A stretch of DNA of 59,551 nt, from assembly GCA_963514005.1 (NCBI GenBank), contig CAUPSL010000040.1, positions 1-59,551 of the forward strand, written 5' to 3'. Positions within the stretch are counted from its first letter, which is position 1; each line of letters starts with the position of its first letter. Below, piece after piece: positions 1 through 59,551 of this stretch. The DNA is from Raja brachyura. Lineage: Eukaryota. The notes beneath the pieces were generated by a model that did no database searches, was not told where the DNA came from, and was given only the letters and a program-made list of their open reading frames with translations. Both the position numbers and the translations under genes were made by a program.

Positions 1-1147
1 GGGAAATCATGCTTGACTATTCTTCTGTAATGTTTTGAGGATGTAACAGGGAAAATTGGCAAGGGAGAACCAATAGATGTGATATACCCTGACTTTCTGA
101 AAGCATTTGATAAGGTCCAACATGGGAGATTAGTGGGCACATTTAGAGCACATGGTATTGGCGGTAGATTGCTGAAATTGATAGAGGATTGGATGGCAGA
201 CTGGAAACAAAGAGTGGGGATTTACAGGTCCCTTTAATAATGGCAGGCAGTGACTTTTGGGGGACCGCGAGGTTCGGTGCTGGGACCGCAGCAATTTAAA
301 ATATATATTAATGATCTAGATGATGGGATTAAAAGTCACATAAGCAAATTTGCGGATGACACAAAGTTGGGTGGCAATGTGAATTGTGAAGAGGATGCTA
401 TCAGGATGCAGGCTGACATGGACACGTTGCGTGAGTGGGAGATGCATGGCAGCTGCAGTTCAATGTGGATACATGTGAGGTTATGAACGCTGGTGGCGGA
501 AACAGGAAGGGAGATTATTTTCTAAATGGTGTCAAGTTGTGAAAAGGGGAAGTACAACGGGTATGGGGGTCCGTGTTCATCAGTGACTGAAAGTAAGCAT
601 GCAGGTAGAGCAGGCAGTGAAGACCGCAAATGGCATGTTGGCCTTCTTTACAAGAAGAGTATAGGAGAAAAGAAGTAATTCTGCAGTTATACAGAGCCCC
701 AGTGAGACCACACCTAGAGTATTGTGTGCAGTTTTTGTCTCCAAATTTGAAGAAGGACATTATTGAATTGGAGGGACTGCAGCGGGTTAATTTCCGGATG
801 GCGGGACTGTCATGTGTTAATAGAATGCAGCGGCCGGGCTTGTATACTCTGTAATTCTGAAGGATGAGAGAGGATCTTATTGAAACATAGAAGATTATTA
901 AAGGTTTGGACACGCTAGATGCAGCAAACATGTTCCCGATGTTGGGGGAGTACAGAGCCAGGGGGCACAGTTTATGAATAAGGGGGAAACCATTTTAGAG
1001 CGTCAGAAGGCAATGGAGGCCGGTTCTCTGGATGATTTCATTTGAGAGTTAGATATATCTCTTAAAGCTAGCGGAGGCAACGAATTTGGGAAGGCAAGAA
1101 GTGGGAGTTGAATGTGGATGATCAGCTATGATCAGATTGATTAACGG
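1..1147 (+). mobile_element. CR1 LINE, decayed RT and 3' region (runs off left edge)
   Basis: PRGSVLGP, KFADDTK and RPHLEYCVQF motifs in ORF fragments 250-486 and 630-854; frameshifts and stops. Confidence 0.92.
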
Positions 1148-1620
1148 TGTTGTCTATTATCTCTCTCGGGCTCCATCGGCGGCCTGGCTTTCGGGGCTGC
1201 GGTGCTCCAGCGGCGACCTTGCTTTCGGGGCTGCGGTGCTCCAGCGGCGACATGGCTTTCGGGGCTGCGGTGCTCCAGTGTTCCAGCGGCGGGCCCTGTG
1301 GCGGTGTTCCGGTATTCCGGCGACGGCGGGGTGGCAGCCTGGCATCGGAGGCTCGGCCGCGGGCCTGGTGGACGGCAACATCGGAGGCCGGCATCTCCTC
1401 AGCTCAGAGGGAGAACAAGGAGGGAAGAAGAAAGAGACTATCAGACGTTTGCCTTCCACCACAGTGAGGAGGTGCCTGGTGAACTCACTGTGGTGGATGT
1501 TAAATATGTGTTTATTGTGTGTTTTGCTTTTTATTATATGTTATGACTGCAAGATAACGAGAATTCGTTCAGACCGAAATGTCTGAATGACAATAAAGGA
1601 TAATCTAATCTAATCTAATC
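1148..1620 (+). mobile_element. Short GC-rich non-autonomous retroposon-like element with (CTAAT)n tail
   Basis: GC-rich body with a 34-bp tandem unit (1187, 1221, 1255), 3' end GAATGACAATAAAG then (TAATC)n; interrupts the CR1 3' UTR. Confidence 0.65.
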
Positions 1621-2494
1621 TCCCGCTCCCTCTGTTTCTTCATCTATCGATATCTCAATGTGTAGCTTGCTCGTTCATTGGAAGCGTGTGTCTAATCTTA
1701 AATAATTACTTTTTTTCACAATCTCGCAATTATTTAACGATTAAATGTTGATATGCAAACCATTGTACATCTTCTCATTAACCCTTCGCATTAACTCTGA
1801 AGACGACCCCACGTTTTCATTCTTTCTGTTCAATAACAATTCTAAAAACGTCTTGCATAATTAGTTCGTATCAAATTGTTCCTTCATATATTCATGCCCA
1901 AAAAATCAGTCTTACGCTGAAATATCCTGTTTTATTTTAATGATGCTGTGATTTAATGTTATTTTTTTATTAATCCAACCAATAACTTAACCAAGTGAGA
2001 TGTCATGGTAAAAGATGCACGTAAGGACCAGTCCCCTCGCATGGTACATTTTAATATGTGCATTACCCACGATTTATTTTCACCTCCAAACATTGAAGTA
2101 GTTTCCACTTGATTTGTCTTCCATTTTCTAATCTAATTAGCCCTGAACTTCCAGCAGACTCACCAAAAGATGAAGCAAAGCAGTTTCGTGAAGTATGTAA
2201 AATAATATAACGTATCAATTATTTAAATGTAATAAAGTCTGACAATTAATTTTGCGCTGATCTAATAAATTACAAACAGATTTTTGGAGCAGCTCAATGA
2301 GACGAACGTACGGTACCCAATGTTTTCCAATAGATTTACGAAGCCGCAGTGTGACAATATTTACACCGTTATTCAATCAATAAAAACAACGGAGGTAGCT
2401 CGTTATTAAAGGTTTGCTACTCTGGATGCTATTCAGCAAATCCTCCTGCGGTTTTCGCCCATTCGTTTGCTCTTTCTAGTTCCGTAATAAAGGA

Positions 2495-3510
2495 AGAGGA
2501 GGAAGTACTGACACTTTTGAAAAATATATAAGTGCATAAGTCTCCAGGTCTTGACAGGATATTCCCAAAGACATTGAGGGAAGTTAGTGTAGAAATAGCA
2601 GGGGCTATGACAGAAATATTTAAAATGTCATTAGAAACGGGAAAAGTGCCGGAGGATTGGCGTACTGCGCATGTTGTTCATTTGTTTAAAAAGGGTTCAA
2701 AGAATAAACCTAGCAATTATAGACGTGTTAGTTTGACGTCAGTGGTGGGCAAATTAATGGAAAGGATACATAGAGATAATATATATAATCATCTGGATAA
2801 ACAGTGTCTGATCAAAAACAGTCAACATGGATTTGTGCGTGGAAGGACATGTTTGACAAATCTTCTTGAATTTTTTGAAGAGGTTACTAGGGAAATTTAT
2901 GAGGGTAAACTAGTGGATGTTGTCTATATGGATTTCAGTAAGGCCTTTGACAAGGTTCCCCATGGAAGGTCGGTTAAGAAGGTTCAATCTTTGTGTGTTA
3001 ATGGCGGAGTAGCAAGATGGATTCAACAGTGGCTGAATGCGAGATGCCAGAGCGTAATGGTGGATGGCTGTTTGTCAGGTTGGAAGCCGGTGACCAGTGG
3101 GGTGCCACAGGGATCTGTGTTGGGTCCCCTGTTGTTTGTCATGTACATCAATGTTCTAGATGATGGGGTGGAACATTGGATAATTAAGTATGCAGATGAT
3201 GCTAAGATAGGTGGTGCTGTGGATAATAAAGTAGATTTTCAAAGTCTACAGAGAGATTTGGGCTATTTGGAAGAGTGGGCTGTAAGATGGCAGATGGAGT
3301 TTAATGTTGATAAGTGTGAGGTGCTACATCTTGGCAGGACAAATCAAAATAGGACGTACATGGTAAATGGTAGGGAATTGAGGAATTCTGTGGAACAGAG
3401 GGATCTAGGAATAACTGTGCATAGTTCCCTGAAGGTGGAATCGCATGCAGATAGGGTAGTGAAGAAAGCTTTTATGGTTATATGGTTATATGGTTATATG
3501 TTATATGGTT
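2495..3510 (+). mobile_element. CR1 LINE RT fragment, with internal 3' deletion and (TATGGTTA)n tail
   Basis: ORF 2532-3650: NYRRVSLTS, QHGF, DFSKAFDKV, GVPQGSVLGP, KYADD; same subfamily as 13775-15536. Confidence 0.93.
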
Positions 3511-5453
3511 ACAAAACCTCTGCAGCCAACTTCAATGGGCATACACCTTGCCTTCCAGCCCTGATTACGGCGGTCTATGACCAGTTCTTCATACTTAGTC
3601 ATCTTCCTCTCGTGGGCCTCCTCCAGACGGTCCTCCCACGGCACTGTTAGTTCGTACAAGACGATGTTTTGGCCGCCTCTGAGACCAGGAGGTTATCTGG
3701 CCTCAGGGTGGTCGTGGCAATGTGCTGTGGGAACTTCAGCTGTTTCATCAGGTCTACGGAATTCTGTCAGTCCTGCGCTGTCGCCAGGATTCCTGACGGA
3801 TTCCAAGCTGCTGTGGTTATTGGCAGCTGCACTCCGGTCTTCACGAAGGTGATCATCTGGGTGGTGTGGCGTGCTCGTCTGCAACTGCTGATTCCCAAGC
3901 TGGTGGCTTCTGCAATGAGTTTAAGAACCTGGTCGTGACGACAGGTGTAACGGCCCTGCCGAAGAGCCTTTGGGCAGCAGCTCAGGGTGTGTTCCAACGT
4001 CCCCTTGCTTGAGCGTGGCGGGAAATCCTTTCCGCAGATGAAGATGTTCGATGGGCTGGGTAGGACATCATACACTGGACCAGGAACTTGATGCGCTGTG
4101 GTTCAGCCTGCCACAGCTCAGTCCATGTGAATGTTCGGTCCATGGCCTGCTCCAACCGTGTCCAGGCTTCCTGCTGTCTTAATCCAAATGCTCTGGTAAA
4201 CCTCTCCTCCCCCACCACTGCCCCACTTCAACCTGGACCAGCCTGCGCCTCTCCTTCCCCTTGGCCTTGTCAAACTGGGGAGATGGGAAGATTCCCAAGC
4301 CCGCTCTTCCCCGAGTCGCTGCTCCCACCAGGACTCTGTGGCGTATCCGAGACTCCGCTTGCAGCACGGCATCGCCTGATCTCCACTTCCTCCCAGTTTT
4401 CACCTCCACCCCTGCTTGAGCCACCTTAGGTTCGCTGGAGCCCCTGTACAGCATCGCCTCTCTGCCCCGAGTTACCTGGAATTCCTCCTCCAGGGACGTC
4501 AGGGGCAGCTGGAGCTTTGTGTTATTTCCTTGAAGGGCGATGCTGCTAATGGTCCTTGGCAGTTCCAACCACCTTCTGAGAAAGCTGCTGGCTTTCCTCT
4601 CCAATCCCTCTGCGATGAATATTTGGACTTCGGAGACAAGCAGTGACCAGAGTATCCTCGGCAGGATACCATACTAGTATATCGATGCCTTAATCTTGCC
4701 AGGAAGCCCAGACCGGTAAACTGCTCTCAACCAACTCTCCAGCTCATGACAGGTTGCCTCGACACATGCTGTCTCCTACAAGCTGCTGTTAAACACCTTG
4801 CCAAGGCTCTTCAATGGCCTTTCGGAGACAGTTGGGATTGGTGTCCCTTCGATGCTGAAGCGGAACCTGCCCATGACTTTGCCCTTTTCCAGCATCAGTG
4901 ACCTTGATGTTCCTTGCTCAAACCTCATCCTTGCCCATCCAATCAGTTTCTCCAACCACTGCAGGATCCACCTGCCTCCTGGCATTTACTCAGTGGTGGC
5001 AGTAAGGCGGTCCGCGAAGGCTCTGGTTGGATGTTGGCGCACTCCTGACTTGGTCCGAGACCCCCGGCACTCTGGCTCAGCAGATTTGACGATCATGTTC
5101 ATCGCCAAGGCAAAAAGGATTACAGAGATGGTAGAGCCTGTGATGATCCCAATCTCCAGTCTGTGCCACCCTGATAAGACTATTTTGCTGAACTGGTTGT
5201 AATAGTCCAGGACGAGATCTGCCACTTGGCCCGGCACATGATGCTTGGCCATGACTGTCTGGATCAGCTTGAGCGGGATGGAGAACTGGTTTTTCTTGTT
5301 TTCCCTGGCTTCTCTGATGAGCTAGTTCACCACTCCCATGTGCTATAGACACCCCAGCACTCCAGACACGCCTCCCTTTTGCACTGAGTTGTCGATGTAG
5401 CCATTGCTTGAGAGGAAGTTGGTCAGCCGCCTCGCCACTATGCTGAAGAAGAA
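3511..5453 (-). mobile_element. HERO-like non-LTR retrotransposon (RT + CCHC finger + restriction-like endonuclease), decayed
   Basis: Minus-strand fragments: FFSIVARRLTNFLSSNGYIDNSVQKGG, GIITGSTISVILF, AFADRL, LEHTLSCCPKALRQGRYTCRHDQVL, TTLRPD...ELTVPWEDRLEEAHERKMTKYEEL...PIEVGCRGF. Confidence 0.88.
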
Positions 5454-6611
5454 GTAAAAAACAATAAAAGTTACAGGGCGAGTGCGTGGCGTGGCCTTAT
5501 AATGCATCCAAAAATAAATATCATCCTTACTGGGAAATTCTCCACGTGCAAAATTGTATGCAATTGGTTCCTCCTTTCAACTGTCATATAAAGTCAACAA
5601 TTTTGGCTTCTGTAGGGCTCATCGGAATCTAATTATCGATTTGTTGCTTAGAGTCTTATGTCAACTTGTCCGACGGATACCTCCTTTATTGAAGCTGAGT
5701 CTGTATTCACGCTATCGGCTAGGCATTTCCTTTTCACCCAAATAGATTCAGGTGCATATGTTATGCACTTATTAAGCGTGTCCTGTATAATCAGATATGT
5801 ATATTGTTTAATATGTTCTCCTGCACTTTCAGGTGTGAATGTTGAAGTCAAACATTTTATTGTTGGTACGGCCACAATGTTGTGGCTTTTCGGTAGAAAA
5901 AAAAGTATTAAGAGCATAAGGTGATAGAGTGTGGGAAAGGCTCTTGTCCCAACGGTCCACACCGCCCAACATGTCCCAGCTGCAGTAGCTGCAGTAGCCA
6001 GCATTTGGTACATGTCACTCCAAACTTGTCCTATCAATTTACCTGTCTGACTGTTTCTTAAATGTTGATATTCACACTGCGCCAACTATCACCTTCCTGG
6101 AAGCTTGTTCCATCCATCCACCACCCTTTGTGTGAAAAGGTTACCCTTCGGATTATTATAAAATATTTACTTCTTCACATCAAACATATAGCTATTATAT
6201 ATTACTAGACTTGTAAATTACCTGTTGACGGCTACTTCCTGATTGTGCTTCAGAATCATATTGCTTACAGATATAGACAGTAAAGAATACATGTGAAAAA
6301 TACCCTATATATGTCAACATTCTGCTCGAAACTTCGGCAGTGTTGGTCAGTTCTAGTGACAAACTGCGAAGAGATGCGAATGCGAAGCGCCAATGGAATT
6401 ACTGCATAATTCCTATGTTTGTCAAAATAAATAAATTAATTAAACATCTTTAATCATGAAATACGTTCTACTAAACATATTTTGTTGGGTAGGTTATCGC
6501 GATGAGAGCAATTTTAGACGATTTGAATGTTTGAAGTGTTTCTGAATGTCAAATGCACGGGGTGTTTCCATTGGGAGAGCTGTCTAAAGTATGACTTACG
6601 GATATGCTTAC

Positions 6612-6626
6612 CTTCAAAATGTTCTT
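6612..6626 (-). CDS. Candidate micro-exon with strong donor, acceptor ambiguous (15 nt EEHFE, or 29 nt to 6640 ALQNQKNILK)
   Basis: TTTTGAAG|gtaagc consensus donor; AGs available giving 15, 29 or 35 nt. Confidence 0.35.
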
Positions 6627-6761
6627 CTGGTTTTGAAGTGCTAATGCTAAGCCTCGTGGATTAGAGCACGACCCAGCCTTCTGCTGGAGAAACCTGTTAG
6701 GTACATACCAGCATTTCTGCAAATAAGCGTCTAAATAAACAACAGCCAAACAAATAATCAC

Positions 6762-6788
6762 CTCGGTCTTTGTCTTTCAATTCGTCTC
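6762..6788 (-). CDS. Candidate micro-exon, 27 nt, (G)DELKDKDR
   Basis: tcacaacag|GAGACGAATTGAAAGACAAAGACCGAG|gtgatt. Confidence 0.5.
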
Positions 6789-6899
6789 CTGTTGTGACAT
6801 GATTGAAATGTAATTATGGTTTTCCTACTGTACTTCGTTTTCCGGGGAGATTGGATTTTTATACAGTCGGGAAAAGATGTATATTCAAATATATATATT

Positions 6900-7060
6900 N
6901 NNNNNNNNNNNNNNNNNNNNNNNNNNNNNNNNNNNNNNNNNNNNNNNNNNNNNNNNNNNNNNNNNNNNNNNNNNNNNNNNNNNNNNNNNNNNNNNNNNNN
7001 NNNNNNNNNNNNNNNNNNNNNNNNNNNNNNNNNNNNNNNNNNNNNNNNNNNNNNNNNNNN
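6900..7060. other. Assembly gap (161 N)
   Basis: Run of n, preceded by (AT)n. Confidence 1.
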
Positions 7061-7617
7061 ACGAACACCTTAGCATATATCAAAAAATACATTATGAGAT
7101 TGATAAAGCTACAAATCAAACGAGAAGATGAACCGTGTTTGGCGTTTAACCAGTTTTCTCACAGACGCAAAACAACTAATTCGTCAATCTTATCAACAGA
7201 TTGTTATGGGGGTATCTCCATCCAAAATATATGTGGGGATGTATTTTCAACTTGTGTGAACACATGTATTTATTGTGCTTATCTGCATGAGAACGACATT
7301 CGGCAGAGAAACAAATTCCAAGTACGCAGCGGGTTCTATGAAAGAAGACACGATGACTTGCTGGAAATAGAGTGTCGTTGGTTACTCGCAGGTGGAGTGA
7401 ATTAGTTTAGCACAGCATTATTTTCGACGCAGACATTGTGGGCCGAATAACCAGTGCTTGTGCTGTACTGCTCGATGTTCTAGGGTGAACTGCAAATAAA
7501 TTGAATGGATCGAAGTGGCCTAGATTTCTATTCGTTCATGAAACATATTACCGCTTCTCCTGCTTTCGATTTAGAAAGGTGGCCGTTGACCACAGTGGGT
7601 CAAATACATTTTCGTAC

Positions 7618-7653
7618 CATTCTTGAACCATATGTTTGGGAAAGTTATTTGAT
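7618..7653 (-). CDS. Candidate micro-exon, 36 nt, (N/D)QITFPNIWFKN (144 nt if an upstream in-frame acceptor at 7761 is used)
   Basis: aaatttag|ATCAAATAACTTTCCCAAACATATGGTTCAAGAATG|gtacga; peptide is not coil-like. Confidence 0.35.
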
Positions 7654-8375
7654 CTAAATTTACTGAAACTATAAAGTAATACTGAAAGAATGAATCAACA
7701 TAATCCCCAGCTCCTCCTGGAGACCGGTTATACATTGGTACTTTCCCGCCGATATTAATATCTACAAAATGAACTGGACGGTTGTCCAGTCGGGTAGTAT
7801 ACCAATGGGATACTATATAGGGTGTGAACCAGCATCTGCAGTTCTTTCCGACATAGTTCATGGGCGTGGTGAGCGTGTACTGAAAATACATAGCATGTGA
7901 AAGTTTATAGATAGGTAGACGTCCAAATCAGACCTCCAACAGCAGAACAGGACGCGACTCTGTTGGAAAGTTTTCGACGTCGGAGAGCGATGTTTGAAGC
8001 ATTATAGACATTTGAATGGCATAAACACACATTGTGCAGCATAAATAAAGTTGCCAAGCATAATAACGAATAGATTGGACACAACGATAAAAGGAAGTTA
8101 ACACGAACACGAGAGCGTAAATGTGCAGAACTACACCGAATTTGGCGAGAAAATTCATTAATATTACAATTGGTTTCAAAGTTTCATGAGCACCGGACGC
8201 TGTTCACAAGACTATATTGTCTTGATAGTATTGCAAAATATACAAGGGTAACGATATCAATAATTATAATGATTATCGACACACTCATTAAACAGACTTG
8301 GTCACACCGTTGTATCAGTGGAAATTAATGCCAGACGGTAATATGAGGAGTGGTCAATTAATGGTAATATTATAT

Positions 8376-11300
8376 CGTTGCGGACGTGGCGCCGACGGAG
8401 AAGAATCCGAAGCAAAGAAGTGGAAGCAAAATAACCGAATGGAAACGAAGCCGAAACGTCAAATAACCGAAGGAAACAAAGCCGAAACGCCAACTAACCT
8501 AAAGGGTGGGACGCGTAATGCAAACTAAACGAAAGGTCAGGACGCCTAAAAGCCAACTAACCGAAAGGCTGCAACACCAAAAACGAAACTCACTGAATAG
8601 CCGCTCTGCCGAAACACCACCTACCCGAAAGGCATGTCGTCTACAAGGAAACGACGTTACGTTGCCGGGGGGCGGGACATGTCAGCGATTGGTCCAGACG
8701 GCCGCGTCTATCATATCACTGTGCAGGGATCAACGTTCCCCCACAGCTCCACACCACCCGACCCACAGCCCGCGGAGAGTTGCCGTGGGAGAGTGGGGCC
8801 TCTCCCTCCGCACACCCACAGTGACTGATCACGATGCACCGCCATCGGACCCCAACCCCTCACTAGGGCGACTACCCCCACCGACCCCCGGATCCTGATA
8901 CCCGCACCGGGTGAGTCACCCCTACCCCGGCCGAGGTGACAGAAGGCGAGGGGGCACAGTAAATCGCTATTAAAACATTCGGGGGCACATGACAAGAGTG
9001 ACAACGAGCAACATTAAAGGTGTGAGCAGAGAGGAAGAGGGGTATAAAATGACAATAGAAGCAAGTGGTAGCAAGGTGAAAATTAATAGTGGCTGGCAGA
9101 CAAATCCAGGGGAAAAATCAAAAGGGGCCACTTGTCAACATAATTGTATAAAGGATAAAGTGTTGTAAAAGCAAGCCTGAAGGCTTTGTGTCTCAATGCG
9201 AGGAGCATTCGTAACAAGGTGGGTGAGTTGAATGTGCAGATAGCCATTAATGACTATGCTATAGTTCGGATCACGGAGACATGGCACCAGGCTGACCACG
9301 GCTGGGAGCTGAATATCCAGGGATATACAATATTCAGGAGGGATAGACGGAAAGGAAAAGGAGGTGGGGTAGCGTTGCTAGTGAGAGAGGAGATCAATGC
9401 AATAGAAAGGTAGGACATCAGCATGGAGATGTGGATTCGATATGGGTAGAGCTGCGAAACTCTAAGGGGCAGAAAACGCTAGTGGGAGTTATGTATAGGC
9501 CACCTAACTGCAGTATTGGAGTTGGTGATGGCATGAAACAGGAAATTAGAAGTGCGTGCAACAAGGGTAACACAGTTATAATGGGTGACTTAAATCTGCA
9601 TATAGATTGGGTGAATCAAATTGGCAGGGGTGCCGAGGAAGACGATTTCTTGGAATGTATGCGGGATAGTTTTCTAAACCAGCATGTGGAAGAACCAACG
9701 AGAGAGCAGGCTATTCTAGACTGAGCATTGAGCAATGAGGAAGGGTTAGTTAGCAGTCTTGTTGTGCGTGGCCCCTTGGGCAAGAGTGACCATAATATGA
9801 TTGAGTTCTTCATGAGGATGGAGAGTGACATAATTATGTCAGAAACAAGGGTTCTCAAATTAAACAAAGGTAACTTTTAAGGTATGAGCCGTGAATTGGA
9901 CAAGATAGACTGGCAGGTGAGTCTTAAAGGGTTGACAGTGGGTGTGCAATGGAAGGTATTTAAAGACTGCATGAATGAAGTACAACAATTGTTCATACCA
10001 GTTTGGCAAAATAATCAATCAGGGAAGGTGGTGCATCCATGGATAACGAGGGAAATCAGGGATAGTATAAAAGCTAAAGATGACGCATACAAATTGGCGA
10101 AAAAAACAGCCTACCAGAGGACTGGGAGAAATTCAAAATCCAGCAGAGGAGGACAAAGGGCTTAATTAGGAAAGGGAGTATAGATTACGAAAGGAAACTG
10201 GGAGGGAACATACAAATTGTCTGCAAAAGTTTTTTATAGATATGTGAAGAGATAGAGACTAGTTAGAACAAATGTTGGTCCCTTGCAGTCAGAAACAGGT
10301 GAATTGATCATGGTAAATAATTGAATAACTACTTTGGTGCTGCCTTCACTAAGGAAGACATAAGTAATCAGCCGGAAATAGCAAGGGCCCGGGGGTTAAA
10401 TAAGATGAAACTGAGTGAAATCCAGATTAGCCGGGAAGTGGTGTTAGGTAAATTGAATGGATTAAAGGCCGATAAATCCCCAGGGCCAGATGGTCTGCAT
10501 CCCATAGTCCACAAGGCGATAGCCACGGAAATAATGGATGCACGTGATAATTTTTCACAAGATTCTGGAGTAGTTCCTGAGGATTGACGATAGCTAATGT
10601 AACCCCGCTTTAAAAAAATAGGAGGGAGAGAGAAAGCGGGGAATTACAGACCAGTTAGTCAAACAACGGTAGTGGGGAAACTGCTGGAGTCAGTTATAAA
10701 AGATGGGATATCAGCGCATTTGGAAAGTGGTGAAATCAATGGACAAAGTCAGCATGGATTTACATAAGGTAAATCATGTCTGACGAATCTAATATAATTT
10801 TTTGAGGATGTAACTAGTGGAGTGGATAAGGGAGAACAGCCAATGGATGTTATATCTGGACTTTCAGAAGGCTTTCGACAAGGTCCCACATAAGAGATTA
10901 GCATATAAACTTAAAGCACACGGTATTGGTGGTTCAATATTGATGTGGATAGATAACTGGCTGGTAGACAGGAAGCAAAGGGTAGGAGTAAACGGGTCCT
11001 TTTCAAAATGGCAGTAAGTGAGTGGTGGGGTACCGCAAGGCTCAGTGCTGGGACCCCTGTTATTTACAATATACATTAATGATTTGGACGAGGGAATTGA
11101 ATGCAACATCTCCAAATTTTCAGACGACACCAAGCTGGAGGGTACAGTTAGGTGTGAGGATGACGCTAGGAGGCTTCAGGGTGATTTGGATAGGACGAGT
11201 GAATGGGCAGATGCATGGCAGGTGCAGCATAATGTGGATAAATGTGAGGTTATCCACTTTGGTGGAAAAACATGAGGGTAGACTATTATCTGAATGGTGG

Positions 11301-12097
11301 CAGATTAGGAAAAGGGGAGAAGCAACGTCACCTGGGTGTCATGGTACACCAGTCATTGAAAGTAGGCATGCAGGTGCAGCAGACAGTGAAGAAAGCAAAT
11401 GGTTTGTTAGCATTCATAGCGAAAGGATTTTACTATAGGAGTAGGGAGGTTCTACTGCAGTTGTACAGGGTTTTGGTGAGACCACACCTGGAGTATTGCG
11501 TACAGTTTTGGTCCCCAAATCTGAGGAAAGACATTCTTGCCATAGAGGGGGTTGAGAAAAGGTTCACCAGACTGATTCCTGGCATGTCGGGACTTTCATA
11601 TGAAAAAACACTGGATAGACTCGGCTTGTACTCAATGGAATTTAGATGACTGAGGGTGGATCTTATAGAAATGTACACAATTCTTAAGGGGTTGGACAAG
11701 CTGGATGCAGGAAGATTGTTCCCGATGTTGTGGGAATCCTGAACAAGGGGTCACAGTCTAAGGATAAGGGGGAATTCCTTTAGGACCGAGATGAGGAAAA
11801 CATTCTTTACACAGAGAGTGGTGAGTCTCTGGAATTCTCTGCCACAGAAGGTCGTTGAGGCCAGTTCATTGGTTGTATTCAAGAGGGAGTTGGATGTGGC
11901 TCTTGTGGCAAAACGGATCAGGGGGTATGGAGAGAAGGCAGGTACGGGATACTGATTTGGATGATCAGCCATGATCATATTGAATGGCGGTGCTGGCTCG
12001 AAGGGCCGAATGGCCTACTCCTGCACCTATTTTTCTATGTTTCTATGTTTCTATGTTTGCTTCGGCTTCTCGTCCGATGGCGCCACTTTCGGGTACC
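8376..12097. mobile_element. TIR-bounded non-autonomous DNA element (MITE-like) containing a nested CR1
   Basis: 8386-8416 GTGGCGCCGACGGAGAAGAATCCGAAGCAAA vs reverse complement of 12056-12086 GTGGCGCCATCGGACGAGAAGCCGAAGCAAA; ATAT on both outer flanks; ~30-bp subterminal CCGAA repeats at 8405-8635. Confidence 0.6.
9010..12055 (+). mobile_element. CR1 LINE, near-complete decayed ORF2 (APE endonuclease + RT) with 3' tail
   Basis: CLNARSIRNK, ITETW, GGGVALLV, IMGDLN, SDHN (APE); DFQKAFDKV, PQGSVLGP, FSDDTK (RT); (TTCTATGT)n tail; multiple stops. Confidence 0.95.
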
Positions 12098-12226
12098 ATA
12101 TTATACATAGCACGATGTTAAACTGGGGGTACTCCTAACCATGAATTCTTGCAAACGAAGCAATAGATATTTTGCGATTTACATTTCAATTTTAAAGTTG
12201 CTGCAAACTTTCAAATAATTCCTTAC

Positions 12227-12262
12227 TGGCTTTTTGTAGTTCTATTCTCAAATTCGATAATT
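12227..12262 (-). CDS. Micro-exon, 36 nt, (E)LSNLRIELQKA
   Basis: ctaacgtttag|AATTATCGAATTTGAGAATAGAACTACAAAAAGCCA|gtaagg. Confidence 0.8.
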
Positions 12263-12507
12263 CTAAACGTTAGTATAAAATAATGCATGTTAAAGGCAAC
12301 ATGTGGCAAGTACAAATGGAAAATTAACACGGATACACAGATTCAGTGCATAAAATACGAACTTAATAAATGAACAGTTAAACTATATTCATATGTCAAC
12401 AGAATTGTTTCTCCCGACCTATATCAACTCAAGTATTTATCGAGAAGCAATGCTAATAATCCAAGCAACATTGGAGGCTATCCACGAGGGTATTGCTGAT
12501 AATTTAC

Positions 12508-12525
12508 CTCCATTTTCAGCTCTGC
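12508..12525 (-). CDS. Micro-exon, 18 nt, (S/G)RAENG
   Basis: ctttattacag|GCAGAGCTGAAAATGGAG|gtaaat. Confidence 0.65.
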
Positions 12526-13774
12526 CTGTAATAAAGCACACGTAGCCAAATTGTTCACATATCTCATGATTATTTCATATATCATTCTGTATAATATGCA
12601 CGTTCTAAACACACGGAGAAAATGTGATATCTCGTCGGGAAGGATGTTGCTAATAGGAGCCACTTAGACAGCAAAGATAGTCGGCAAATGTATCGATTTT
12701 ACTTTGGGAAACAAACACCTTAGTGGTGTACTGAAACATGTTTGCATGTGTCTATTTAGTGCTGGAATCGTGCAGGACGTCAAATGTTGACGATAATTTT
12801 CACAATTAGCATATTAAGATACATGTGTGGTTAGTGGGTGAAATGGGTGCACATTAGGGTAGAACAGAAAAGAGAGAAGGGACGTTGGAGTGTCGGCGTG
12901 TTGCATAAAATTTTAGAATATCTCGGTCGATTGCACAATTCTGATATAACAATTTTCGAAAATAACATTGTAGCCTCAATGACAGTTCAAGACAAAGCTA
13001 ATATATGGTATAGTTCATTTTGACATTATTTTGACAATATTAGGTAACACCCCTAACGCCACTGTCGCACCCCCCTCCCCAACTTTCTTGACCCTACTGT
13101 GCTCTCGTGACTCCCATTATTGTGTCCTTTCTTCTCCATCAACCGCTCTTACCGTCCATTCCAATCCACCTACATACTTCCCTCTGGCTTCACATTTCAC
13201 TCATCCACTCTTCTTATTAGACACCCGTTTTCCTTGTTTACAATTCTGACTTTTGTCCACAAATTTGTATATCACCCCCCCCCCCCCCCCACCGCTCAAC
13301 TGTACCGATCGAACTGTTACTAGACTCTGTTCTACTTCCACCCCTTTCTCTGTTTTGTCCACCGCACTGATCTGTCTGAAGAGGCGTCAGATCCGAAACG
13401 CCGCACGACCTTGGCCTCCAGAGCTGCTGTCTGACGAGAGTTACTCAACTGCTCAGAACTCTTGTAAGCCAGACTCTACATCCCCCGGTGTCTTTCTTTA
13501 TCGTGCGAACAAATATCTATCGCTTGCATCCAATCCTAATTCTCTTTGCGAGATGTATTTAAATGTTTCGATATTAACTAACGGCGTTTTCTGTTGCAGA
13601 CTATTAAGCAGCTGTGTGCGGAAGATAGTTGTGCACCTGGATTTTTCATTATTTTACGTGTGCCAACGACGCTACGACATCGAAAACGGTCAAATATGTA
13701 ACGCTCTGGACTGTACAAACATGTTATGCAACTCGGAAGACCACAGAACTAGGAACATGCAGTGGACAATAACG

Positions 13775-15536
13775 GCAATTACATTAAAGAGCCAGAATAG
13801 ACATCTATCTGCAGAGCCAAAAGAGATGGGGGAGATATTGAACAATGTATTTTCACCGGTATTCACCAAGGAGAAGGATATTGAACTCTGTGCGGTAAGG
13901 GGAAAAAAGTACAGTAGCTATGGAAACTATGAGATTCAAAGAGGATGAAGTACTGACACTTTTGAAAAATATAAAGTGAATAATTCTCCAGGTCCTGACA
14001 GGATATTCCCTAGGACATTGAGGGAAGTTAGTGTAGAAATAGCAGGGGCTATGACAGAAATATTTCAAATGTCATTAGAAACGAGAATAGTGCCGGAGGA
14101 TTGGTGCGCATGTTGTTCCATTGTTTAAAAAGGGTTCAAAGAATAAACCTAGCAATTATAGACCTATTAGTTTGACGTCAGTGGTGGGCAAATTAATGGA
14201 AAGGATACTCAGAGATAATATATATAAGCATTTGGATAAACAGGGTCTGATCAGGAACAGTTAACATGGATTTGTAACTGGAAGGTCATGTTTGACAAAC
14301 CTTCTTGAATTTTTTGTAGAGGTTACTAGGGAAATTGATGAGGGTAAAGCAGTGGACGTTGTCTATACGGATTTCAGTAAGGCCTTTGACAAGGTTCCCC
14401 ATGGAAGGTTGGTTAAGAACGTTCAATCTTTAGGTGTTAATGGCAGAGAAGCAAGATGGATTCAACAGTGGCTGAATGGGAGATGCCAGAGAGTAATGGT
14501 GGATGGCTGATTGTCAGGTTGGAAGCCGGTGACCAGTGGGGTGCCCCAGCGGTCTGTGTTGGGTCCGCTGTTGTTTGTCATGTACATCAATGATCTGAAT
14601 GATGGGGTGAAAAATTGGATAAGTAAGTATGCAGATGATATTAAGATAGATGGTGTTGTGGATAATGAAGTAGATTTTCAAAGTCCACAGAGAGATTTGG
14701 GCCATTTGGAAGAGTGGGCTGAAAGATGCAGATGGAGTTTAATGCTGATAAGTGTGAGGTGCCACATCTTGGCAGGCTAAATCAAAATAGAACGTACATG
14801 GTAAATGGTAGGGAAGTGAGGAATGCTGTGGAACAGAGGGACCTAGGAATAAATATGCATAGTTCCCTGTAGGTGGAATCGCAGGTAGATAGGGTGGTAA
14901 AGAAAGCTTTTGGTGTGCTGGCCTTTATAAATCAGAGCATCGAATATAGGAGTAGGGACATAATGTTAAAATTGTACAAGTCATTGGTGAGACCAATTCT
15001 GGAGTATGGTGTACAATTTTGTTCGCCTTATTATAGGAAGGATATCAACAAAATAGAGAGGGTACAGAGGAGATTTACTAGAATGTTGCCTCGGTTCCAG
15101 CATCTATGTTACAGAGAAAGTTTGAACAAGTTAGGTCTTTATTCTTTGGAGCGCAGAAGGTTAAGGGGGGACTTGATTGAGGTCTTCAAAATGATGAAAG
15201 GGATAGACAGAGTTGACGTGGATTAGCTTTTCCCATTGAGGGAAGGGAAGAATCAAACAAGTGGGCATGACATGAGAAATATGGGACAGAAGTTTAGGGG
15301 TAACGTGAGGGGAAACCTCTTTACTAAGAGAGTGGTGGCTGTGTGGAATGAGCTTCCAGCAGAAGTGGTGGAGGCAGGATCGATTTTAACATTTAAAAGT
15401 AAAGTGGATAGCGTGGAAGGGAATGGAGGGGTATGGTCTGTGCAGATAGATGGGACTAGGGGAAAAGAAATGTTCGGCACAGACTGGAAGTGCCAAGAGG
15501 GCCTGTTTCCGTGCTGTAATTGTTATATGGTTATAT
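13775..15536 (+). mobile_element. CR1 LINE, 5'-truncated
   Basis: RT fragments 14292-14780, RPILEYGVQF, 3' tail TTATATGGTTATATG. Confidence 0.93.
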
Positions 15537-16619
15537 GTATAAAAGTAAATACAAAACTCAAATATCAATAATTTCTTCAATAGAATGCTGGAAAGAAATT
15601 GACATCGTTAACCACCTTCTTTCCAGCATTCAGACTTCCCTTCAGATTTTGATTACTCTCAATGATCATATTCGGTGATAAAATAAAATATGTGCATCGT
15701 ACTGTAGTGCATAAGCAATTCAGTGCTGGAGCGCACCAATAAATTTGCTGGCTGCAATTCGTTGGCAATTTCATGACTAATTGTGCAGACATTGTCTTCC
15801 TAACTTGACTGCAAATCCAACATTGAATACTTGCAACAGTACGGACGAACTTAACAACGGCACTTTACGCGGGCGATATACCGTATGAAACCACCATCAG
15901 ATGAAACGACATATTTATTGTATGCATAAAATATTAATTGTTATTAAATCCCTTGAGTTTTAATGTGTCCCGTGTCTCTCCCCAACAATCGTCTACATGC
16001 AGCATTATTTTGACTGAATTACCAAAATGGTATAAGTTAGCATATGTGGCAGAATAGATAATAGGTAGATAATTTGTTTCTCCAGATCAGTACTATGTGC
16101 ATTTATGTATTCAGAGATTGTATAATGCAGAATATTGCCGGTGTCAGGAAGCAGATGAGCTCCCACGCGATTTTGATTTGGTCTACATTCAAAAACGTAT
16201 CGGCCATCCAAAATGAATATGATTCTATCGTCACGGACTTAGTAAGTATGCGCGCAATTGAAAACAAATAACTATATGTGTTCCCCATCTAAAAACCATT
16301 GAACTACCGTGAAATCAATTATCTACGAAATGTCCAGTCTCTGGCGTTCAGGGAGGATAAACTTGTCCGGCACAATGACTCGAGATATAATGTTTTCAAC
16401 GCCGCAAAGCATGTCAAGACAAAATATAGAACAAAGTCAGAGGCCTTGTCAGATTTTGCGGAGAAGGCTTGATTGTGGCAAGATTGCATGCTATAACGGG
16501 ATACCAAATGAAGTCGATCAGTATCACTGGCAACATCGCATCCTCATCGAAGAGTGAACTGAAAGTCGGGAGGTGACATGACATCACTCCGCCCGGCAGG
16601 TCAGGATGGTTAGAATCAA

Positions 16620-17900
16620 GAGTCAAATAATCATGGAGTGATACAGTGTGGAAACAGGCCCTTCTGCCCAACTTGCCCACAACGGCCAACTTGTCTCAGC
16701 TACACCAATCCCATCTGCCTGCGTTGGGTCAATTTGCCTTCAAACTCATCCTATCCATGTACCTGTCCACCTGTTTATTAAACTTTGCAGCAGTACCTGC
16801 CTCACCTACCTCCTCAGGCAGGTCATTCCATACACTCACCAATCTTCGTGTGAAAAATTTCCTTCAGAATCCAATTAAATCGTTTCCCCTTCATCTTAAA
16901 CCTATGTGCTGTGGTCCTCGATTCCCCCACTCCGGGTAAAATAATATTTGTATGTTCCCGATCTATTCCTCTGATAAGTGTATACACCTCAATAAGACCA
17001 CCCCTTATTTGCATGCGTTCCATGGAATGGCGACCCAGCCTACTAAATCTCCTGCAAATTATCAAACACCTTAGTCCTGGCAAATTTTCGTAAATCTTCT
17101 CTGAACTCTTTCAAGCATGACAATATCTTTCATACAACATCGTTAACTGAACTGAACACGATGATCTAAATGTGGTCACACCAAAGTCTTATGTAACTGC
17201 AACATGAACTTCCAAATATAATATTCAATACTCTAACTGATGAAGGCCAATGAGCCAATTGCCTTTTTCACCACCTTTTCTGCATGCGTCTCGACATTCA
17301 AGGAACCATGCGCCTGCACTCCGAGTTTACTCTGCTTTACAACTCTCGTGCACTGTGTTGGTCTTGCCCTGTTCGACGGCCAACATGCAACACCGCACAT
17401 TTATCTGTATTAAATCTCATCGACCATTCCTCAGCCCATTTGTCCAATCGACCAAGATTCTGCTACAATTATTCACAACCTTCTCCACTATCTGCAACCC
17501 CCCACATTTGTATCATCAGCAAACGTGCTAATCCTGCTCAGAATGTTCTCATCCAAATTCCCAGCACCGAACCCTGAGGCCCACTAGCCACAGGCCTCCA
17601 GTCAGAAAACCAACCTTCCACCATCACCATCTTCTGCCTTCCATGAAACTATTTTGCCATCATTCATCTCTCCCAGGACCCCACGCGAGCTAACCTTCCA
17701 GAACAACCTACCATGCCTTACTGAAATCCATGTATACAACATTTATAGGTCGGCCCTCAATGAATCTATTGGCCACATCTTCGAAAAAACTTAATCAGAT
17801 TAATGAGACACGACCTTCCCCGTACAAAACCATGCTGACTATCCCAAATCAGTCCTTGCCCATCCAAATACCTGTATAACCTATCCTTCAGAATACTCAC
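16620..17900 (-). mobile_element. CR1 LINE, old and fragmented
   Basis: Minus ORFs: DSQHGFVRGRSCLINLIKFF; ERMQIRGGLIEVYTLIRGID. Confidence 0.85.
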
Positions 17901-19536
17901 CAGGTGCCTTGCTCTGAAACGGGATCCTACATTACCTAAACAATAGCCTGCAATCCACAAGGACATGCGACATCATTTCATCCGCTATATTCGTCAATCA
18001 GTATATTCGTAGCCGCAGGCCAAATTAAGATCTAATTGAATTCAGAAGCTTGCAGAAGACACCAGCATAATGACGCAACAAGGAGTGGTAGCGTACGCAG
18101 TGAAGATTGTGAGCAACTCTTACAACAGGCCCTTAAACAGCATGACAAGTGAACTGAATAGTGCCGGAACAATGGATTTTAATGCAACTGACTGCGAAGT
18201 TTTGCGTATTGAGAAGGCAAACATGGACAGAACATTCACAGTGGATGATAGCGACCTTAAGAGTGTTGCAGAGCAGAGACAATATGAGTACAGGTACATA
18301 GCTCACTATAATTACGTGCAGCCAAATTCAATAATATTTTCTGACCCGCAATTATTGAACTCTTCAATAAGCCTCGGTATGGAATGCATGCTTTCGCGAT
18401 CTGACGATCTAATCCCTTTCAATCCTTCTACCCTTTTCTCTACACATTCTCTCTAACTGCAACAATGTGATGTGCGCTGTGTTCTTTTACTCCCTTCTAC
18501 TAATTTGATGCACCTGCTTTCACTAAATGGCACGCAAATTAAATATGTTGTCACAATGTTGGCAATGGTATGTCTAGCCTGTACTAATACCTTTACCAAA
18601 CATTACATTCATTTTGAGAAAGCATGTATTTTTTTGAATTTGGTTGAATAATGCTGTCAAAAAAATAGTTCATGTGTATATCGTAAGGCACGCATTTGTT
18701 TTATTCCCGCCCACTGATGTCAGAAAAAACACCGGACGGGTAAATTGTTCTGGTAGCCGTAACATTATTAAATTCATTTTGAAAACCATATTAAAGAAAG
18801 AACATAATGCTTTTAGATATAGGCTTCACATTTATACGGCGTTTCAATAAAACCGAATGCCAGAGTAACACGTTTAGCCGAACTGCTGAGCCATGCACAG
18901 GTTGGTAAATTGCAATGGCGGTCATAAAAATACAGATAACAGATAGAAACGGGGAAATACGATGGTGCGCTAATTAGAATAGTTTACAAGGGAAATCAAC
19001 ACGCGAATATATGCAGTCAATTGGATTCCACGAAAAAATCCAACTTTTGTCACAAGAAAACAACGGAGGGGTGTACGTTGAAACATCTAAACACACAAAG
19101 CGTCACAATCTCATTATTTGGAAATAAAACCTTTTAAGTGTACATTATTTAATGGAATAAACAACATGATGCACAGCTATGATCATTTATAGCGAAGCAG
19201 GGGTGCCAGGCAAAAAAAAAACTACGCTTACTGTAAATCAACTTGAAAATGGCCAAACGAAAATTGGGATATCAAGGTGGGAGTATTTCTTCTATAACTT
19301 AGATCCACAGGAATTAACGTGATGTCGGTTTGATGGAAATTCAAAAGGCTATAAATATTGTTGACGTCAAAGACAAGGAAGTTTAATTTATATAATTGAA
19401 GATTTCCGCATATGAGTGCATGCAATTGCCAGCATTGGTGTGAACCGCAGAGGAAAAGGGCGGCATGAATCAACATATTTTACTCTTTTATAACAACAAT
19501 CCATAGCGCTTTTCTAAGCGCCATGTTACCACATAC

Positions 19537-19560
19537 TTATCAACTGATTCTCCAGTGTCC
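19537..19560 (-). CDS. Candidate micro-exon, 24 nt, (G)TLENQLI
   Basis: cgatcag|GGACACTGGAGAATCAGTTGATAA|gtatgt; weak pyrimidine tract. Confidence 0.35.
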
Positions 19561-19696
19561 CTGATCGTTGAGGCCGTGTCAATACTCTGATGCTTCCTTC
19601 TCGTCCTTTCAATAAAAAGTGTCAACAAATCAATGGAGTGCTTCAGTCTATGATCCGTTCATGTGTAGCCTTGATAAATAATTGCTGGTATCTTAC

Positions 19697-19714
19697 CTAT
19701 GTCGCTTCTGCCTT
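19697..19714 (-). CDS. Micro-exon, 18 nt, (E)GRSDI
   Basis: ttttttctcag|AAGGCAGAAGCGACATAG|gtaaga; very strong splice sites. Confidence 0.7.
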   Translation of the reverse strand, partial: KAEAT

Positions 19715-21117
19715 CTGAGAAAAAATATGTAAATGTGAAACGATAAAATACAATCTAGAATTTAGTAGACTGCAACTAGTTATACCTACTAACTTACCGT
19801 TTGATTTGCCAGTTGTGATGTAATAAGATAACAGGAAATTGACTTTCCAATCATTAAAGAACAATGAAATGCGAACCTAATACGCATATTTAATTAAACT
19901 AGATGCTTTGATGGGGGGAGTAGAATCACTTGTAAACAACATTGGTTTATTTGTTTTGCTCAATACAAATCCATATTATGCGTATCCAAATCACTGCCTT
20001 TACACATTTCCAATTTTGTCTTGCATTGCAATCTGAAATATTGCTTCAGCAACATTAGTCAATATCTTCATTTACAAAACCAATTTCGTTCAAATGTAAG
20101 TTTAAACGTCAATAATAAAATGTCACAAAATTACGCAGCCGCTCGAGGCGCTTTATTTTGACAGTCCCATCTTGTAACGCATTAATTGATGTTTGTGGGC
20201 TCATTACCGTTATGATAGAGTGCCATTTTGTAAGCGCCGAAGCAACAATCATCAATAACATTTAATCACTTCACTGAACGTAAGAAGCCTCTTTTGGCTT
20301 AAACCGTTATTTCAAAGAAAATTTGGAAAACTCTGAATTAATAGGTTAAGCAGACATTTTGAAGATGAATCAATCTGACACGTGTTTTATTCGTCCTCCT
20401 CTAAAGGTCGTGTATAATATTAAAATTGCTTGCAAAATAATATTAATCGTATCAATATTAATAATGACTATAAGTGTAATTCTCCGTTTAATATTCATGC
20501 AAACATCCCTTTGCATTTCTTCTATTCAGTCCCATATAGAGACAGTTTAAAACCAATATCGTACAAGGAAATATATATTCTAACTTCCAGAAGTACATTT
20601 TTTAAAAATATTCTAGCATTATTGGAACATGATTCAATCGCAGAATGTTCAATGTGTTTTGAAAGCACCACATTCTATATAACACACTGATAAACCTTCA
20701 GTTATTTCATTGGCCATTTTGCTCATAAGGCCAAAGTAACGAATAGATAAGAATACGAACGAAATAAATGGGTTCTCATTAATTTTCATGCCTTTTGTCC
20801 TTCGCAAATAAATAATGAACAGCAAATGTGTATAATAATAACTCCAACGCACTGTGAAATAAAAACGATGATGCTCATTCATCTTTAAAGGTTTGTTGAA
20901 AATTAAGGCAAATATTTTAACTGAAAGTGCATACCCTACATAAGGAAATTGACGTTTACGTACAGAGAGACCAAGTAACCAATTATTAATTACGTCAGCC
21001 ACGGGAGACATTAGCATCCCACCATGAAGCAATTAGCGCAAGAATTTTTTTTCTGTTTGAATGCAGAATTGAGACAACAGCGTAGTTGTAATCTAGAATA
21101 ATTAATAATGTCCTTAC

Positions 21118-21150
21118 CGTTTGACACCTTTAACTTGAGAATTTCAATCT
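21118..21150 (-). CDS. Micro-exon, 33 nt, (E)IEILKLKVSN
   Basis: tttcgtttcataag|AGATTGAAATTCTCAAGTTAAAGGTGTCAAACG|gtaagg. Confidence 0.75.
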
Positions 21151-22090
21151 CTTATGAAACGAAATATAACACACCAGATTATTCCATATGAATTAATTAG
21201 AATTTAGAAGAATACGTCTTTAAATCGTCAATAACCACAGCTATTTGTAGCATAGTGTTTAAATGATCAGACTCACACAAAGGGAGTAGAACCGGTAGTA
21301 TTTTATTGGTAAATCTACGGAGGAACCACTATGTGGGTTGGTCTCAATGGCAGACAGCTGATCTAAGAGGGAAAGAGAGTCAGATAACGCAGGCGTATGG
21401 GCGGCGGTAGGGATGATGCTCCGGAATGGATTTCATAAGGAATGTGCAGCATGCATAATCTGTAAGACAATATATATATAGTATGTATCAATAAACTGTA
21501 GGAAGTTCAAATAAATCCCGGGTGATTTACGGTGGCTTACAGATGCGACCCGCATGCATGTGGTCGACCTGCACCTTCTCCGGCCACCCATGGCGCGATA
21601 GGCGCAGGAGATCTAAACAGCATTCCCGTTGATGAAACGGGTGACATTGGCACAGGCGGAGACGCTGTGGCCATAGGTGAAGTGACCGGATCAGAAACGG
21701 ATGATCATGTTGGTATGGTCGGACCGATGCAGCTGTATGGGGATGGAAGTATACCTGTGCGGTCAAGATAATACGGAGGTGGTGATGGTTTATTCACAGA
21801 CAGGATGTGCTGCCTATTACGTTTGTCGGTGCGGCCATCGCCTTTGATCAAATATGAACGTGGCTCGGAGGCAGCTCCAGAAATTACACCGAGGCGATCG
21901 TGCCCTTTGTCTGTTTGCAGCCGCACAACCTGCCCTCGGCTAGTGGTGGATGTGGTCTGCTCGTCTTGACAAACCAACCTTTTTGAACGTCGCGCTTTTG
22001 TTGTAGACTGGACTGGAGTCTGATGGTGGGAACACATGCGGTACCAGTGCCTGTTTCGTAACAGACAATGTGGCCCGGTTCTGCCTTGCC

Positions 22091-22450
22091 TTAGAACGGA
22101 GACGAGGAAGCACTTTTTCTTCAGAACGGAGACGAGGAAACACTTTTTCTTCGAACGGAGACGAGGAAACACATTTTTCTTTAGAACGGAGACGAGGAAA
22201 CGCTTGGTCTCACAGAGAGTGGTGAGTCTGTGGAATTAGCTGCCTCAGATGGCGGTGGGGGCAGTTTCTCTGGATGCTTTCAAGAGGGATCTGGATAGGG
22301 CTCTTAAAAATACCGGAGTCAGGGGATATGGGGAGGAGGCAGGAACGCGGTACTAATTATGGATAATCAGCCATGATCACATTGAATGGCGGTGCTGGCT
22401 CGAAGGGCGAAATGGCCTACCACTGCACCTATTGTCTATTGTCTATTGTC
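22091..22450 (+). mobile_element. CR1 3' fragment nested in the Gypsy integrase region, with 4 x 30-bp tandem unit at its 5' junction
   Basis: Units at 22091, 22121, 22151, 22181 (TTAGAACGGAGACGAGGAAACACTTTTTCT-like), then CR1 3' UTR and (TATTGTC)n tail. Confidence 0.9.
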
Positions 22451-25400
22451 TTTTGTCATCAGACGTTGAGCGGGTGGACCAAATATCGGATCGCGGGAGA
22501 TATTGCGCAGATTGAGCAAGTCCAGTTACACGTCTGATTTTGTTCTGTTGGACTGCTCCTTCAATTGTTGCCACTCATGACGGCACGTTCAACAAGGCCA
22601 TTCGACTACGGGTATTTGGGGCTGCTGGTGATGTGACGAAAACACCAGCGTGTTGCAAAGCTTTTGAAGTACCAGCTGGCAAATTGACTGACATTATCAG
22701 ACAATAGTTGATACGGAGACCCACAGTCAGAGAAATGGCGTGCCTACTTTTGGACTACCCCTGCAGAGGTGTGGCTGGTGAGTAGATCGCTGTCAAACTA
22801 TCCGGAATACGAGTCGCCTAGAAGCATCTATTGCTTGCCATGCCACTCCACCATTGCGGACCGTGGGAGATCGGGAACCGCGATTGAGAGATGTGGCTGC
22901 TTTTGTTGGTGTGGTGCCAAACTATTGCACACTGCACAGTATTTCACTTTCTCATGACAATGTCAGGCCAAAATAAACCTGCATTTCGCTCGTAGGACAG
23001 TTGTCACGGCGCCTGGGTGCCCCGCATGGACAGCATGAAGGTACTTGCTGTTTAAGGAGGCAGGAGCTACAGATTTTTTGCCATTCACGGTAATGCCTTC
23101 GTGTAGTACTCGTTCGTCACGAATGGCAAAGAAGGGCCGGATTGGGAGTGGTAGATTGTATTGCTTGTCGGGTCAAACGTGCTTAATTACGGTATCGTCG
23201 GCAGCAGTGTGGGTCACCAGGTGTTCCAAGCAGGACGAATAAACATAGGAGACAGTCATAACATGGAAACTCGCATCTGATGTGGATGAACCCACGTGGA
23301 GAACGTGACAGGGTCTCAGCCAGGTGCATGTGCTTGCCATGTTTGTAGGTTAGAACATTGTGATACATCTGTTGCTGTGTCAACATACGTTGTCCTTGAG
23401 AGGCGTGTATCGGTTTGCTCAGAAAGCTGATGGATTATCAGTCTCACTCGTGACATTTTTCCCGGTAATGAAGTCATTAAATTGCCTGCAAGTAAACACG
23501 AGCGCAAGCAGCTCCTATTCAATTTATGCGTAGCGTTTTTCTATATCCGTCAAGGTGTGAGAAGCATATGCAACAGGCCTGTTGCCAACACCGTTATCTT
23601 GGAGACAAGCTGTTCCTAAACCGTACTGCGAGGCATCACAAATCAGTCTACCATCAAAGTAGGAGAGGGTGGGGGAACGGGACATTTGTTGCTTGAGAGT
23701 GACAAACGCCCTCAGTTGTTGTTCATGCCAGGACCAAACAGTGTCTTTGTCGATTAGCTGGCGAAGTGTGGCCGATCAGTTCACTGATATTTGGAATGAA
23801 TTTCCCCAAGTAGTTTACCATGTCAAAGAATCTCTGCGCGTTGAGCACGCATGTGTGTGCTGATAACTCGTTGACTACAATAGTCTTTGATGGATCGGGT
23901 TTGAGGCCGCCATTAGTGCACACATGATCTCCGTAGTTCACCTCGTTTACTCTTAATTTGCACATTAGGGGGTTTCAAGTAAGGTTGATATCTTTAGCGC
24001 GTTCCATAACGTTCTTTAAGTTCGCGTCGTGTTCTTGGACAGTTTGTCTAGGAACAGGAATGTCATCAACTATGAGTGAGCAAGGGTAACCTGCAAATAA
24101 TTGTTCCATAGAGCACTGAAATACTTCACTTGCCGAGCTTATGCCGAATGGCGAAGGGAGACATTTTACCGTCCAAAGTGTGTTCTGAACGTGCTTAACG
24201 TGGAGGAATTGTGATCCGACGGAATGTGCCGGAATGAACTCTTGGCTTCGTGAACAGTGTATATAGTTGCCTTGCTCAGGTGCGCTGCAACCTCTTCCAC
24301 TGTGCTCATGGAAAAGTGTTGTCGTTTAATGACAGTCCCTCGGGCTGATGCAAATCCGTATTCCTTCCTTATTTTTTCGTTGCTACTACCATTTTTGAGA
24401 CGGATCCGATGGACAACGACAGGGGCAATCACACCCATAATCACCATTCATTCCACTTCACTTTGCACACGATCCTGCATAGCATGGTAAATCCGGTGTG
24501 CCGCACGAACAACTGGGAGGACATCTGGGTCTATTGTGATTGTGTATTTGATTAGCAACTTGCCCAGATTGTCGTCAAAAAGACTTCTGCATTGTGGCAG
24601 AATTTGTTGAGTGAAGCCACATGTAGCAGACAATTGATAAACTGATACAGTAAACGTGACCAGACCTTGGTCGTTAGGGCGTCAATGCCTAGCAGAGCAG
24701 GCGCTTTTACTCCGACAATAATGAAGCTCAGGTTGTGAACACATGCCTCCAGATGATACTGTAGCTCGACTTGGCCGACAAGGAGCACTGTACCTCCTGC
24801 AAATGGAAGTAAAGTGGCGGCAGATTGATGACTTAGTTTTTTTTCGGATTCTTTTGAGTTCTGATCAGGATAGAACGGTGCAACGAGCTCCAGTGTCAAG
24901 TTTGTCAATATCACTGATTTTGTTAATGAGGAGATTGATCATGGGAACTTGATGTTTACGAGACAAATCCGACAAGGAATGTATGTTTATATCTTGTCTC
25001 TCGATAGCAGGCAACATATTATCGTTTGTCGGAAGGTTGGTGTGGGCGGTAAGTGGGAAGGCTCCGACTGTAAGTTCTCTTGCTGGAGAAGGTGGACCGA
25101 TTCGCTTTGTATTCGCTATGTTCCCACGCGGGTGGCGACAACGGATGAAGTAATTCTTGCGTTTACAATAGTGGCAACGTTTCCATAGGCCGGGCATTGT
25201 TCACGAATGCCTGCATGCGAACCTCCACATTTCACGCAATTATTAGTGAACCTAACACCAGTTCTACAGGGCACTTGTGAAAGCTGGTAAAACGTGCCGG
25301 CAACGTTTATATCATAGGCAAAATGGGAACACTGCCCCAAAGACTTGGTGTGAGATTTTGTCATATCTGCAACACGACAACGATTGTCACCATTTTCCCG

Positions 25401-25986
25401 AGAAAGATCTACATCACGTAGAGGTTCATCACGCACCGTGTCATTGGGAATACCAGAAACCAGTCTGTAACATATCAGAGTATCACGTAGATTTTTAAAC
25501 CCGCACCGGTTGGCGATGATGTATTAAACAACTGTTGTTTGCTTCAACAGGCTCACCTTGCCCCTGGATGCGCGAAATGAATACGTGGCGCTCCTTCACG
25601 ATAATAAGCTTAGCTGACACAGCTGTCTCAACTTCTTCAGTAGGCAGATGGTGTATTATACAGATTCAGCCGGAACTAAATGGACACACGCATCATCCAA
25701 CTTAGCTGGGGAATAGTGAAATCTGCGAATACGTCGAGTGGCCTCTGTACCAGACAGATTTAGGAAAATGATTGGACGAACGTCTGAAGTAACGGCATGA
25801 TGCGCGGCATGGATATATATGGTAAAATGTTTTTAAAGATGTGCCCACGATCGGTGAAGTCACGATCGAACACTAAAGGTTCAGGCTTACGAAGTGTGCC
25901 AACCACAGTAAAACAACGAACTGAAGAAACAAAAGCAATCTATAGGAAACTGAAACTAACCGGGCGAGTAAATAGTCCTAGATGTG

Positions 25987-25994
25987 TGACACCA
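25987..25994 (-). promoter_or_regulatory. Primer-binding site remnant (TGGTGTCA, tRNA-Leu-type)
   Basis: Immediately follows the ...ACA end of the 5' LTR on the minus strand; only 8 nt match. Confidence 0.6.
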
Positions 25995-26433
25995 TGTACA
26001 AATGAACAGACTCACACAGATAGATTAGAAACCCTTGCTAATCAGTTAATCTTCTGAGGAAACACCACATGCTTTCATCTCCATGGCATACAGCTAATTT
26101 AAGAGGGAATGAGGGAGTTATATAAATATATATATATATATATATCGTAGAGACGCACGAATCTACACATATGTCACCATTCATGAGCATAATTCGTACG
26201 ATCTATGTTCTCCTTTTATGACGATGCATTTCGAAGCAACCGGAATATAGAGCAACATATGGAATTATTGCTGACCCGATAATGGTTGAATGTATATTTA
26301 TATGTTACCTATTCAGCCTTACGTGCGGCATGATTTGCTTACAATCAGATGCATTTTTTCGTGAATGTTTACTTGAATAGAAATATACTATGTATATTCT
26401 GAAATATATTCAGTGATAGAGAGTAGAAATTAC

Positions 26434-26460
26434 CTATATCTTTTGCAAGCATCTGTTTCA
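26434..26460 (-). CDS. Micro-exon, 27 nt, (M)KQMLAKDI
   Basis: cattcctacag|TGAAACAGATGCTTGCAAAAGATATAG|gtaatt. Confidence 0.75.
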
Positions 26461-26637
26461 CTGTAGGAATGATTAAAAGCATCAAAACATTAATATCCCC
26501 GATCATTAGGCAACACAACATAAAACAAAATAAACCAGATCGCTGCATCGCATGTACAATTTCCTGGACTACATAACTCATTTTGGTGCTTATTAATACT
26601 TAGCAAAATACGTTTATCTTAAAAGGTGTGTACTCAC

Positions 26638-26664
26638 TGCTCTCCGCAATAAGTTTTTCCAAAT
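26638..26664 (-). CDS. Micro-exon, 27 nt, (D)LEKLIAES
   Basis: tgattttag|ATTTGGAAAAACTTATTGCGGAGAGCA|gtgagt. Confidence 0.8.
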
Positions 26665-27169
26665 CTAAAATCATTTAGTGCAAAATCAAATTACTCTACA
26701 TGAGTAATCAACAATGACTGGCACGTAGAATGCAGTTCAATATTTTTGAATAAGATTTACAATATTTTCTGGTTATTTACACGGACATATAATTTTACTA
26801 TATACGTACATAAAACACATATCAGTATTGGCGACAGATATTTCCAACATTTTTTGCATTGATGGTTTAGCCGCGAGAGAGACATCGGCAATGCACTTCC
26901 ATATAAATTCATGATTTCTTAAAGTTGCCTTGTTAAGTGTTTTTTACCCGTCTTTCTCAAACTGTGTGTTACCATTTTCAACAAAAAATAAATAAAATAA
27001 CAGAAACGCGCAGATTTGAGATTATGGGAAATGATTAACGGTTTATATTTCGACGCCGAAATTAGTCATTTATCGATTATCGATGGGTCTTTAACAAAGC
27101 ATGGGCGAAGTAATCGCGTTCATACTATTGTCTTGCAGAATAAAATGTAGTTAATATGCTAAACTGCTC

Positions 27170-27830
27170 TCCGACGATGGGGTAGGACTTTCTCTGTGGG
27201 TAGCATTTTATGTTTTCGAAGCTTGCGAATATCCAGAATCGAGGTAATGTCCACGAAGGCAATGTGGTCAAACAGACGCAAATCATGCACATATCTTCTG
27301 GAGTTGTCCAAAAAAAGAACCATTTTGGGACAGAGTGAATTCAGAATTAACGGAGGTATTAGGATATATAGTCTCCAAGAAGTGTTCCATTTTATACCTT
27401 CGTAATATAAATACAATTGTGGTGAAGGAAGATCATTATTTGGTTAAAATCCTACTCACATCTGTCAGAAAGGCCATTGCAAGAAACTGGCTTGCAACGG
27501 ACACACCCAGACTTAGACATACTATAAGACATAATACAGGAAATATTTGACATGGGAAAAATGACATATTCTCTAAGAGTGAAAGAAGACGAGTTTAACA
27601 GAAAATGGGGGGAAATGGATTATGTATAGAAATAAAGACATCAACACTGTATAATTTTATTGACAATAATGTAAGTTATTGGAAAATGTTTTAATAAGAA
27701 CATAGTTCTGTATACTGCATCATTCATTTTAAACTGAACCCCCGCTACACTGTCGTACATTTCACTTTATTGTTGTAAGTTTCGTTGTTATATTTGTGTT
27801 TTATTTGTGTATACATAAAAGGAATAACAA
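27170..27830 (+). mobile_element. L1-clade LINE 3' fragment
   Basis: CPRRQCGQTDANHAHIFWSCPK CCHC motif, followed by FWDRV..RKAIARNW..FNRKW typical of the L1 ORF2 C-terminus; AT-rich 3' UTR. Confidence 0.8.
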
Positions 27831-28069
27831 CTAAAGCGAGAAAGAGATAATTTCCATTGGGTGTCAGGCCCGTCAACAGATTCACACAAAAAAATGAACT
27901 TCAGCTAATGCTTCGCGAGTTGTGAAGAATCCCTGCGTAAATAGTTGCAGGATTGGAGAATTTCATTCTGCAGCTGTAAAGTATATATAGTTATGCATGA
28001 AGTGCGACCACACAGAAATCCATCTCCGTGGGTCCAATGAGACAATGTCATAAAGCATAACTAACGATA

Positions 28070-28262
28070 ATGAAATGCCTGGATAGAGATGGTGTGGGGA
28101 GGATTTTTCCACGTGGGAGAGTTTCGGACCGGAGCACATAGTCTCCAGTCTTAACGAACATTCCTTTAGGAAGGAGATGGGGAGTACTATCTATCGTCAG
28201 AGGCTGTTGACTCTGTGTAATTATTTGCCACAGAAGGGTGGGAAGGCCAAGTCAATGGATAT
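28070..28262 (+). mobile_element. CR1 3' fragment
   Basis: Similarity to the CR1 3' ends elsewhere in the window (gaggctgttgactctgtgtaatt..gccaagtcaatggat). Confidence 0.6.
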
Positions 28263-28364
28263 TGTATATTATATATTCATAGTATCACAACTAACTATTA
28301 GCCAAACAAACATTTTCCGTGTTCTGCTCGCACCAATGAAATGTAATACATTATTTTACGTTAC

Positions 28365-28388
28365 CTGCATTTTTTTCCATTAGCGCGT
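28365..28388 (-). CDS. Micro-exon, 24 nt, (D)ALMEKNA
   Basis: cctttgcccgataaag|ACGCGCTAATGGAAAAAAATGCAG|gtaacg. Confidence 0.55.
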
Positions 28389-29439
28389 CTTTATCGGGCA
28401 AAGGTAAAACGCAATGGTTAGAAAATGGCGAAAAATATATATTGTTAATCAGATAAACATTAAAAAATAATTAAATATTTATGATATATATATCTGTGTT
28501 AAACCATCCGTTTCGTGTTCTAAAACCATATCCGCTGTTAGGAGCGGCATGGCTTTATTATAATTTGGTTTATTGGTACTTGGAAAAAATGCTTCGCTAA
28601 CAAAGTTGGGATTAGTGTATTTTGTCTTGCCTGTTCTTCCAGCAGAGATAAGGCAGGTGATAGGCCATCTTATAAAATATACTGACACGACACATCTTGT
28701 AGGTTAATGGGGGTCATGCTTAAATAAAACAAAAGACAGTTTACCATTTTGTTCTTATTTAATTTGCAATTGTTTGCGATATTTGCCAAATTTATTGCAC
28801 ATCTAAAATTGGTTTAGTTCATTTAGTTTAGTTTGTGTCACGTGGACAGAGGGCCAGTGAAAACAAAAAGTTTTTGTTGCGTGCTATCAGTTGCAAGCTA
28901 TCCAATCAACGGGTAGTGTATATATGATTACAGTCAAGCCGTCCACAGTGGACAGATACAGGGTAAAGCTTTCAGTGCAAGGTAAAGTCGAATAAAGACC
29001 GATTAAAGATTGTCCGATATGATATAATATAAATTTATTTGTGGAAAATATTCTAAAGTTATAATTAACATATCAGGAATTCGACATCGTTGTTTTCCTT
29101 TTCATTGTCATTCTTGGATGTGGCAAACTCTATTAAAAAATATCGCCAGCTGGGAAAGCTTGTGATATACCGAACATTATCCAATTCTTAAATATGTTAT
29201 GAGAAGAATCTCTCGTAAAGTGTATCATAATCGCAATGTGCGCTAAATATGCATGTTGCGCAGGCAATATACCCAAATGTTGTCTTTCATTTGTTAAAGC
29301 CCTTACATGTCATATTTTAGTTGACGGGTGAAATCATCAGCATCAGTAGAATTCAAACAAAGAAGTCGGTACGACGTTTCTTTCTGTCATTGAACACGTT
29401 TGACCTCTTTGTTTGAATACTGTTTGAATTCACTATTGA

Positions 29440-29590
29440 AAGAGTGGCACCGTGGGTAAGCGGTGGAGTTGCTGCCTTCCCTAGGTTCGACCAACTATGG
29501 AGTTTGTACGGAGTTCTCTCTGTAACCGCGTGGATTTCCTTCGTGATCTTCGCGTTGCTCGCGTGAACTATTTTAGATCCGTTCCGTTTG
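29440..29590 (+). mobile_element. tRNA-derived SINE fragment (HE1/V-SINE-like)
   Basis: gtggcaccgtgggtaagcggtggagttgctgcct head and ggagtttgtac..ttctc..accgcgtggattt V-domain-like core. Confidence 0.55.
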
Positions 29591-29989
29591 CACATGAATT
29601 AATTAATTAATTATTTCGTAATCATTTTACTCAAAGCAAAGTATGACAACATGCACGGGTTAAAATGCACTTTGGGGAAGAAGCACCCGGTCACCGGCGG
29701 TTGTCGTGCTCAATGTGCCTGGGAAAAGGGGCCTTACTTAATATTTAGATTACATATTTTATTGTGATGTGGATGGTGGGAATCTGAGTCAAGAAATGAA
29801 ATGTTGAATGATCAGTTACACTCTCACTGAATCGTATCTTCACGTAACCTCTCATCCTAACATTTTACTGTATGTTCTGAATTTGGATGTACTGTAACGT
29901 GGTTTGTCATTTTCGGAAAGCTCTGTCATACAATGCATTATTGACTAAAGGACAGACAAATATATTATATACTACTTAGCCTGACATCC

Positions 29990-32900
29990 ATAGTGACAAG
30001 TTGCTTGACTCGATTATACAAGAAGTAACTGCAGCGCATTTGGAAGGCAGTGACAGGATCGGGAAATCATGGTTGAAAGGGAAATCATGGTTGACAACCT
30101 TCTGTATTTTTTTAGGATGTAACAAGTAGAATAGATGAGGCAGAGCCAGTGGATGTGGTGTGCCTGGAAGTTCAAAAAGCCTTTGACAAGGTCCGAAACA
30201 CGCGATTAGTTAGCTAAATTAGAGCACACGGTATTGTGGTTATGGCTAGAGAACGCAATGAGTGGGAATTACGGTTCCTTTTCAGAATGACAGGCAGTGA
30301 ACAGGGTGCCGCAAGGCTCAGTGCTGGGACCCCTGGTATTTATAATATAGATTATCGATTTGGAGGAAGGGATTACATGTAACATCTCAAATTTGCGGAT
30401 GGCATAAAGCTGTGACAGAGTGCACGGCGGGGAGTTGCTATGAGGCTGCAGGGTGACTTGGCTAGGTTGCGTGAGATGTCAAATTCATGGTAGATCCAGT
30501 AAAAGATGATTCAATGTAAGGGTATCCAGTTTGTTGACAAAAACAAGAAAACAGATTACAAGCTGAATTGTGTCAATTTAGGAAAACGAGACATGGGTGT
30601 CCTTGTACGTCTGTCACTGAAAGTAAGCATACATGCAGTGAAAAAACAAATGGCATGTTGGCCTTCAAGCAAGATAACTGGAGTGTGGGGGGTTATGAGG
30701 TCCTACAGGCGTTGAGCGGGACCATGGTTAGAGGGCACCTGGAGTACTGTGTAGAATTTTGGTCTCCTGGATTGTGGAATAACATTCATGCTACTCAACG
30801 AGTGCAGGTTCACCAGGTTAATTCCCGAGGTGGTGGCATTGACATGTGATGAAATAATCGATCAAGCGGCCAATTATTCACTGGAATAATGAGAAGGATG
30901 AGAGGGCATCTTATTGAGACATAAACAATTCTTAACGGATTCGGCAGGCTAGATGAAGGAAAAATGTTCCCGTTCATGGGGAATCCAGAACCAGGTGTGA
31001 TAGACTAAGAATATGTTGTAGGCCATTTTGGACTTATATGAACAACAATTTTAACCAAAGAGATGTGAATCTGTGGAATTATCTGCCACCGAAGGCAAAA
31101 TAGGCCAATTCACGGGATCTGTTCAAGGGAGAGTTGTGACTGACGGTGCTGACGCCTCGCTGTCGAAGGAACTAAACAATTTCATTGCTCGCTTTGAGGC
31201 AAAGAGGACTCATGCAGTCACACTGCTCCCACCGACATCCAGCTCCCATTCGCTCACTCTCCACGAACACCAAGTGAGGCGCGTACTCAATTTGGTGAAC
31301 CCAATGAAAGCCTTTGGACCTGAGAGTGTACTCGGCAAAGTACGCAAAGCGTGTGCAGCTCAGCTATCAGGCGTCTTTACCAAGATCTTCATCTTTCCCT
31401 AATACAAGCCATTGTACCACCGTGTCTGAAACCGGCTACCATCAACCCTATCCCTAAGAAGTCAGTCATAAATAGTCTCAATGACTACAGACCAATTGCA
31501 TTAACATCAGTAGTCATGAAAGGCTTTGAAAGATTATTTTCTCAGCACATCAAAGCCAGCCTCCCTCCAAACCTTGAGTTTGCTTATATAACAAACAGAT
31601 CGACGGAGGACGCCAACGGCACTGCCCTGCACACTGCACTGAGCCATCTGGAGCATCCGGGGGACCATGTAATGACCCGTTTTATTAACCATATTTCAGC
31701 TTTTAATACAATCATCCCTGACATACTAGTCAACAAGCTGTCCGACATAGAAATCCCACCTCCCACCTGCGCCCGGATAAAGGACTTCCTCACTAACCGC
31801 TCACAAACTGACAAACAAGGGCCCCCACTGTTTCTCCACCCTCACACTCAGCACTGTATGTCCACAGGGCTGTGTGTTGAGTCCTCTCCGCTATGCTCGG
31901 TACAATTACGACTGCACTCCAAAAAAACCATTATTACATTCGCTGTTGACACCACAGTGGTCGAACTATCAGGAGGAGACGAGGCAACGTACATAGACGT
32001 ACATAGGTCCAGAAGCTGTCAGAGTGGTGTTCTGCGAACAAACTGGCACTTAATATCAGAAAAACAAAGGGAGTGGTCATCGACTACAGAAGGCACGGAG
32101 CGCACCTTGCCGCGCTCTGCATCAACGCGGACTGTGTCGAGAGGGTTTCCACCTTCAAATTCCTGGGAACGCACATCGCGGAGGACCACTCGTGGTCTGC
32201 CAACACTTCAGCGGTGGAAAATAAGACTCAGCAAAGATGCACTTCCAGAGAGTGCAAATGAAAAACAGTTTAGAGGTGAAGCAGCTCGTGTCCTTCTGCC
32301 GATCCATCATCTAGAGCGTGGTCGCATATTGTATCACGGTATGGTATGCCGGCTGCTCAGCAACAAACAGGAGAACACTGTGGTGAGTGATCAAAACTGC
32401 CCAGAAAATTATCGGCTCCCCTCTGCCTTCCCTGGAAGACATCTCCAGCTGCCGGCACCTCTGTAGAACCAGGAAAACCAGCAAGATCCCTTCCAGCCTG
32501 GACAGTTCCTGTTCAACCTCCTGCTCTCTAGTAGTTGGTACATGTGGGTCAAAAGCCAGACAAACAGGCACAAGAACCGTTTCTTTCCTTGGGCCATTAT
32601 AACTCTACATTCCTCCAATATCCACACGACATGAGAATGTTGTCATCCACTCCACCATTACACAGACCACTCAGCTAATATATATATATTGTAATTATTC
32701 TTTGAAGTATTTATTAAACTTTGAAGTGTAACATTCTCCTAGAGCAATGTTCTACCCAGGTGTAATATTGTAATGCATCTACCATTTTAAGCAGTTAAAT
32801 AACGTATAGAACGTATTGGGTGTGTTATTATCTTGTTTGGACTTGTCTCGGTTGCACTGATCACTTCTCATAATTTCCATGTATTTCTAAGTCCAATGGC

Positions 32901-33075
32901 AATACAGGTTTATTGTTATTATATAAGACTTAGGGCTATATGAATCAGGGACATGGGGGAAAGCAGAAACAGGGAACTGATTCTGGGTGATCAGCGATGA
33001 TAATATTGATTGGTGGTGCAGGTACGAAGGGCCAAATGGCCTCATCCTGCATCTATGCTCTATGTTTCTATGCTT
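29990..33075 (+). mobile_element. CR1 LINE split by a Rex1 insertion (CR1 parts ~29990-31135 and ~32928-33075)
   Basis: RT motifs and RGHLEYCVEFWSP; the 3' UTR breaks at ttcaagggagagttg and resumes at cttagggcta..tatgtttctatg. Confidence 0.85.
31136..32680 (+). mobile_element. Rex1/Babar-clade LINE, 5'-truncated, decayed
   Basis: LNDYRPIALTSVVMKGFERL, RSTEDA, SAFNTIIP, FAVDTTVV, FKFLGTHI. Confidence 0.88.
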
Positions 33076-33369
33076 AGATGTTTGTAAGATATTACTTTGT
33101 GTTCGTTTAAGATTAATCTACGTAGACTTCGCTTCAAGGAGATATCTCTCTAACCACAACATAGGACTTTCCTGATAAAGAAATACGTTGCCACACAAAT
33201 TCAATTCGCAATAACCTTGTTGAAGGTAAATTTACAGGGATTTGCTCTGATATGGCAAACACATTTCAAGGTCTAATTTCCTGTTGCCGAAGAACGGCGC
33301 AGAACCCCAGTTTAAAATGGAAATTGCATCGAGCAGAGATGAGGTTTGATTTTTAATGTATTTCCGGAA

Positions 33370-34213
33370 GAAACAAGGCCGGGTGGCAGTGTGATCTGTG
33401 AAGAGGATGTTAAGACGTTGCAGAGTGACCTGGATAGGTTGATTGAGTGGGCAGATGCGTGGCAGATGCAGTATAATACAGATCCATGTGAGGTGGCAAA
33501 AAACAAGTGGCAAAAACAAGGGGGGAGATTATTATCACAATGGGGTTAGTTTAGGTAAGGGGGAGTTACAGGGAGATATAGGTGTATTTGTGCACCGGTC
33601 ACTAAATGATGGCGGGCCGGCACAGCAGGCTGTGATGAAAGCTAATGGAATGTCGACCTTCATAACAAGAGGATTTCAGTATAGGAGTAGACAGGTTCTT
33701 CTGCAGTTGTAAATCGCTCTGGTAAGACCACATCTGGTGTATTGTGTACAATTTTGGTCTCCAAATTTGAGGAAGGACATCCTTGTGATTGAGGCAGTGC
33801 AGCGTAGATTCACGCGAATTTTCCCTTGGATGGCGGGACTGTCATCTGAGGGAATATTGAAAAGACTGGGCTTGTATTCACTGAGAGACTAGAAGGATGA
33901 GGGGTGATCCTAAAGAAACATATAATATTATAAAAGGACTGGACAAGCGATATGCAGGACAATTGTTCCCAATTTTGGGCGACACCGGAACCAGGGCCAC
34001 AGTCTTGGAGTAAGAGGAGGCTATTTAAGACAGAGGTGAGATTAAATGTTTTCACTCAAAGTGTTGTGAACTTGAGGAATTCCCTGCCACGGTGGCAAGT
34101 GGAGGCCACATCACTGGATGGATTTTAGAGATAGTTAGCTAGAGCTCTAGGGGTTAGTGGAATCAAGGGATATGGGGAGAAGGCAGGCACGTCTTATTGA
34201 TTGGGGACGATCA
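33370..34213 (+). mobile_element. CR1 3' portion
   Basis: LQSDLDRLIEWADAWQMQYN; GFQYRSRQVLLQL. Confidence 0.88.
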
Positions 34214-34600
34214 GCCTTTTCCTAATCAAGCCCTTTGTCCTTCTCTGCTGGTCTCTGAAGTTCTGCCAGTCCTCTGGTATGCTGCTTTTTCTGGCTACTT
34301 TGTGCGCATCATCCTTTGCTTTGATACTATCTCTGATTTCCCTTGTTATCCACGAGTGCACTACCTTCCCTGATTTATTCTTTTGCCAATACTGGGATGA
34401 ACAGTTTTTGTAGTTCATCCATGCAGTCTTTAAATGTCTTCCATTGCGTATTACCGTCAACCCTTTTAGAATTGATTGCCAGTCAATCTTGGCCAATTCA
34501 CATCTCATACCCTCAAAGTTACCTTTCTTTAAGTTCAGAACCATTGTTTCTGAATTAACAATGTCACTCTCCATCCTAATGAAGAATTCGACCATTTTGG
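34214..34600 (-). mobile_element. CR1 endonuclease-RT linker fragment, inverted
   Basis: MVEFFIRMESD..WITREIRDSIKAKDDA; homologous to 9795-10170. Confidence 0.88.
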
Positions 34601-34653
34601 CAACCGAATTTCTCATGGTACAGCGGATGTTTTGTTTCAAATCAGTGTCTTAC

Positions 34654-34689
34654 CAATATCAGCAAGTGCTTTTTTCAGCCGGTCAGGTT
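34654..34689 (-). CDS. Micro-exon, 36 nt, (E)PDRLKKALADI
   Basis: ttccctggaatag|AACCTGACCGGCTGAAAAAAGCACTTGCTGATATTG|gtaaga; paralogous to 46421-46456. Confidence 0.85.
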
Positions 34690-35579
34690 CTATTCCAGGG
34701 AACGAAGGAAACAAGTATGAATATAAAGGTAATCCTTTTCGCCATCGGATAAAACTAGTTTCCATATTGTTGGATGAGTAACAGTTTGGAACAAATGTAA
34801 TAAATAAACAGTCAGTGAAGAAAAATATGTTGACGACAAATATACTGATAAATACTTCTGGGAAAGAATACAACGACATTCGGGAGCACCTGAGTTACCT
34901 TAGTTTGAAGGACTGGGTTTTTGCATTCGAGTTACATTACAACCTTTAGATTGTAAGATCGTATCTTTTATCTGCAATTCTAGGGACAAAATCCATTATT
35001 TCCAAATGGCCAATACCGAAGTTTCGCTTTTTCATTTCCATACCATAATTAAATTCGCTATGGATATGCTGGGCATGTGGTGGATGATCAAGTGGAAGAA
35101 TGACTGTCATCTGGATATTTCATCAAAGAAAAATGTTGTCACATGCGAATAGTTTCTTAGAATATTCATCATGTGACACAAAACAGAAAAAAGCCGAGAG
35201 AGAATTTTGAGAAGTTAAAAGCGAATCTGTATAGTTCTCCAAGCAACGACACCGCACTTCAAAAACAATTCATAAATAGTGGAATAATTTTTTTGACACA
35301 ACGAAAATGAAACTAAGTATAGAATGACGTAATGGCGGGCACGCTTTATAATACAAAATAAAGACTATATTTATGATACATCGTTAGCACAATATTCATT
35401 GGACATTGTATGACACTAAAGTAGGTGGTAACGTGGACAAAGTAGATATTTATTTAAAAAGCGTTCAGCTGGGCAAGTCGGCTCAAGATATTTTAGAACA
35501 TTTAGATATATTTTTTATTAATAAATGTCTGCAATTGATATCGCTAAATATGTTTCAGTGTCAGAGGACCCACGTGGAA

Positions 35580-36095
35580 TACATAGAAACATAGAAACAT
35601 AGAAAATAGGCGCAGCGGTAGGCTATTCGGCCCTTTGAGCCTGCACCTCCATTCAATACGATCATGGCTGATCATCCATCTCAGTATCCTGTACCTGCCT
35701 TCTCTCCATGCCCCCTGATCCATTTAGCCACAAGGGGCACATCTTACTCCCTCTTAAATATAGCCAATGAACTGGCCTGAACTACCTTCTGTTGCAGAGA
35801 ATTCCACAGAGTCACCATTCTCTGTGTGAAAAATTTGTTTCTCATCTCGGTCCTAAAAGACTCCCCCCTTATCCTCAAACGGTGACCCCTTGTTCTGGAC
35901 GTGCTCAACATCCGGAACAATTTTCCTGCATATAGCCTGTCCAACCCCTTAAGACATTTGTAAGTTTCTAAAAGATCCCCCCTCAATCTTCTAGATTCTA
36001 GCGAGTAAAAGCCGAGTCTATCCTGTCTTTCTTCATATGAAAGTCCTAGCATCCCAGGAATCAGTCTGGTGAATCTTCTCTGTACTCCCTCTATG
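35580..36095 (-). mobile_element. CR1 3' end with (TTCTATGT)n tail
   Basis: GLSYEERQDRLGFYSLESRRLRGDL; acatagaa repeats at 35581-35605. Confidence 0.92.
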
Positions 36096-37229
36096 AAATA
36101 CGTTCTTATTAATCGTATATTACTGTTTTGCTAAATATTGAGTGATGAATTGTATGAGCATAGCAACTGCATCTGTCTTTATACTTTATCATGACACGTA
36201 CTAAGAACATTTCCTATTCGGAAAAACCGCAGATGCACGCATGCCAAAAAGGTTGCACTTGCGTGGAGAAAAACACATATTGCAACTTTCTGGGTGAGGC
36301 ACGAAATCTCAAATTAGATCAGTGATTCCACAAACTGCCCTAAATATCCAACTAAATTCAATTTCCTGCGATAATCGCTGATTAAAAATTGCCACAGCGT
36401 GGATCAAAACATGTAGGTCTGCTTGCCATAATTTCCGACACAAGCAGAAATACACCAATTATTTTTGAGCATCAAGATCACAGGCACTTAGGTTTTATCT
36501 TCAAGGGAATTAAGGGAAGTGACACGGTAATATCACTGCCATAACCTAGTGGCTCGTTGTTACACTTGCTGTTTATAAGGATTTTTTTAATGAAAGCAGA
36601 ATAATGAGGAATTAATTTCAATATACGTAACATATAGTGGATTTACTATTGGGCGACATTGTTTCACTGTCTTACTTGAAGTTGACATTGTGGTGAAATT
36701 CAGCATTATTCTTCAAAAGAAAAACCATCTGCATATTTTCCATTATGCACCAGCAAATTGTTAATCTAATGTAAAGAAACCTATGAACGTGAAGAGTTGA
36801 CATTAATGAAACATCACGGGAATATTGGCGCCCATAAATATATGCTGACGTAGTCATTACTTGATATCAAGTGGTATGGATATTTTCGGATTACAATTTA
36901 CATTTATAAAATGGAGCACGATAACTGTTAATGCCAATGCGGCTGTAAAAGCACAACACTTATATTCGGGCTAGGATCTCAAATTATCGCCAAATGTAAA
37001 CGTTTTGAAATGGTGAATGTTCCTCTTGTTATTTTGCAGGAGAATAGTTTTACACTTATTTTTAGACTGGGTTGATTAATGTTATACCTCGGTGGCTTTT
37101 CGCATAGTGTAAAAGCACACGTCAATCAAAACAAGCATCAATATAGTCACAGAAATAAAATATTCTGCAGCAAAAATGTGACATTTTGTTACGAAGAACT
37201 GCTATAGTTTATATCGTTTCAGAACATAC

Positions 37230-37250
37230 CTTTGACTTCACCACCCTTCC
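37230..37250 (-). CDS. Micro-exon, 21 nt, (G)KGGEVK
   Basis: tttgatttgtag|GGAAGGGTGGTGAAGTCAAAG|gtatgt. Confidence 0.65.
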
Positions 37251-38390
37251 CTACAAATCAAATAAATGTATATATAAAATATATTACTGTTCTAGTTTTC
37301 TGAATAATTTGTAACAGGAAGATGGCAGGACTGCAGTCACACGTGTCTTCTGACGTTCGGTTCTTCGAGAAATTTCATTTAATGAGTTGCCACACAGAGT
37401 CACAAATGGTTGCTCCCAGTGTAAATGTTCAATTTTGCTTCTCCTTCCCCCAAACTCTCCATTACACGCGCAGCAATCTTCTCTCGGTAATACAATTGTA
37501 CATGCACTATTTGGTATATTTAACATTTCAGCGATGTGCGCAGAATCTCTTCGCCGAGATCAATTTGGTCAATTTGAGGATGGGAATTGTTATTCCAAAC
37601 AATTTTCCTCGTAGTGAACGGAACGATTTGAATGTTTAGATTACCCGTCTCCTCAAGCCTAATTTACATCGCAAGAGTGTTAAAGGAGTAGGTGAAGGAA
37701 CATAGAACCGGGAAAATACAATATGCAATAATGCAAACATCATTATTCTGTATGCCGAAATCAAAGGAGGTATTACTAGATGGGAGGAATACGGGAAGTG
37801 CAAACCACATCTCTGGCCAGTTTATTTTTCCTTCCATAATAAGGCACTGTAAATACTTTAACACAACGTTCGACGGTTAATTTCCATTTGTTTTTACCGT
37901 TCGGATTCAGATATAAATACATCAACTCATCGTTGATTACACTTTACCGTATGCATTTAATTAATTATAACAGTATCAAATAAAATAAATGTGTACAGTA
38001 AGTGGGGAAGAATGCAAACGCTTGAAAAAAACCTACTGGGATTTGAACAAATGCATTTTCTCAAGGGTACACCGAAGATTATACTTCTGTACGATATATT
38101 TCGTTTTATTTCCCCTGGATGCATGGTTCCCAAAACTGTCACCAACGTAAATATTAATTGTGCGCTTCTATTACGTTCACATGTATGTGGAACGGGTACA
38201 TTTCTCGAAGGTTCTAGAATGAAGTGCCGTATATGAATATGCTTTTTTTTTTGCACGTTTTCAGTTAAAATATTAGAGTTCGGGGGCCGACTGCCCGATT
38301 GCGATCGGGAACGATGCACTGAAATGCACTGACCTCCTTCTTCTTGTTTCCACTGAGACCACATCAGTTATAACTTCTTACCCCAACTAC

Positions 38391-38411
38391 CAGTGTTTTG
38401 CGCCATGTTAG
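38391..38411 (-). CDS. Micro-exon, 21 nt, (A)NMAQNT (30 nt if the downstream gtaaga donor is used)
   Basis: Long pyrimidine tract ...gtccttgcgcag|CTAACATGGCGCAAAACACTG|gtagttggg|gtaaga. Confidence 0.5.
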
Positions 38412-39993
38412 CTGCGCAAGGACAACGATGACGATGATAAAAAAAAAAGGATGGGTTACAATGTATGCAATTAATAACAGGGCACGAAACATATGACCAT
38501 GTCGCTTTTGAACAATATGAATTCATCGTAGTTGATGAATTTATTCTTGAACCATGCACTACTGTTCGGTAGATTTGGTTGTTCTGCCGCAGAAAATTAA
38601 ATAATTCAGTTGGCTTTGAAAGATGAAAAATCAATTTTGCGAAAGAAGCGGATATTTATTTACGATTTAATATCACAATTGCGTGAAATATTAAAAAAAA
38701 AATCCTGGTAAATTTGTAAACTTGCTAATAAATATACAATACTATCTATCATTCAAAATGAATGTTTCTGTGATTTTCTGAACAGTGGATGTTTAGTTGG
38801 AAGTGTGTGTCTTTTTTATATCAGGTAATAATCTTTAACAAACAAAATTAGATCTAAAGTCAAAATGTGGATAAGTAGTCTGCGATCTGTAAAGGGGTCC
38901 TCGTCCGATACCTCATTGTTCCATTTCCAGAAATGGGCGTTCATGGCCCGCTGAATTACTTCAGCAGTTTGTTTTGTACACAATGTTCTAGCATCGGTCA
39001 TTTGTTTAAACGCTTGCCTTCAAATAGTCCTCGGTAAACCCCTGTTTCAGTCGGCACTACATATCAATCTTTTTTTTGATGAGAAGAACAAGTTTCAGTT
39101 TTTATGATAAAGTGCCATGCATGTGAATATTCGACTTCCCAATGCAAATTATAGACGAAACAACGGCCATCGTATCATTTACGCCAATTATTGTTAATAG
39201 TGGCATTAACATGTCTATAGCATATTAATATGTAGGAATGCAGAGGTATGGATCACGTGAAGACAAATGAGGGTTGGTCTTGGAATCATGTGGCCACAGT
39301 CATTGTGGGATGAAGGTCCTGCTCCTGTGCTGTGCTTTGCTGTTCTATGTCTTATCAAGACGCAAAATGCTGGAATAACTCAACGGACAAGCAGCTGTTG
39401 TGAATAGGAGGAATGAGTGACCTTTCGTGTCGAGACCCCTCTGCATATATGCGCTGTACAATGAAGGCAATGAATACAGTCCGGTATGGTCATCACCTCT
39501 CCCTCAATTTCCCCGCCCCTTCCCAAATATTTATCAGCGCTGTGATTGTTAGCAAATCCTAACACCTTACTTATCTTCTGCTGACACCCTTTAGATAGGC
39601 TTGACCCATGACAGAGCGGAAAATGAAGTGCATTGACGCAAGAAGGTAAGCAAACTGCAGTAAGTACATTAGATTTAATAGAGCACAAAACACCAAACGA
39701 GCAACCCGTCGTCCCACTATGCATGCACAGACAATGAAACCAATCCAATCTAATCCTCTCTCCATACACTTGGTCCATACCCTCTAAACCAAAGGTACCC
39801 AACGTGGGATCAAATGTTCGCCTACCCAAGGGGGAAATTTGTTGATTCTGCGTTTGTACATATTTTTTCTCATTGTTTGGTTATAGTATATCGGTATATG
39901 TTCATCATAATTTGTTCATGAACAAGTGAAATAACATTGTTATGTGCTATTAAAGTTACCAAGGGTGAACGGAGCGAAAAATATTGGGATTAC

Positions 39994-40017
39994 CTGCACT
40001 AAACCCTTTACGGTTAA
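39994..40017 (-). CDS. Candidate micro-exon, 24 nt, (V)NRKGFSA
   Basis: gggcag|TTAACCGTAAAGGGTTTAGTGCAG|gtaatc; good donor, weak pyrimidine tract. Confidence 0.35.
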
Positions 40018-40377
40018 CTGCCCGGACCAATGCCTCTTGATTGTATGGTAAACATTTAGTTTGATAATTAATACAATCGTGACGTTGGTTATTAAATTCC
40101 ATGGAAAATGTCTAAACTTTGGTTCATACCGCACTCGTCCCTATCAATAGCTACATGTTGAGAATATAAATTACTACTAAAGTGTAAGAACGAAAGGTCT
40201 TTTCCACATAAGACCTAAAGATGTTTTACTTTTGTTCAACCCTGATACCAAAGTTCCGGCAATGGATACATTACCGTATTACAGAAAATACATTTGAAAC
40301 GGCTTCCATTTCAAATATATAGAGAATGAAACAAACACCATAAATAGCAACACAGACACATCATTATTGTCAACTAC

Positions 40378-40413
40378 CTGGTATTTTCATGTAATTTTTA
40401 ATTGCATCAAGTT
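40378..40413 (-). CDS. Micro-exon, 36 nt, (E)LDAIKNYMKIP
   Basis: tttatcctcag|AACTTGATGCAATTAAAAATTACATGAAAATACCAG|gtagtt; same size and E-hydrophobic-D-x-hydrophobic-K start as other 36-mers. Confidence 0.7.
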
Positions 40414-40509
40414 CTGAGGATAAATATTACCAGAGCAGTCAATATATTTGAACATTATACTTCTACTTTTGATATTTAGATTTTACATGATTTTTGGATG
40501 AAGCGAACG

Positions 40510-40750
40510 AATGATTTTCAAGTTAATAATGAAAATATATAAAATTAATAATAATAATAATAATAATAATGATAATAATGATAATGATAATATCCGTATT
40601 AGTGTTAATATTAATATTAAAACAATACTAATAATTAATAAATTAATACAACAATTAATATTCAAATTAATATTAATCAAATTTATCATATTAATATTAA
40701 TATTATAGTATGCTATAATTTTTATTAATATTATTTATTAATAATAATAA
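40510..40750. repeat. AT-rich low-complexity / (AAT)n microsatellite
   Basis: aataataataat.. and attaat runs. Confidence 0.9.
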
Positions 40751-41004
40751 ACACCAAACATATTATTCCAAGTACTGAATGTGTATAGCCGTATTTTGCA
40801 ACGCATAGGTAATTCGAATTGAATGTTGGATTATCCGAAAGAACGCCAGTACTGTTGTATGAAAACTATGACAACTATATTTTCGTGAATCAAATGATTA
40901 AAAGCGGGTGCCATGGTGACTTCCTTGTTTTATTTTTTTAATATATATATTTAATATATGTTTATAAATATTTATTTCACTGTTTACCTATTGATTCTAG
41001 ATAT

Positions 41005-41442
41005 CGGAATTGTACTCACTGGAATTTAGAAAATTGAGGGGGGATCTTATAGAAACTTACAGAATTCTTAAGGGGTTGGACAAGCTAGATGCAGGAAGAT
41101 TGTTTCCGATGTTGGGGGAGTCCAGAACAAGGGGTCACAGTCTAAGGATAAGGGGGAATTCCTTTAAGACCGAGAAGAGGAAAACATTAATTACACAGAG
41201 AGTGGTGAGTCTCTGGAATTCTCTGCCACAGAAGGTCGTTGAGGCCAGTTCATTGGCAATATTCAATAGGGAGTTGGATGTGGCTCTTGTGGCTTAAGGG
41301 ATCAGAGGGTATGGAGAAAAGGCAGTTGCGGGATACTGAGTTGGATGATCAGCCATGATCATATTGCATGGCGGTGCTGGCTCGAAGGGCCGAATGGCCT
41401 ACTTCTGGACCTTTTTTTCCATGTTTTTTCTATGTTTCTATG
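41005..41442 (+). mobile_element. CR1 3' end
   Basis: YSLEFRKLRGDLIETYRILKG; near-identical to 11625-12055. Confidence 0.92.
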
Positions 41443-42512
41443 AATGTCTGGATGAACAAATGCGATAGATCCAAATCGCACACTGTAGACGTTTCTTCTA
41501 TTCAAAGCTACCCGTGTGAGATTAAACACAGATCGTGTAACCATTTCATCTGACAATGACCCTTTGAAACTCGAACAGTGCATGTTCGCGCTTTTACTAA
41601 GAGAACCTAATATTACGTCAAGAAAAATGGAACAGCCTATCTCCGACTGTTGCGACATTCTTGTCTTGAGCAATTAATTGGAACATATTCATAGCACAAT
41701 ACCCTTACATTATCCTCTCCATCAACTGGAAGCAACCAAAATCACCGTACGCTCTTTATGTATGTTGGCGGAGGTTTCGTATAGTTATTGAACGCGTCGT
41801 TTCCAAAATGTTCCTGCGTCCTCCATCGTGTACATTTTCTGATTCTTCCTTCACTAGCTAAATACCAGCATTTTCGTAATAGGGCATACCTGCAAGCTTC
41901 TAATTCTCATATTTTTGGGGCCCGCACCTTCACTTCCGAACCTTCTGAACTACAAGCAACAAGTGCAATCGAAATCGCTTGATCATCGCTGTGAGCTTTA
42001 TAAAAAAATATACTGCCAACATTAGCATTTGTTTCTGAACAGCCCAGTGAAGATTACTAGGCTAATAACTAGTAGATTTTTTTGGTTGTGATTTTAGATA
42101 ATGCGCATACACCAGGCATTGTTTCTGGCATGGATTTAACAACCATGTCGTGCTGAATATTATTTCTTGACATGTAGACAGAACAAGGTGAAAGGGTGCG
42201 GCGAACGCATTATTTGCCAATTTAATCTAACGATATATCCAGGACATCAGTAGAGTGATAGGCACGCAATTGTTTAATAGTGAGGCAAGGCATTGATTAA
42301 TCTAAGTAATGTACATCAACAGTTGCACTGTGTGACTGGCAGTTAAAAGTGTAGTATTTCAAAAGAGCCCCTCACGCCCCCCCCCCGCCCCCGCCCCCAT
42401 CCATAATTCACTCATTCATTCTATGTGTGTTAACACACAATAAGATAGACACATTCATCGAAGTAGTGCCAGCCTTTACTGTCAGAAATATCCCATCGTG
42501 GAAATACGTTAC

Positions 42513-42539
42513 CTTGCTTCGTTTGCTTGAAACTTTCCG
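42513..42539 (-). CDS. Micro-exon, 27 nt, (A)ESFKQTKQ
   Basis: taatcatag|CGGAAAGTTTCAAGCAAACGAAGCAAG|gtaacg. Confidence 0.6.
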
Positions 42540-42759
42540 CTATGATTAATTGTATTAACGTTAGATTAATATTTCCACCTGTGCAATAAATACCAGCATC
42601 CTGCATGCAGACTATTACTTTGGCCATTTCGCTTTCTAAATTAACTTAGCGGACGTGATAAGTACATTTAACTTTCGGACGATATTGGTAATTATCAAAT
42701 ATTGAATCGGTGTGCTTCATTGTAAGCAGATACAGAAATGTAGTTATGACGTTGTCAAA

Positions 42760-43530
42760 TACTTATTAAAACTCTGATCTTGTGCATCTGTGTAAGTGTG
42801 TGTATGTATGTGGTTGGCTTTACATCTTCGACAAAAAACTACGTGGTATCGATAACATTATCACACATTTCCGTTGAGATTTTTCCAGTCGGGTCCGGGA
42901 TAACATTATCTGAACATTTCATACTTTGTTTCTCGAGTTATTGGTGATTAAAGCTTAAAAACATCAAAATACCTAAAAATTAAAATCACCAGCTTCAAAT
43001 GATGAAGTCACAATGATTCAGTTAGCAGAGACCACCCCGAATAAAAATTTCATCCTATATTTCACAAGTTATTCGCGATTACAGCTTAAACACTGCCAAC
43101 GTTCAGAAGATTTTTAACGTATTATGTATAGCCATTAAAGCTTTACAAATACCACCTTTCACAAGATATTTACATATTCTGATTTACATTTTCCCCCACG
43201 AGGCTTTCACTTTCACTGGACATTTTATGCTTTATTTCCGAACTATTATTGATTAATTACCGACCATCTTCAAATTATGAATTATTTCAATTCCAAGCCA
43301 ACCAGCTCCAAATGATGACGTCACAATAGCTCGACAAGAAGTGGGAGGGCGAATTGCTATTGCAACAAGCAGGGAAGTGCAATTGGATTTTTTTTAAGAC
43401 TACTGCTGAGGAAGGCGAGGGGAGTGCTGGAATGTTAAATTTGGGAAAGGCTTGCTTTGGACGACCACACCTGTCATGGGGCTACTGGTAGGGAACGGGT
43501 GCGTTGGATGAGCAGACCTGCAGTTCGTCT
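42760..43530. mobile_element. Unclassified old non-autonomous element, possibly Helitron-like
   Basis: 5' (TG)-rich microsatellite, internal dispersed repeats (accagct.caaatgatga.gtcacaat at ~42988 and ~43301), GC-rich 3' end. Confidence 0.3.
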
Positions 43531-43960
43531 TTATTAAATCTCTGAGGCAAATATGTCGGCATCTTATGTATTTAATTAACTTCCACCGAAAGATACAATT
43601 AAATTGACAAGATAATTTGGTTCTACCAAATATCTAAAAATATAGATTGCGGTTTTCATTATTGTCGTCAATTGACCTATTTTGTGCATTGTAAAATCTA
43701 TAGTTTACTCATATCGAACTCAAAGGAACGAACTCGTCTCAAAACCGCATTATTCTTTGTGGGCTCTGTGCCTTTGTGTCATTTAACTGCACCTTAAGAT
43801 ATCACATGTAAATGATCGTATTTGGTATCTGTGTGTAAAGTAAAGATAGTTTACGTGCGATATTGATTGTCTAACGTGACAGCAGAACAATCATGGTAAC
43901 GTGTCATGAAATATGGCAAACGAACGGGATATAATTCCAGAGGAGGAATAATGACCTTAC

Positions 43961-43987
43961 CGACATCAGTCTGCAGTCTCTTTAGAT
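43961..43987 (-). CDS. Micro-exon, 27 nt, (D)LKRLQTDV
   Basis: atttcgcttcag|ATCTAAAGAGACTGCAGACTGATGTCG|gtaagg. Confidence 0.8.
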
Positions 43988-45647
43988 CTGAAGCGAAATA
44001 AATCTAATATTAGTTCTGTATTTCATTTATATTGTAAGCGAGATAAGAAAGGGGCTCATTAGTTTTTGAATACGATTACAGTGCTTTGCAAGATCAAACG
44101 ATCGGCTTTGCTATTGATCACAAGGAAAGCTGCCATCGTGATTCTGTCATAGACGCTAATTCGCCAGGGTTTTGCTGAAAACTTCAATACTTGCTGCAAG
44201 ACAATGTTCGAATTCTGGCATTGCCTATGAGTTATCCTCGTTATTCACCATTCTGTTTTCATATTGTGCCACTTTCTCGGACACCACACCAGCCAATTAG
44301 CCTTGCCAATTATTTTCGCGCTCAAGATCCTTTCAGCAAATCAGCTTTGCGTTTCTGCCATGCGAACATCTCTCTAGATATCACCGTCGCCATATCTATT
44401 CAACTTTGAAACGTTTTAATTACACCTTACTGTTTTGTCGTCTGTCCGGAAATGTTATATATCCCCAGATTTCACATAATGTTGAGTTTTTGTGCCAGCT
44501 AGTAATATATTTGTGATGCGTAATTTCACATTACATTGTCCCTTATCCCACATATTATTATTCCTTGTTGTAAACAGTGTCTCCACATGGCTGCCCGAAT
44601 TGTTTGAACTCGGATGAATAATTTTAACTAAAAATAACATGAACCTTACATTGCTGCAATCGGATATCGGGATTTCGTTTATCCTGCTTCTAGATGCCTG
44701 AAAACGTTCCACAATACCTGCCTACATTAGTTATGGACACACGTATATATCCATGCGGCTTATCTTTGGAAACATTCTACCTCGCCGGAGTTCAAGGAAG
44801 AATCTGAAATGAGTTGGCAGAGACATTTATAAGAACGGGTGCAATTAGGACATTTCAAAAGTATTTGGGCGTATCTATGAATGTGTAGATATTGGAGGGC
44901 TGTCGGCCACATGCAGGTACAGGGTACTAGCACGGATTACCAACTTGCTCGCCATGGACACGGTCGGCCTAAACATGTATTTCCATGCAGCGGAGCTCCA
45001 TGTCTCTCCGGCTGCAGAATTCAACAGAATAAAATGACCATGAGACACACAAAAGTACCTCCTATAAAATACCTCATGTGACTGAAATAAGGATCCACTG
45101 AGTGCGTGTATTATATGCACCTTTCACGGTGTTGCTTTGAAAGAGCACCACAAGTTTGATTGGTGAAAATGGAAACCGGGGATTATTACATGACATTATT
45201 GTGTAAGCATATATTTAATCAGGAATACATAATTAAACTGCAAGTGGGAATGCGGCAATAACGGCCTTAATTAGTCCAAATGAAGCTATAATATATAACA
45301 CAAAACATATGAAATATTCCCGCTGAAATATTATCAGTCTCTCTAACTTATTGTAGATTATTTATTTCAACTTTGTTGAATTGGAATTAATCTAAGGAAA
45401 AGTCTCCAGGGAATAAGTGAGTCTCCGTTAATACCTACATGCACAGTTTACATACAGCAGTCTAATTTAACTAGGCAGTGGCAATATTGAACACATTTGT
45501 TCTGCTTCTCAAAAGTGAAGGTTGAACATCGGAAACAAGCACCTGTTCTTTAAAATTAATGCATTGGACATATTAAGCAATGCTAATCAGCTACATATAA
45601 ATTTACCAAGACGCGTGAAAACTATTTCGGGGAAACGGTATTTTTAC

Positions 45648-45665
45648 CTCCTCTGAATTCCCTTG
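45648..45665 (-). CDS. Micro-exon, 18 nt, (T)REFRG
   Basis: tgtttgcag|CAAGGGAATTCAGAGGAG|gtaaaa. Confidence 0.55.
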
Positions 45666-46420
45666 CTGCAAACATTTGAAAACAAAAATGAGATGAGTCG
45701 GCAGAGCATTGTGAAAAACTAACTAAAGCGCATGAATACTAGAACTCAACTAGAAATCATAACAACGGTGATTCGGGTTGAGTTTTAGAGGGTGTCGCCG
45801 CAGGAATCCATACATATCGTGCTTATGTGCATAACTAGTTTCGGACAGGTGCAGGTAGAAAAAAAATGTACACCTGCAGTGTGAATTGTTGATTAGAAGC
45901 CACTGCGGCTGACGTCGTGCTTTGATACTTCAGAAACAATTGTCTGGCTTGTGGCAAAGTTCAGTGGTCAGGGTGGAATGCGCCAAACGGGATCAGCACC
46001 TCAAACGCCAATCCGAAAGCAATCACATTAGTCATTGTTTTCCAACTTTGTGTGCCACCCTACATCAGTTTCCTCTAAGTATTCCCACCGAACTAAGTCC
46101 GACGATACCTTTCATTCTTGCGTGTCGTTACCCAGCATCCACCTGCCATTAACTCTCCGCCTTTTTAGTCGTTGTTATCCTCCACCCTCTCCCAATCAGC
46201 CATAATCTGTTGTTCTTATCGTCCCACTCCCACTCTCCACTATGCTGGTTATCCCCACTTTCCCTTTTATTTCCTCGGTCCTTCTGCAGGGTTTCATCCG
46301 AGAGGTAAACCATTCTCCACCCCACCCCCCAACCCCAAAGTTCCTACTCAAATTTTAGCTATAAAATAGTCGTCTTAGTAACAATATATTGAAAACGATT
46401 AAAGGGTTTGAGTAGCTTAC

Positions 46421-46456
46421 TGATATCAGCGAGAGCCTTCTTCAAGGTATCCACTT
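46421..46456 (-). CDS. Micro-exon, 36 nt, (E)VDTLKKALADI
   Basis: cattttag|AAGTGGATACCTTGAAGAAGGCTCTCGCTGATATCA|gtaagc; paralogous to 34654-34689. Confidence 0.85.
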
Positions 46457-46499
46457 CTAAAATGTTTGAAAAGAAAACATCAATAGTTGCATTCCCTTA

Positions 46500-46800
46500 C
46501 CAGGTTATGGGGAACCAAAGATCAGAGCGCATAAGTTTAAGGTGAAGGGAGAATTATGTAATAGTAACCAGGGGGCTTTCTTGGCGAGCAAACAGTGGTG
46601 GGTGTATGGAGCGAGTTGACAGAAGAGGTAGTGGAGGCAGGGACTATTACAAAGTTTAAAATAAAGCTACATGATTAGGACAAATTTTGGATGGATATGG
46701 GCCAAATGTCGTCAGGTGGGACTCGTGTCGATGGGACATGCTGGTTGGTGTGGGCAAATTGGGCCAAAAGGCCTATTTCCAGGCTGAATTACTCCATGAT
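46500..46800 (+). mobile_element. CR1-like 3' fragment
   Basis: agtggtgggtgtatggagcgagttg..gaggtagtggaggcagg; homologous to 15330-15390. Confidence 0.65.
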
Positions 46801-47908
46801 TAAAGTTTTTTTAAGCGTGTCACAATTAATTAATTGAATGGGTGCTACATTTTGTTCCGCTCAAATGCTTTCGTCATATGCAACGTTTTTTTAGAATAAT
46901 TAGTATAATATAATTCGCTTGTACGTAAACATAGAATAGTGAAGCACAGGAACAGGCCTTCCGCTCACAATGCGTTGTGCATTCAGAAGCTATTTCGTGT
47001 TTTGGTTTATTGAGCTATGCTCTATTTAGTTTCCACTAACAGAACGGCACTGTCGAACGTCGCTAGACTACGTTCGTGGTTTGGTCTATTGCAACATTTA
47101 GGGAATAGTGTCCAGATAAATTCAATAACAGAAATATGAGCTAAATGCAGTTTTGGTGATAAATAATAAATGACAGGAAACTCGGAATTGAGATATACAT
47201 GGTGAGTGTGTAGGACTGCAGGTGCAGGGTTACATCGAAGAAGGAAACAAAATGCTGTAATAACACAGCGGGACAGAAGCATCTCTGTCGAGAAGGAATG
47301 GGTGACGTTTCTGGTCGAGACCCTTCAGGAACCTAGCGTCAGGGACATCCATGTGGAGAGATTTGAAAAGCTCGTGGCATCCAATTAAGTATATCCTGCA
47401 CATTCTACCAAATGCCATTTTAAATACAGACGAAGAATGTCTGCTTTCTTTTAAGAAACATGCAAATTGCAACGAACCGTCGATGGTTCCGACACTGTCT
47501 ATGGTCCATTTTGAAATAGAAAGCTACGGATGTTCATGGTTTCATTAGTTGTATTAGTCATGGAGGTGCTGATTCCTGAAAGAGCGGAGAGGATTTCCTT
47601 TAGCAAAGCGTGTTCGTTACTCGAGGAAAAGAAAAATGCAAATTTCGCTAAATATATATATTAAATAATTATTTGTTTAATTTCGAGCAACGTCCTGTTA
47701 ATGTTTCTTGTTTTACGGTGTGGCAGTGTCAATATGTGTTGATGTTTCTACTTGGAAAGAGCTTCAATAAAATAAATTGCGGTCAGATCAACACAAAATA
47801 GCTTAACGTTAATCAAAACAGAATCGAATTGCGTATAGATGCGTCAAAAGCCGTGTTTGATTTAAATTATATCCGGAAATCAAATACAAAATAATGCATG
47901 TCACTCAC

Positions 47909-47935
47909 CTTGTGCTTTTTCTATAAGCGTTCTTT
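47909..47935 (-). CDS. Micro-exon, 27 nt, (E)RTLIEKAQ
   Basis: ttcctgtcgtcgttcacag|AAAGAACGCTTATAGAAAAAGCACAAG|gtgagt. Confidence 0.8.
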
Positions 47936-47940
47936 CTGTG

Positions 47941-49677
47941 AACGACGACAGGAAATAACAACGTTTCCTCTCTCCACTTAGGTCCTATGACGGTCTAGGT
48001 TTTTTAGCATTTCGGCATTTTCGAATTTAAATTCAGATATTTTTGTTATTTTTGTTATTTGTGTTATTTTTGCTTTTCAGATAATGTGTAGATGTATAGT
48101 GGCATTATATTTGGAAAGTAAAGCAAGACTATTGCGATCGAGATTATTGAGCGTTTCTATTACAGTCGATTATCGTAACATAGATATTGATTTAACTGAT
48201 TGGATTTGATTTGTCCAAGGGGCGAAAATATATATTACTGAAGAGAAGATAACCTTCAATATTCCCTGCTATGATTCTTTTGTCCAAAGAAAGATGGCAA
48301 ACTTCATTTGGAGGGGTTGTGAAGCGGGGGCATGATTCAGACGATAAATTATATTGAACAAGCAATTGAATCATCAAATCAAAGAAGGCTGTAGATCGTG
48401 TACAGGAAAACGCTGGCGTAAATGGTGAATGTTGCGATGTCATAGTCATACAGTCATAGAGCGGGACAGCATGCAAACAGGTCCTTGGACCCAATCTGCA
48501 CACACAGGCCAACATATGCCAAACTGCCTGCGTTTGGTCCACATCCCCCCAATCCGGTCCTATCCATCTAGCACCTTGGCCAACTTTTTCCGTCCACCCG
48601 CCACGTTTTATGTGATAACTTGAACCCTCAGATTCCTATTATTTTTATGTTGGCATAATTCATTTATTGTGTCAATAATTGGGCCATCTACATCTAAAAT
48701 ACAAATCACATTCTTGAACAGTTTTTTTTTTAACTGGAGTGTACCAAAACGTAGGTTTTTCACCGTATCTTGTTAGTCGTCACAATAAACATAAACTAAA
48801 TTCAAGCTCGACTGCCACAAATTTTCCCTTTCTTGTCCTAATCTTGTTGTGCAACGTATAACTTTGCAACTTATTTTCGTATTTTTCGAATTCATATCAT
48901 ACTTTTCATGTTTCTATTTACGTATTGTGATACATGCTGAAGCACCATAAAAGGAGAAAATATATTGCCTGGGGTGCTAACGAAGATAACGACGACAGGA
49001 AATAATAACGTTTCCTCTCTCCACTTAGGTCTTATGACGTCTAGGTTTTTTAACATTTCGGCATTTTCGAATTTAAATTCCGATATTTTTGTTATTTTTG
49101 TTATTTTTGTTATTTTTGCTTTTCAGATAATGTATAGTGGCATTATATTTGGAAAGTAAACCAAGACTATTGCGATCGAGATTATTGTGCGTTTTAATTA
49201 CAGTTGATTATCGTAACTTTCTTATTGATTTAACTGATTGTATTTGATTTCTCCAAGGAACGAAAATATATATTACTGGAGAGAAGATAACCTTCAATAT
49301 TCCCTGCTATGATTCTTTTGTCCAAAGAAAGATGGCAAACTTCATTTGGAGGAGGTGTGGGGCGGGGCATGATTCAGACGCTAAATTATATTGAACAGGC
49401 AATTGAATCATCAAATCAAAGAACGCTGTAGGTCGTGTACAGAAAAACGCTGGCTTAACTGGTGAATGTTGCGATGTCATAGTCATAGAGTCATAGAGTG
49501 GGACAACATGCAAACAGGTCCTTGGACCCAATCTCCACACACAGGACAACATATGCCAAACTGCCTGCGTTTGATCCACATCCCCCCAATCCGGTCCTAT
49601 CCATCTAGCACCTTGGCCAACTTGTTCCGTCCACCCGCCACCTTTTATGTGATAACTTTACCCTCAGATTCCTATTA
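47941..49677 (+). repeat. Local direct duplication of ~700 bp (47941-48641 and 48988-49677)
   Basis: Colinear high identity, reflected in twin ORFs 48192-48542/49307-49579 and 48429-48623/49466-49903; includes unique intronic sequence and a SINE-like fragment. Confidence 0.95.
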
Positions 49678-49822
49678 CATATTTTCCCTTCACATTAAAC
49701 GCATGTCCTCTGCTCCTCGATTCACCTACTCTAGGCAACAGACTCCATGCATCTATCGCCGAAATATTTTACTATGCTATGTGATGCGATTTGATTTTTA
49801 TGTCAATAGAAAAATGGCTCAC

Positions 49823-49858
49823 CCATTGCTTTCACGGTCTTTTCCAGTTCGTCAAATT
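49823..49858 (-). CDS. Micro-exon, 36 nt, (E)FDELEKTVKAM
   Basis: tttttatttcgcag|AATTTGACGAACTGGAAAAGACCGTGAAAGCAATGG|gtgagc. Confidence 0.85.
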
Positions 49859-49974
49859 CTGCGAAATAAAAATGTTCGAACATTTACTTGGCCGACTATA
49901 TGATAAAAAAAAATATTTCTAAAATAACACGGACGGATATCACACATTGATATAACACGCACGGATATCGAGAT

Positions 49975-50530
49975 ACAAGATACATGTATGTGTCAGATGT
50001 GGCAGTTGGCACAGTGAAATGTGATCACCATACAGCCGTATAATCAAAATAAAGAACTCAACACACGATGGAGTTCAACATAAAACATCCCCACACAGAA
50101 GATTCAAAAGTTTCCCACTGTGAGGGAAGGCACCAAAGTCAGTCATCTCCCTCTAATATTTCTGATGTTCACCCGTGGTCGGGGCCTCCCCGAGCCCTCC
50201 GCAGTCGCCACTACGGACGGCCCGATGTTCAGCTCCGTTTGCCGGGATGATGGAACTCGGACGTCGGGACTGGATGACATCCTCAGCTGCCTGGACATCC
50301 GAGTCGGGCACCTCCGACCGGAGTCCGCGGCTCCCAAAGTCCGCAAGCCGCGCTGGGCGGAGATGCAACGCTGGCGGCCCTCGGCAAAGGGCCCCAGGAC
50401 TCCACGATGTTGTTCAGCGCTGCGCTGGGAGCTCTCCCAAACCCCAGCTCCGCGATATTGGAGCAACGGCCCAACGCCCCGGAGCACCAAACGACGACCA
50501 GGTAGGCATCGCCTAACGGCGACTCAAGGA
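49975..50530 (-). mobile_element. Short GC-rich non-autonomous retroposon-like element
   Basis: GC-rich body, (TGTATCT)-like tail on the minus strand; architecture resembles 1148-1620. Confidence 0.55.
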
Positions 50531-50559
50531 GGCATCAAAAAAAGGCTTCAGATATATTA

Positions 50560-52335
50560 CTTTATACATTAATATACCAAGAAATACCAGAAATAATACG
50601 AGAAATCCTACAAACAGAATGGAACAGAATCCCATGTTCTTTTGCATATTAAATATTGTGGGCGGTATTGTGGTACAGTAAAGTTAGTCCCTGGTGAGAT
50701 AGGAGTTTACACGATTAATGGCCTCTGGGAATAAACTTCTTTTCAACCTCTCCGTTCTCACAGCATGGCAGCGGAGGCGTTTGCCTGACCGTAGCAGTTG
50801 GAACAGTCCGTTGCAACGGTGTAAGGGGTCTCCCATTATCGTATTGGCTCTGGAGTTGCACCTCCTGATGTATAGTTACTGCATAGGGGCGACATAAGTT
50901 CCCATAGTGCGTTCGGCCAACGCACTACTCTCTGCAGAGCTTTCTTGCCCTGGGCAGAGTAATTCCCAAACCAGATTGTAATATTCCGGCAAGATGTTTC
51001 CACAGCCCCTGAGTGGAAGCACTGGAGAATCCTCGGAGAATTTCGTCAATTGCCCGAGGTGGTAAAGGCGCTGCCTTGCCTTACTCACCAGTGCTGCAGC
51101 GTGTGATGTCCATGTCATATCCTCAGAGATGTGGACTCCCAGGTATTAAAAACAGCTCACTCTATCCACAGTATCCCCAGTTATGCTCAATGGTGTGTAC
51201 GTCCTCGGATGATGTGCCCTGCACGATCAGATCCTTAGTTTGTATGATGTTCAAGAGGAGGCTGTTGTCCTGACACCAGAGTGCCAGATCAGCCACCTCC
51301 TCCCGGTACGCCTTCTCATCGTCGTCTGAGATCAGGCCCACCACCACAGTGTCATCAGCAAACGTGATAATCGAGTTGGAGCTGAACCTAACCACACAGT
51401 CATGTGTGTACAGGGAGTACAATAGGGGGCTGAGGACGCAACCTTGGGGATCCTGAGCTCAGTGTGAGGGACTTCGATGTATTCCCTCCATCTTCACTAC
51501 CTGGGGTCTGGAGGTGAGAAAGTCCAGGGCCCAGGCACACAGGGGGGTGTTGAGCTCTAATTCCAGTAGCTTCTCGGCCAGTCTTGTGGGGACTATCGTG
51601 TTGAAGGCTGAACTGAAGTCTATGAACAGCATCCTCACGTAGCCCCCCTTCTGGCTGGCAAGTTGAGAGAGAGCGGTGTGCAAAACGTGGGAAACCGCAT
51701 CGTCCGTGGATCCGTTCTGACGGTTTGCGAATTGTAACGGTTCCATGTTGCGAGGGAGAAAGGCGCAGATGTGTTTCTTCACCAGCCTCTCAAAGCATTT
51801 CATGACTACCGAGGTAAGGGCCACCGGACCGTAGTCATTCAGACAGGCTGGTGAGGCATTCGTTGGTACAGGTACAATGGTGGATTTTTTGAAGCAGGCA
51901 GGGACTACGGACTTGTCCAGGGAGAGGTTGAATATTGTAGTGAGCACCGGAGATAGCTGCGTAGCACAGAAAAAGTACTCGCCCCGAGATGCCATCGGGG
52001 ATTGCAGCTTTCCTCGTGTTCACCCGTGTCAGAGTCCTCCTCACATCGTGCTCGGACAGCGAGAATGTGTGAGCATTCCTCCCTGGACTATTGTCGATAG
52101 TCGGCAGACCTGGTGTGGTGTTGCCCATCTCGAAACGAGCGCAAAATGAGTTCCGGTCATCAGCTAGGGAGTTGCCGGCACTTGTGGATGAGGGTGGGGT
52201 GCTCCGGTAGTTGGATGCAGTCCGTAGCCCTTGCCACAGGTGTCAGGTGTCCTGCTGCTCCATCTGTGACTGCATCTTGTCCCTGTACCTCATTGTTGCG
52301 GCCTTCACCGCCCTTCGCAGTCGGTAGGACTCTAT
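50560..52335 (-). mobile_element. Rex1/Babar-clade LINE, decayed
   Basis: LNDYGPVALTSVVMKCFERLV, STDDAVS, YVRMLFIDFSSAFNTI, FADDTVVVGLISDDDEKAYREEV. Confidence 0.92.
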
Positions 52336-52419
52336 CTTGAATACGGCCATGCTTCTAGTGCCAGGCCGGAGTTGTTGGCAGCGGTGCGTGCATTCAAGGC
52401 AACACGAAGGGACCTGTCT

Positions 52420-52625
52420 ACCCTGGGTTGCTCCTCCAATTTCCGTTTGGCTTCACTCGGGCAATGGAGGAGGCCGAGCACAGAAAGATCAGTGTTGGAA
52501 TGGGAAGGGAAATTAAAATGTTTTGCAGCCCGGAGATTAGGTACGTCCAGAGAGACTGTGTGACGGTGTTCACCGAAACGATAGCCCAAACTACGTTTTG
52601 TCTCGCCGATATATAAGAACTTTTA
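52420..52625 (-). mobile_element. Penelope-like GIY-YIG endonuclease fragment
   Basis: YIGETKRSLGYRFGEH..AKHFNFPSHS..RKLEEQ. Confidence 0.8.
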
Positions 52626-53092
52626 TCAAGATGTTCCTCTTCGGTAATCGTTTCGTTTATATGCTCCATTTTTCTATATTCAGTGTGTTCAATAATAATA
52701 CTGAGCTGTAGCACGAATTGAATTTTACATGATTCATGGAATTACGGCGTGCAGGGGTTGCCTAGATTTTATGGCTCATAATCCTTGAATGCCACCTAAG
52801 ACATTAATGTATTACTAGTTATATATAGATTAGATATATACAATATATATTACAATACAATATATATATATATATCATTATTGACCCTTATCTGGTAGTG
52901 TGTTCCAGAATAAATGTATTCAATTCCAATCAATAATTTGAACACCAAACGTAGCCAGCAAGTAACTTATGTCAGTAAACAGCCAATGATCAAGCATGTT
53001 CATCCAGTAAGTGATCTGTGGGTACAAACTGGCTCACTGCACAAATACAGTTTAATTCAAACATTATTTTGGAATAAAATGAAAAGAAATAC

Positions 53093-53113
53093 CTTTTCTC
53101 GTAACTGGTCCGC
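53093..53113 (-). CDS. Micro-exon, 21 nt, (G)GPVTRK
   Basis: gtttggcag|GCGGACCAGTTACGAGAAAAG|gtattt; moderate splice sites. Confidence 0.45.
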
Positions 53114-54339
53114 CTGCCAAACATTTTTATAAAATACATATATGAAAAATATGTTTTTGTGATTGACCGACAGAATACCCATTCGTGATATGTTTGGCAG
53201 CATAGGATTCAACATCTGAAATTGGGTGTTAATGAAATCAAACTATTAATTTATTTTACTTTTACGATTATTCCAATCTGCTCATAGTTATATGCAGGAT
53301 GTGTCGATAAATTTTAATCCCGCCGCGTTTTATCACTGCAAACTCTTTGGTCTAATCATTGTCAAGTTACCTTGTTAATTTTATAGTATAGTACCATAAG
53401 TGAATGTGATTATGTATATGAATTCCGGAAGAAAAGCAGTAAGTGGGGTACCATCATATTAATCTTGCAATGAGGTGTTGTTTATTTGCCACTGTTAAAT
53501 GACATTACGCACGGAGTCTTCAGTTTTTTTTGTGCAAAATTCGAAATATTACTTTTTCCCATTAGCACTGTGCTCCACAACTCCCATCTGATTTCGATTC
53601 AACCGTCTGGTGAATTAGAAGAACAGGTGAATAAGAGTGAAAGTGTTTACGAAATCCATAGTTGTTCCATACGGATGAATCCAGACGTCCTTGAAACAAC
53701 CTTAACAATTTCCGGATATCTTCCTCTGTCTAAAATCGATTGATTTGAATGAAAACCAGCACAAAGTGAAATGGAAAGTTAAGGACCAGCTGACCCCCGA
53801 GGTGCCGTGCTTTTCACCAATTGTCAATTTATTTCGTATAATTTGCGCTACATGGTGATAAATATTGGCTGGCAAAAGTAACTATAAAGGGACAGAACAA
53901 TGTATCGGAACTCATCGGCCCATGCCCAATCATATTTAACTCGGGGTCCCAAGCTAAGTTATACTTTTGATTTGTATGTTTCCTCGAGTAAAAATAAATC
54001 GAACGTGAGGCCTCGGGAGAAGGCTCTGGGCTCCTAAACTGACCCCCAACAGAAAAAAGCAACGGCTCATCCTATTGCAGTAGAAATTCTACACTCCAAT
54101 CTATCCACAATCATGTTCATCAAAACATCACCTCTGTTCCCTCTTAACGTGTCAACTCGTATATACTGCACACTGTTGTTTGGACTATCAACAACTGATT
54201 TGAAAACACAATAGGTATACGTACGATAGGCTTTCCAAAACAATAGCCGCTAAGCACAATTAACTTTGGAGCACAATAAGAACTACTACTTTTTTAAAAC
54301 GCCGCCAATTGAGGCGGCGCGGTCGTCTGGCAAGCTGAC

Positions 54340-57300
54340 CTCTACCGGGCTGAGGCCAGGCGGCAGAACTCTCAGACACCTCACCTAAATATCCTTGGAC
54401 ATTGACCCCACAGACGAGCACCAGACCTATAATATCAGACACCATTTCCGATGTTGTTACTTCAGGCTCTCTGCCATCTAAAACATACAAAGGTATCGTA
54501 CCCACGCCCTGCGCGGCCTGATTTCATATTCTCGCCCAAAATCCACAAACATAATTGTTCTAGCAGACATATTGTTTTTGCTTGTTCATATCCAGCCGAA
54601 TTAATTTCCTCATGCCTCTAATCCTTTCTATCCATAATTGTACAATCCCTCCTATGCCCGTCAACTATGTCCATTACCTATGTCCGTCACACGCTCTTCG
54701 TTTCTTCGACGACATATTTCCCAGGCCACCACTCCTACATCTTTAGCATGGATGTCCAGTCACTCTACACGTCTATCCCCCACCAGGATGGTCTAACTGC
54801 ACTCTGTTTCTTCTTCGACCGCAGCCCCCGTCAAGTTCCATCTACGAATACCCTTCTCCGCCCAGCAGAGCTTGTCCTAAACCTCAACAACATATACTTC
54901 GACTCCACTCACTTCCTCCAAATGCAAGGCATAGCGATGTGTACTCGCATGGGTCTCAGATATACCTGCCTGTTTGTAAGGTACGGCAAAAAATCACTGT
55001 TCTAAACATACACTGCTCCTATCATTGAACTCTACTTCCGCTACAATGACGATTGCATGCATGCTGCCTCTTGCATCCGTGCAGAACACACTGACTTCAA
55101 CAACTTCCAATGTTCTAGTTTCCAATGTTCTATCGATTCAGGATGAGTTCTTGTGTATTTGAGGGTAGCTAATGGTATCCCACTTTTTAAGAACGAAGGA
55201 AGACAGAAACGAGGACATTATAGATTAGTTAGCTTGATATCGGTTGTGGGAAGATGTTGGAGTCAATTATAAAATATCAAATAGCGACACATTTCTATAG
55301 AAGTAACAGGATCGGTCTGAGTCAGCAGGGACTTACGAAGGAGAAATCATGCTTGATTAATCTTCTGGAATTTTATGAGGGTGTAATCCGGAAAATGGAC
55401 AAGGGATAGTCAGTGCATGTTGTGTACCTGGATTTTCAGAAAACATTTGATAAGGTTCCACATAGGAGATTAGTGGGCAAATTTAGAGCACATGGTATTG
55501 GGGGTAGAGTACTGACATCGATAGAAAAGTGGTTGGCAGACAGGAAACAAAGGGTAGGGTTAAACGGGTCCCTTTCAGAAAGTCAAGTAGTGACAAGTGT
55601 GGTATGGCAAGGCTCGGTGTTGGGACCGCAGCTATTTACAATATACATCAATGATCCAGATGAAGGGATTCAAAGTAACATTAGCTAATTTCCAGATGAC
55701 ACGACGCTAGGTGACAGTATGAAGTGCGAGGAGGATGTTATGAGGATGCACGGTAACATGGACAGGTTGGTGCGTGGGCGGATATATGGCAGATGCAGTT
55801 TAGTGTGGATATCCACATTGGTCGCAAAAACAGGGAGGCAGATTATTAACTCAACCGTGTCAAGCTTCGAAACTGGGAAGCAAACAGACATCTGGGTGTC
55901 CTTTGTTGATCATTCACTGAAAGAAAGCATGCAGGTATAGGAGGCAGCGAATAAAGCTCATGGTATGTTTGCCTTCATAACAAGCCGGGTTGTGTACATG
56001 AGCAAAGAGGTCCTTCTGCTGATGTACCGGGCGCTAGTGAGACCACGCGTTGAGTATTGTATGCAGTTTTTGTCTCCAAATATGAGGAAGGACATCCTTG
56101 CTAATGAAGGAGTGCAGCGTGGGTTCACGGGTTAATTCCTGGGATGGCGGTTCTGTTATATTTGGATAGGATGGAGAGGCTGGGCTTGTATGCTCTGGAA
56201 TTTAGAAGGATGAGAGGGGATATTATTGAAACGTATACAATTATTAAGGGGTTGGATACGCTGGAGGCAGGAGACATGTTCCCGATGTTAGGGGATTCCA
56301 GAACCAAGGTTCACAGTTTAAGAATACGGGACAGGCCATTTAGAACGGAGACGAAGAAACGCGTTTACACCCATAAAGTTGTGCATCTGTGGAACGTTGT
56401 ACTTCAGAGGGCAGTGGGGGCCAATTCGCGTTCAAGCGAAAATTCAAGAGAGCTCTTGAAGATAGTGTATTCAGAGGATGTTGTGAGAAGGCAGGAACGA
56501 GGTACTGAATGTGGATGAACAGCCATGATCATAGTTCATGGTGGTGCTGGCTCCAAGAGCCGAAAGGCGTACTCCTGCAGCTATTGTCTATTATCAACTC
56601 AGGAATAATTTTCATCCTGCACTCAATTTCACTTGGACCATATACGACATCTCCTTACCATATCTGGATCTCACCATCTCCCTCGCAAGAGGCAGACTAT
56701 TAACGGACATCTACTGCAAGCCTCCTGACTCCCATTGCTTTCTTGACATCTCTTCCCACCATACTTCTGTAAAGTCTCTATCCCCTACTACCAATTCCTC
56801 CGTCCATGTCGTATCTGCGCCCAGAATGATGTGTATGTACTGGTTCATCGGAGATGTTCTCATGGTTTAGGAAACCGGCTTTCCCTCGTCCATTTTAGAT
56901 GAGGCACTTTCTTGAGTCTCCTCGATATCAAGCAGCTCCGCTCTAGTTTCCCCTCCCCCCATTAGAAACAAGGACAGAGTCCCCATTGTCCTCACCTTCC
57001 ATCCCAACAGCTATCCCATACAGCATACAATCCTCCAAAACTTCGGCCACCGACAACGGGATTGCACTACTGGCCACATCTTCCCATCTCCACCCTTTTC
57101 TGCTTTCTGCCAAGACCGTTGCTTCCGCAACTCCCTGGTCAACGAGTCCCTTCCCAACAAAGCAATCTCTCCCCAGGTACGTTCGCCTGCTTCTGCAGGA
57201 AATGCAACACCTGTCCGTTTAGATCCCCCCTCGACTCCGTCGAAATACTCCGACAGTCTTTTGAGTTGAGGCAGAGGATCAAGCACGTTTTGCAACCTCG

Positions 57301-57742
57301 TCCACTGTATTCGCTGTTCTAGCTGTCAATATCTGTACATCGGCGAGACTAAGCGCAACCTCATCTCCCGATTGTTCAGCACGTTAAACCCCCGCCCATT
57401 CCCAATCGCTCAATTCTGGCCTGGGCCTCCTCCATTGTCAGAGTGAGGCCCAGCGCAAAGTGGCGGAAAATCACCTCATATTTCTCTTGGGTAGCTCACA
57501 CCCCAGCGGTATGAACATTGATTTATCTAACTTCAAGTAACCCTTGTATTCCCTCTCTCTCCATCCCCATCGCCCTTCCCAGTCCTCCCACCAATATTAC
57601 TCTCTTAGACAACATTCTATACCTGTCCCGCCTACTCCTCAAACATCAATCTGAAGAAGGGTCTCGACCCGAAATGTCACCATCCCTTCTGTCCACAGAT
57701 GATGCCTGCCCCCGCTGAGTTTCTCCAGCATTTTCTGTCTAC
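54340..57742 (+). mobile_element. Penelope-like element (RT + GIY-YIG) split by a CR1 (parts ~54340-55108 and ~56593-57742)
   Basis: SMDVQSLYTSIPH, GIAMCTRMG, FRYNDDC | NFHPALNFTW, YCKPPDSH, CFCRKCNTC, LYIGETKR; 3' end ctgaagaagggtctcgacccgaaa. Confidence 0.9.
55145..56592 (+). mobile_element. CR1 LINE nested in Penelope
   Basis: YLDFQKTFDKVPH, QGSVLGP, GLYALEFRRMRGD; tail ctattgtcta. Confidence 0.92.
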
Positions 57743-57796
57743 TGCGTTACAAAATTCTGTACAAAACATTTATGTTGGCAATATATATTTACTCAC

Positions 57797-57820
57797 CGGT
57801 GCCTCTCAAGGATTCTATTT
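57797..57820 (-). CDS. Micro-exon, 24 nt, (E)IESLRGT
   Basis: tttttgcttag|AAATAGAATCCTTGAGAGGCACCG|gtgagt. Confidence 0.75.
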
Positions 57821-58889
57821 CTAAGCAAAAAAATGAAAGATAATTAATCCAGAGTGGAACCTGTTTGATTATGAGATAAATAACGTCGGAGCAAGTACTT
57901 TGCAACAAAATGTTGGGACTTCTTTATGTCCACGAAATGTGCAGTATTTACTTGTCAGCACCATTCACTTGCATTCGGTGTAGTTTGCGAGTTAGCGACT
58001 CACATTGTTGTAATTAACCTGAAAAAAGTCAATACATCACCGTGACCCGGTCTAGTGTATGCCAGAACATTGTGGAAAGCATGGGAAAATAATGTGGACA
58101 CTGATAGATATAGTTATGTCCGCGATAACTGCTGATAAGGTGGCGTGAGTCTCGAGGGTGGCTAACGGTTTTCTTCATTTTAAGAATAACTGCATGGGGT
58201 AGCTTGACGACAACATTGCGGTGAACCTAACTTCAGTGTTTCTCAATTTTCGGAGCGAATTTCGAGAGACAAGACGAATTGGAGATAAACACCATTGCAT
58301 TCCGCGTTTATCAAGAGGTTGATTACATATTTTGAAATGGCGATCAAGAAGTCTGAAGATGATAATCTGCTATGTTGCTCTTTCGATTTCAGTACGGTCC
58401 TTTCCAGAGCTTGGAATGTTAGGTTGCATTGAATCCAGGGTGAGCTTTTGAAAATGTATCTTTCGTAACTGAACATCTACAATTCCCTTTAAGGCGCCGT
58501 GGATTGCAGCTGTAAGCAATACTTATGGTGGAAGAGCCGTAAGGCACGTTACTCTTCAGAAATGTTCGAACCCATATAAATATAACGGTTGCATTAACCA
58601 CGTGACAATACGTTAAAAATCAAGGAATTGTCACATAAATGTTTCTTTTTGCTTCTTGGAAATTGTACCATTTCACGAATCTTTTCACAACCTGCGCATG
58701 AAAAACTGTTTCCCACGTGTATTTGACCTCATAATATCCAAGAGCTTTATATTTGCTGCACACAGATGTGTGCAAGCTGCCCTAAAGTTGGTCTGAGCGT
58801 TGCATTCTATGACATCTTCATCAACACAAAATGCATTTCGCTGAATCACATGAAATATATAAATGAGTTCCTGTACGTTTAGGAAACAA

Positions 58890-59475
58890 TCTGGACCACA
58901 GGACCACATCAGGAGTTTTGTATCCAGTTTTGGTCCCCTAATTTGAGGAAGGACATACTTGTGATTGAGGCACTGCAGCGTAGGTTGAAGAAATTGATCC
59001 CCGGGATGGCGGGACTGTCATATAAGAACGATTGAAAAGCCTAGGCTTGTATTCACTGGAGTTTACAAGGATCACGGGGGGTCTTATAGAAACGTATAGA
59101 ATTATAAAAGGACTGAACAAGCTAGATGCAGGAAACATGTTCCCGATGTTGGGCGATTCCAGAACCAGGGGCCAGAGTATTAGAATAAAGAGGAAGCCAT
59201 TTATGGCTGAGGTGAGAACAATATTTTTCACTAAAGAGAGTTGTGAATGTGTGGAATTCCATGCCACAGAGTGCAGTGGAGGCCAAGGCACGGGACGGAT
59301 TTAAGATAGTTAGATAGAGCTCTAGGGGCTAGTGGAATCAAGGGAAATGGGGAGAAGGCAGGCACGGGTTATTGATTGAGGACGTTCAGCCATGATCGTC
59401 TCGTGGGGCCGAATGGCCTCCTCTGTCTCGTAGGGCCAAATGGCCTCCGCTGCACCTATTTTCTATGTTTCTATG
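58890..59475 (+). mobile_element. CR1 3' end
   Basis: SLGLYSLEFTRITGGLIETYRIIKG; ttctatgtttctatg tail. Confidence 0.92.
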
Positions 59476-59551
59476 TAACAAGCTTTGACATGCAGATCCC
59501 CTCGTTCAGAACATTGTCAAAGTTGAGAAAGACTTCAGAAATGTGCGACAC

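What the first reader, a model, noticed from the sequence alone, without database searches (positions are those of the whole stretch)
6612..57820. Hidden minus-strand gene made of ~24 symmetric phase-1 micro-exons encoding a coiled coil
Seen: 15-36 nt segments with AG/GT ends (many gtaag or gtgag donors), lengths 15/18/21/24/27/33/36, all open in phase 1, all in the unique DNA between TEs. They total 639 nt (~213 aa) over ~51 kb. Joined in order: EIESLRGT GGPVTRK EFDELEKTVKAM ERTLIEKAQ EVDTLKKALADI TREFRG DLKRLQTDV AESFKQTKQ ELDAIKNYMKIP VNRKGFSA ANMAQNT GKGGEVK EPDRLKKALADI DALMEKNA DLEKLIAES MKQMLAKDI EIEILKLKVSN EGRSDI GTLENQLI SRAENG ELSNLRIELQKA ... The peptide is E/K/L-rich with 3-4 hydrophobic spacing. 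Known: phase-1 micro-exon heptad tails occur in butyrophilins, MOG and chicken BG antigens (mostly 21 and 27 nt), and tiny-exon arrays occur in TSBP1 and triadin. Inference: this is a long stalk or tail of an unannotated, lineage-specific protein whose length can be tuned by skipping any exon without frameshift. No Ig, transmembrane, B30.2 or lectin exon was found here, so the family is unassigned. Caveat: I selected candidates by eye for 3n length, which inflates apparent consistency for the weak ones.
Basis: partly seen in the sequence, partly recalled or inferred. Interest (0 to 1): 0.88.

Follow-up and report, generated by a model that had tools for sequence, protein, structure and literature searches.

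The report
Giant micro-exon coiled-coil gene, B30.2 cluster
This window is a slice of a large ray gene built from tiny 15-36 base exons that encode a long predicted coiled-coil rod; it lies in a cluster of similar genes of over two megabases, two of whose arrays end in a B30.2 binding domain, so it likely belongs to a little-described shark-and-ray family whose rod length would be tuned by exon copying and skipping.

Summary
The micro-exons are real. 23 of about 24 were located; 19 keep AG/GT, 3n length and an open phase-1 frame in at least one paralogous copy, and 4 lack such support. Across copies, 62 of 76 conserved sense AG..GT pairs are 3n and all 62 are open in phase 1 (antisense: 4 of 14 are 3n). 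dN/dS is 0.59-0.74. The window is a whole contig that fits an assembly gap in a plus-strand array on C25 (at least 88 exons), within a cluster of at least 2.3 Mb. The neighbouring sister gene runs from a two-codon start exon through micro-exons to a B30.2 exon, with no Ig, transmembrane, RING or B-box found. Its named relatives in other cartilaginous fishes have isoforms lacking single 6- or 9-residue blocks. Exons are mostly 27 and 36 nt (together three heptads), not BG-type 21 nt, and exon order keeps the heptad register, so skipping is frame-safe but not register-free. Whether the window's own transcript reaches a B30.2 exon is untested; the nearest one downstream is 1.2 Mb away.

The parts
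57797..57820 (-). micro-exon, 24 nt, phase 1
   Evidence: AG/GT strong; homolog on contig C1394 intact and 36 nt, an in-frame length change
53093..53113 (-). micro-exon, 21 nt (weak splice sites)
   Evidence: intact in C1394, the only aligned copy
49823..49858 (-). micro-exon, 36 nt
   Evidence: intact in copies A and B
47909..47935 (-). micro-exon, 27 nt
   Evidence: intact in A and B
46421..46456 (-). micro-exon, 36 nt
   Evidence: intact in A and B
45648..45665 (-). micro-exon, 18 nt
   Evidence: intact in A and B
43961..43987 (-). micro-exon, 27 nt
   Evidence: intact in A and B
42513..42539 (-). micro-exon, 27 nt (weak acceptor)
   Evidence: intact in A and B
40378..40413 (-). micro-exon, 36 nt
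   Evidence: intact in A and B
   Evidence: donor is GG in copy A; acceptor score -3.8
   Evidence: donor AT in A, GC in B
37230..37250 (-). micro-exon, 21 nt, partly supported
   Evidence: intact at 18 nt in A; 17 nt with donor lost in B
34654..34689 (-). micro-exon, 36 nt
   Evidence: intact in A and B
28365..28388 (-). micro-exon, 24 nt
   Evidence: intact in A and B
26638..26664 (-). micro-exon, 27 nt
   Evidence: intact in A and B
26434..26460 (-). micro-exon, 27 nt
   Evidence: intact in A and B; resembles a rod block of named coiled-coil-B30.2 proteins
21118..21150 (-). micro-exon, 33 nt
   Evidence: intact in A and B
19697..19714 (-). micro-exon, 18 nt, partly supported
   Evidence: intact in B; donor lost in A
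19537..19560 (-). micro-exon, 24 nt, partly supported
   Evidence: intact in A; donor lost in B
12508..12525 (-). micro-exon, 18 nt
   Evidence: three tandem 21-nt homologs at C25:31.395-31.397 Mb, two with intact AG/GT
12227..12262 (-). micro-exon, 36 nt, no paralog support
   Evidence: homolog at C25:31.397 Mb has a stop and no donor; the window's 36-nt exons as a set fit the 36-nt profile
6762..6788 (-). micro-exon, 27 nt; last supported exon of the window
   Evidence: intact homolog at C25:31,397,196, followed there by the homolog of the first exon after the C25 gap
   Evidence: donor conserved at C25:31.3976 Mb, acceptor not
1..59551 (-). whole contig G000:C89, inferred to be the missing middle of the plus-strand array at C25:29.77-30.13 Mb (gap at 29,963,013)
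   Evidence: collinear with paralogs on both sides of the gap

Best explanation
The window holds about 20 phase-1 micro-exons of a much larger gene that encodes a long predicted coiled-coil rod and that likely belongs to a cartilaginous-fish family of soluble coiled-coil-plus-B30.2 proteins with no RING, Ig or membrane anchor found. Shown: the exons are conserved with splice sites and frame in paralogous copies; 27- and 36-nt exons dominate and together make three heptads; the rod grows by tandem duplication of exon blocks; the adjacent sister gene runs from a two-codon start exon through micro-exons to an intact B30.2 exon; named relatives of that gene have isoforms lacking single exon-sized blocks. 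Inferred: the window fills the C25 gap at 29,963,013. Inferred and untested: the rod dimerises or oligomerises and acts as a spacer or scaffold that presents B30.2 heads to intracellular ligands, as a TRIM-like protein without its own ligase, probably in innate immunity. Exon gain, loss and skipping would set rod length, limited by heptad register. Untested: that the window's own transcript is spliced to a B30.2 exon; the nearest downstream one on its strand is at C25:31.327 Mb.
For: Conservation and frame: (A0 vs B: 62 of 76 sense pairs are 3n, 62 of 62 open in phase 1 against 19 and 27 in the other frames; dN/dS 0.59-0.74, Fisher p 0.013-0.029, lowest in the phase-1 frame). 31 of 31 aligned exons defined from two other copies are intact in the window's copy, against about 0.33-0.42 expected per exon. 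Heptad pattern and order: 0 of 300 shuffles reach the observed power; 3 of 1000. Gap placement. B30.2 exon: (SPRY, E 6.9e-12). Sister gene matched exon by exon to Narcine XP_069775384 (18 exons, 170 residues), including the start exon at C25:29,746,236. Isoform gaps of 6 and 9 residues. Own B30.2 clade, SH-aLRT 100, quick tree; Pfam finds only SPRY/PRY in its members. Window exons fit profiles trained on the B30.2-ended array (7 and 78 of 5000 shuffles), and the window's array shares a duplicated block with the last exons of that gene. Atlas clusters of 1277- and 1579-residue chordate PRY-SPRY proteins exist (scores 0.92 and 0.88, a lead only).
Against: Only one B30.2 exon lies in the 1.6 Mb fetched plus the window and C1394. 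Arrays B, A0 and A have none directly behind them, and B ends next to an RBM4-like gene. In both places examined, the window-type array lies downstream of a B30.2 exon. No start exon was identified for the window's copy. No named protein matching the window's own exons was found; a search for long relatives of the Narcine rod returned none among 2769 candidates (weak). Similarity of the window-copy exons to named rods exceeds shuffles for 4 of 6 proteins only and is slight. The immune role rests on domain kinship, fast evolution and location, not on any assay. One Leucoraja relative begins with a hydrophobic stretch, so not every member need be cytosolic.
Confidence: 0.55

Rival explanations
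1. The window's gene is a head-less rod from the same family. It ends in a short last exon (candidate near C25:30,124,265) or is an alternative 3' extension that skips a B30.2 exon, and works as a structural or decoy coiled coil, like the soluble BG 'zipper protein'.
For: No B30.2 behind arrays B, A0 or A. Window-type arrays follow B30.2 exons on the same strand twice. A0 and A carry the exons that precede B30.2 but lack the B30.2 stretch. A conserved acceptor without a donor follows the last shared exon of A0 and A. Zipper protein: passages of PMC4046983.
Against: A0 and A look like a tandem duplication inside one continuing array, which goes on in phase 1 towards the B30.2 exon at 31.327 Mb (9 of 10 sampled tiles hold sense candidates). 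The candidate last exon was not tested.
Confidence: 0.3
2. The rod is the cytoplasmic tail or stalk of a butyrophilin/BG-like membrane protein whose Ig and transmembrane exons lie in an assembly gap.
For: Phase-1 micro-exon heptads followed by a B30.2 exon resemble butyrophilins; the best solved-structure matches of the B30.2 exon are BTN3A1 (E 5e-25), then TRIM21. A gap lies at C25:29,750,751, just upstream of the array.
Against: No Ig motif in 1.6 Mb (the same pattern flags 17 of 153 proteins). No transmembrane-like exon in the arrays. No V-set among 150 ORFs from candidate head regions, and none of the 150 best V-set matches (of 1128 candidates) lies at C25:29-32 Mb. The complete sister gene has a two-codon start exon. 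21-nt exons are 14 of 386 candidates.
Confidence: 0.07
3. The window's array is a promoter-less, decaying duplicate of a functional gene.
For: Exon identity is barely above intron identity (0.79 vs 0.78 for A0 vs B). The first duplicated exon of A0 has lost its acceptor and one base. No start exon was found.
Against: 31 of 31 aligned exons are intact after about 20% divergence; no stops in phase 1; dN/dS below 1, significantly so only in that frame.
Confidence: 0.06
4. The segments are chance AG..GT pairs picked by eye.
For: Raw AG..GT counts are equal on both strands with no 3n excess; 4 of 23 picks are unsupported.
Against: Binomial p 7e-18 for 3n among conserved sense pairs, with no excess on the antisense strand; exon borders of the sister gene match named isoform gaps.
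Confidence: 0.01

Closest known systems
RefSeq models 'zinc-binding protein A33-like' (Narcine bancroftii XP_069775384-390), 'TRIM39-like' (Scyliorhinus canicula XP_038672306-310), 'TRIM58' (Callorhinchus milii XP_042191566-568), 'TRIM69-like' (Leucoraja erinacea XP_055510696)
   Same: Coiled coil plus B30.2 of the same clade; no RING, B-box or Ig by Pfam; isoforms differ by 6 or 9 residues; the Narcine protein matches the sister gene exon by exon.
   Different: They are 200-460 residues long. The window's copy encodes at least 827 residues of rod, is not the ortholog of these models, and has no B30.2 exon shown on its transcript. The source names come from B30.2 similarity and overstate TRIM membership.
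Chicken BG antigens and the zipper protein (passages of PMC5938342, PMC4046983)
   Same: Many small exons with split first codons encoding a heptad coiled coil; exon number varies between paralogs; tandem gene cluster.
   Different: BG has signal, Ig-V and transmembrane exons, 13-36 exons of mostly 21 nt (one heptad each) and no B30.2. Here exons are mostly 27 and 36 nt, number at least 88 in one copy, no Ig or transmembrane exon was found, and B30.2 is present in the cluster.
Butyrophilins (BTN3A1 and kin)
   Same: Heptad exons followed by a PRY-SPRY exon; best solved-structure match of the B30.2 exon.
   Different: Butyrophilins have Ig domains, a transmembrane segment and only a few heptads (PMC5938342 passage).
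TRIM proteins with PRY-SPRY (TRIM21, TRIM39, A33)
   Same: Soluble coiled coil carrying B30.2; most of the 150 scored B30.2 matches in this genome lie on the same contig.
   Different: No RING, B-box or TRIM_CC match; the rod is built of micro-exons and is far longer.
Enterophilins (guinea pig; architecture recalled from memory, only the name and SNX1 link seen in PMC13749957)
   Same: Recalled as soluble proteins with a long leucine-zipper rod ending in B30.2.
   Different: Mammalian, recalled as butyrophilin-derived; homology was not tested here.

Membership tests
Chondrichthyan coiled-coil-B30.2 clade (Narcine XP_069775384 type) | Rod of phase-1 micro-exons of 18/24/27/36 nt with the same positional pattern | tested here: met
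   (7 of 5000 and 78 of 5000 shuffles)
Chondrichthyan coiled-coil-B30.2 clade (Narcine XP_069775384 type) | Shared descent and linkage with a clade member | tested here: met
   Window fits a gap in array A0, whose first block is about 72% identical to the last exons of the B30.2-ended sister gene; the placement is inferred
Chondrichthyan coiled-coil-B30.2 clade (Narcine XP_069775384 type) | B30.2 exon on the same transcript as the window's exons | not testable with these tools
   Needs long-read RNA; nearest downstream B30.2 of the clade is at C25:31,326,521
Chicken BG | Tail exons mostly 21 nt | tested here: not met
   14 of 386 cluster candidates; 3 of 23 in the window
Chicken BG | Signal, Ig-V and transmembrane exons upstream | tested here: inconclusive
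   None found in 1.6 Mb and absent from the complete sister gene, but the window copy's start is unknown and gaps remain
Butyrophilin | PRY-SPRY last exon | tested here: met
   Met for the sister genes at C25:29.612 and 31.327 Mb, not shown for the window's transcript
Butyrophilin | Ig domains plus transmembrane segment, few heptads | tested here: not met
   at least 88 rod exons
TRIM (RBCC) | RING and B-box before the coiled coil | tested here: not met
   No RING motif in 1.6 Mb; Pfam finds none in clade proteins; the window copy's own 5' end was not seen
TRIM (RBCC) | Antiparallel dimer through the coiled coil | not tested
   Single-chain model of the Narcine protein only: helical over residues 3-196, mean pLDDT 53.8
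Enterophilin | Sequence homology of rod and B30.2 | not tested
   Recalled lead; no sequence in hand

The most novel reading that the evidence does not exclude
Arrays A0 (with the window), A and E are one transcription unit of about 1.6 Mb with roughly 300 micro-exons, spliced in phase 1 into a coiled coil of about 3,000 residues (some 450 nm) capped by the B30.2 exon at C25:31.327 Mb. That would be one of the most exon-rich vertebrate genes, built almost wholly of exons under 40 nt, with alternative starts, ends and skips giving a ladder of molecular rulers.
Probability: 0.2. Interest if true: 0.9.

Novelty: new variant of a known kind. Interest (0 to 1): 0.72.

Why it matters
It points to a multi-megabase gene cluster that standard annotation nearly cannot see, because almost all coding exons are under 40 nt. 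It also points to a B30.2 clade found here only in chimaeras, sharks and rays, whose members are filed under TRIM or butyrophilin names although no RING or Ig domain was found in them. The cluster is a natural test of how a coiled coil grows by exon duplication under two rules at once, frame (3n) and heptad register (36+27 nt), and of how long runs of micro-exons in kilobase introns are spliced. If the giant transcript exists, it would rival the most exon-rich genes known.

Tried and rejected
Flanking sequence on the window's contig: none exists; the window is the whole contig. Raw AG..GT counting without conservation: no strand or 3n signal. Public runs: no RNA holder listed, which is no evidence either way; no reads were laid, so expression in this species is open. 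Search for a large conserved head exon between copies: none. Signal-peptide-like start exons in the arrays: 5 weak candidates, none followed up. Ig, PRY, SPRY, lectin, RING and NACHT motif scan of 1.6 Mb: 0 hits; these patterns missed the B30.2 exon later found by Pfam, so they are insensitive for diverged domains. Pfam was run on 149 of 151 candidate head- and tail-region ORFs plus one RRM control, not on all 904 low-copy ORFs. Same-length search with the B30.2 exon: none among 16 candidates. Long relatives of the Narcine rod: none among 2769 candidates. Atlas search with the rod alone: best score 0.77, uninformative. The careful tree did not finish; the quick tree is reported. Earlier findings of this scan: none. 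Literature searches listed no paper on this cluster or clade; the library lacks most subscription journals, and no supplements were read. C25 beyond 30.73 Mb was only sampled (14 tiles).


Full report
OBSERVATION. The window is AT-rich vertebrate DNA with many LINE remnants; about a quarter is high-copy repeat within the sequence held. It is the whole of contig G000:C89. Scans of all AG..GT pairs recovered 23 minus-strand segments of 15-36 nt between 57,820 and 6,612, 603 nt in all, with no stop when read in order in phase 1. Raw pair counts are alike on both strands (325 vs 323, no 3n excess), so the scan alone proves nothing.

PARALOGS SETTLE IT. Intronic DNA of the window matches collinear copies on C25 (A, plus strand near 30.28 Mb, about 79% identical; B, minus strand near 29.42 Mb, about 72%), on contig C1394 and at C25:31.36-31.40 Mb. 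In the window, 16 of 23 segments are intact in the aligned copies, 3 in one of two, and 4 are unsupported. Length changes in intact homologs are multiples of three (24 to 36, 21 to 18, 18 to 21 nt). Over whole arrays, with no frame condition imposed, conserved sense AG..GT pairs are 3n in 62 of 76 (A0 vs B), 43 of 52 (A0 vs A) and 33 of 36 (A vs B); antisense 4 of 14, 3 of 16 and 3 of 4. Of the 3n sense pairs, 62 of 62, 42 of 43 and 33 of 33 are open in phase 1, against 19 and 27 of 62 in the other frames. dN/dS in phase 1 is 0.74, 0.59 and 0.64 (Fisher p 0.029, 0.013, 0.021) and is not significant in the other frames. Exon identity is only slightly above flank identity, so the protein evolves fast. 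Of exons defined from A and B, 31 of 31 aligned ones are intact in the window's copy (3 unaligned), where a random AG plus GT pair survives about 0.33-0.42 of the time. The splice scores use approximate frequencies from general knowledge.

WHERE THE WINDOW BELONGS (inferred). C1394 aligns both to the window's right end and to the last bases before the C25 gap at 29,963,013. On the other side, the homolog of window exon 6788 at 31,397,196 is followed by the homolog of the first exon after that gap, and copy B is collinear on both sides. The window therefore most likely fills this gap in a plus-strand array, called A0 here (29.77-30.13 Mb). A0 with the window has 88 exons conserved with A or B, 827 residues, rich in K, E and L, with 10 prolines.

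SCALE. Similar exons run from 29.25 to 29.75 Mb on the minus strand and from 29.76 to at least 30.73 Mb on the plus strand: 365 distinct sense candidates against 90 antisense under a crude composition filter. Sampling finds them up to 31.58 Mb (12 of 14 tiles). Lengths of 27 nt (160) and 36 nt (97) dominate 386 candidates; 21 nt accounts for 14. Blocks of exons are duplicated in tandem within arrays, up to six or seven times.

COILED-COIL LOGIC. In 36-nt exons, hydrophobic residues peak at positions 2, 5, 9 and 12; in 27-nt exons at position 4. A 36+27 pair thus gives three heptads, and 36-27 alternation is the commonest adjacency. Periodicity peaks at 3.55 residues. None of 300 shuffles of exon order reaches the observed power in A0 or B, and 3 of 1000 do for the window's 23 exons. 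A second measure, the hydrophobic share of a/d positions, is weaker: 18 and 2 of 300. Only 3 of the 23 window exons are a whole heptad, so a single skip keeps the frame but shifts the register.

THE FAMILY. Pfam found SPRY in an ORF at C25:29,612,368-29,612,997, 1.9 kb behind the last micro-exon of the array called B'. It is an intact phase-1 PRY-SPRY exon and the only one in the 1.6 Mb held. A second copy, 70% identical, lies at 31,326,521 behind a homologous array. The best named relative is Narcine XP_069775385 (63%). Its longest isoform maps on 18 micro-exons of B' in order, and a start exon encoding the same first two residues sits at 29,746,236, so B' appears complete: start, rod, B30.2. 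Narcine isoforms lack a 6-residue block, a 9-residue block that coincides with one B' exon, or the first two rod exons. Catshark and chimaera relatives also show 9-residue isoform gaps. These are database gene models; I did not see the reads behind them. In a quick tree of 153 B30.2 domains, 12 rows form a long-branched clade (SH-aLRT 100) whose named members are all cartilaginous fishes; several long rows make its placement unsure. Pfam finds only SPRY or PRY in the eight clade proteins scanned. One C24 member of this genome is nearly identical to a Leucoraja record, which places the genome among batoids near skates.

WHAT IS NOT SHOWN. The window's array shares exon style and a duplicated block with B', but it is not its ortholog. 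Arrays B, A0 and A have no B30.2 exon directly behind them; B ends about 25 kb before an RBM4/RBM14-type gene. Window-type arrays lie downstream of a B30.2 exon in both places examined. A0 and A look like a tandem duplication within one continuing array. Three readings remain: a giant transcript reaching 31.327 Mb, a head-less rod with its own short end, or an extension that skips B30.2. No start exon was found for A0. No Ig, transmembrane or RING exon was found, with the limits given under Tried and rejected.

MECHANISM. Most likely a soluble rod that self-associates and spaces B30.2 heads, like a TRIM protein without its ligase, with length set by exon number (0.55). The immune role is inferred from B30.2 kinship to BTN3 and TRIM21, fast evolution, copy expansion and a contig rich in other B30.2 exons. 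A structural or decoy rod is the main rival (0.3).

COMPARISON AND NOVELTY. It works like BG tails in building a coiled coil from split-codon micro-exons (passages of PMC5938342 and PMC4046983), but it fails the BG, butyrophilin and TRIM membership tests that could be run. Short family members exist as automatic annotations. Seven literature searches (listings only) showed no description of the clade or the cluster. Verdict: new variant of a known kind, interest 0.72.

Noticed in passing
window 46290-46304 (+): A 15-nt AG..GT segment on the opposite strand has strong splice scores in all three aligned copies; it may be an antisense exon or chance.
   Followed up: no
window 48092-48626 and 49130-49663: Recent local duplication about 1.04 kb apart, 92-94% identical, inside one intron.
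   Followed up: no
window 2532-3650, 31324-32466, 51459-52019: Reverse-transcriptase ORF remnants (RVT_1); many LINE 3' ends with short tandem tails elsewhere.
   Followed up: partly
   Followed up: no
L073:6933-7445 (-) and C25 near 29.231 Mb: RBM4/RBM14-type RNA-binding gene directly behind array B on the same strand; a synteny anchor for other species.
   Followed up: partly
G000:C25:18-43 Mb: Most of the 150 scored B30.2 matches of the genome lie on C25, at about 30-35% identity to the cluster's B30.2; a large expansion.
   Followed up: no
L169, L170, L171 (G000:C24:15.7 and 17.7 Mb): Three more B30.2 exons of the same chondrichthyan clade on another contig; the Leucoraja relative of L171 starts with a hydrophobic, signal-like stretch.
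   Followed up: partly
G000:C25:29,776,529 and 29,783,564 (homologs at 30,180,893, 30,190,281, 29,581,718, 29,573,050): Strong donors conserved in three copies without a matching 3n acceptor; candidate first or untranslated exons of the window-type genes.
   Followed up: partly
G000:C25 near 30,124,265 and its homolog near 30.4185 Mb: Conserved acceptor followed by an almost invariant stretch with no donor, after the last shared micro-exon of A0 and A; candidate short last exon.
   Followed up: no
G000:C25:29.256-29.30 Mb and 29.64-29.66 Mb: Micro-exon blocks repeated in tandem up to six or seven times at 80-97% identity, showing ongoing rod growth.
   Followed up: partly
L001-L004 (G000:C1394): This unplaced contig probably fills the C25 gap at 30,269,314 in copy A.
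   Followed up: partly

Follow-up and report, generated by a model that had tools for sequence, protein, structure and literature searches.

The locus analysed here raises the question of whether two 36-nt segments that both encode LKKALADI are genuine coding exons, whether they descend from one exon, and what protein they would help to build. The window, 59,551 nt of Raja brachyura DNA, is a whole unplaced contig, which holds no further sequence. Six-frame translation places LKKALADI in it twice, at 46421-46456 and 34654-34689, 11,767 nt apart, as the first-pass annotation had reported; both copies lie on the minus strand, which had not been given there. The equal length and phase claimed for the pair were confirmed: each is a 36-nt exon between ag and gtaag, in phase 1-1, and its leading E is a split codon. 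We consider the segments to be probable coding micro-exons that arose when a single exon was duplicated long ago; the gene holding them is predicted to code for a long, soluble rod of the coiled-coil/B30.2 family.

The shared residues use unlike codons at 6 of the 8 positions, as claimed, and the exons agree at 22/36 nt. Counting synonymous and non-synonymous changes, as had been proposed, gave a pS of about 1.1 and a pN of 0.15. Six unlike codons are at the level of unrelated codon choice (4.9 expected, P(>=6) = 0.35), so the silent-site trace of common descent is gone. The reported lack of flank similarity also held (alignment 0.47, where 200 random flank pairs gave 0.49 +/- 0.05). Matches between the 2-kb flanks of the two exons, in any copy of the array, are out of register, as dispersed repeats would be. 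The exons and candidate exons of the window are listed in the table.

Table. Exons and candidate exons of the window (positions in the window)
Feature	Position	Strand	Remarks
24-nt candidate exon EIESLRGT	57797..57820	-	strong splice sites; without collinear copy in A/B; prediction only
36-nt exon EFDELEKTVKAM	49823..49858	-	intact in A and B
27-nt exon ERTLIEKAQ	47909..47935	-	intact in A and B
36-nt phase-1 exon EVDTLKKALADI (first exon of the first-pass annotation)	46421..46456	-	AG/GTAAG; intact in A and B; single-copy depth
18-nt exon AREFRG	45648..45665	-	intact in A and B
27-nt exon DLKRLQTDV	43961..43987	-	intact in A and B
27-nt exon AESFKQTKQ	42513..42539	-	acceptor weak, yet intact in A and B
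36-nt exon ELDAIKNYMKIP	40378..40413	-	donor weak, yet intact in A and B
21-nt doubtful exon GKGGEVK	37230..37250	-	B: intact as 18 nt; A: donor lost; uncertain
36-nt phase-1 exon EPDRLKKALADI (second exon of the first-pass annotation)	34654..34689	-	AG/GTAAG; A and B copies intact, with 89-97% identity
27-nt exon DLEKLIAES	26638..26664	-	intact in A and B
27-nt exon VKQMLAKDI	26434..26460	-	intact in A and B; type of Narcine protein residues 125-133
18-nt exon EGRSDI	19697..19714	-	A: intact; B: donor lost, frame-neutral
36-nt candidate exon ELSNLRIELQKA	12227..12262	-	good splice sites and class pattern; without collinear copy; prediction only

The window probably supplies the part absent from one gene, most likely the one termed B0, of a cluster on contig C25, which also bears MHC genes. 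The paralogues A, B0 and B of this cluster are collinear. The window has 17.6 kb of sequence in common with B and 14.5 kb with A; with B0 it has 0.7 kb in common, an assembly gap (C25:29,963,013) lying where B0 would carry the window's block. Since the ends of the window do not overlap the flanks of this gap, we infer its placement in B0. A strict, untrained scan of 1.4 Mb found 117 micro-exons on the gene strands versus 4 on the opposite ones; a trained and thus partly circular scan of 1.6 Mb predicted 255 versus 3, and these 255 include 123 exons of 27 nt, 91 of 36 nt and 1 of 21 nt. The exons of the cluster are symmetric and in phase 1, of 27 and 36 nt but also of 18 and 24 nt, with 76-78 predicted in A and B0. 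A 109-nt ATG exon, which encodes no signal peptide, is conserved in A, B0 and B. The exons predicted in A are intact in 31/32 cases in B0, 15/16 in B and 9/9 in the window (together 55/57), versus 45/236, 34/191 and 12/58 for control AG..GT pairs (together 91/485). Ten window exons compared across three copies show 22 silent and 30 replacement changes (dN/dS about 0.35, p = 3e-4). Across the cluster dN/dS is 0.81, from 109 non-independent pairs, so that residue constraint is modest. A and B0 end before the later exons of B, and no terminal exon was identified. Linkage of the paralogues to the MHC is indicated by 7/12 MHC_I matches and most of 150 scored SPRY matches falling on C25; the closest class I match lies at a distance of about 5 Mb, and the window's own contig is unplaced.

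How the pair arose can be weighed against this background. Fragments of repeats, or chance splice-like patterns, are scarcely credible as an explanation: each LKKALADI exon with its flank matches three places in the genome (3/3 candidates), namely itself and two on C25, and is not a repeat. The DNA depth at the exon at 46421, the one covered, is about 8, a single-copy value, versus thousands to about 1 million in adjoining repeat bins. The strand bias and the conservation in paralogues point the same way, against the precedent of one candidate exon from the same scan (34523-34549), which proved repeat-derived, with 19 matches in 1.6 Mb, and was dropped. Contigs of two related organisms span the exon at 46421, with no difference inside it among the 40 rows listed (111 more exist). 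A more serious, if unlikely, alternative is that the exons are real and their identity is convergence or luck, both lying near the 36-nt class consensus in one copy. The pair is indeed close to that consensus (L5, K6, L9, D11), was picked as the best of many, has lost silent-site and intron similarity alike, and agrees at only 5/8 residues in paralogue A and in B. A block duplication of six exons around each copy is unsupported as well, 32%, 16% and 78% of same-length pairs scoring equally. We compared 106 36-nt exons in 62 flank-homology clusters. Among 5,484 cross-cluster pairs the LKKALADI pair alone has a run of 8 identical residues, and 3,000 column shuffles, which keep the class composition, reproduced a run of that length in 0.3% and 9/11 identities in 0.5%. 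At every motif position but one case, moreover, the window residue occurs in at least one paralogue. Topping all cross-cluster pairs at so low a shuffle frequency makes an old duplication likely, and the exon duplication proposed in the first-pass annotation is the most likely origin of the pair. The purifying selection proposed there applies to the exon array, as the dN/dS of the window exons and their intactness indicate; the motif itself is not strongly constrained. Within the eight residues, the four collinear A and B exons differ from the window copies by 6 amino-acid-changing and 3 silent differences, and since the paralogous copies have only 5/8 residues in common, LKKALADI is not frozen. 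Nor is the pair the strongest internal evidence for the micro-exons, as had been stated: the strand bias, the exons intact in paralogues and the exon-by-exon protein match of a neighbouring gene are all stronger.

That match comes from the neighbouring array A0, where 16/18 best matches follow one another along Narcine bancroftii XP_069775384.1, and a B30.2 exon follows the array in frame (E 2e-33). The annotated Narcine relative, from an electric ray, consists of a coiled coil and B30.2, without RING, Ig or membrane segment. Its isoforms, from which the exon structure of this model was deduced, differ by blocks of 6 and of 9 residues, the longer of which corresponds to one predicted exon. The rod exons of the cluster are of the phase-1, 27- and 36-nt types of this protein; the window exon at 46421 matches best to its residues 167-178 (score 26), and residues 10-18 are where the first micro-exon of A and of B0 scores highest, these being the best two among three candidates listed. 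A second B30.2 exon, 70% identical to that of A0, lies at C25:31.327 Mb and is preceded by matching micro-exons; neither the window nor any of A, B0 and B was found to have one. In a midpoint-rooted tree of 36 rows, the B30.2 domains of the cluster group with proteins of rays, sharks and chimaeras in a single clade (11/36 rows, support 100/100), apart from BTN and TRIM B30.2. Four RefSeq automatic models share the coiled coil and this clade: XP_069775384.1 ('zinc-binding protein A33-like'), Scyliorhinus canicula XP_038672306.1 ('TRIM39-like'), Callorhinchus milii XP_042191566.1 ('TRIM58') and Hemiscyllium ocellatum XP_060706632.1 ('BTN3A1-like'). These names imply RING or Ig domains, whereas Pfam finds neither. 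Isoforms of these relatives differ by 6 or 9 residues. The models are 175-460 aa long, in contrast to the 76-78 exons predicted for A and B0, and the window's gene has no adjacent B30.2. A weak protein search with a 12-exon profile returned 0/7,994 candidates at E <= 10 and no protein with the window's exons. We found no description of the family in the literature covered, mostly outside subscription journals.

The exons of the window would lie in the middle of a gene for a long soluble coiled-coil rod of this cartilaginous-fish coiled-coil/B30.2 family. The 36-nt exons would give a hydrophobic seam at positions 2, 5, 9 and 12, which the 27-nt linker exons would carry on at position 4, so that 12 + 9 residues would make three heptads. 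The hydrophobic share at the four positions is 83%, 80%, 57% and 35% (101 exons). As all exons begin and end in phase 1, their duplication, loss or skipping would cause no frameshift and would change the length of the rod. The order of exons gave a 3.5-3.6 periodicity above shuffles only in A (2/60 as high) and B0 (0/60), with no excess in A0, B and C. The periodicity peak of the Narcine rod is 3.04. AlphaFold, run without an alignment, predicted three long helices and then strands for the Narcine protein, at low confidence (mean pLDDT 54), and the homodimer prediction for its rod scored 0.44 versus 0.49 for the control. Such rods would oligomerise in the cytoplasm, and those that have B30.2 domains would use them as binding heads. 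The window's gene, which is probably B0, resembles a paralogue made of the rod alone. From location alone we infer an immune role for the cluster. A CD23-like lectin neck was also considered and dropped, a crude motif scan showing no lectin domain.

Other readings of the window's gene differ in where it ends and whether it is active. It might be part of one giant transcript that takes in B0, B and C and stops at the B30.2 exon at 31.33 Mb, which would give the rod a B30.2 end. Between 29.79 and 30.79 Mb the plus strand carries micro-exons almost without a break, the distal end resembles A0 in finishing in B30.2, and no B30.2 intervenes in the part examined, up to 30.80 Mb and again from 31.305 Mb. 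We regard this as unlikely: B carries its own ATG exon, A begins past the B30.2 stop codon of A0 with no B30.2 before the next gene, and the annotated relatives found are short. A further speculative and rather unlikely reading is a single gene of about 1.1 Mb, from the ATG exon at C25:30.19 Mb to the B30.2 at 31.33 Mb, whose roughly 200 interchangeable micro-exons would encode a rod of about 2,000 residues tuned in length by skipping, while paralogues consisting of the rod alone, the window's gene among them, would pair with it as decoys or regulators; if true, cartilaginous fishes alone would have this cytosolic immune scaffold of variable length. That the gene of the window was copied incompletely in a segmental duplication and is now silent, its intact exons reflecting past selection, is improbable. 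In favour of it, the later exons of B are missing from A and B0, decayed exons lie upstream of B0, one donor is lost in B, and dN/dS across the cluster is 0.81; against this, the aligned exons, including all nine of the window, stayed intact far beyond controls after about 20% intron divergence. It is very improbable that the array encodes the cytoplasmic tail of a membrane receptor akin to BG or butyrophilin, with Ig and membrane exons missing from the assembly. Assembly gaps are present, MHC class I lies on the same contig, and chicken BG has the same phase-1 heptad-exon design (PMC5938342). However, the conserved ATG exon runs into micro-exons without a signal peptide, Ig V, Ig C and RING profiles gave nothing significant in the window and in 1.6 Mb of C25 on either side of 30.80-31.305 Mb, 0/20 Ig-pattern frames match Pfam, and seven relatives lack any 19-residue stretch above hydropathy 1.53.

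The soluble rod that we favour can be compared with known proteins. Enterophilin-1 of the guinea pig is a soluble protein with long heptad repeats and a C-terminal B30.2 domain; it is mammalian, and its architecture is like that predicted for the skate family. In the skate family no IgV, IgC or membrane segment as in butyrophilins was found, nor the RING and B-box of TRIM proteins (by Pfam in family proteins, with no significant RING match in 1.6 Mb), and its rods are far longer than those of either. Butyrophilins and TRIM-B30.2 proteins resemble it (PMC8813856, PMC12841164) in having heptads or a coiled coil followed by B30.2 and in clustering on the MHC chromosome. Chicken BG and a soluble zipper protein (PMC5938342, PMC8813856) have a long heptad region whose numerous tiny exons begin with split codons, as here, and the skate cluster likewise has many tiny phase-1 heptad exons. 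MHC linkage and variation in copy number are shared too, and BG has a soluble tail form. BG has signal, IgV and membrane exons, of which none was found in the skate cluster, and exons mostly of 21 nt, in contrast to 27 and 36 nt in the skate (1/255 of 21 nt). Unlike BG, the skate family has B30.2.

The LKKALADI pair itself is a minor detail; the locus is what counts. Hundreds of predicted 27- and 36-nt exons are spread over more than 1.5 Mb of the chromosome that bears the MHC, and the databases hold relatives only as short models named TRIM or butyrophilin, without the domains that define those names. The rod-only paralogues suggest that arrays here need not all finish in B30.2. If the genes are expressed as predicted, the tail design of chicken BG, with its tiny symmetric heptad exons, would reach the cartilaginous fishes in a soluble form, and the cluster would be a natural test of the splicing of hundreds of micro-exons and of the evolution of rod length.

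The two 36-nt exons described in the first-pass annotation lie on the minus strand of the window and carry the only two occurrences of LKKALADI in its six-frame translation. Both are phase 1, bounded by ag and gtaag, and differ in 6 of the 8 shared codons; they are identical at 22/36 nucleotides (pS ~1.1, pN 0.15), with silent sites completely scrambled. As had been claimed, their flanks show no obvious similarity (0.47, compared with 0.49 +/- 0.05 for random flank pairs). Origin from a dispersed repeat fails as an explanation, because each exon with its flank has three genomic matches, itself and two on C25, the MHC-bearing contig of this genome, and DNA reads cover the 46421 exon at single-copy depth. 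Common descent is more likely than not, since the pair ranks top among 5,484 pairs from 62 clusters and shuffle trials attained its likeness in only 0.3-0.5% of cases. The proposed growth by old exon duplication is favoured to that extent. The paralogous exons read LKTAFADI and LKKALADN in array B of C25 and LKKTIADI and LKKALVDI in array A, with 5/8 residues identical between the two exons within either array, and neighbouring exons give no support for block duplication around the pair. Together with the scrambled silent sites, this suggests that the motif is modest evidence for old duplication and none for special constraint.

The codon pattern had also been read as purifying selection, which holds for the array; the motif itself is not strongly constrained, the paralogue copies differing there by 6 replacement and 3 silent changes. 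Paralogue comparison gave 14 candidate window exons, 10 of them intact in both A and B. Counts over three copies of ten window exons were 22 silent changes (55 sites) and 30 replacement changes (212 sites), a replacement/silent rate ratio of 0.35 (p = 3e-4). The pairwise ratio was 0.49 between the window and its paralogues (12 pairs) and 0.81 over all flank-homologous cluster pairs (109 non-independent pairs). Exons predicted in A were intact (AG, GT, frame, no stop) in 31/32 aligned cases in B0, 15/16 in B and 9/9 in the window, against 45/236, 34/191 and 12/58 for randomly drawn AG..GT pairs with matched spacing. These comparisons argue that selection firmly keeps the exons and their frame, and the residues loosely. 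The repeat look-alike listed in the table would mislead a scan for micro-exons as a false positive, and new exons may arise from such copies.

Coordinates of the arrays and neighbouring features
Feature	Location	Strand	Remark
LKKALADI exon	window 46421-46456	minus	36 nt
LKKALADI exon	window 34654-34689	minus	36 nt
Repeat look-alike	window 34523-34549	minus	ready-made 27-nt phase-1 exon look-alike; 19 matches in 1.6 Mb
Tandem duplication	window 48092-48626 + 49130-49663		about 1,037 nt, 92-94% identical; intron between two exons
Array A0	C25 29.743-29.615 Mb	minus	predicted micro-exons
A0 local expansion	C25 29.643-29.659 Mb, within 29,612,368-29,742,662	minus	cysteine-ending 36-nt exons
Array A	C25 29.567-29.256 Mb, after A0	minus	predicted micro-exons
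Internal duplications of A	C25 29,256,000-29,296,000 and 29,334,000-29,371,000	minus	recent, multi-exon, near-identical introns
RRM gene start	C25 29,230,841-29,231,086	minus	Pfam RRM_1; bounds A
Array B0	C25 29.787-30.123 Mb	plus	predicted micro-exons
Array B	C25 30.193-30.433 Mb	plus	predicted micro-exons
Array C	C25, beyond B	plus	predicted micro-exons
Relics of A0's last exons	C25 29,770,000-29,775,000 and 30,170,000-30,176,000	plus	precede B0 and B
Nearest relative of A0's B30.2	C25:31,326,524	plus	70%
B30.2 exons of family clade	C24 15.71 and 17.67-17.71 Mb		C24, another contig
B30.2 exon cluster	C25 33-42 Mb		very large; at least 412 SPRY candidates genome-wide

The window is an entire unplaced contig. 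C25 was covered at 29.2-30.8 Mb and over about 23 kb near 31.32 Mb. An untrained scan of 1.4 Mb found 117 27/36-nt phase-1 exons on the gene strands and 4 on the opposite ones; a trained, partly circular scan of 1.6 Mb gave 255 micro-exons versus 3 (123 of 27 nt, 91 of 36, 15 of 18, 11 of 24 and 15 other). A, B0 and B are paralogues in collinear order, with 77-81% identity across their low-copy sequence. The window has 17.6 kb in common with B (83% identity) and 14.5 kb in common with A (77%); with B0 the shared length is 0.7 kb. It is probably the missing part of B0, because B0 lacks the window's exon block at an assembly gap (29,963,013) while B and A share it; the window's ends do not overlap the flanks of that gap. 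C25 holds seven of the 12 MHC class I matches, at 18-24 Mb, and most of the 150 scored SPRY matches, chiefly at 33-42 Mb.

A, B0 and B have in common a 109-nt ATG exon (36 polar residues, no indel or stop, phase-1 donor), followed by a 27-nt exon resembling residues 10-18 of the Narcine bancroftii protein XP_069775384.1. A starts beyond the stop codon of A0's B30.2; A-B similarity stops about 1.2 kb past A's last exon, and profile search found no B30.2 between A and the RRM gene (presumably RBM4/RBM14-like) 25 kb further on. B0 ends before B's own start, and a search for Ig V, Ig C and RING exons found none in the 1.6 Mb of C25 or the window. With their own ATG exon, an array end lacking B30.2 and no Ig or RING exon, A and B0 appear to be rod-only genes, with 76-78 exons predicted and about 730-760 residues, window excluded; alternatively, there may be read-through to the distant B30.2 near 31.33 Mb. 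The A0-end relics ahead of both B0 and B, which lack the B30.2 exon and of which one, in B0, is visibly decayed, indicate that the duplicated unit is the junction between two tandem genes. Array A, with its recent internal duplications, appears to be still growing by block duplication.

A B30.2 profile built on 30 loci from this genome picked out a single B30.2 exon across the 1.6 Mb and the window (E 2e-33), directly preceded, in frame, by A0's final micro-exon. Micro-exons ahead of its nearest relative in the genome mirror the end of A0; three C24 exons are more distant (34-40%). Among 154 candidates, the sole database match at E <= 1e-10 was the Narcine 'zinc-binding protein A33-like' (63% identity), whose N-terminal part is tiled in order by 16/18 matching A0 candidates in steps of 8, 9, 10 and 12 residues. 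A0 is likely its near-complete orthologue, and the first exons of A0 may lie inside a gap at 29,750,751. Two blocks, of 6 and of 9 residues, distinguish the Narcine isoforms, and the longer one matches one of the predicted exons; catshark isoforms differ by 9 residues. RefSeq models with multiple isoforms are usually supported by RNA. Relatives are known from catshark, basking shark, epaulette shark, bamboo shark and chimaera; Pfam recognizes only their B30.2 parts, and strongly hydrophobic segments are absent from all of them. Their B30.2 domains group with the five of this genome in a single clade (11/36 rows, 100/100), separate from those of butyrophilins and TRIM proteins.

Because every exon is phase 1-1, the frame survives when exons are gained, lost or skipped. 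Hydrophobic residues occupy positions 2, 5, 9 and 12 in 83, 80, 57 and 35% of 101 36-nt exons, and mostly position 4 in 27-nt exons (57% of 147). Residues in 12+9 would yield three heptads, and 12+6 or 9+9 would yield 18-residue units. Native exon order beats shuffles for a 3.56-3.60 period in A and B0, an advantage absent in A0, B, C and the Narcine rod. Such arrays would encode cytosolic coiled-coil rods that oligomerise and vary in length, some members carrying a B30.2 binding head.

No description of this cartilaginous-fish family was found in the literature searched; enterophilin is, we presume, an architectural analogue. Butyrophilin differs in its Ig and membrane segments and TRIM in its RING, none of which was found here. 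The rod would work as the chicken BG tail does (PMC5938342, PMC8813856); unlike BG, no Ig or membrane exons were found, and exon sizes differ. An immune role is suggested by location alone, and a cytoskeletal role, by analogy with the chicken zipper protein (cited in PMC5938342 and PMC8813856), is just as plausible. The micro-exon pair and its array are a real feature, a variation on an already known design.
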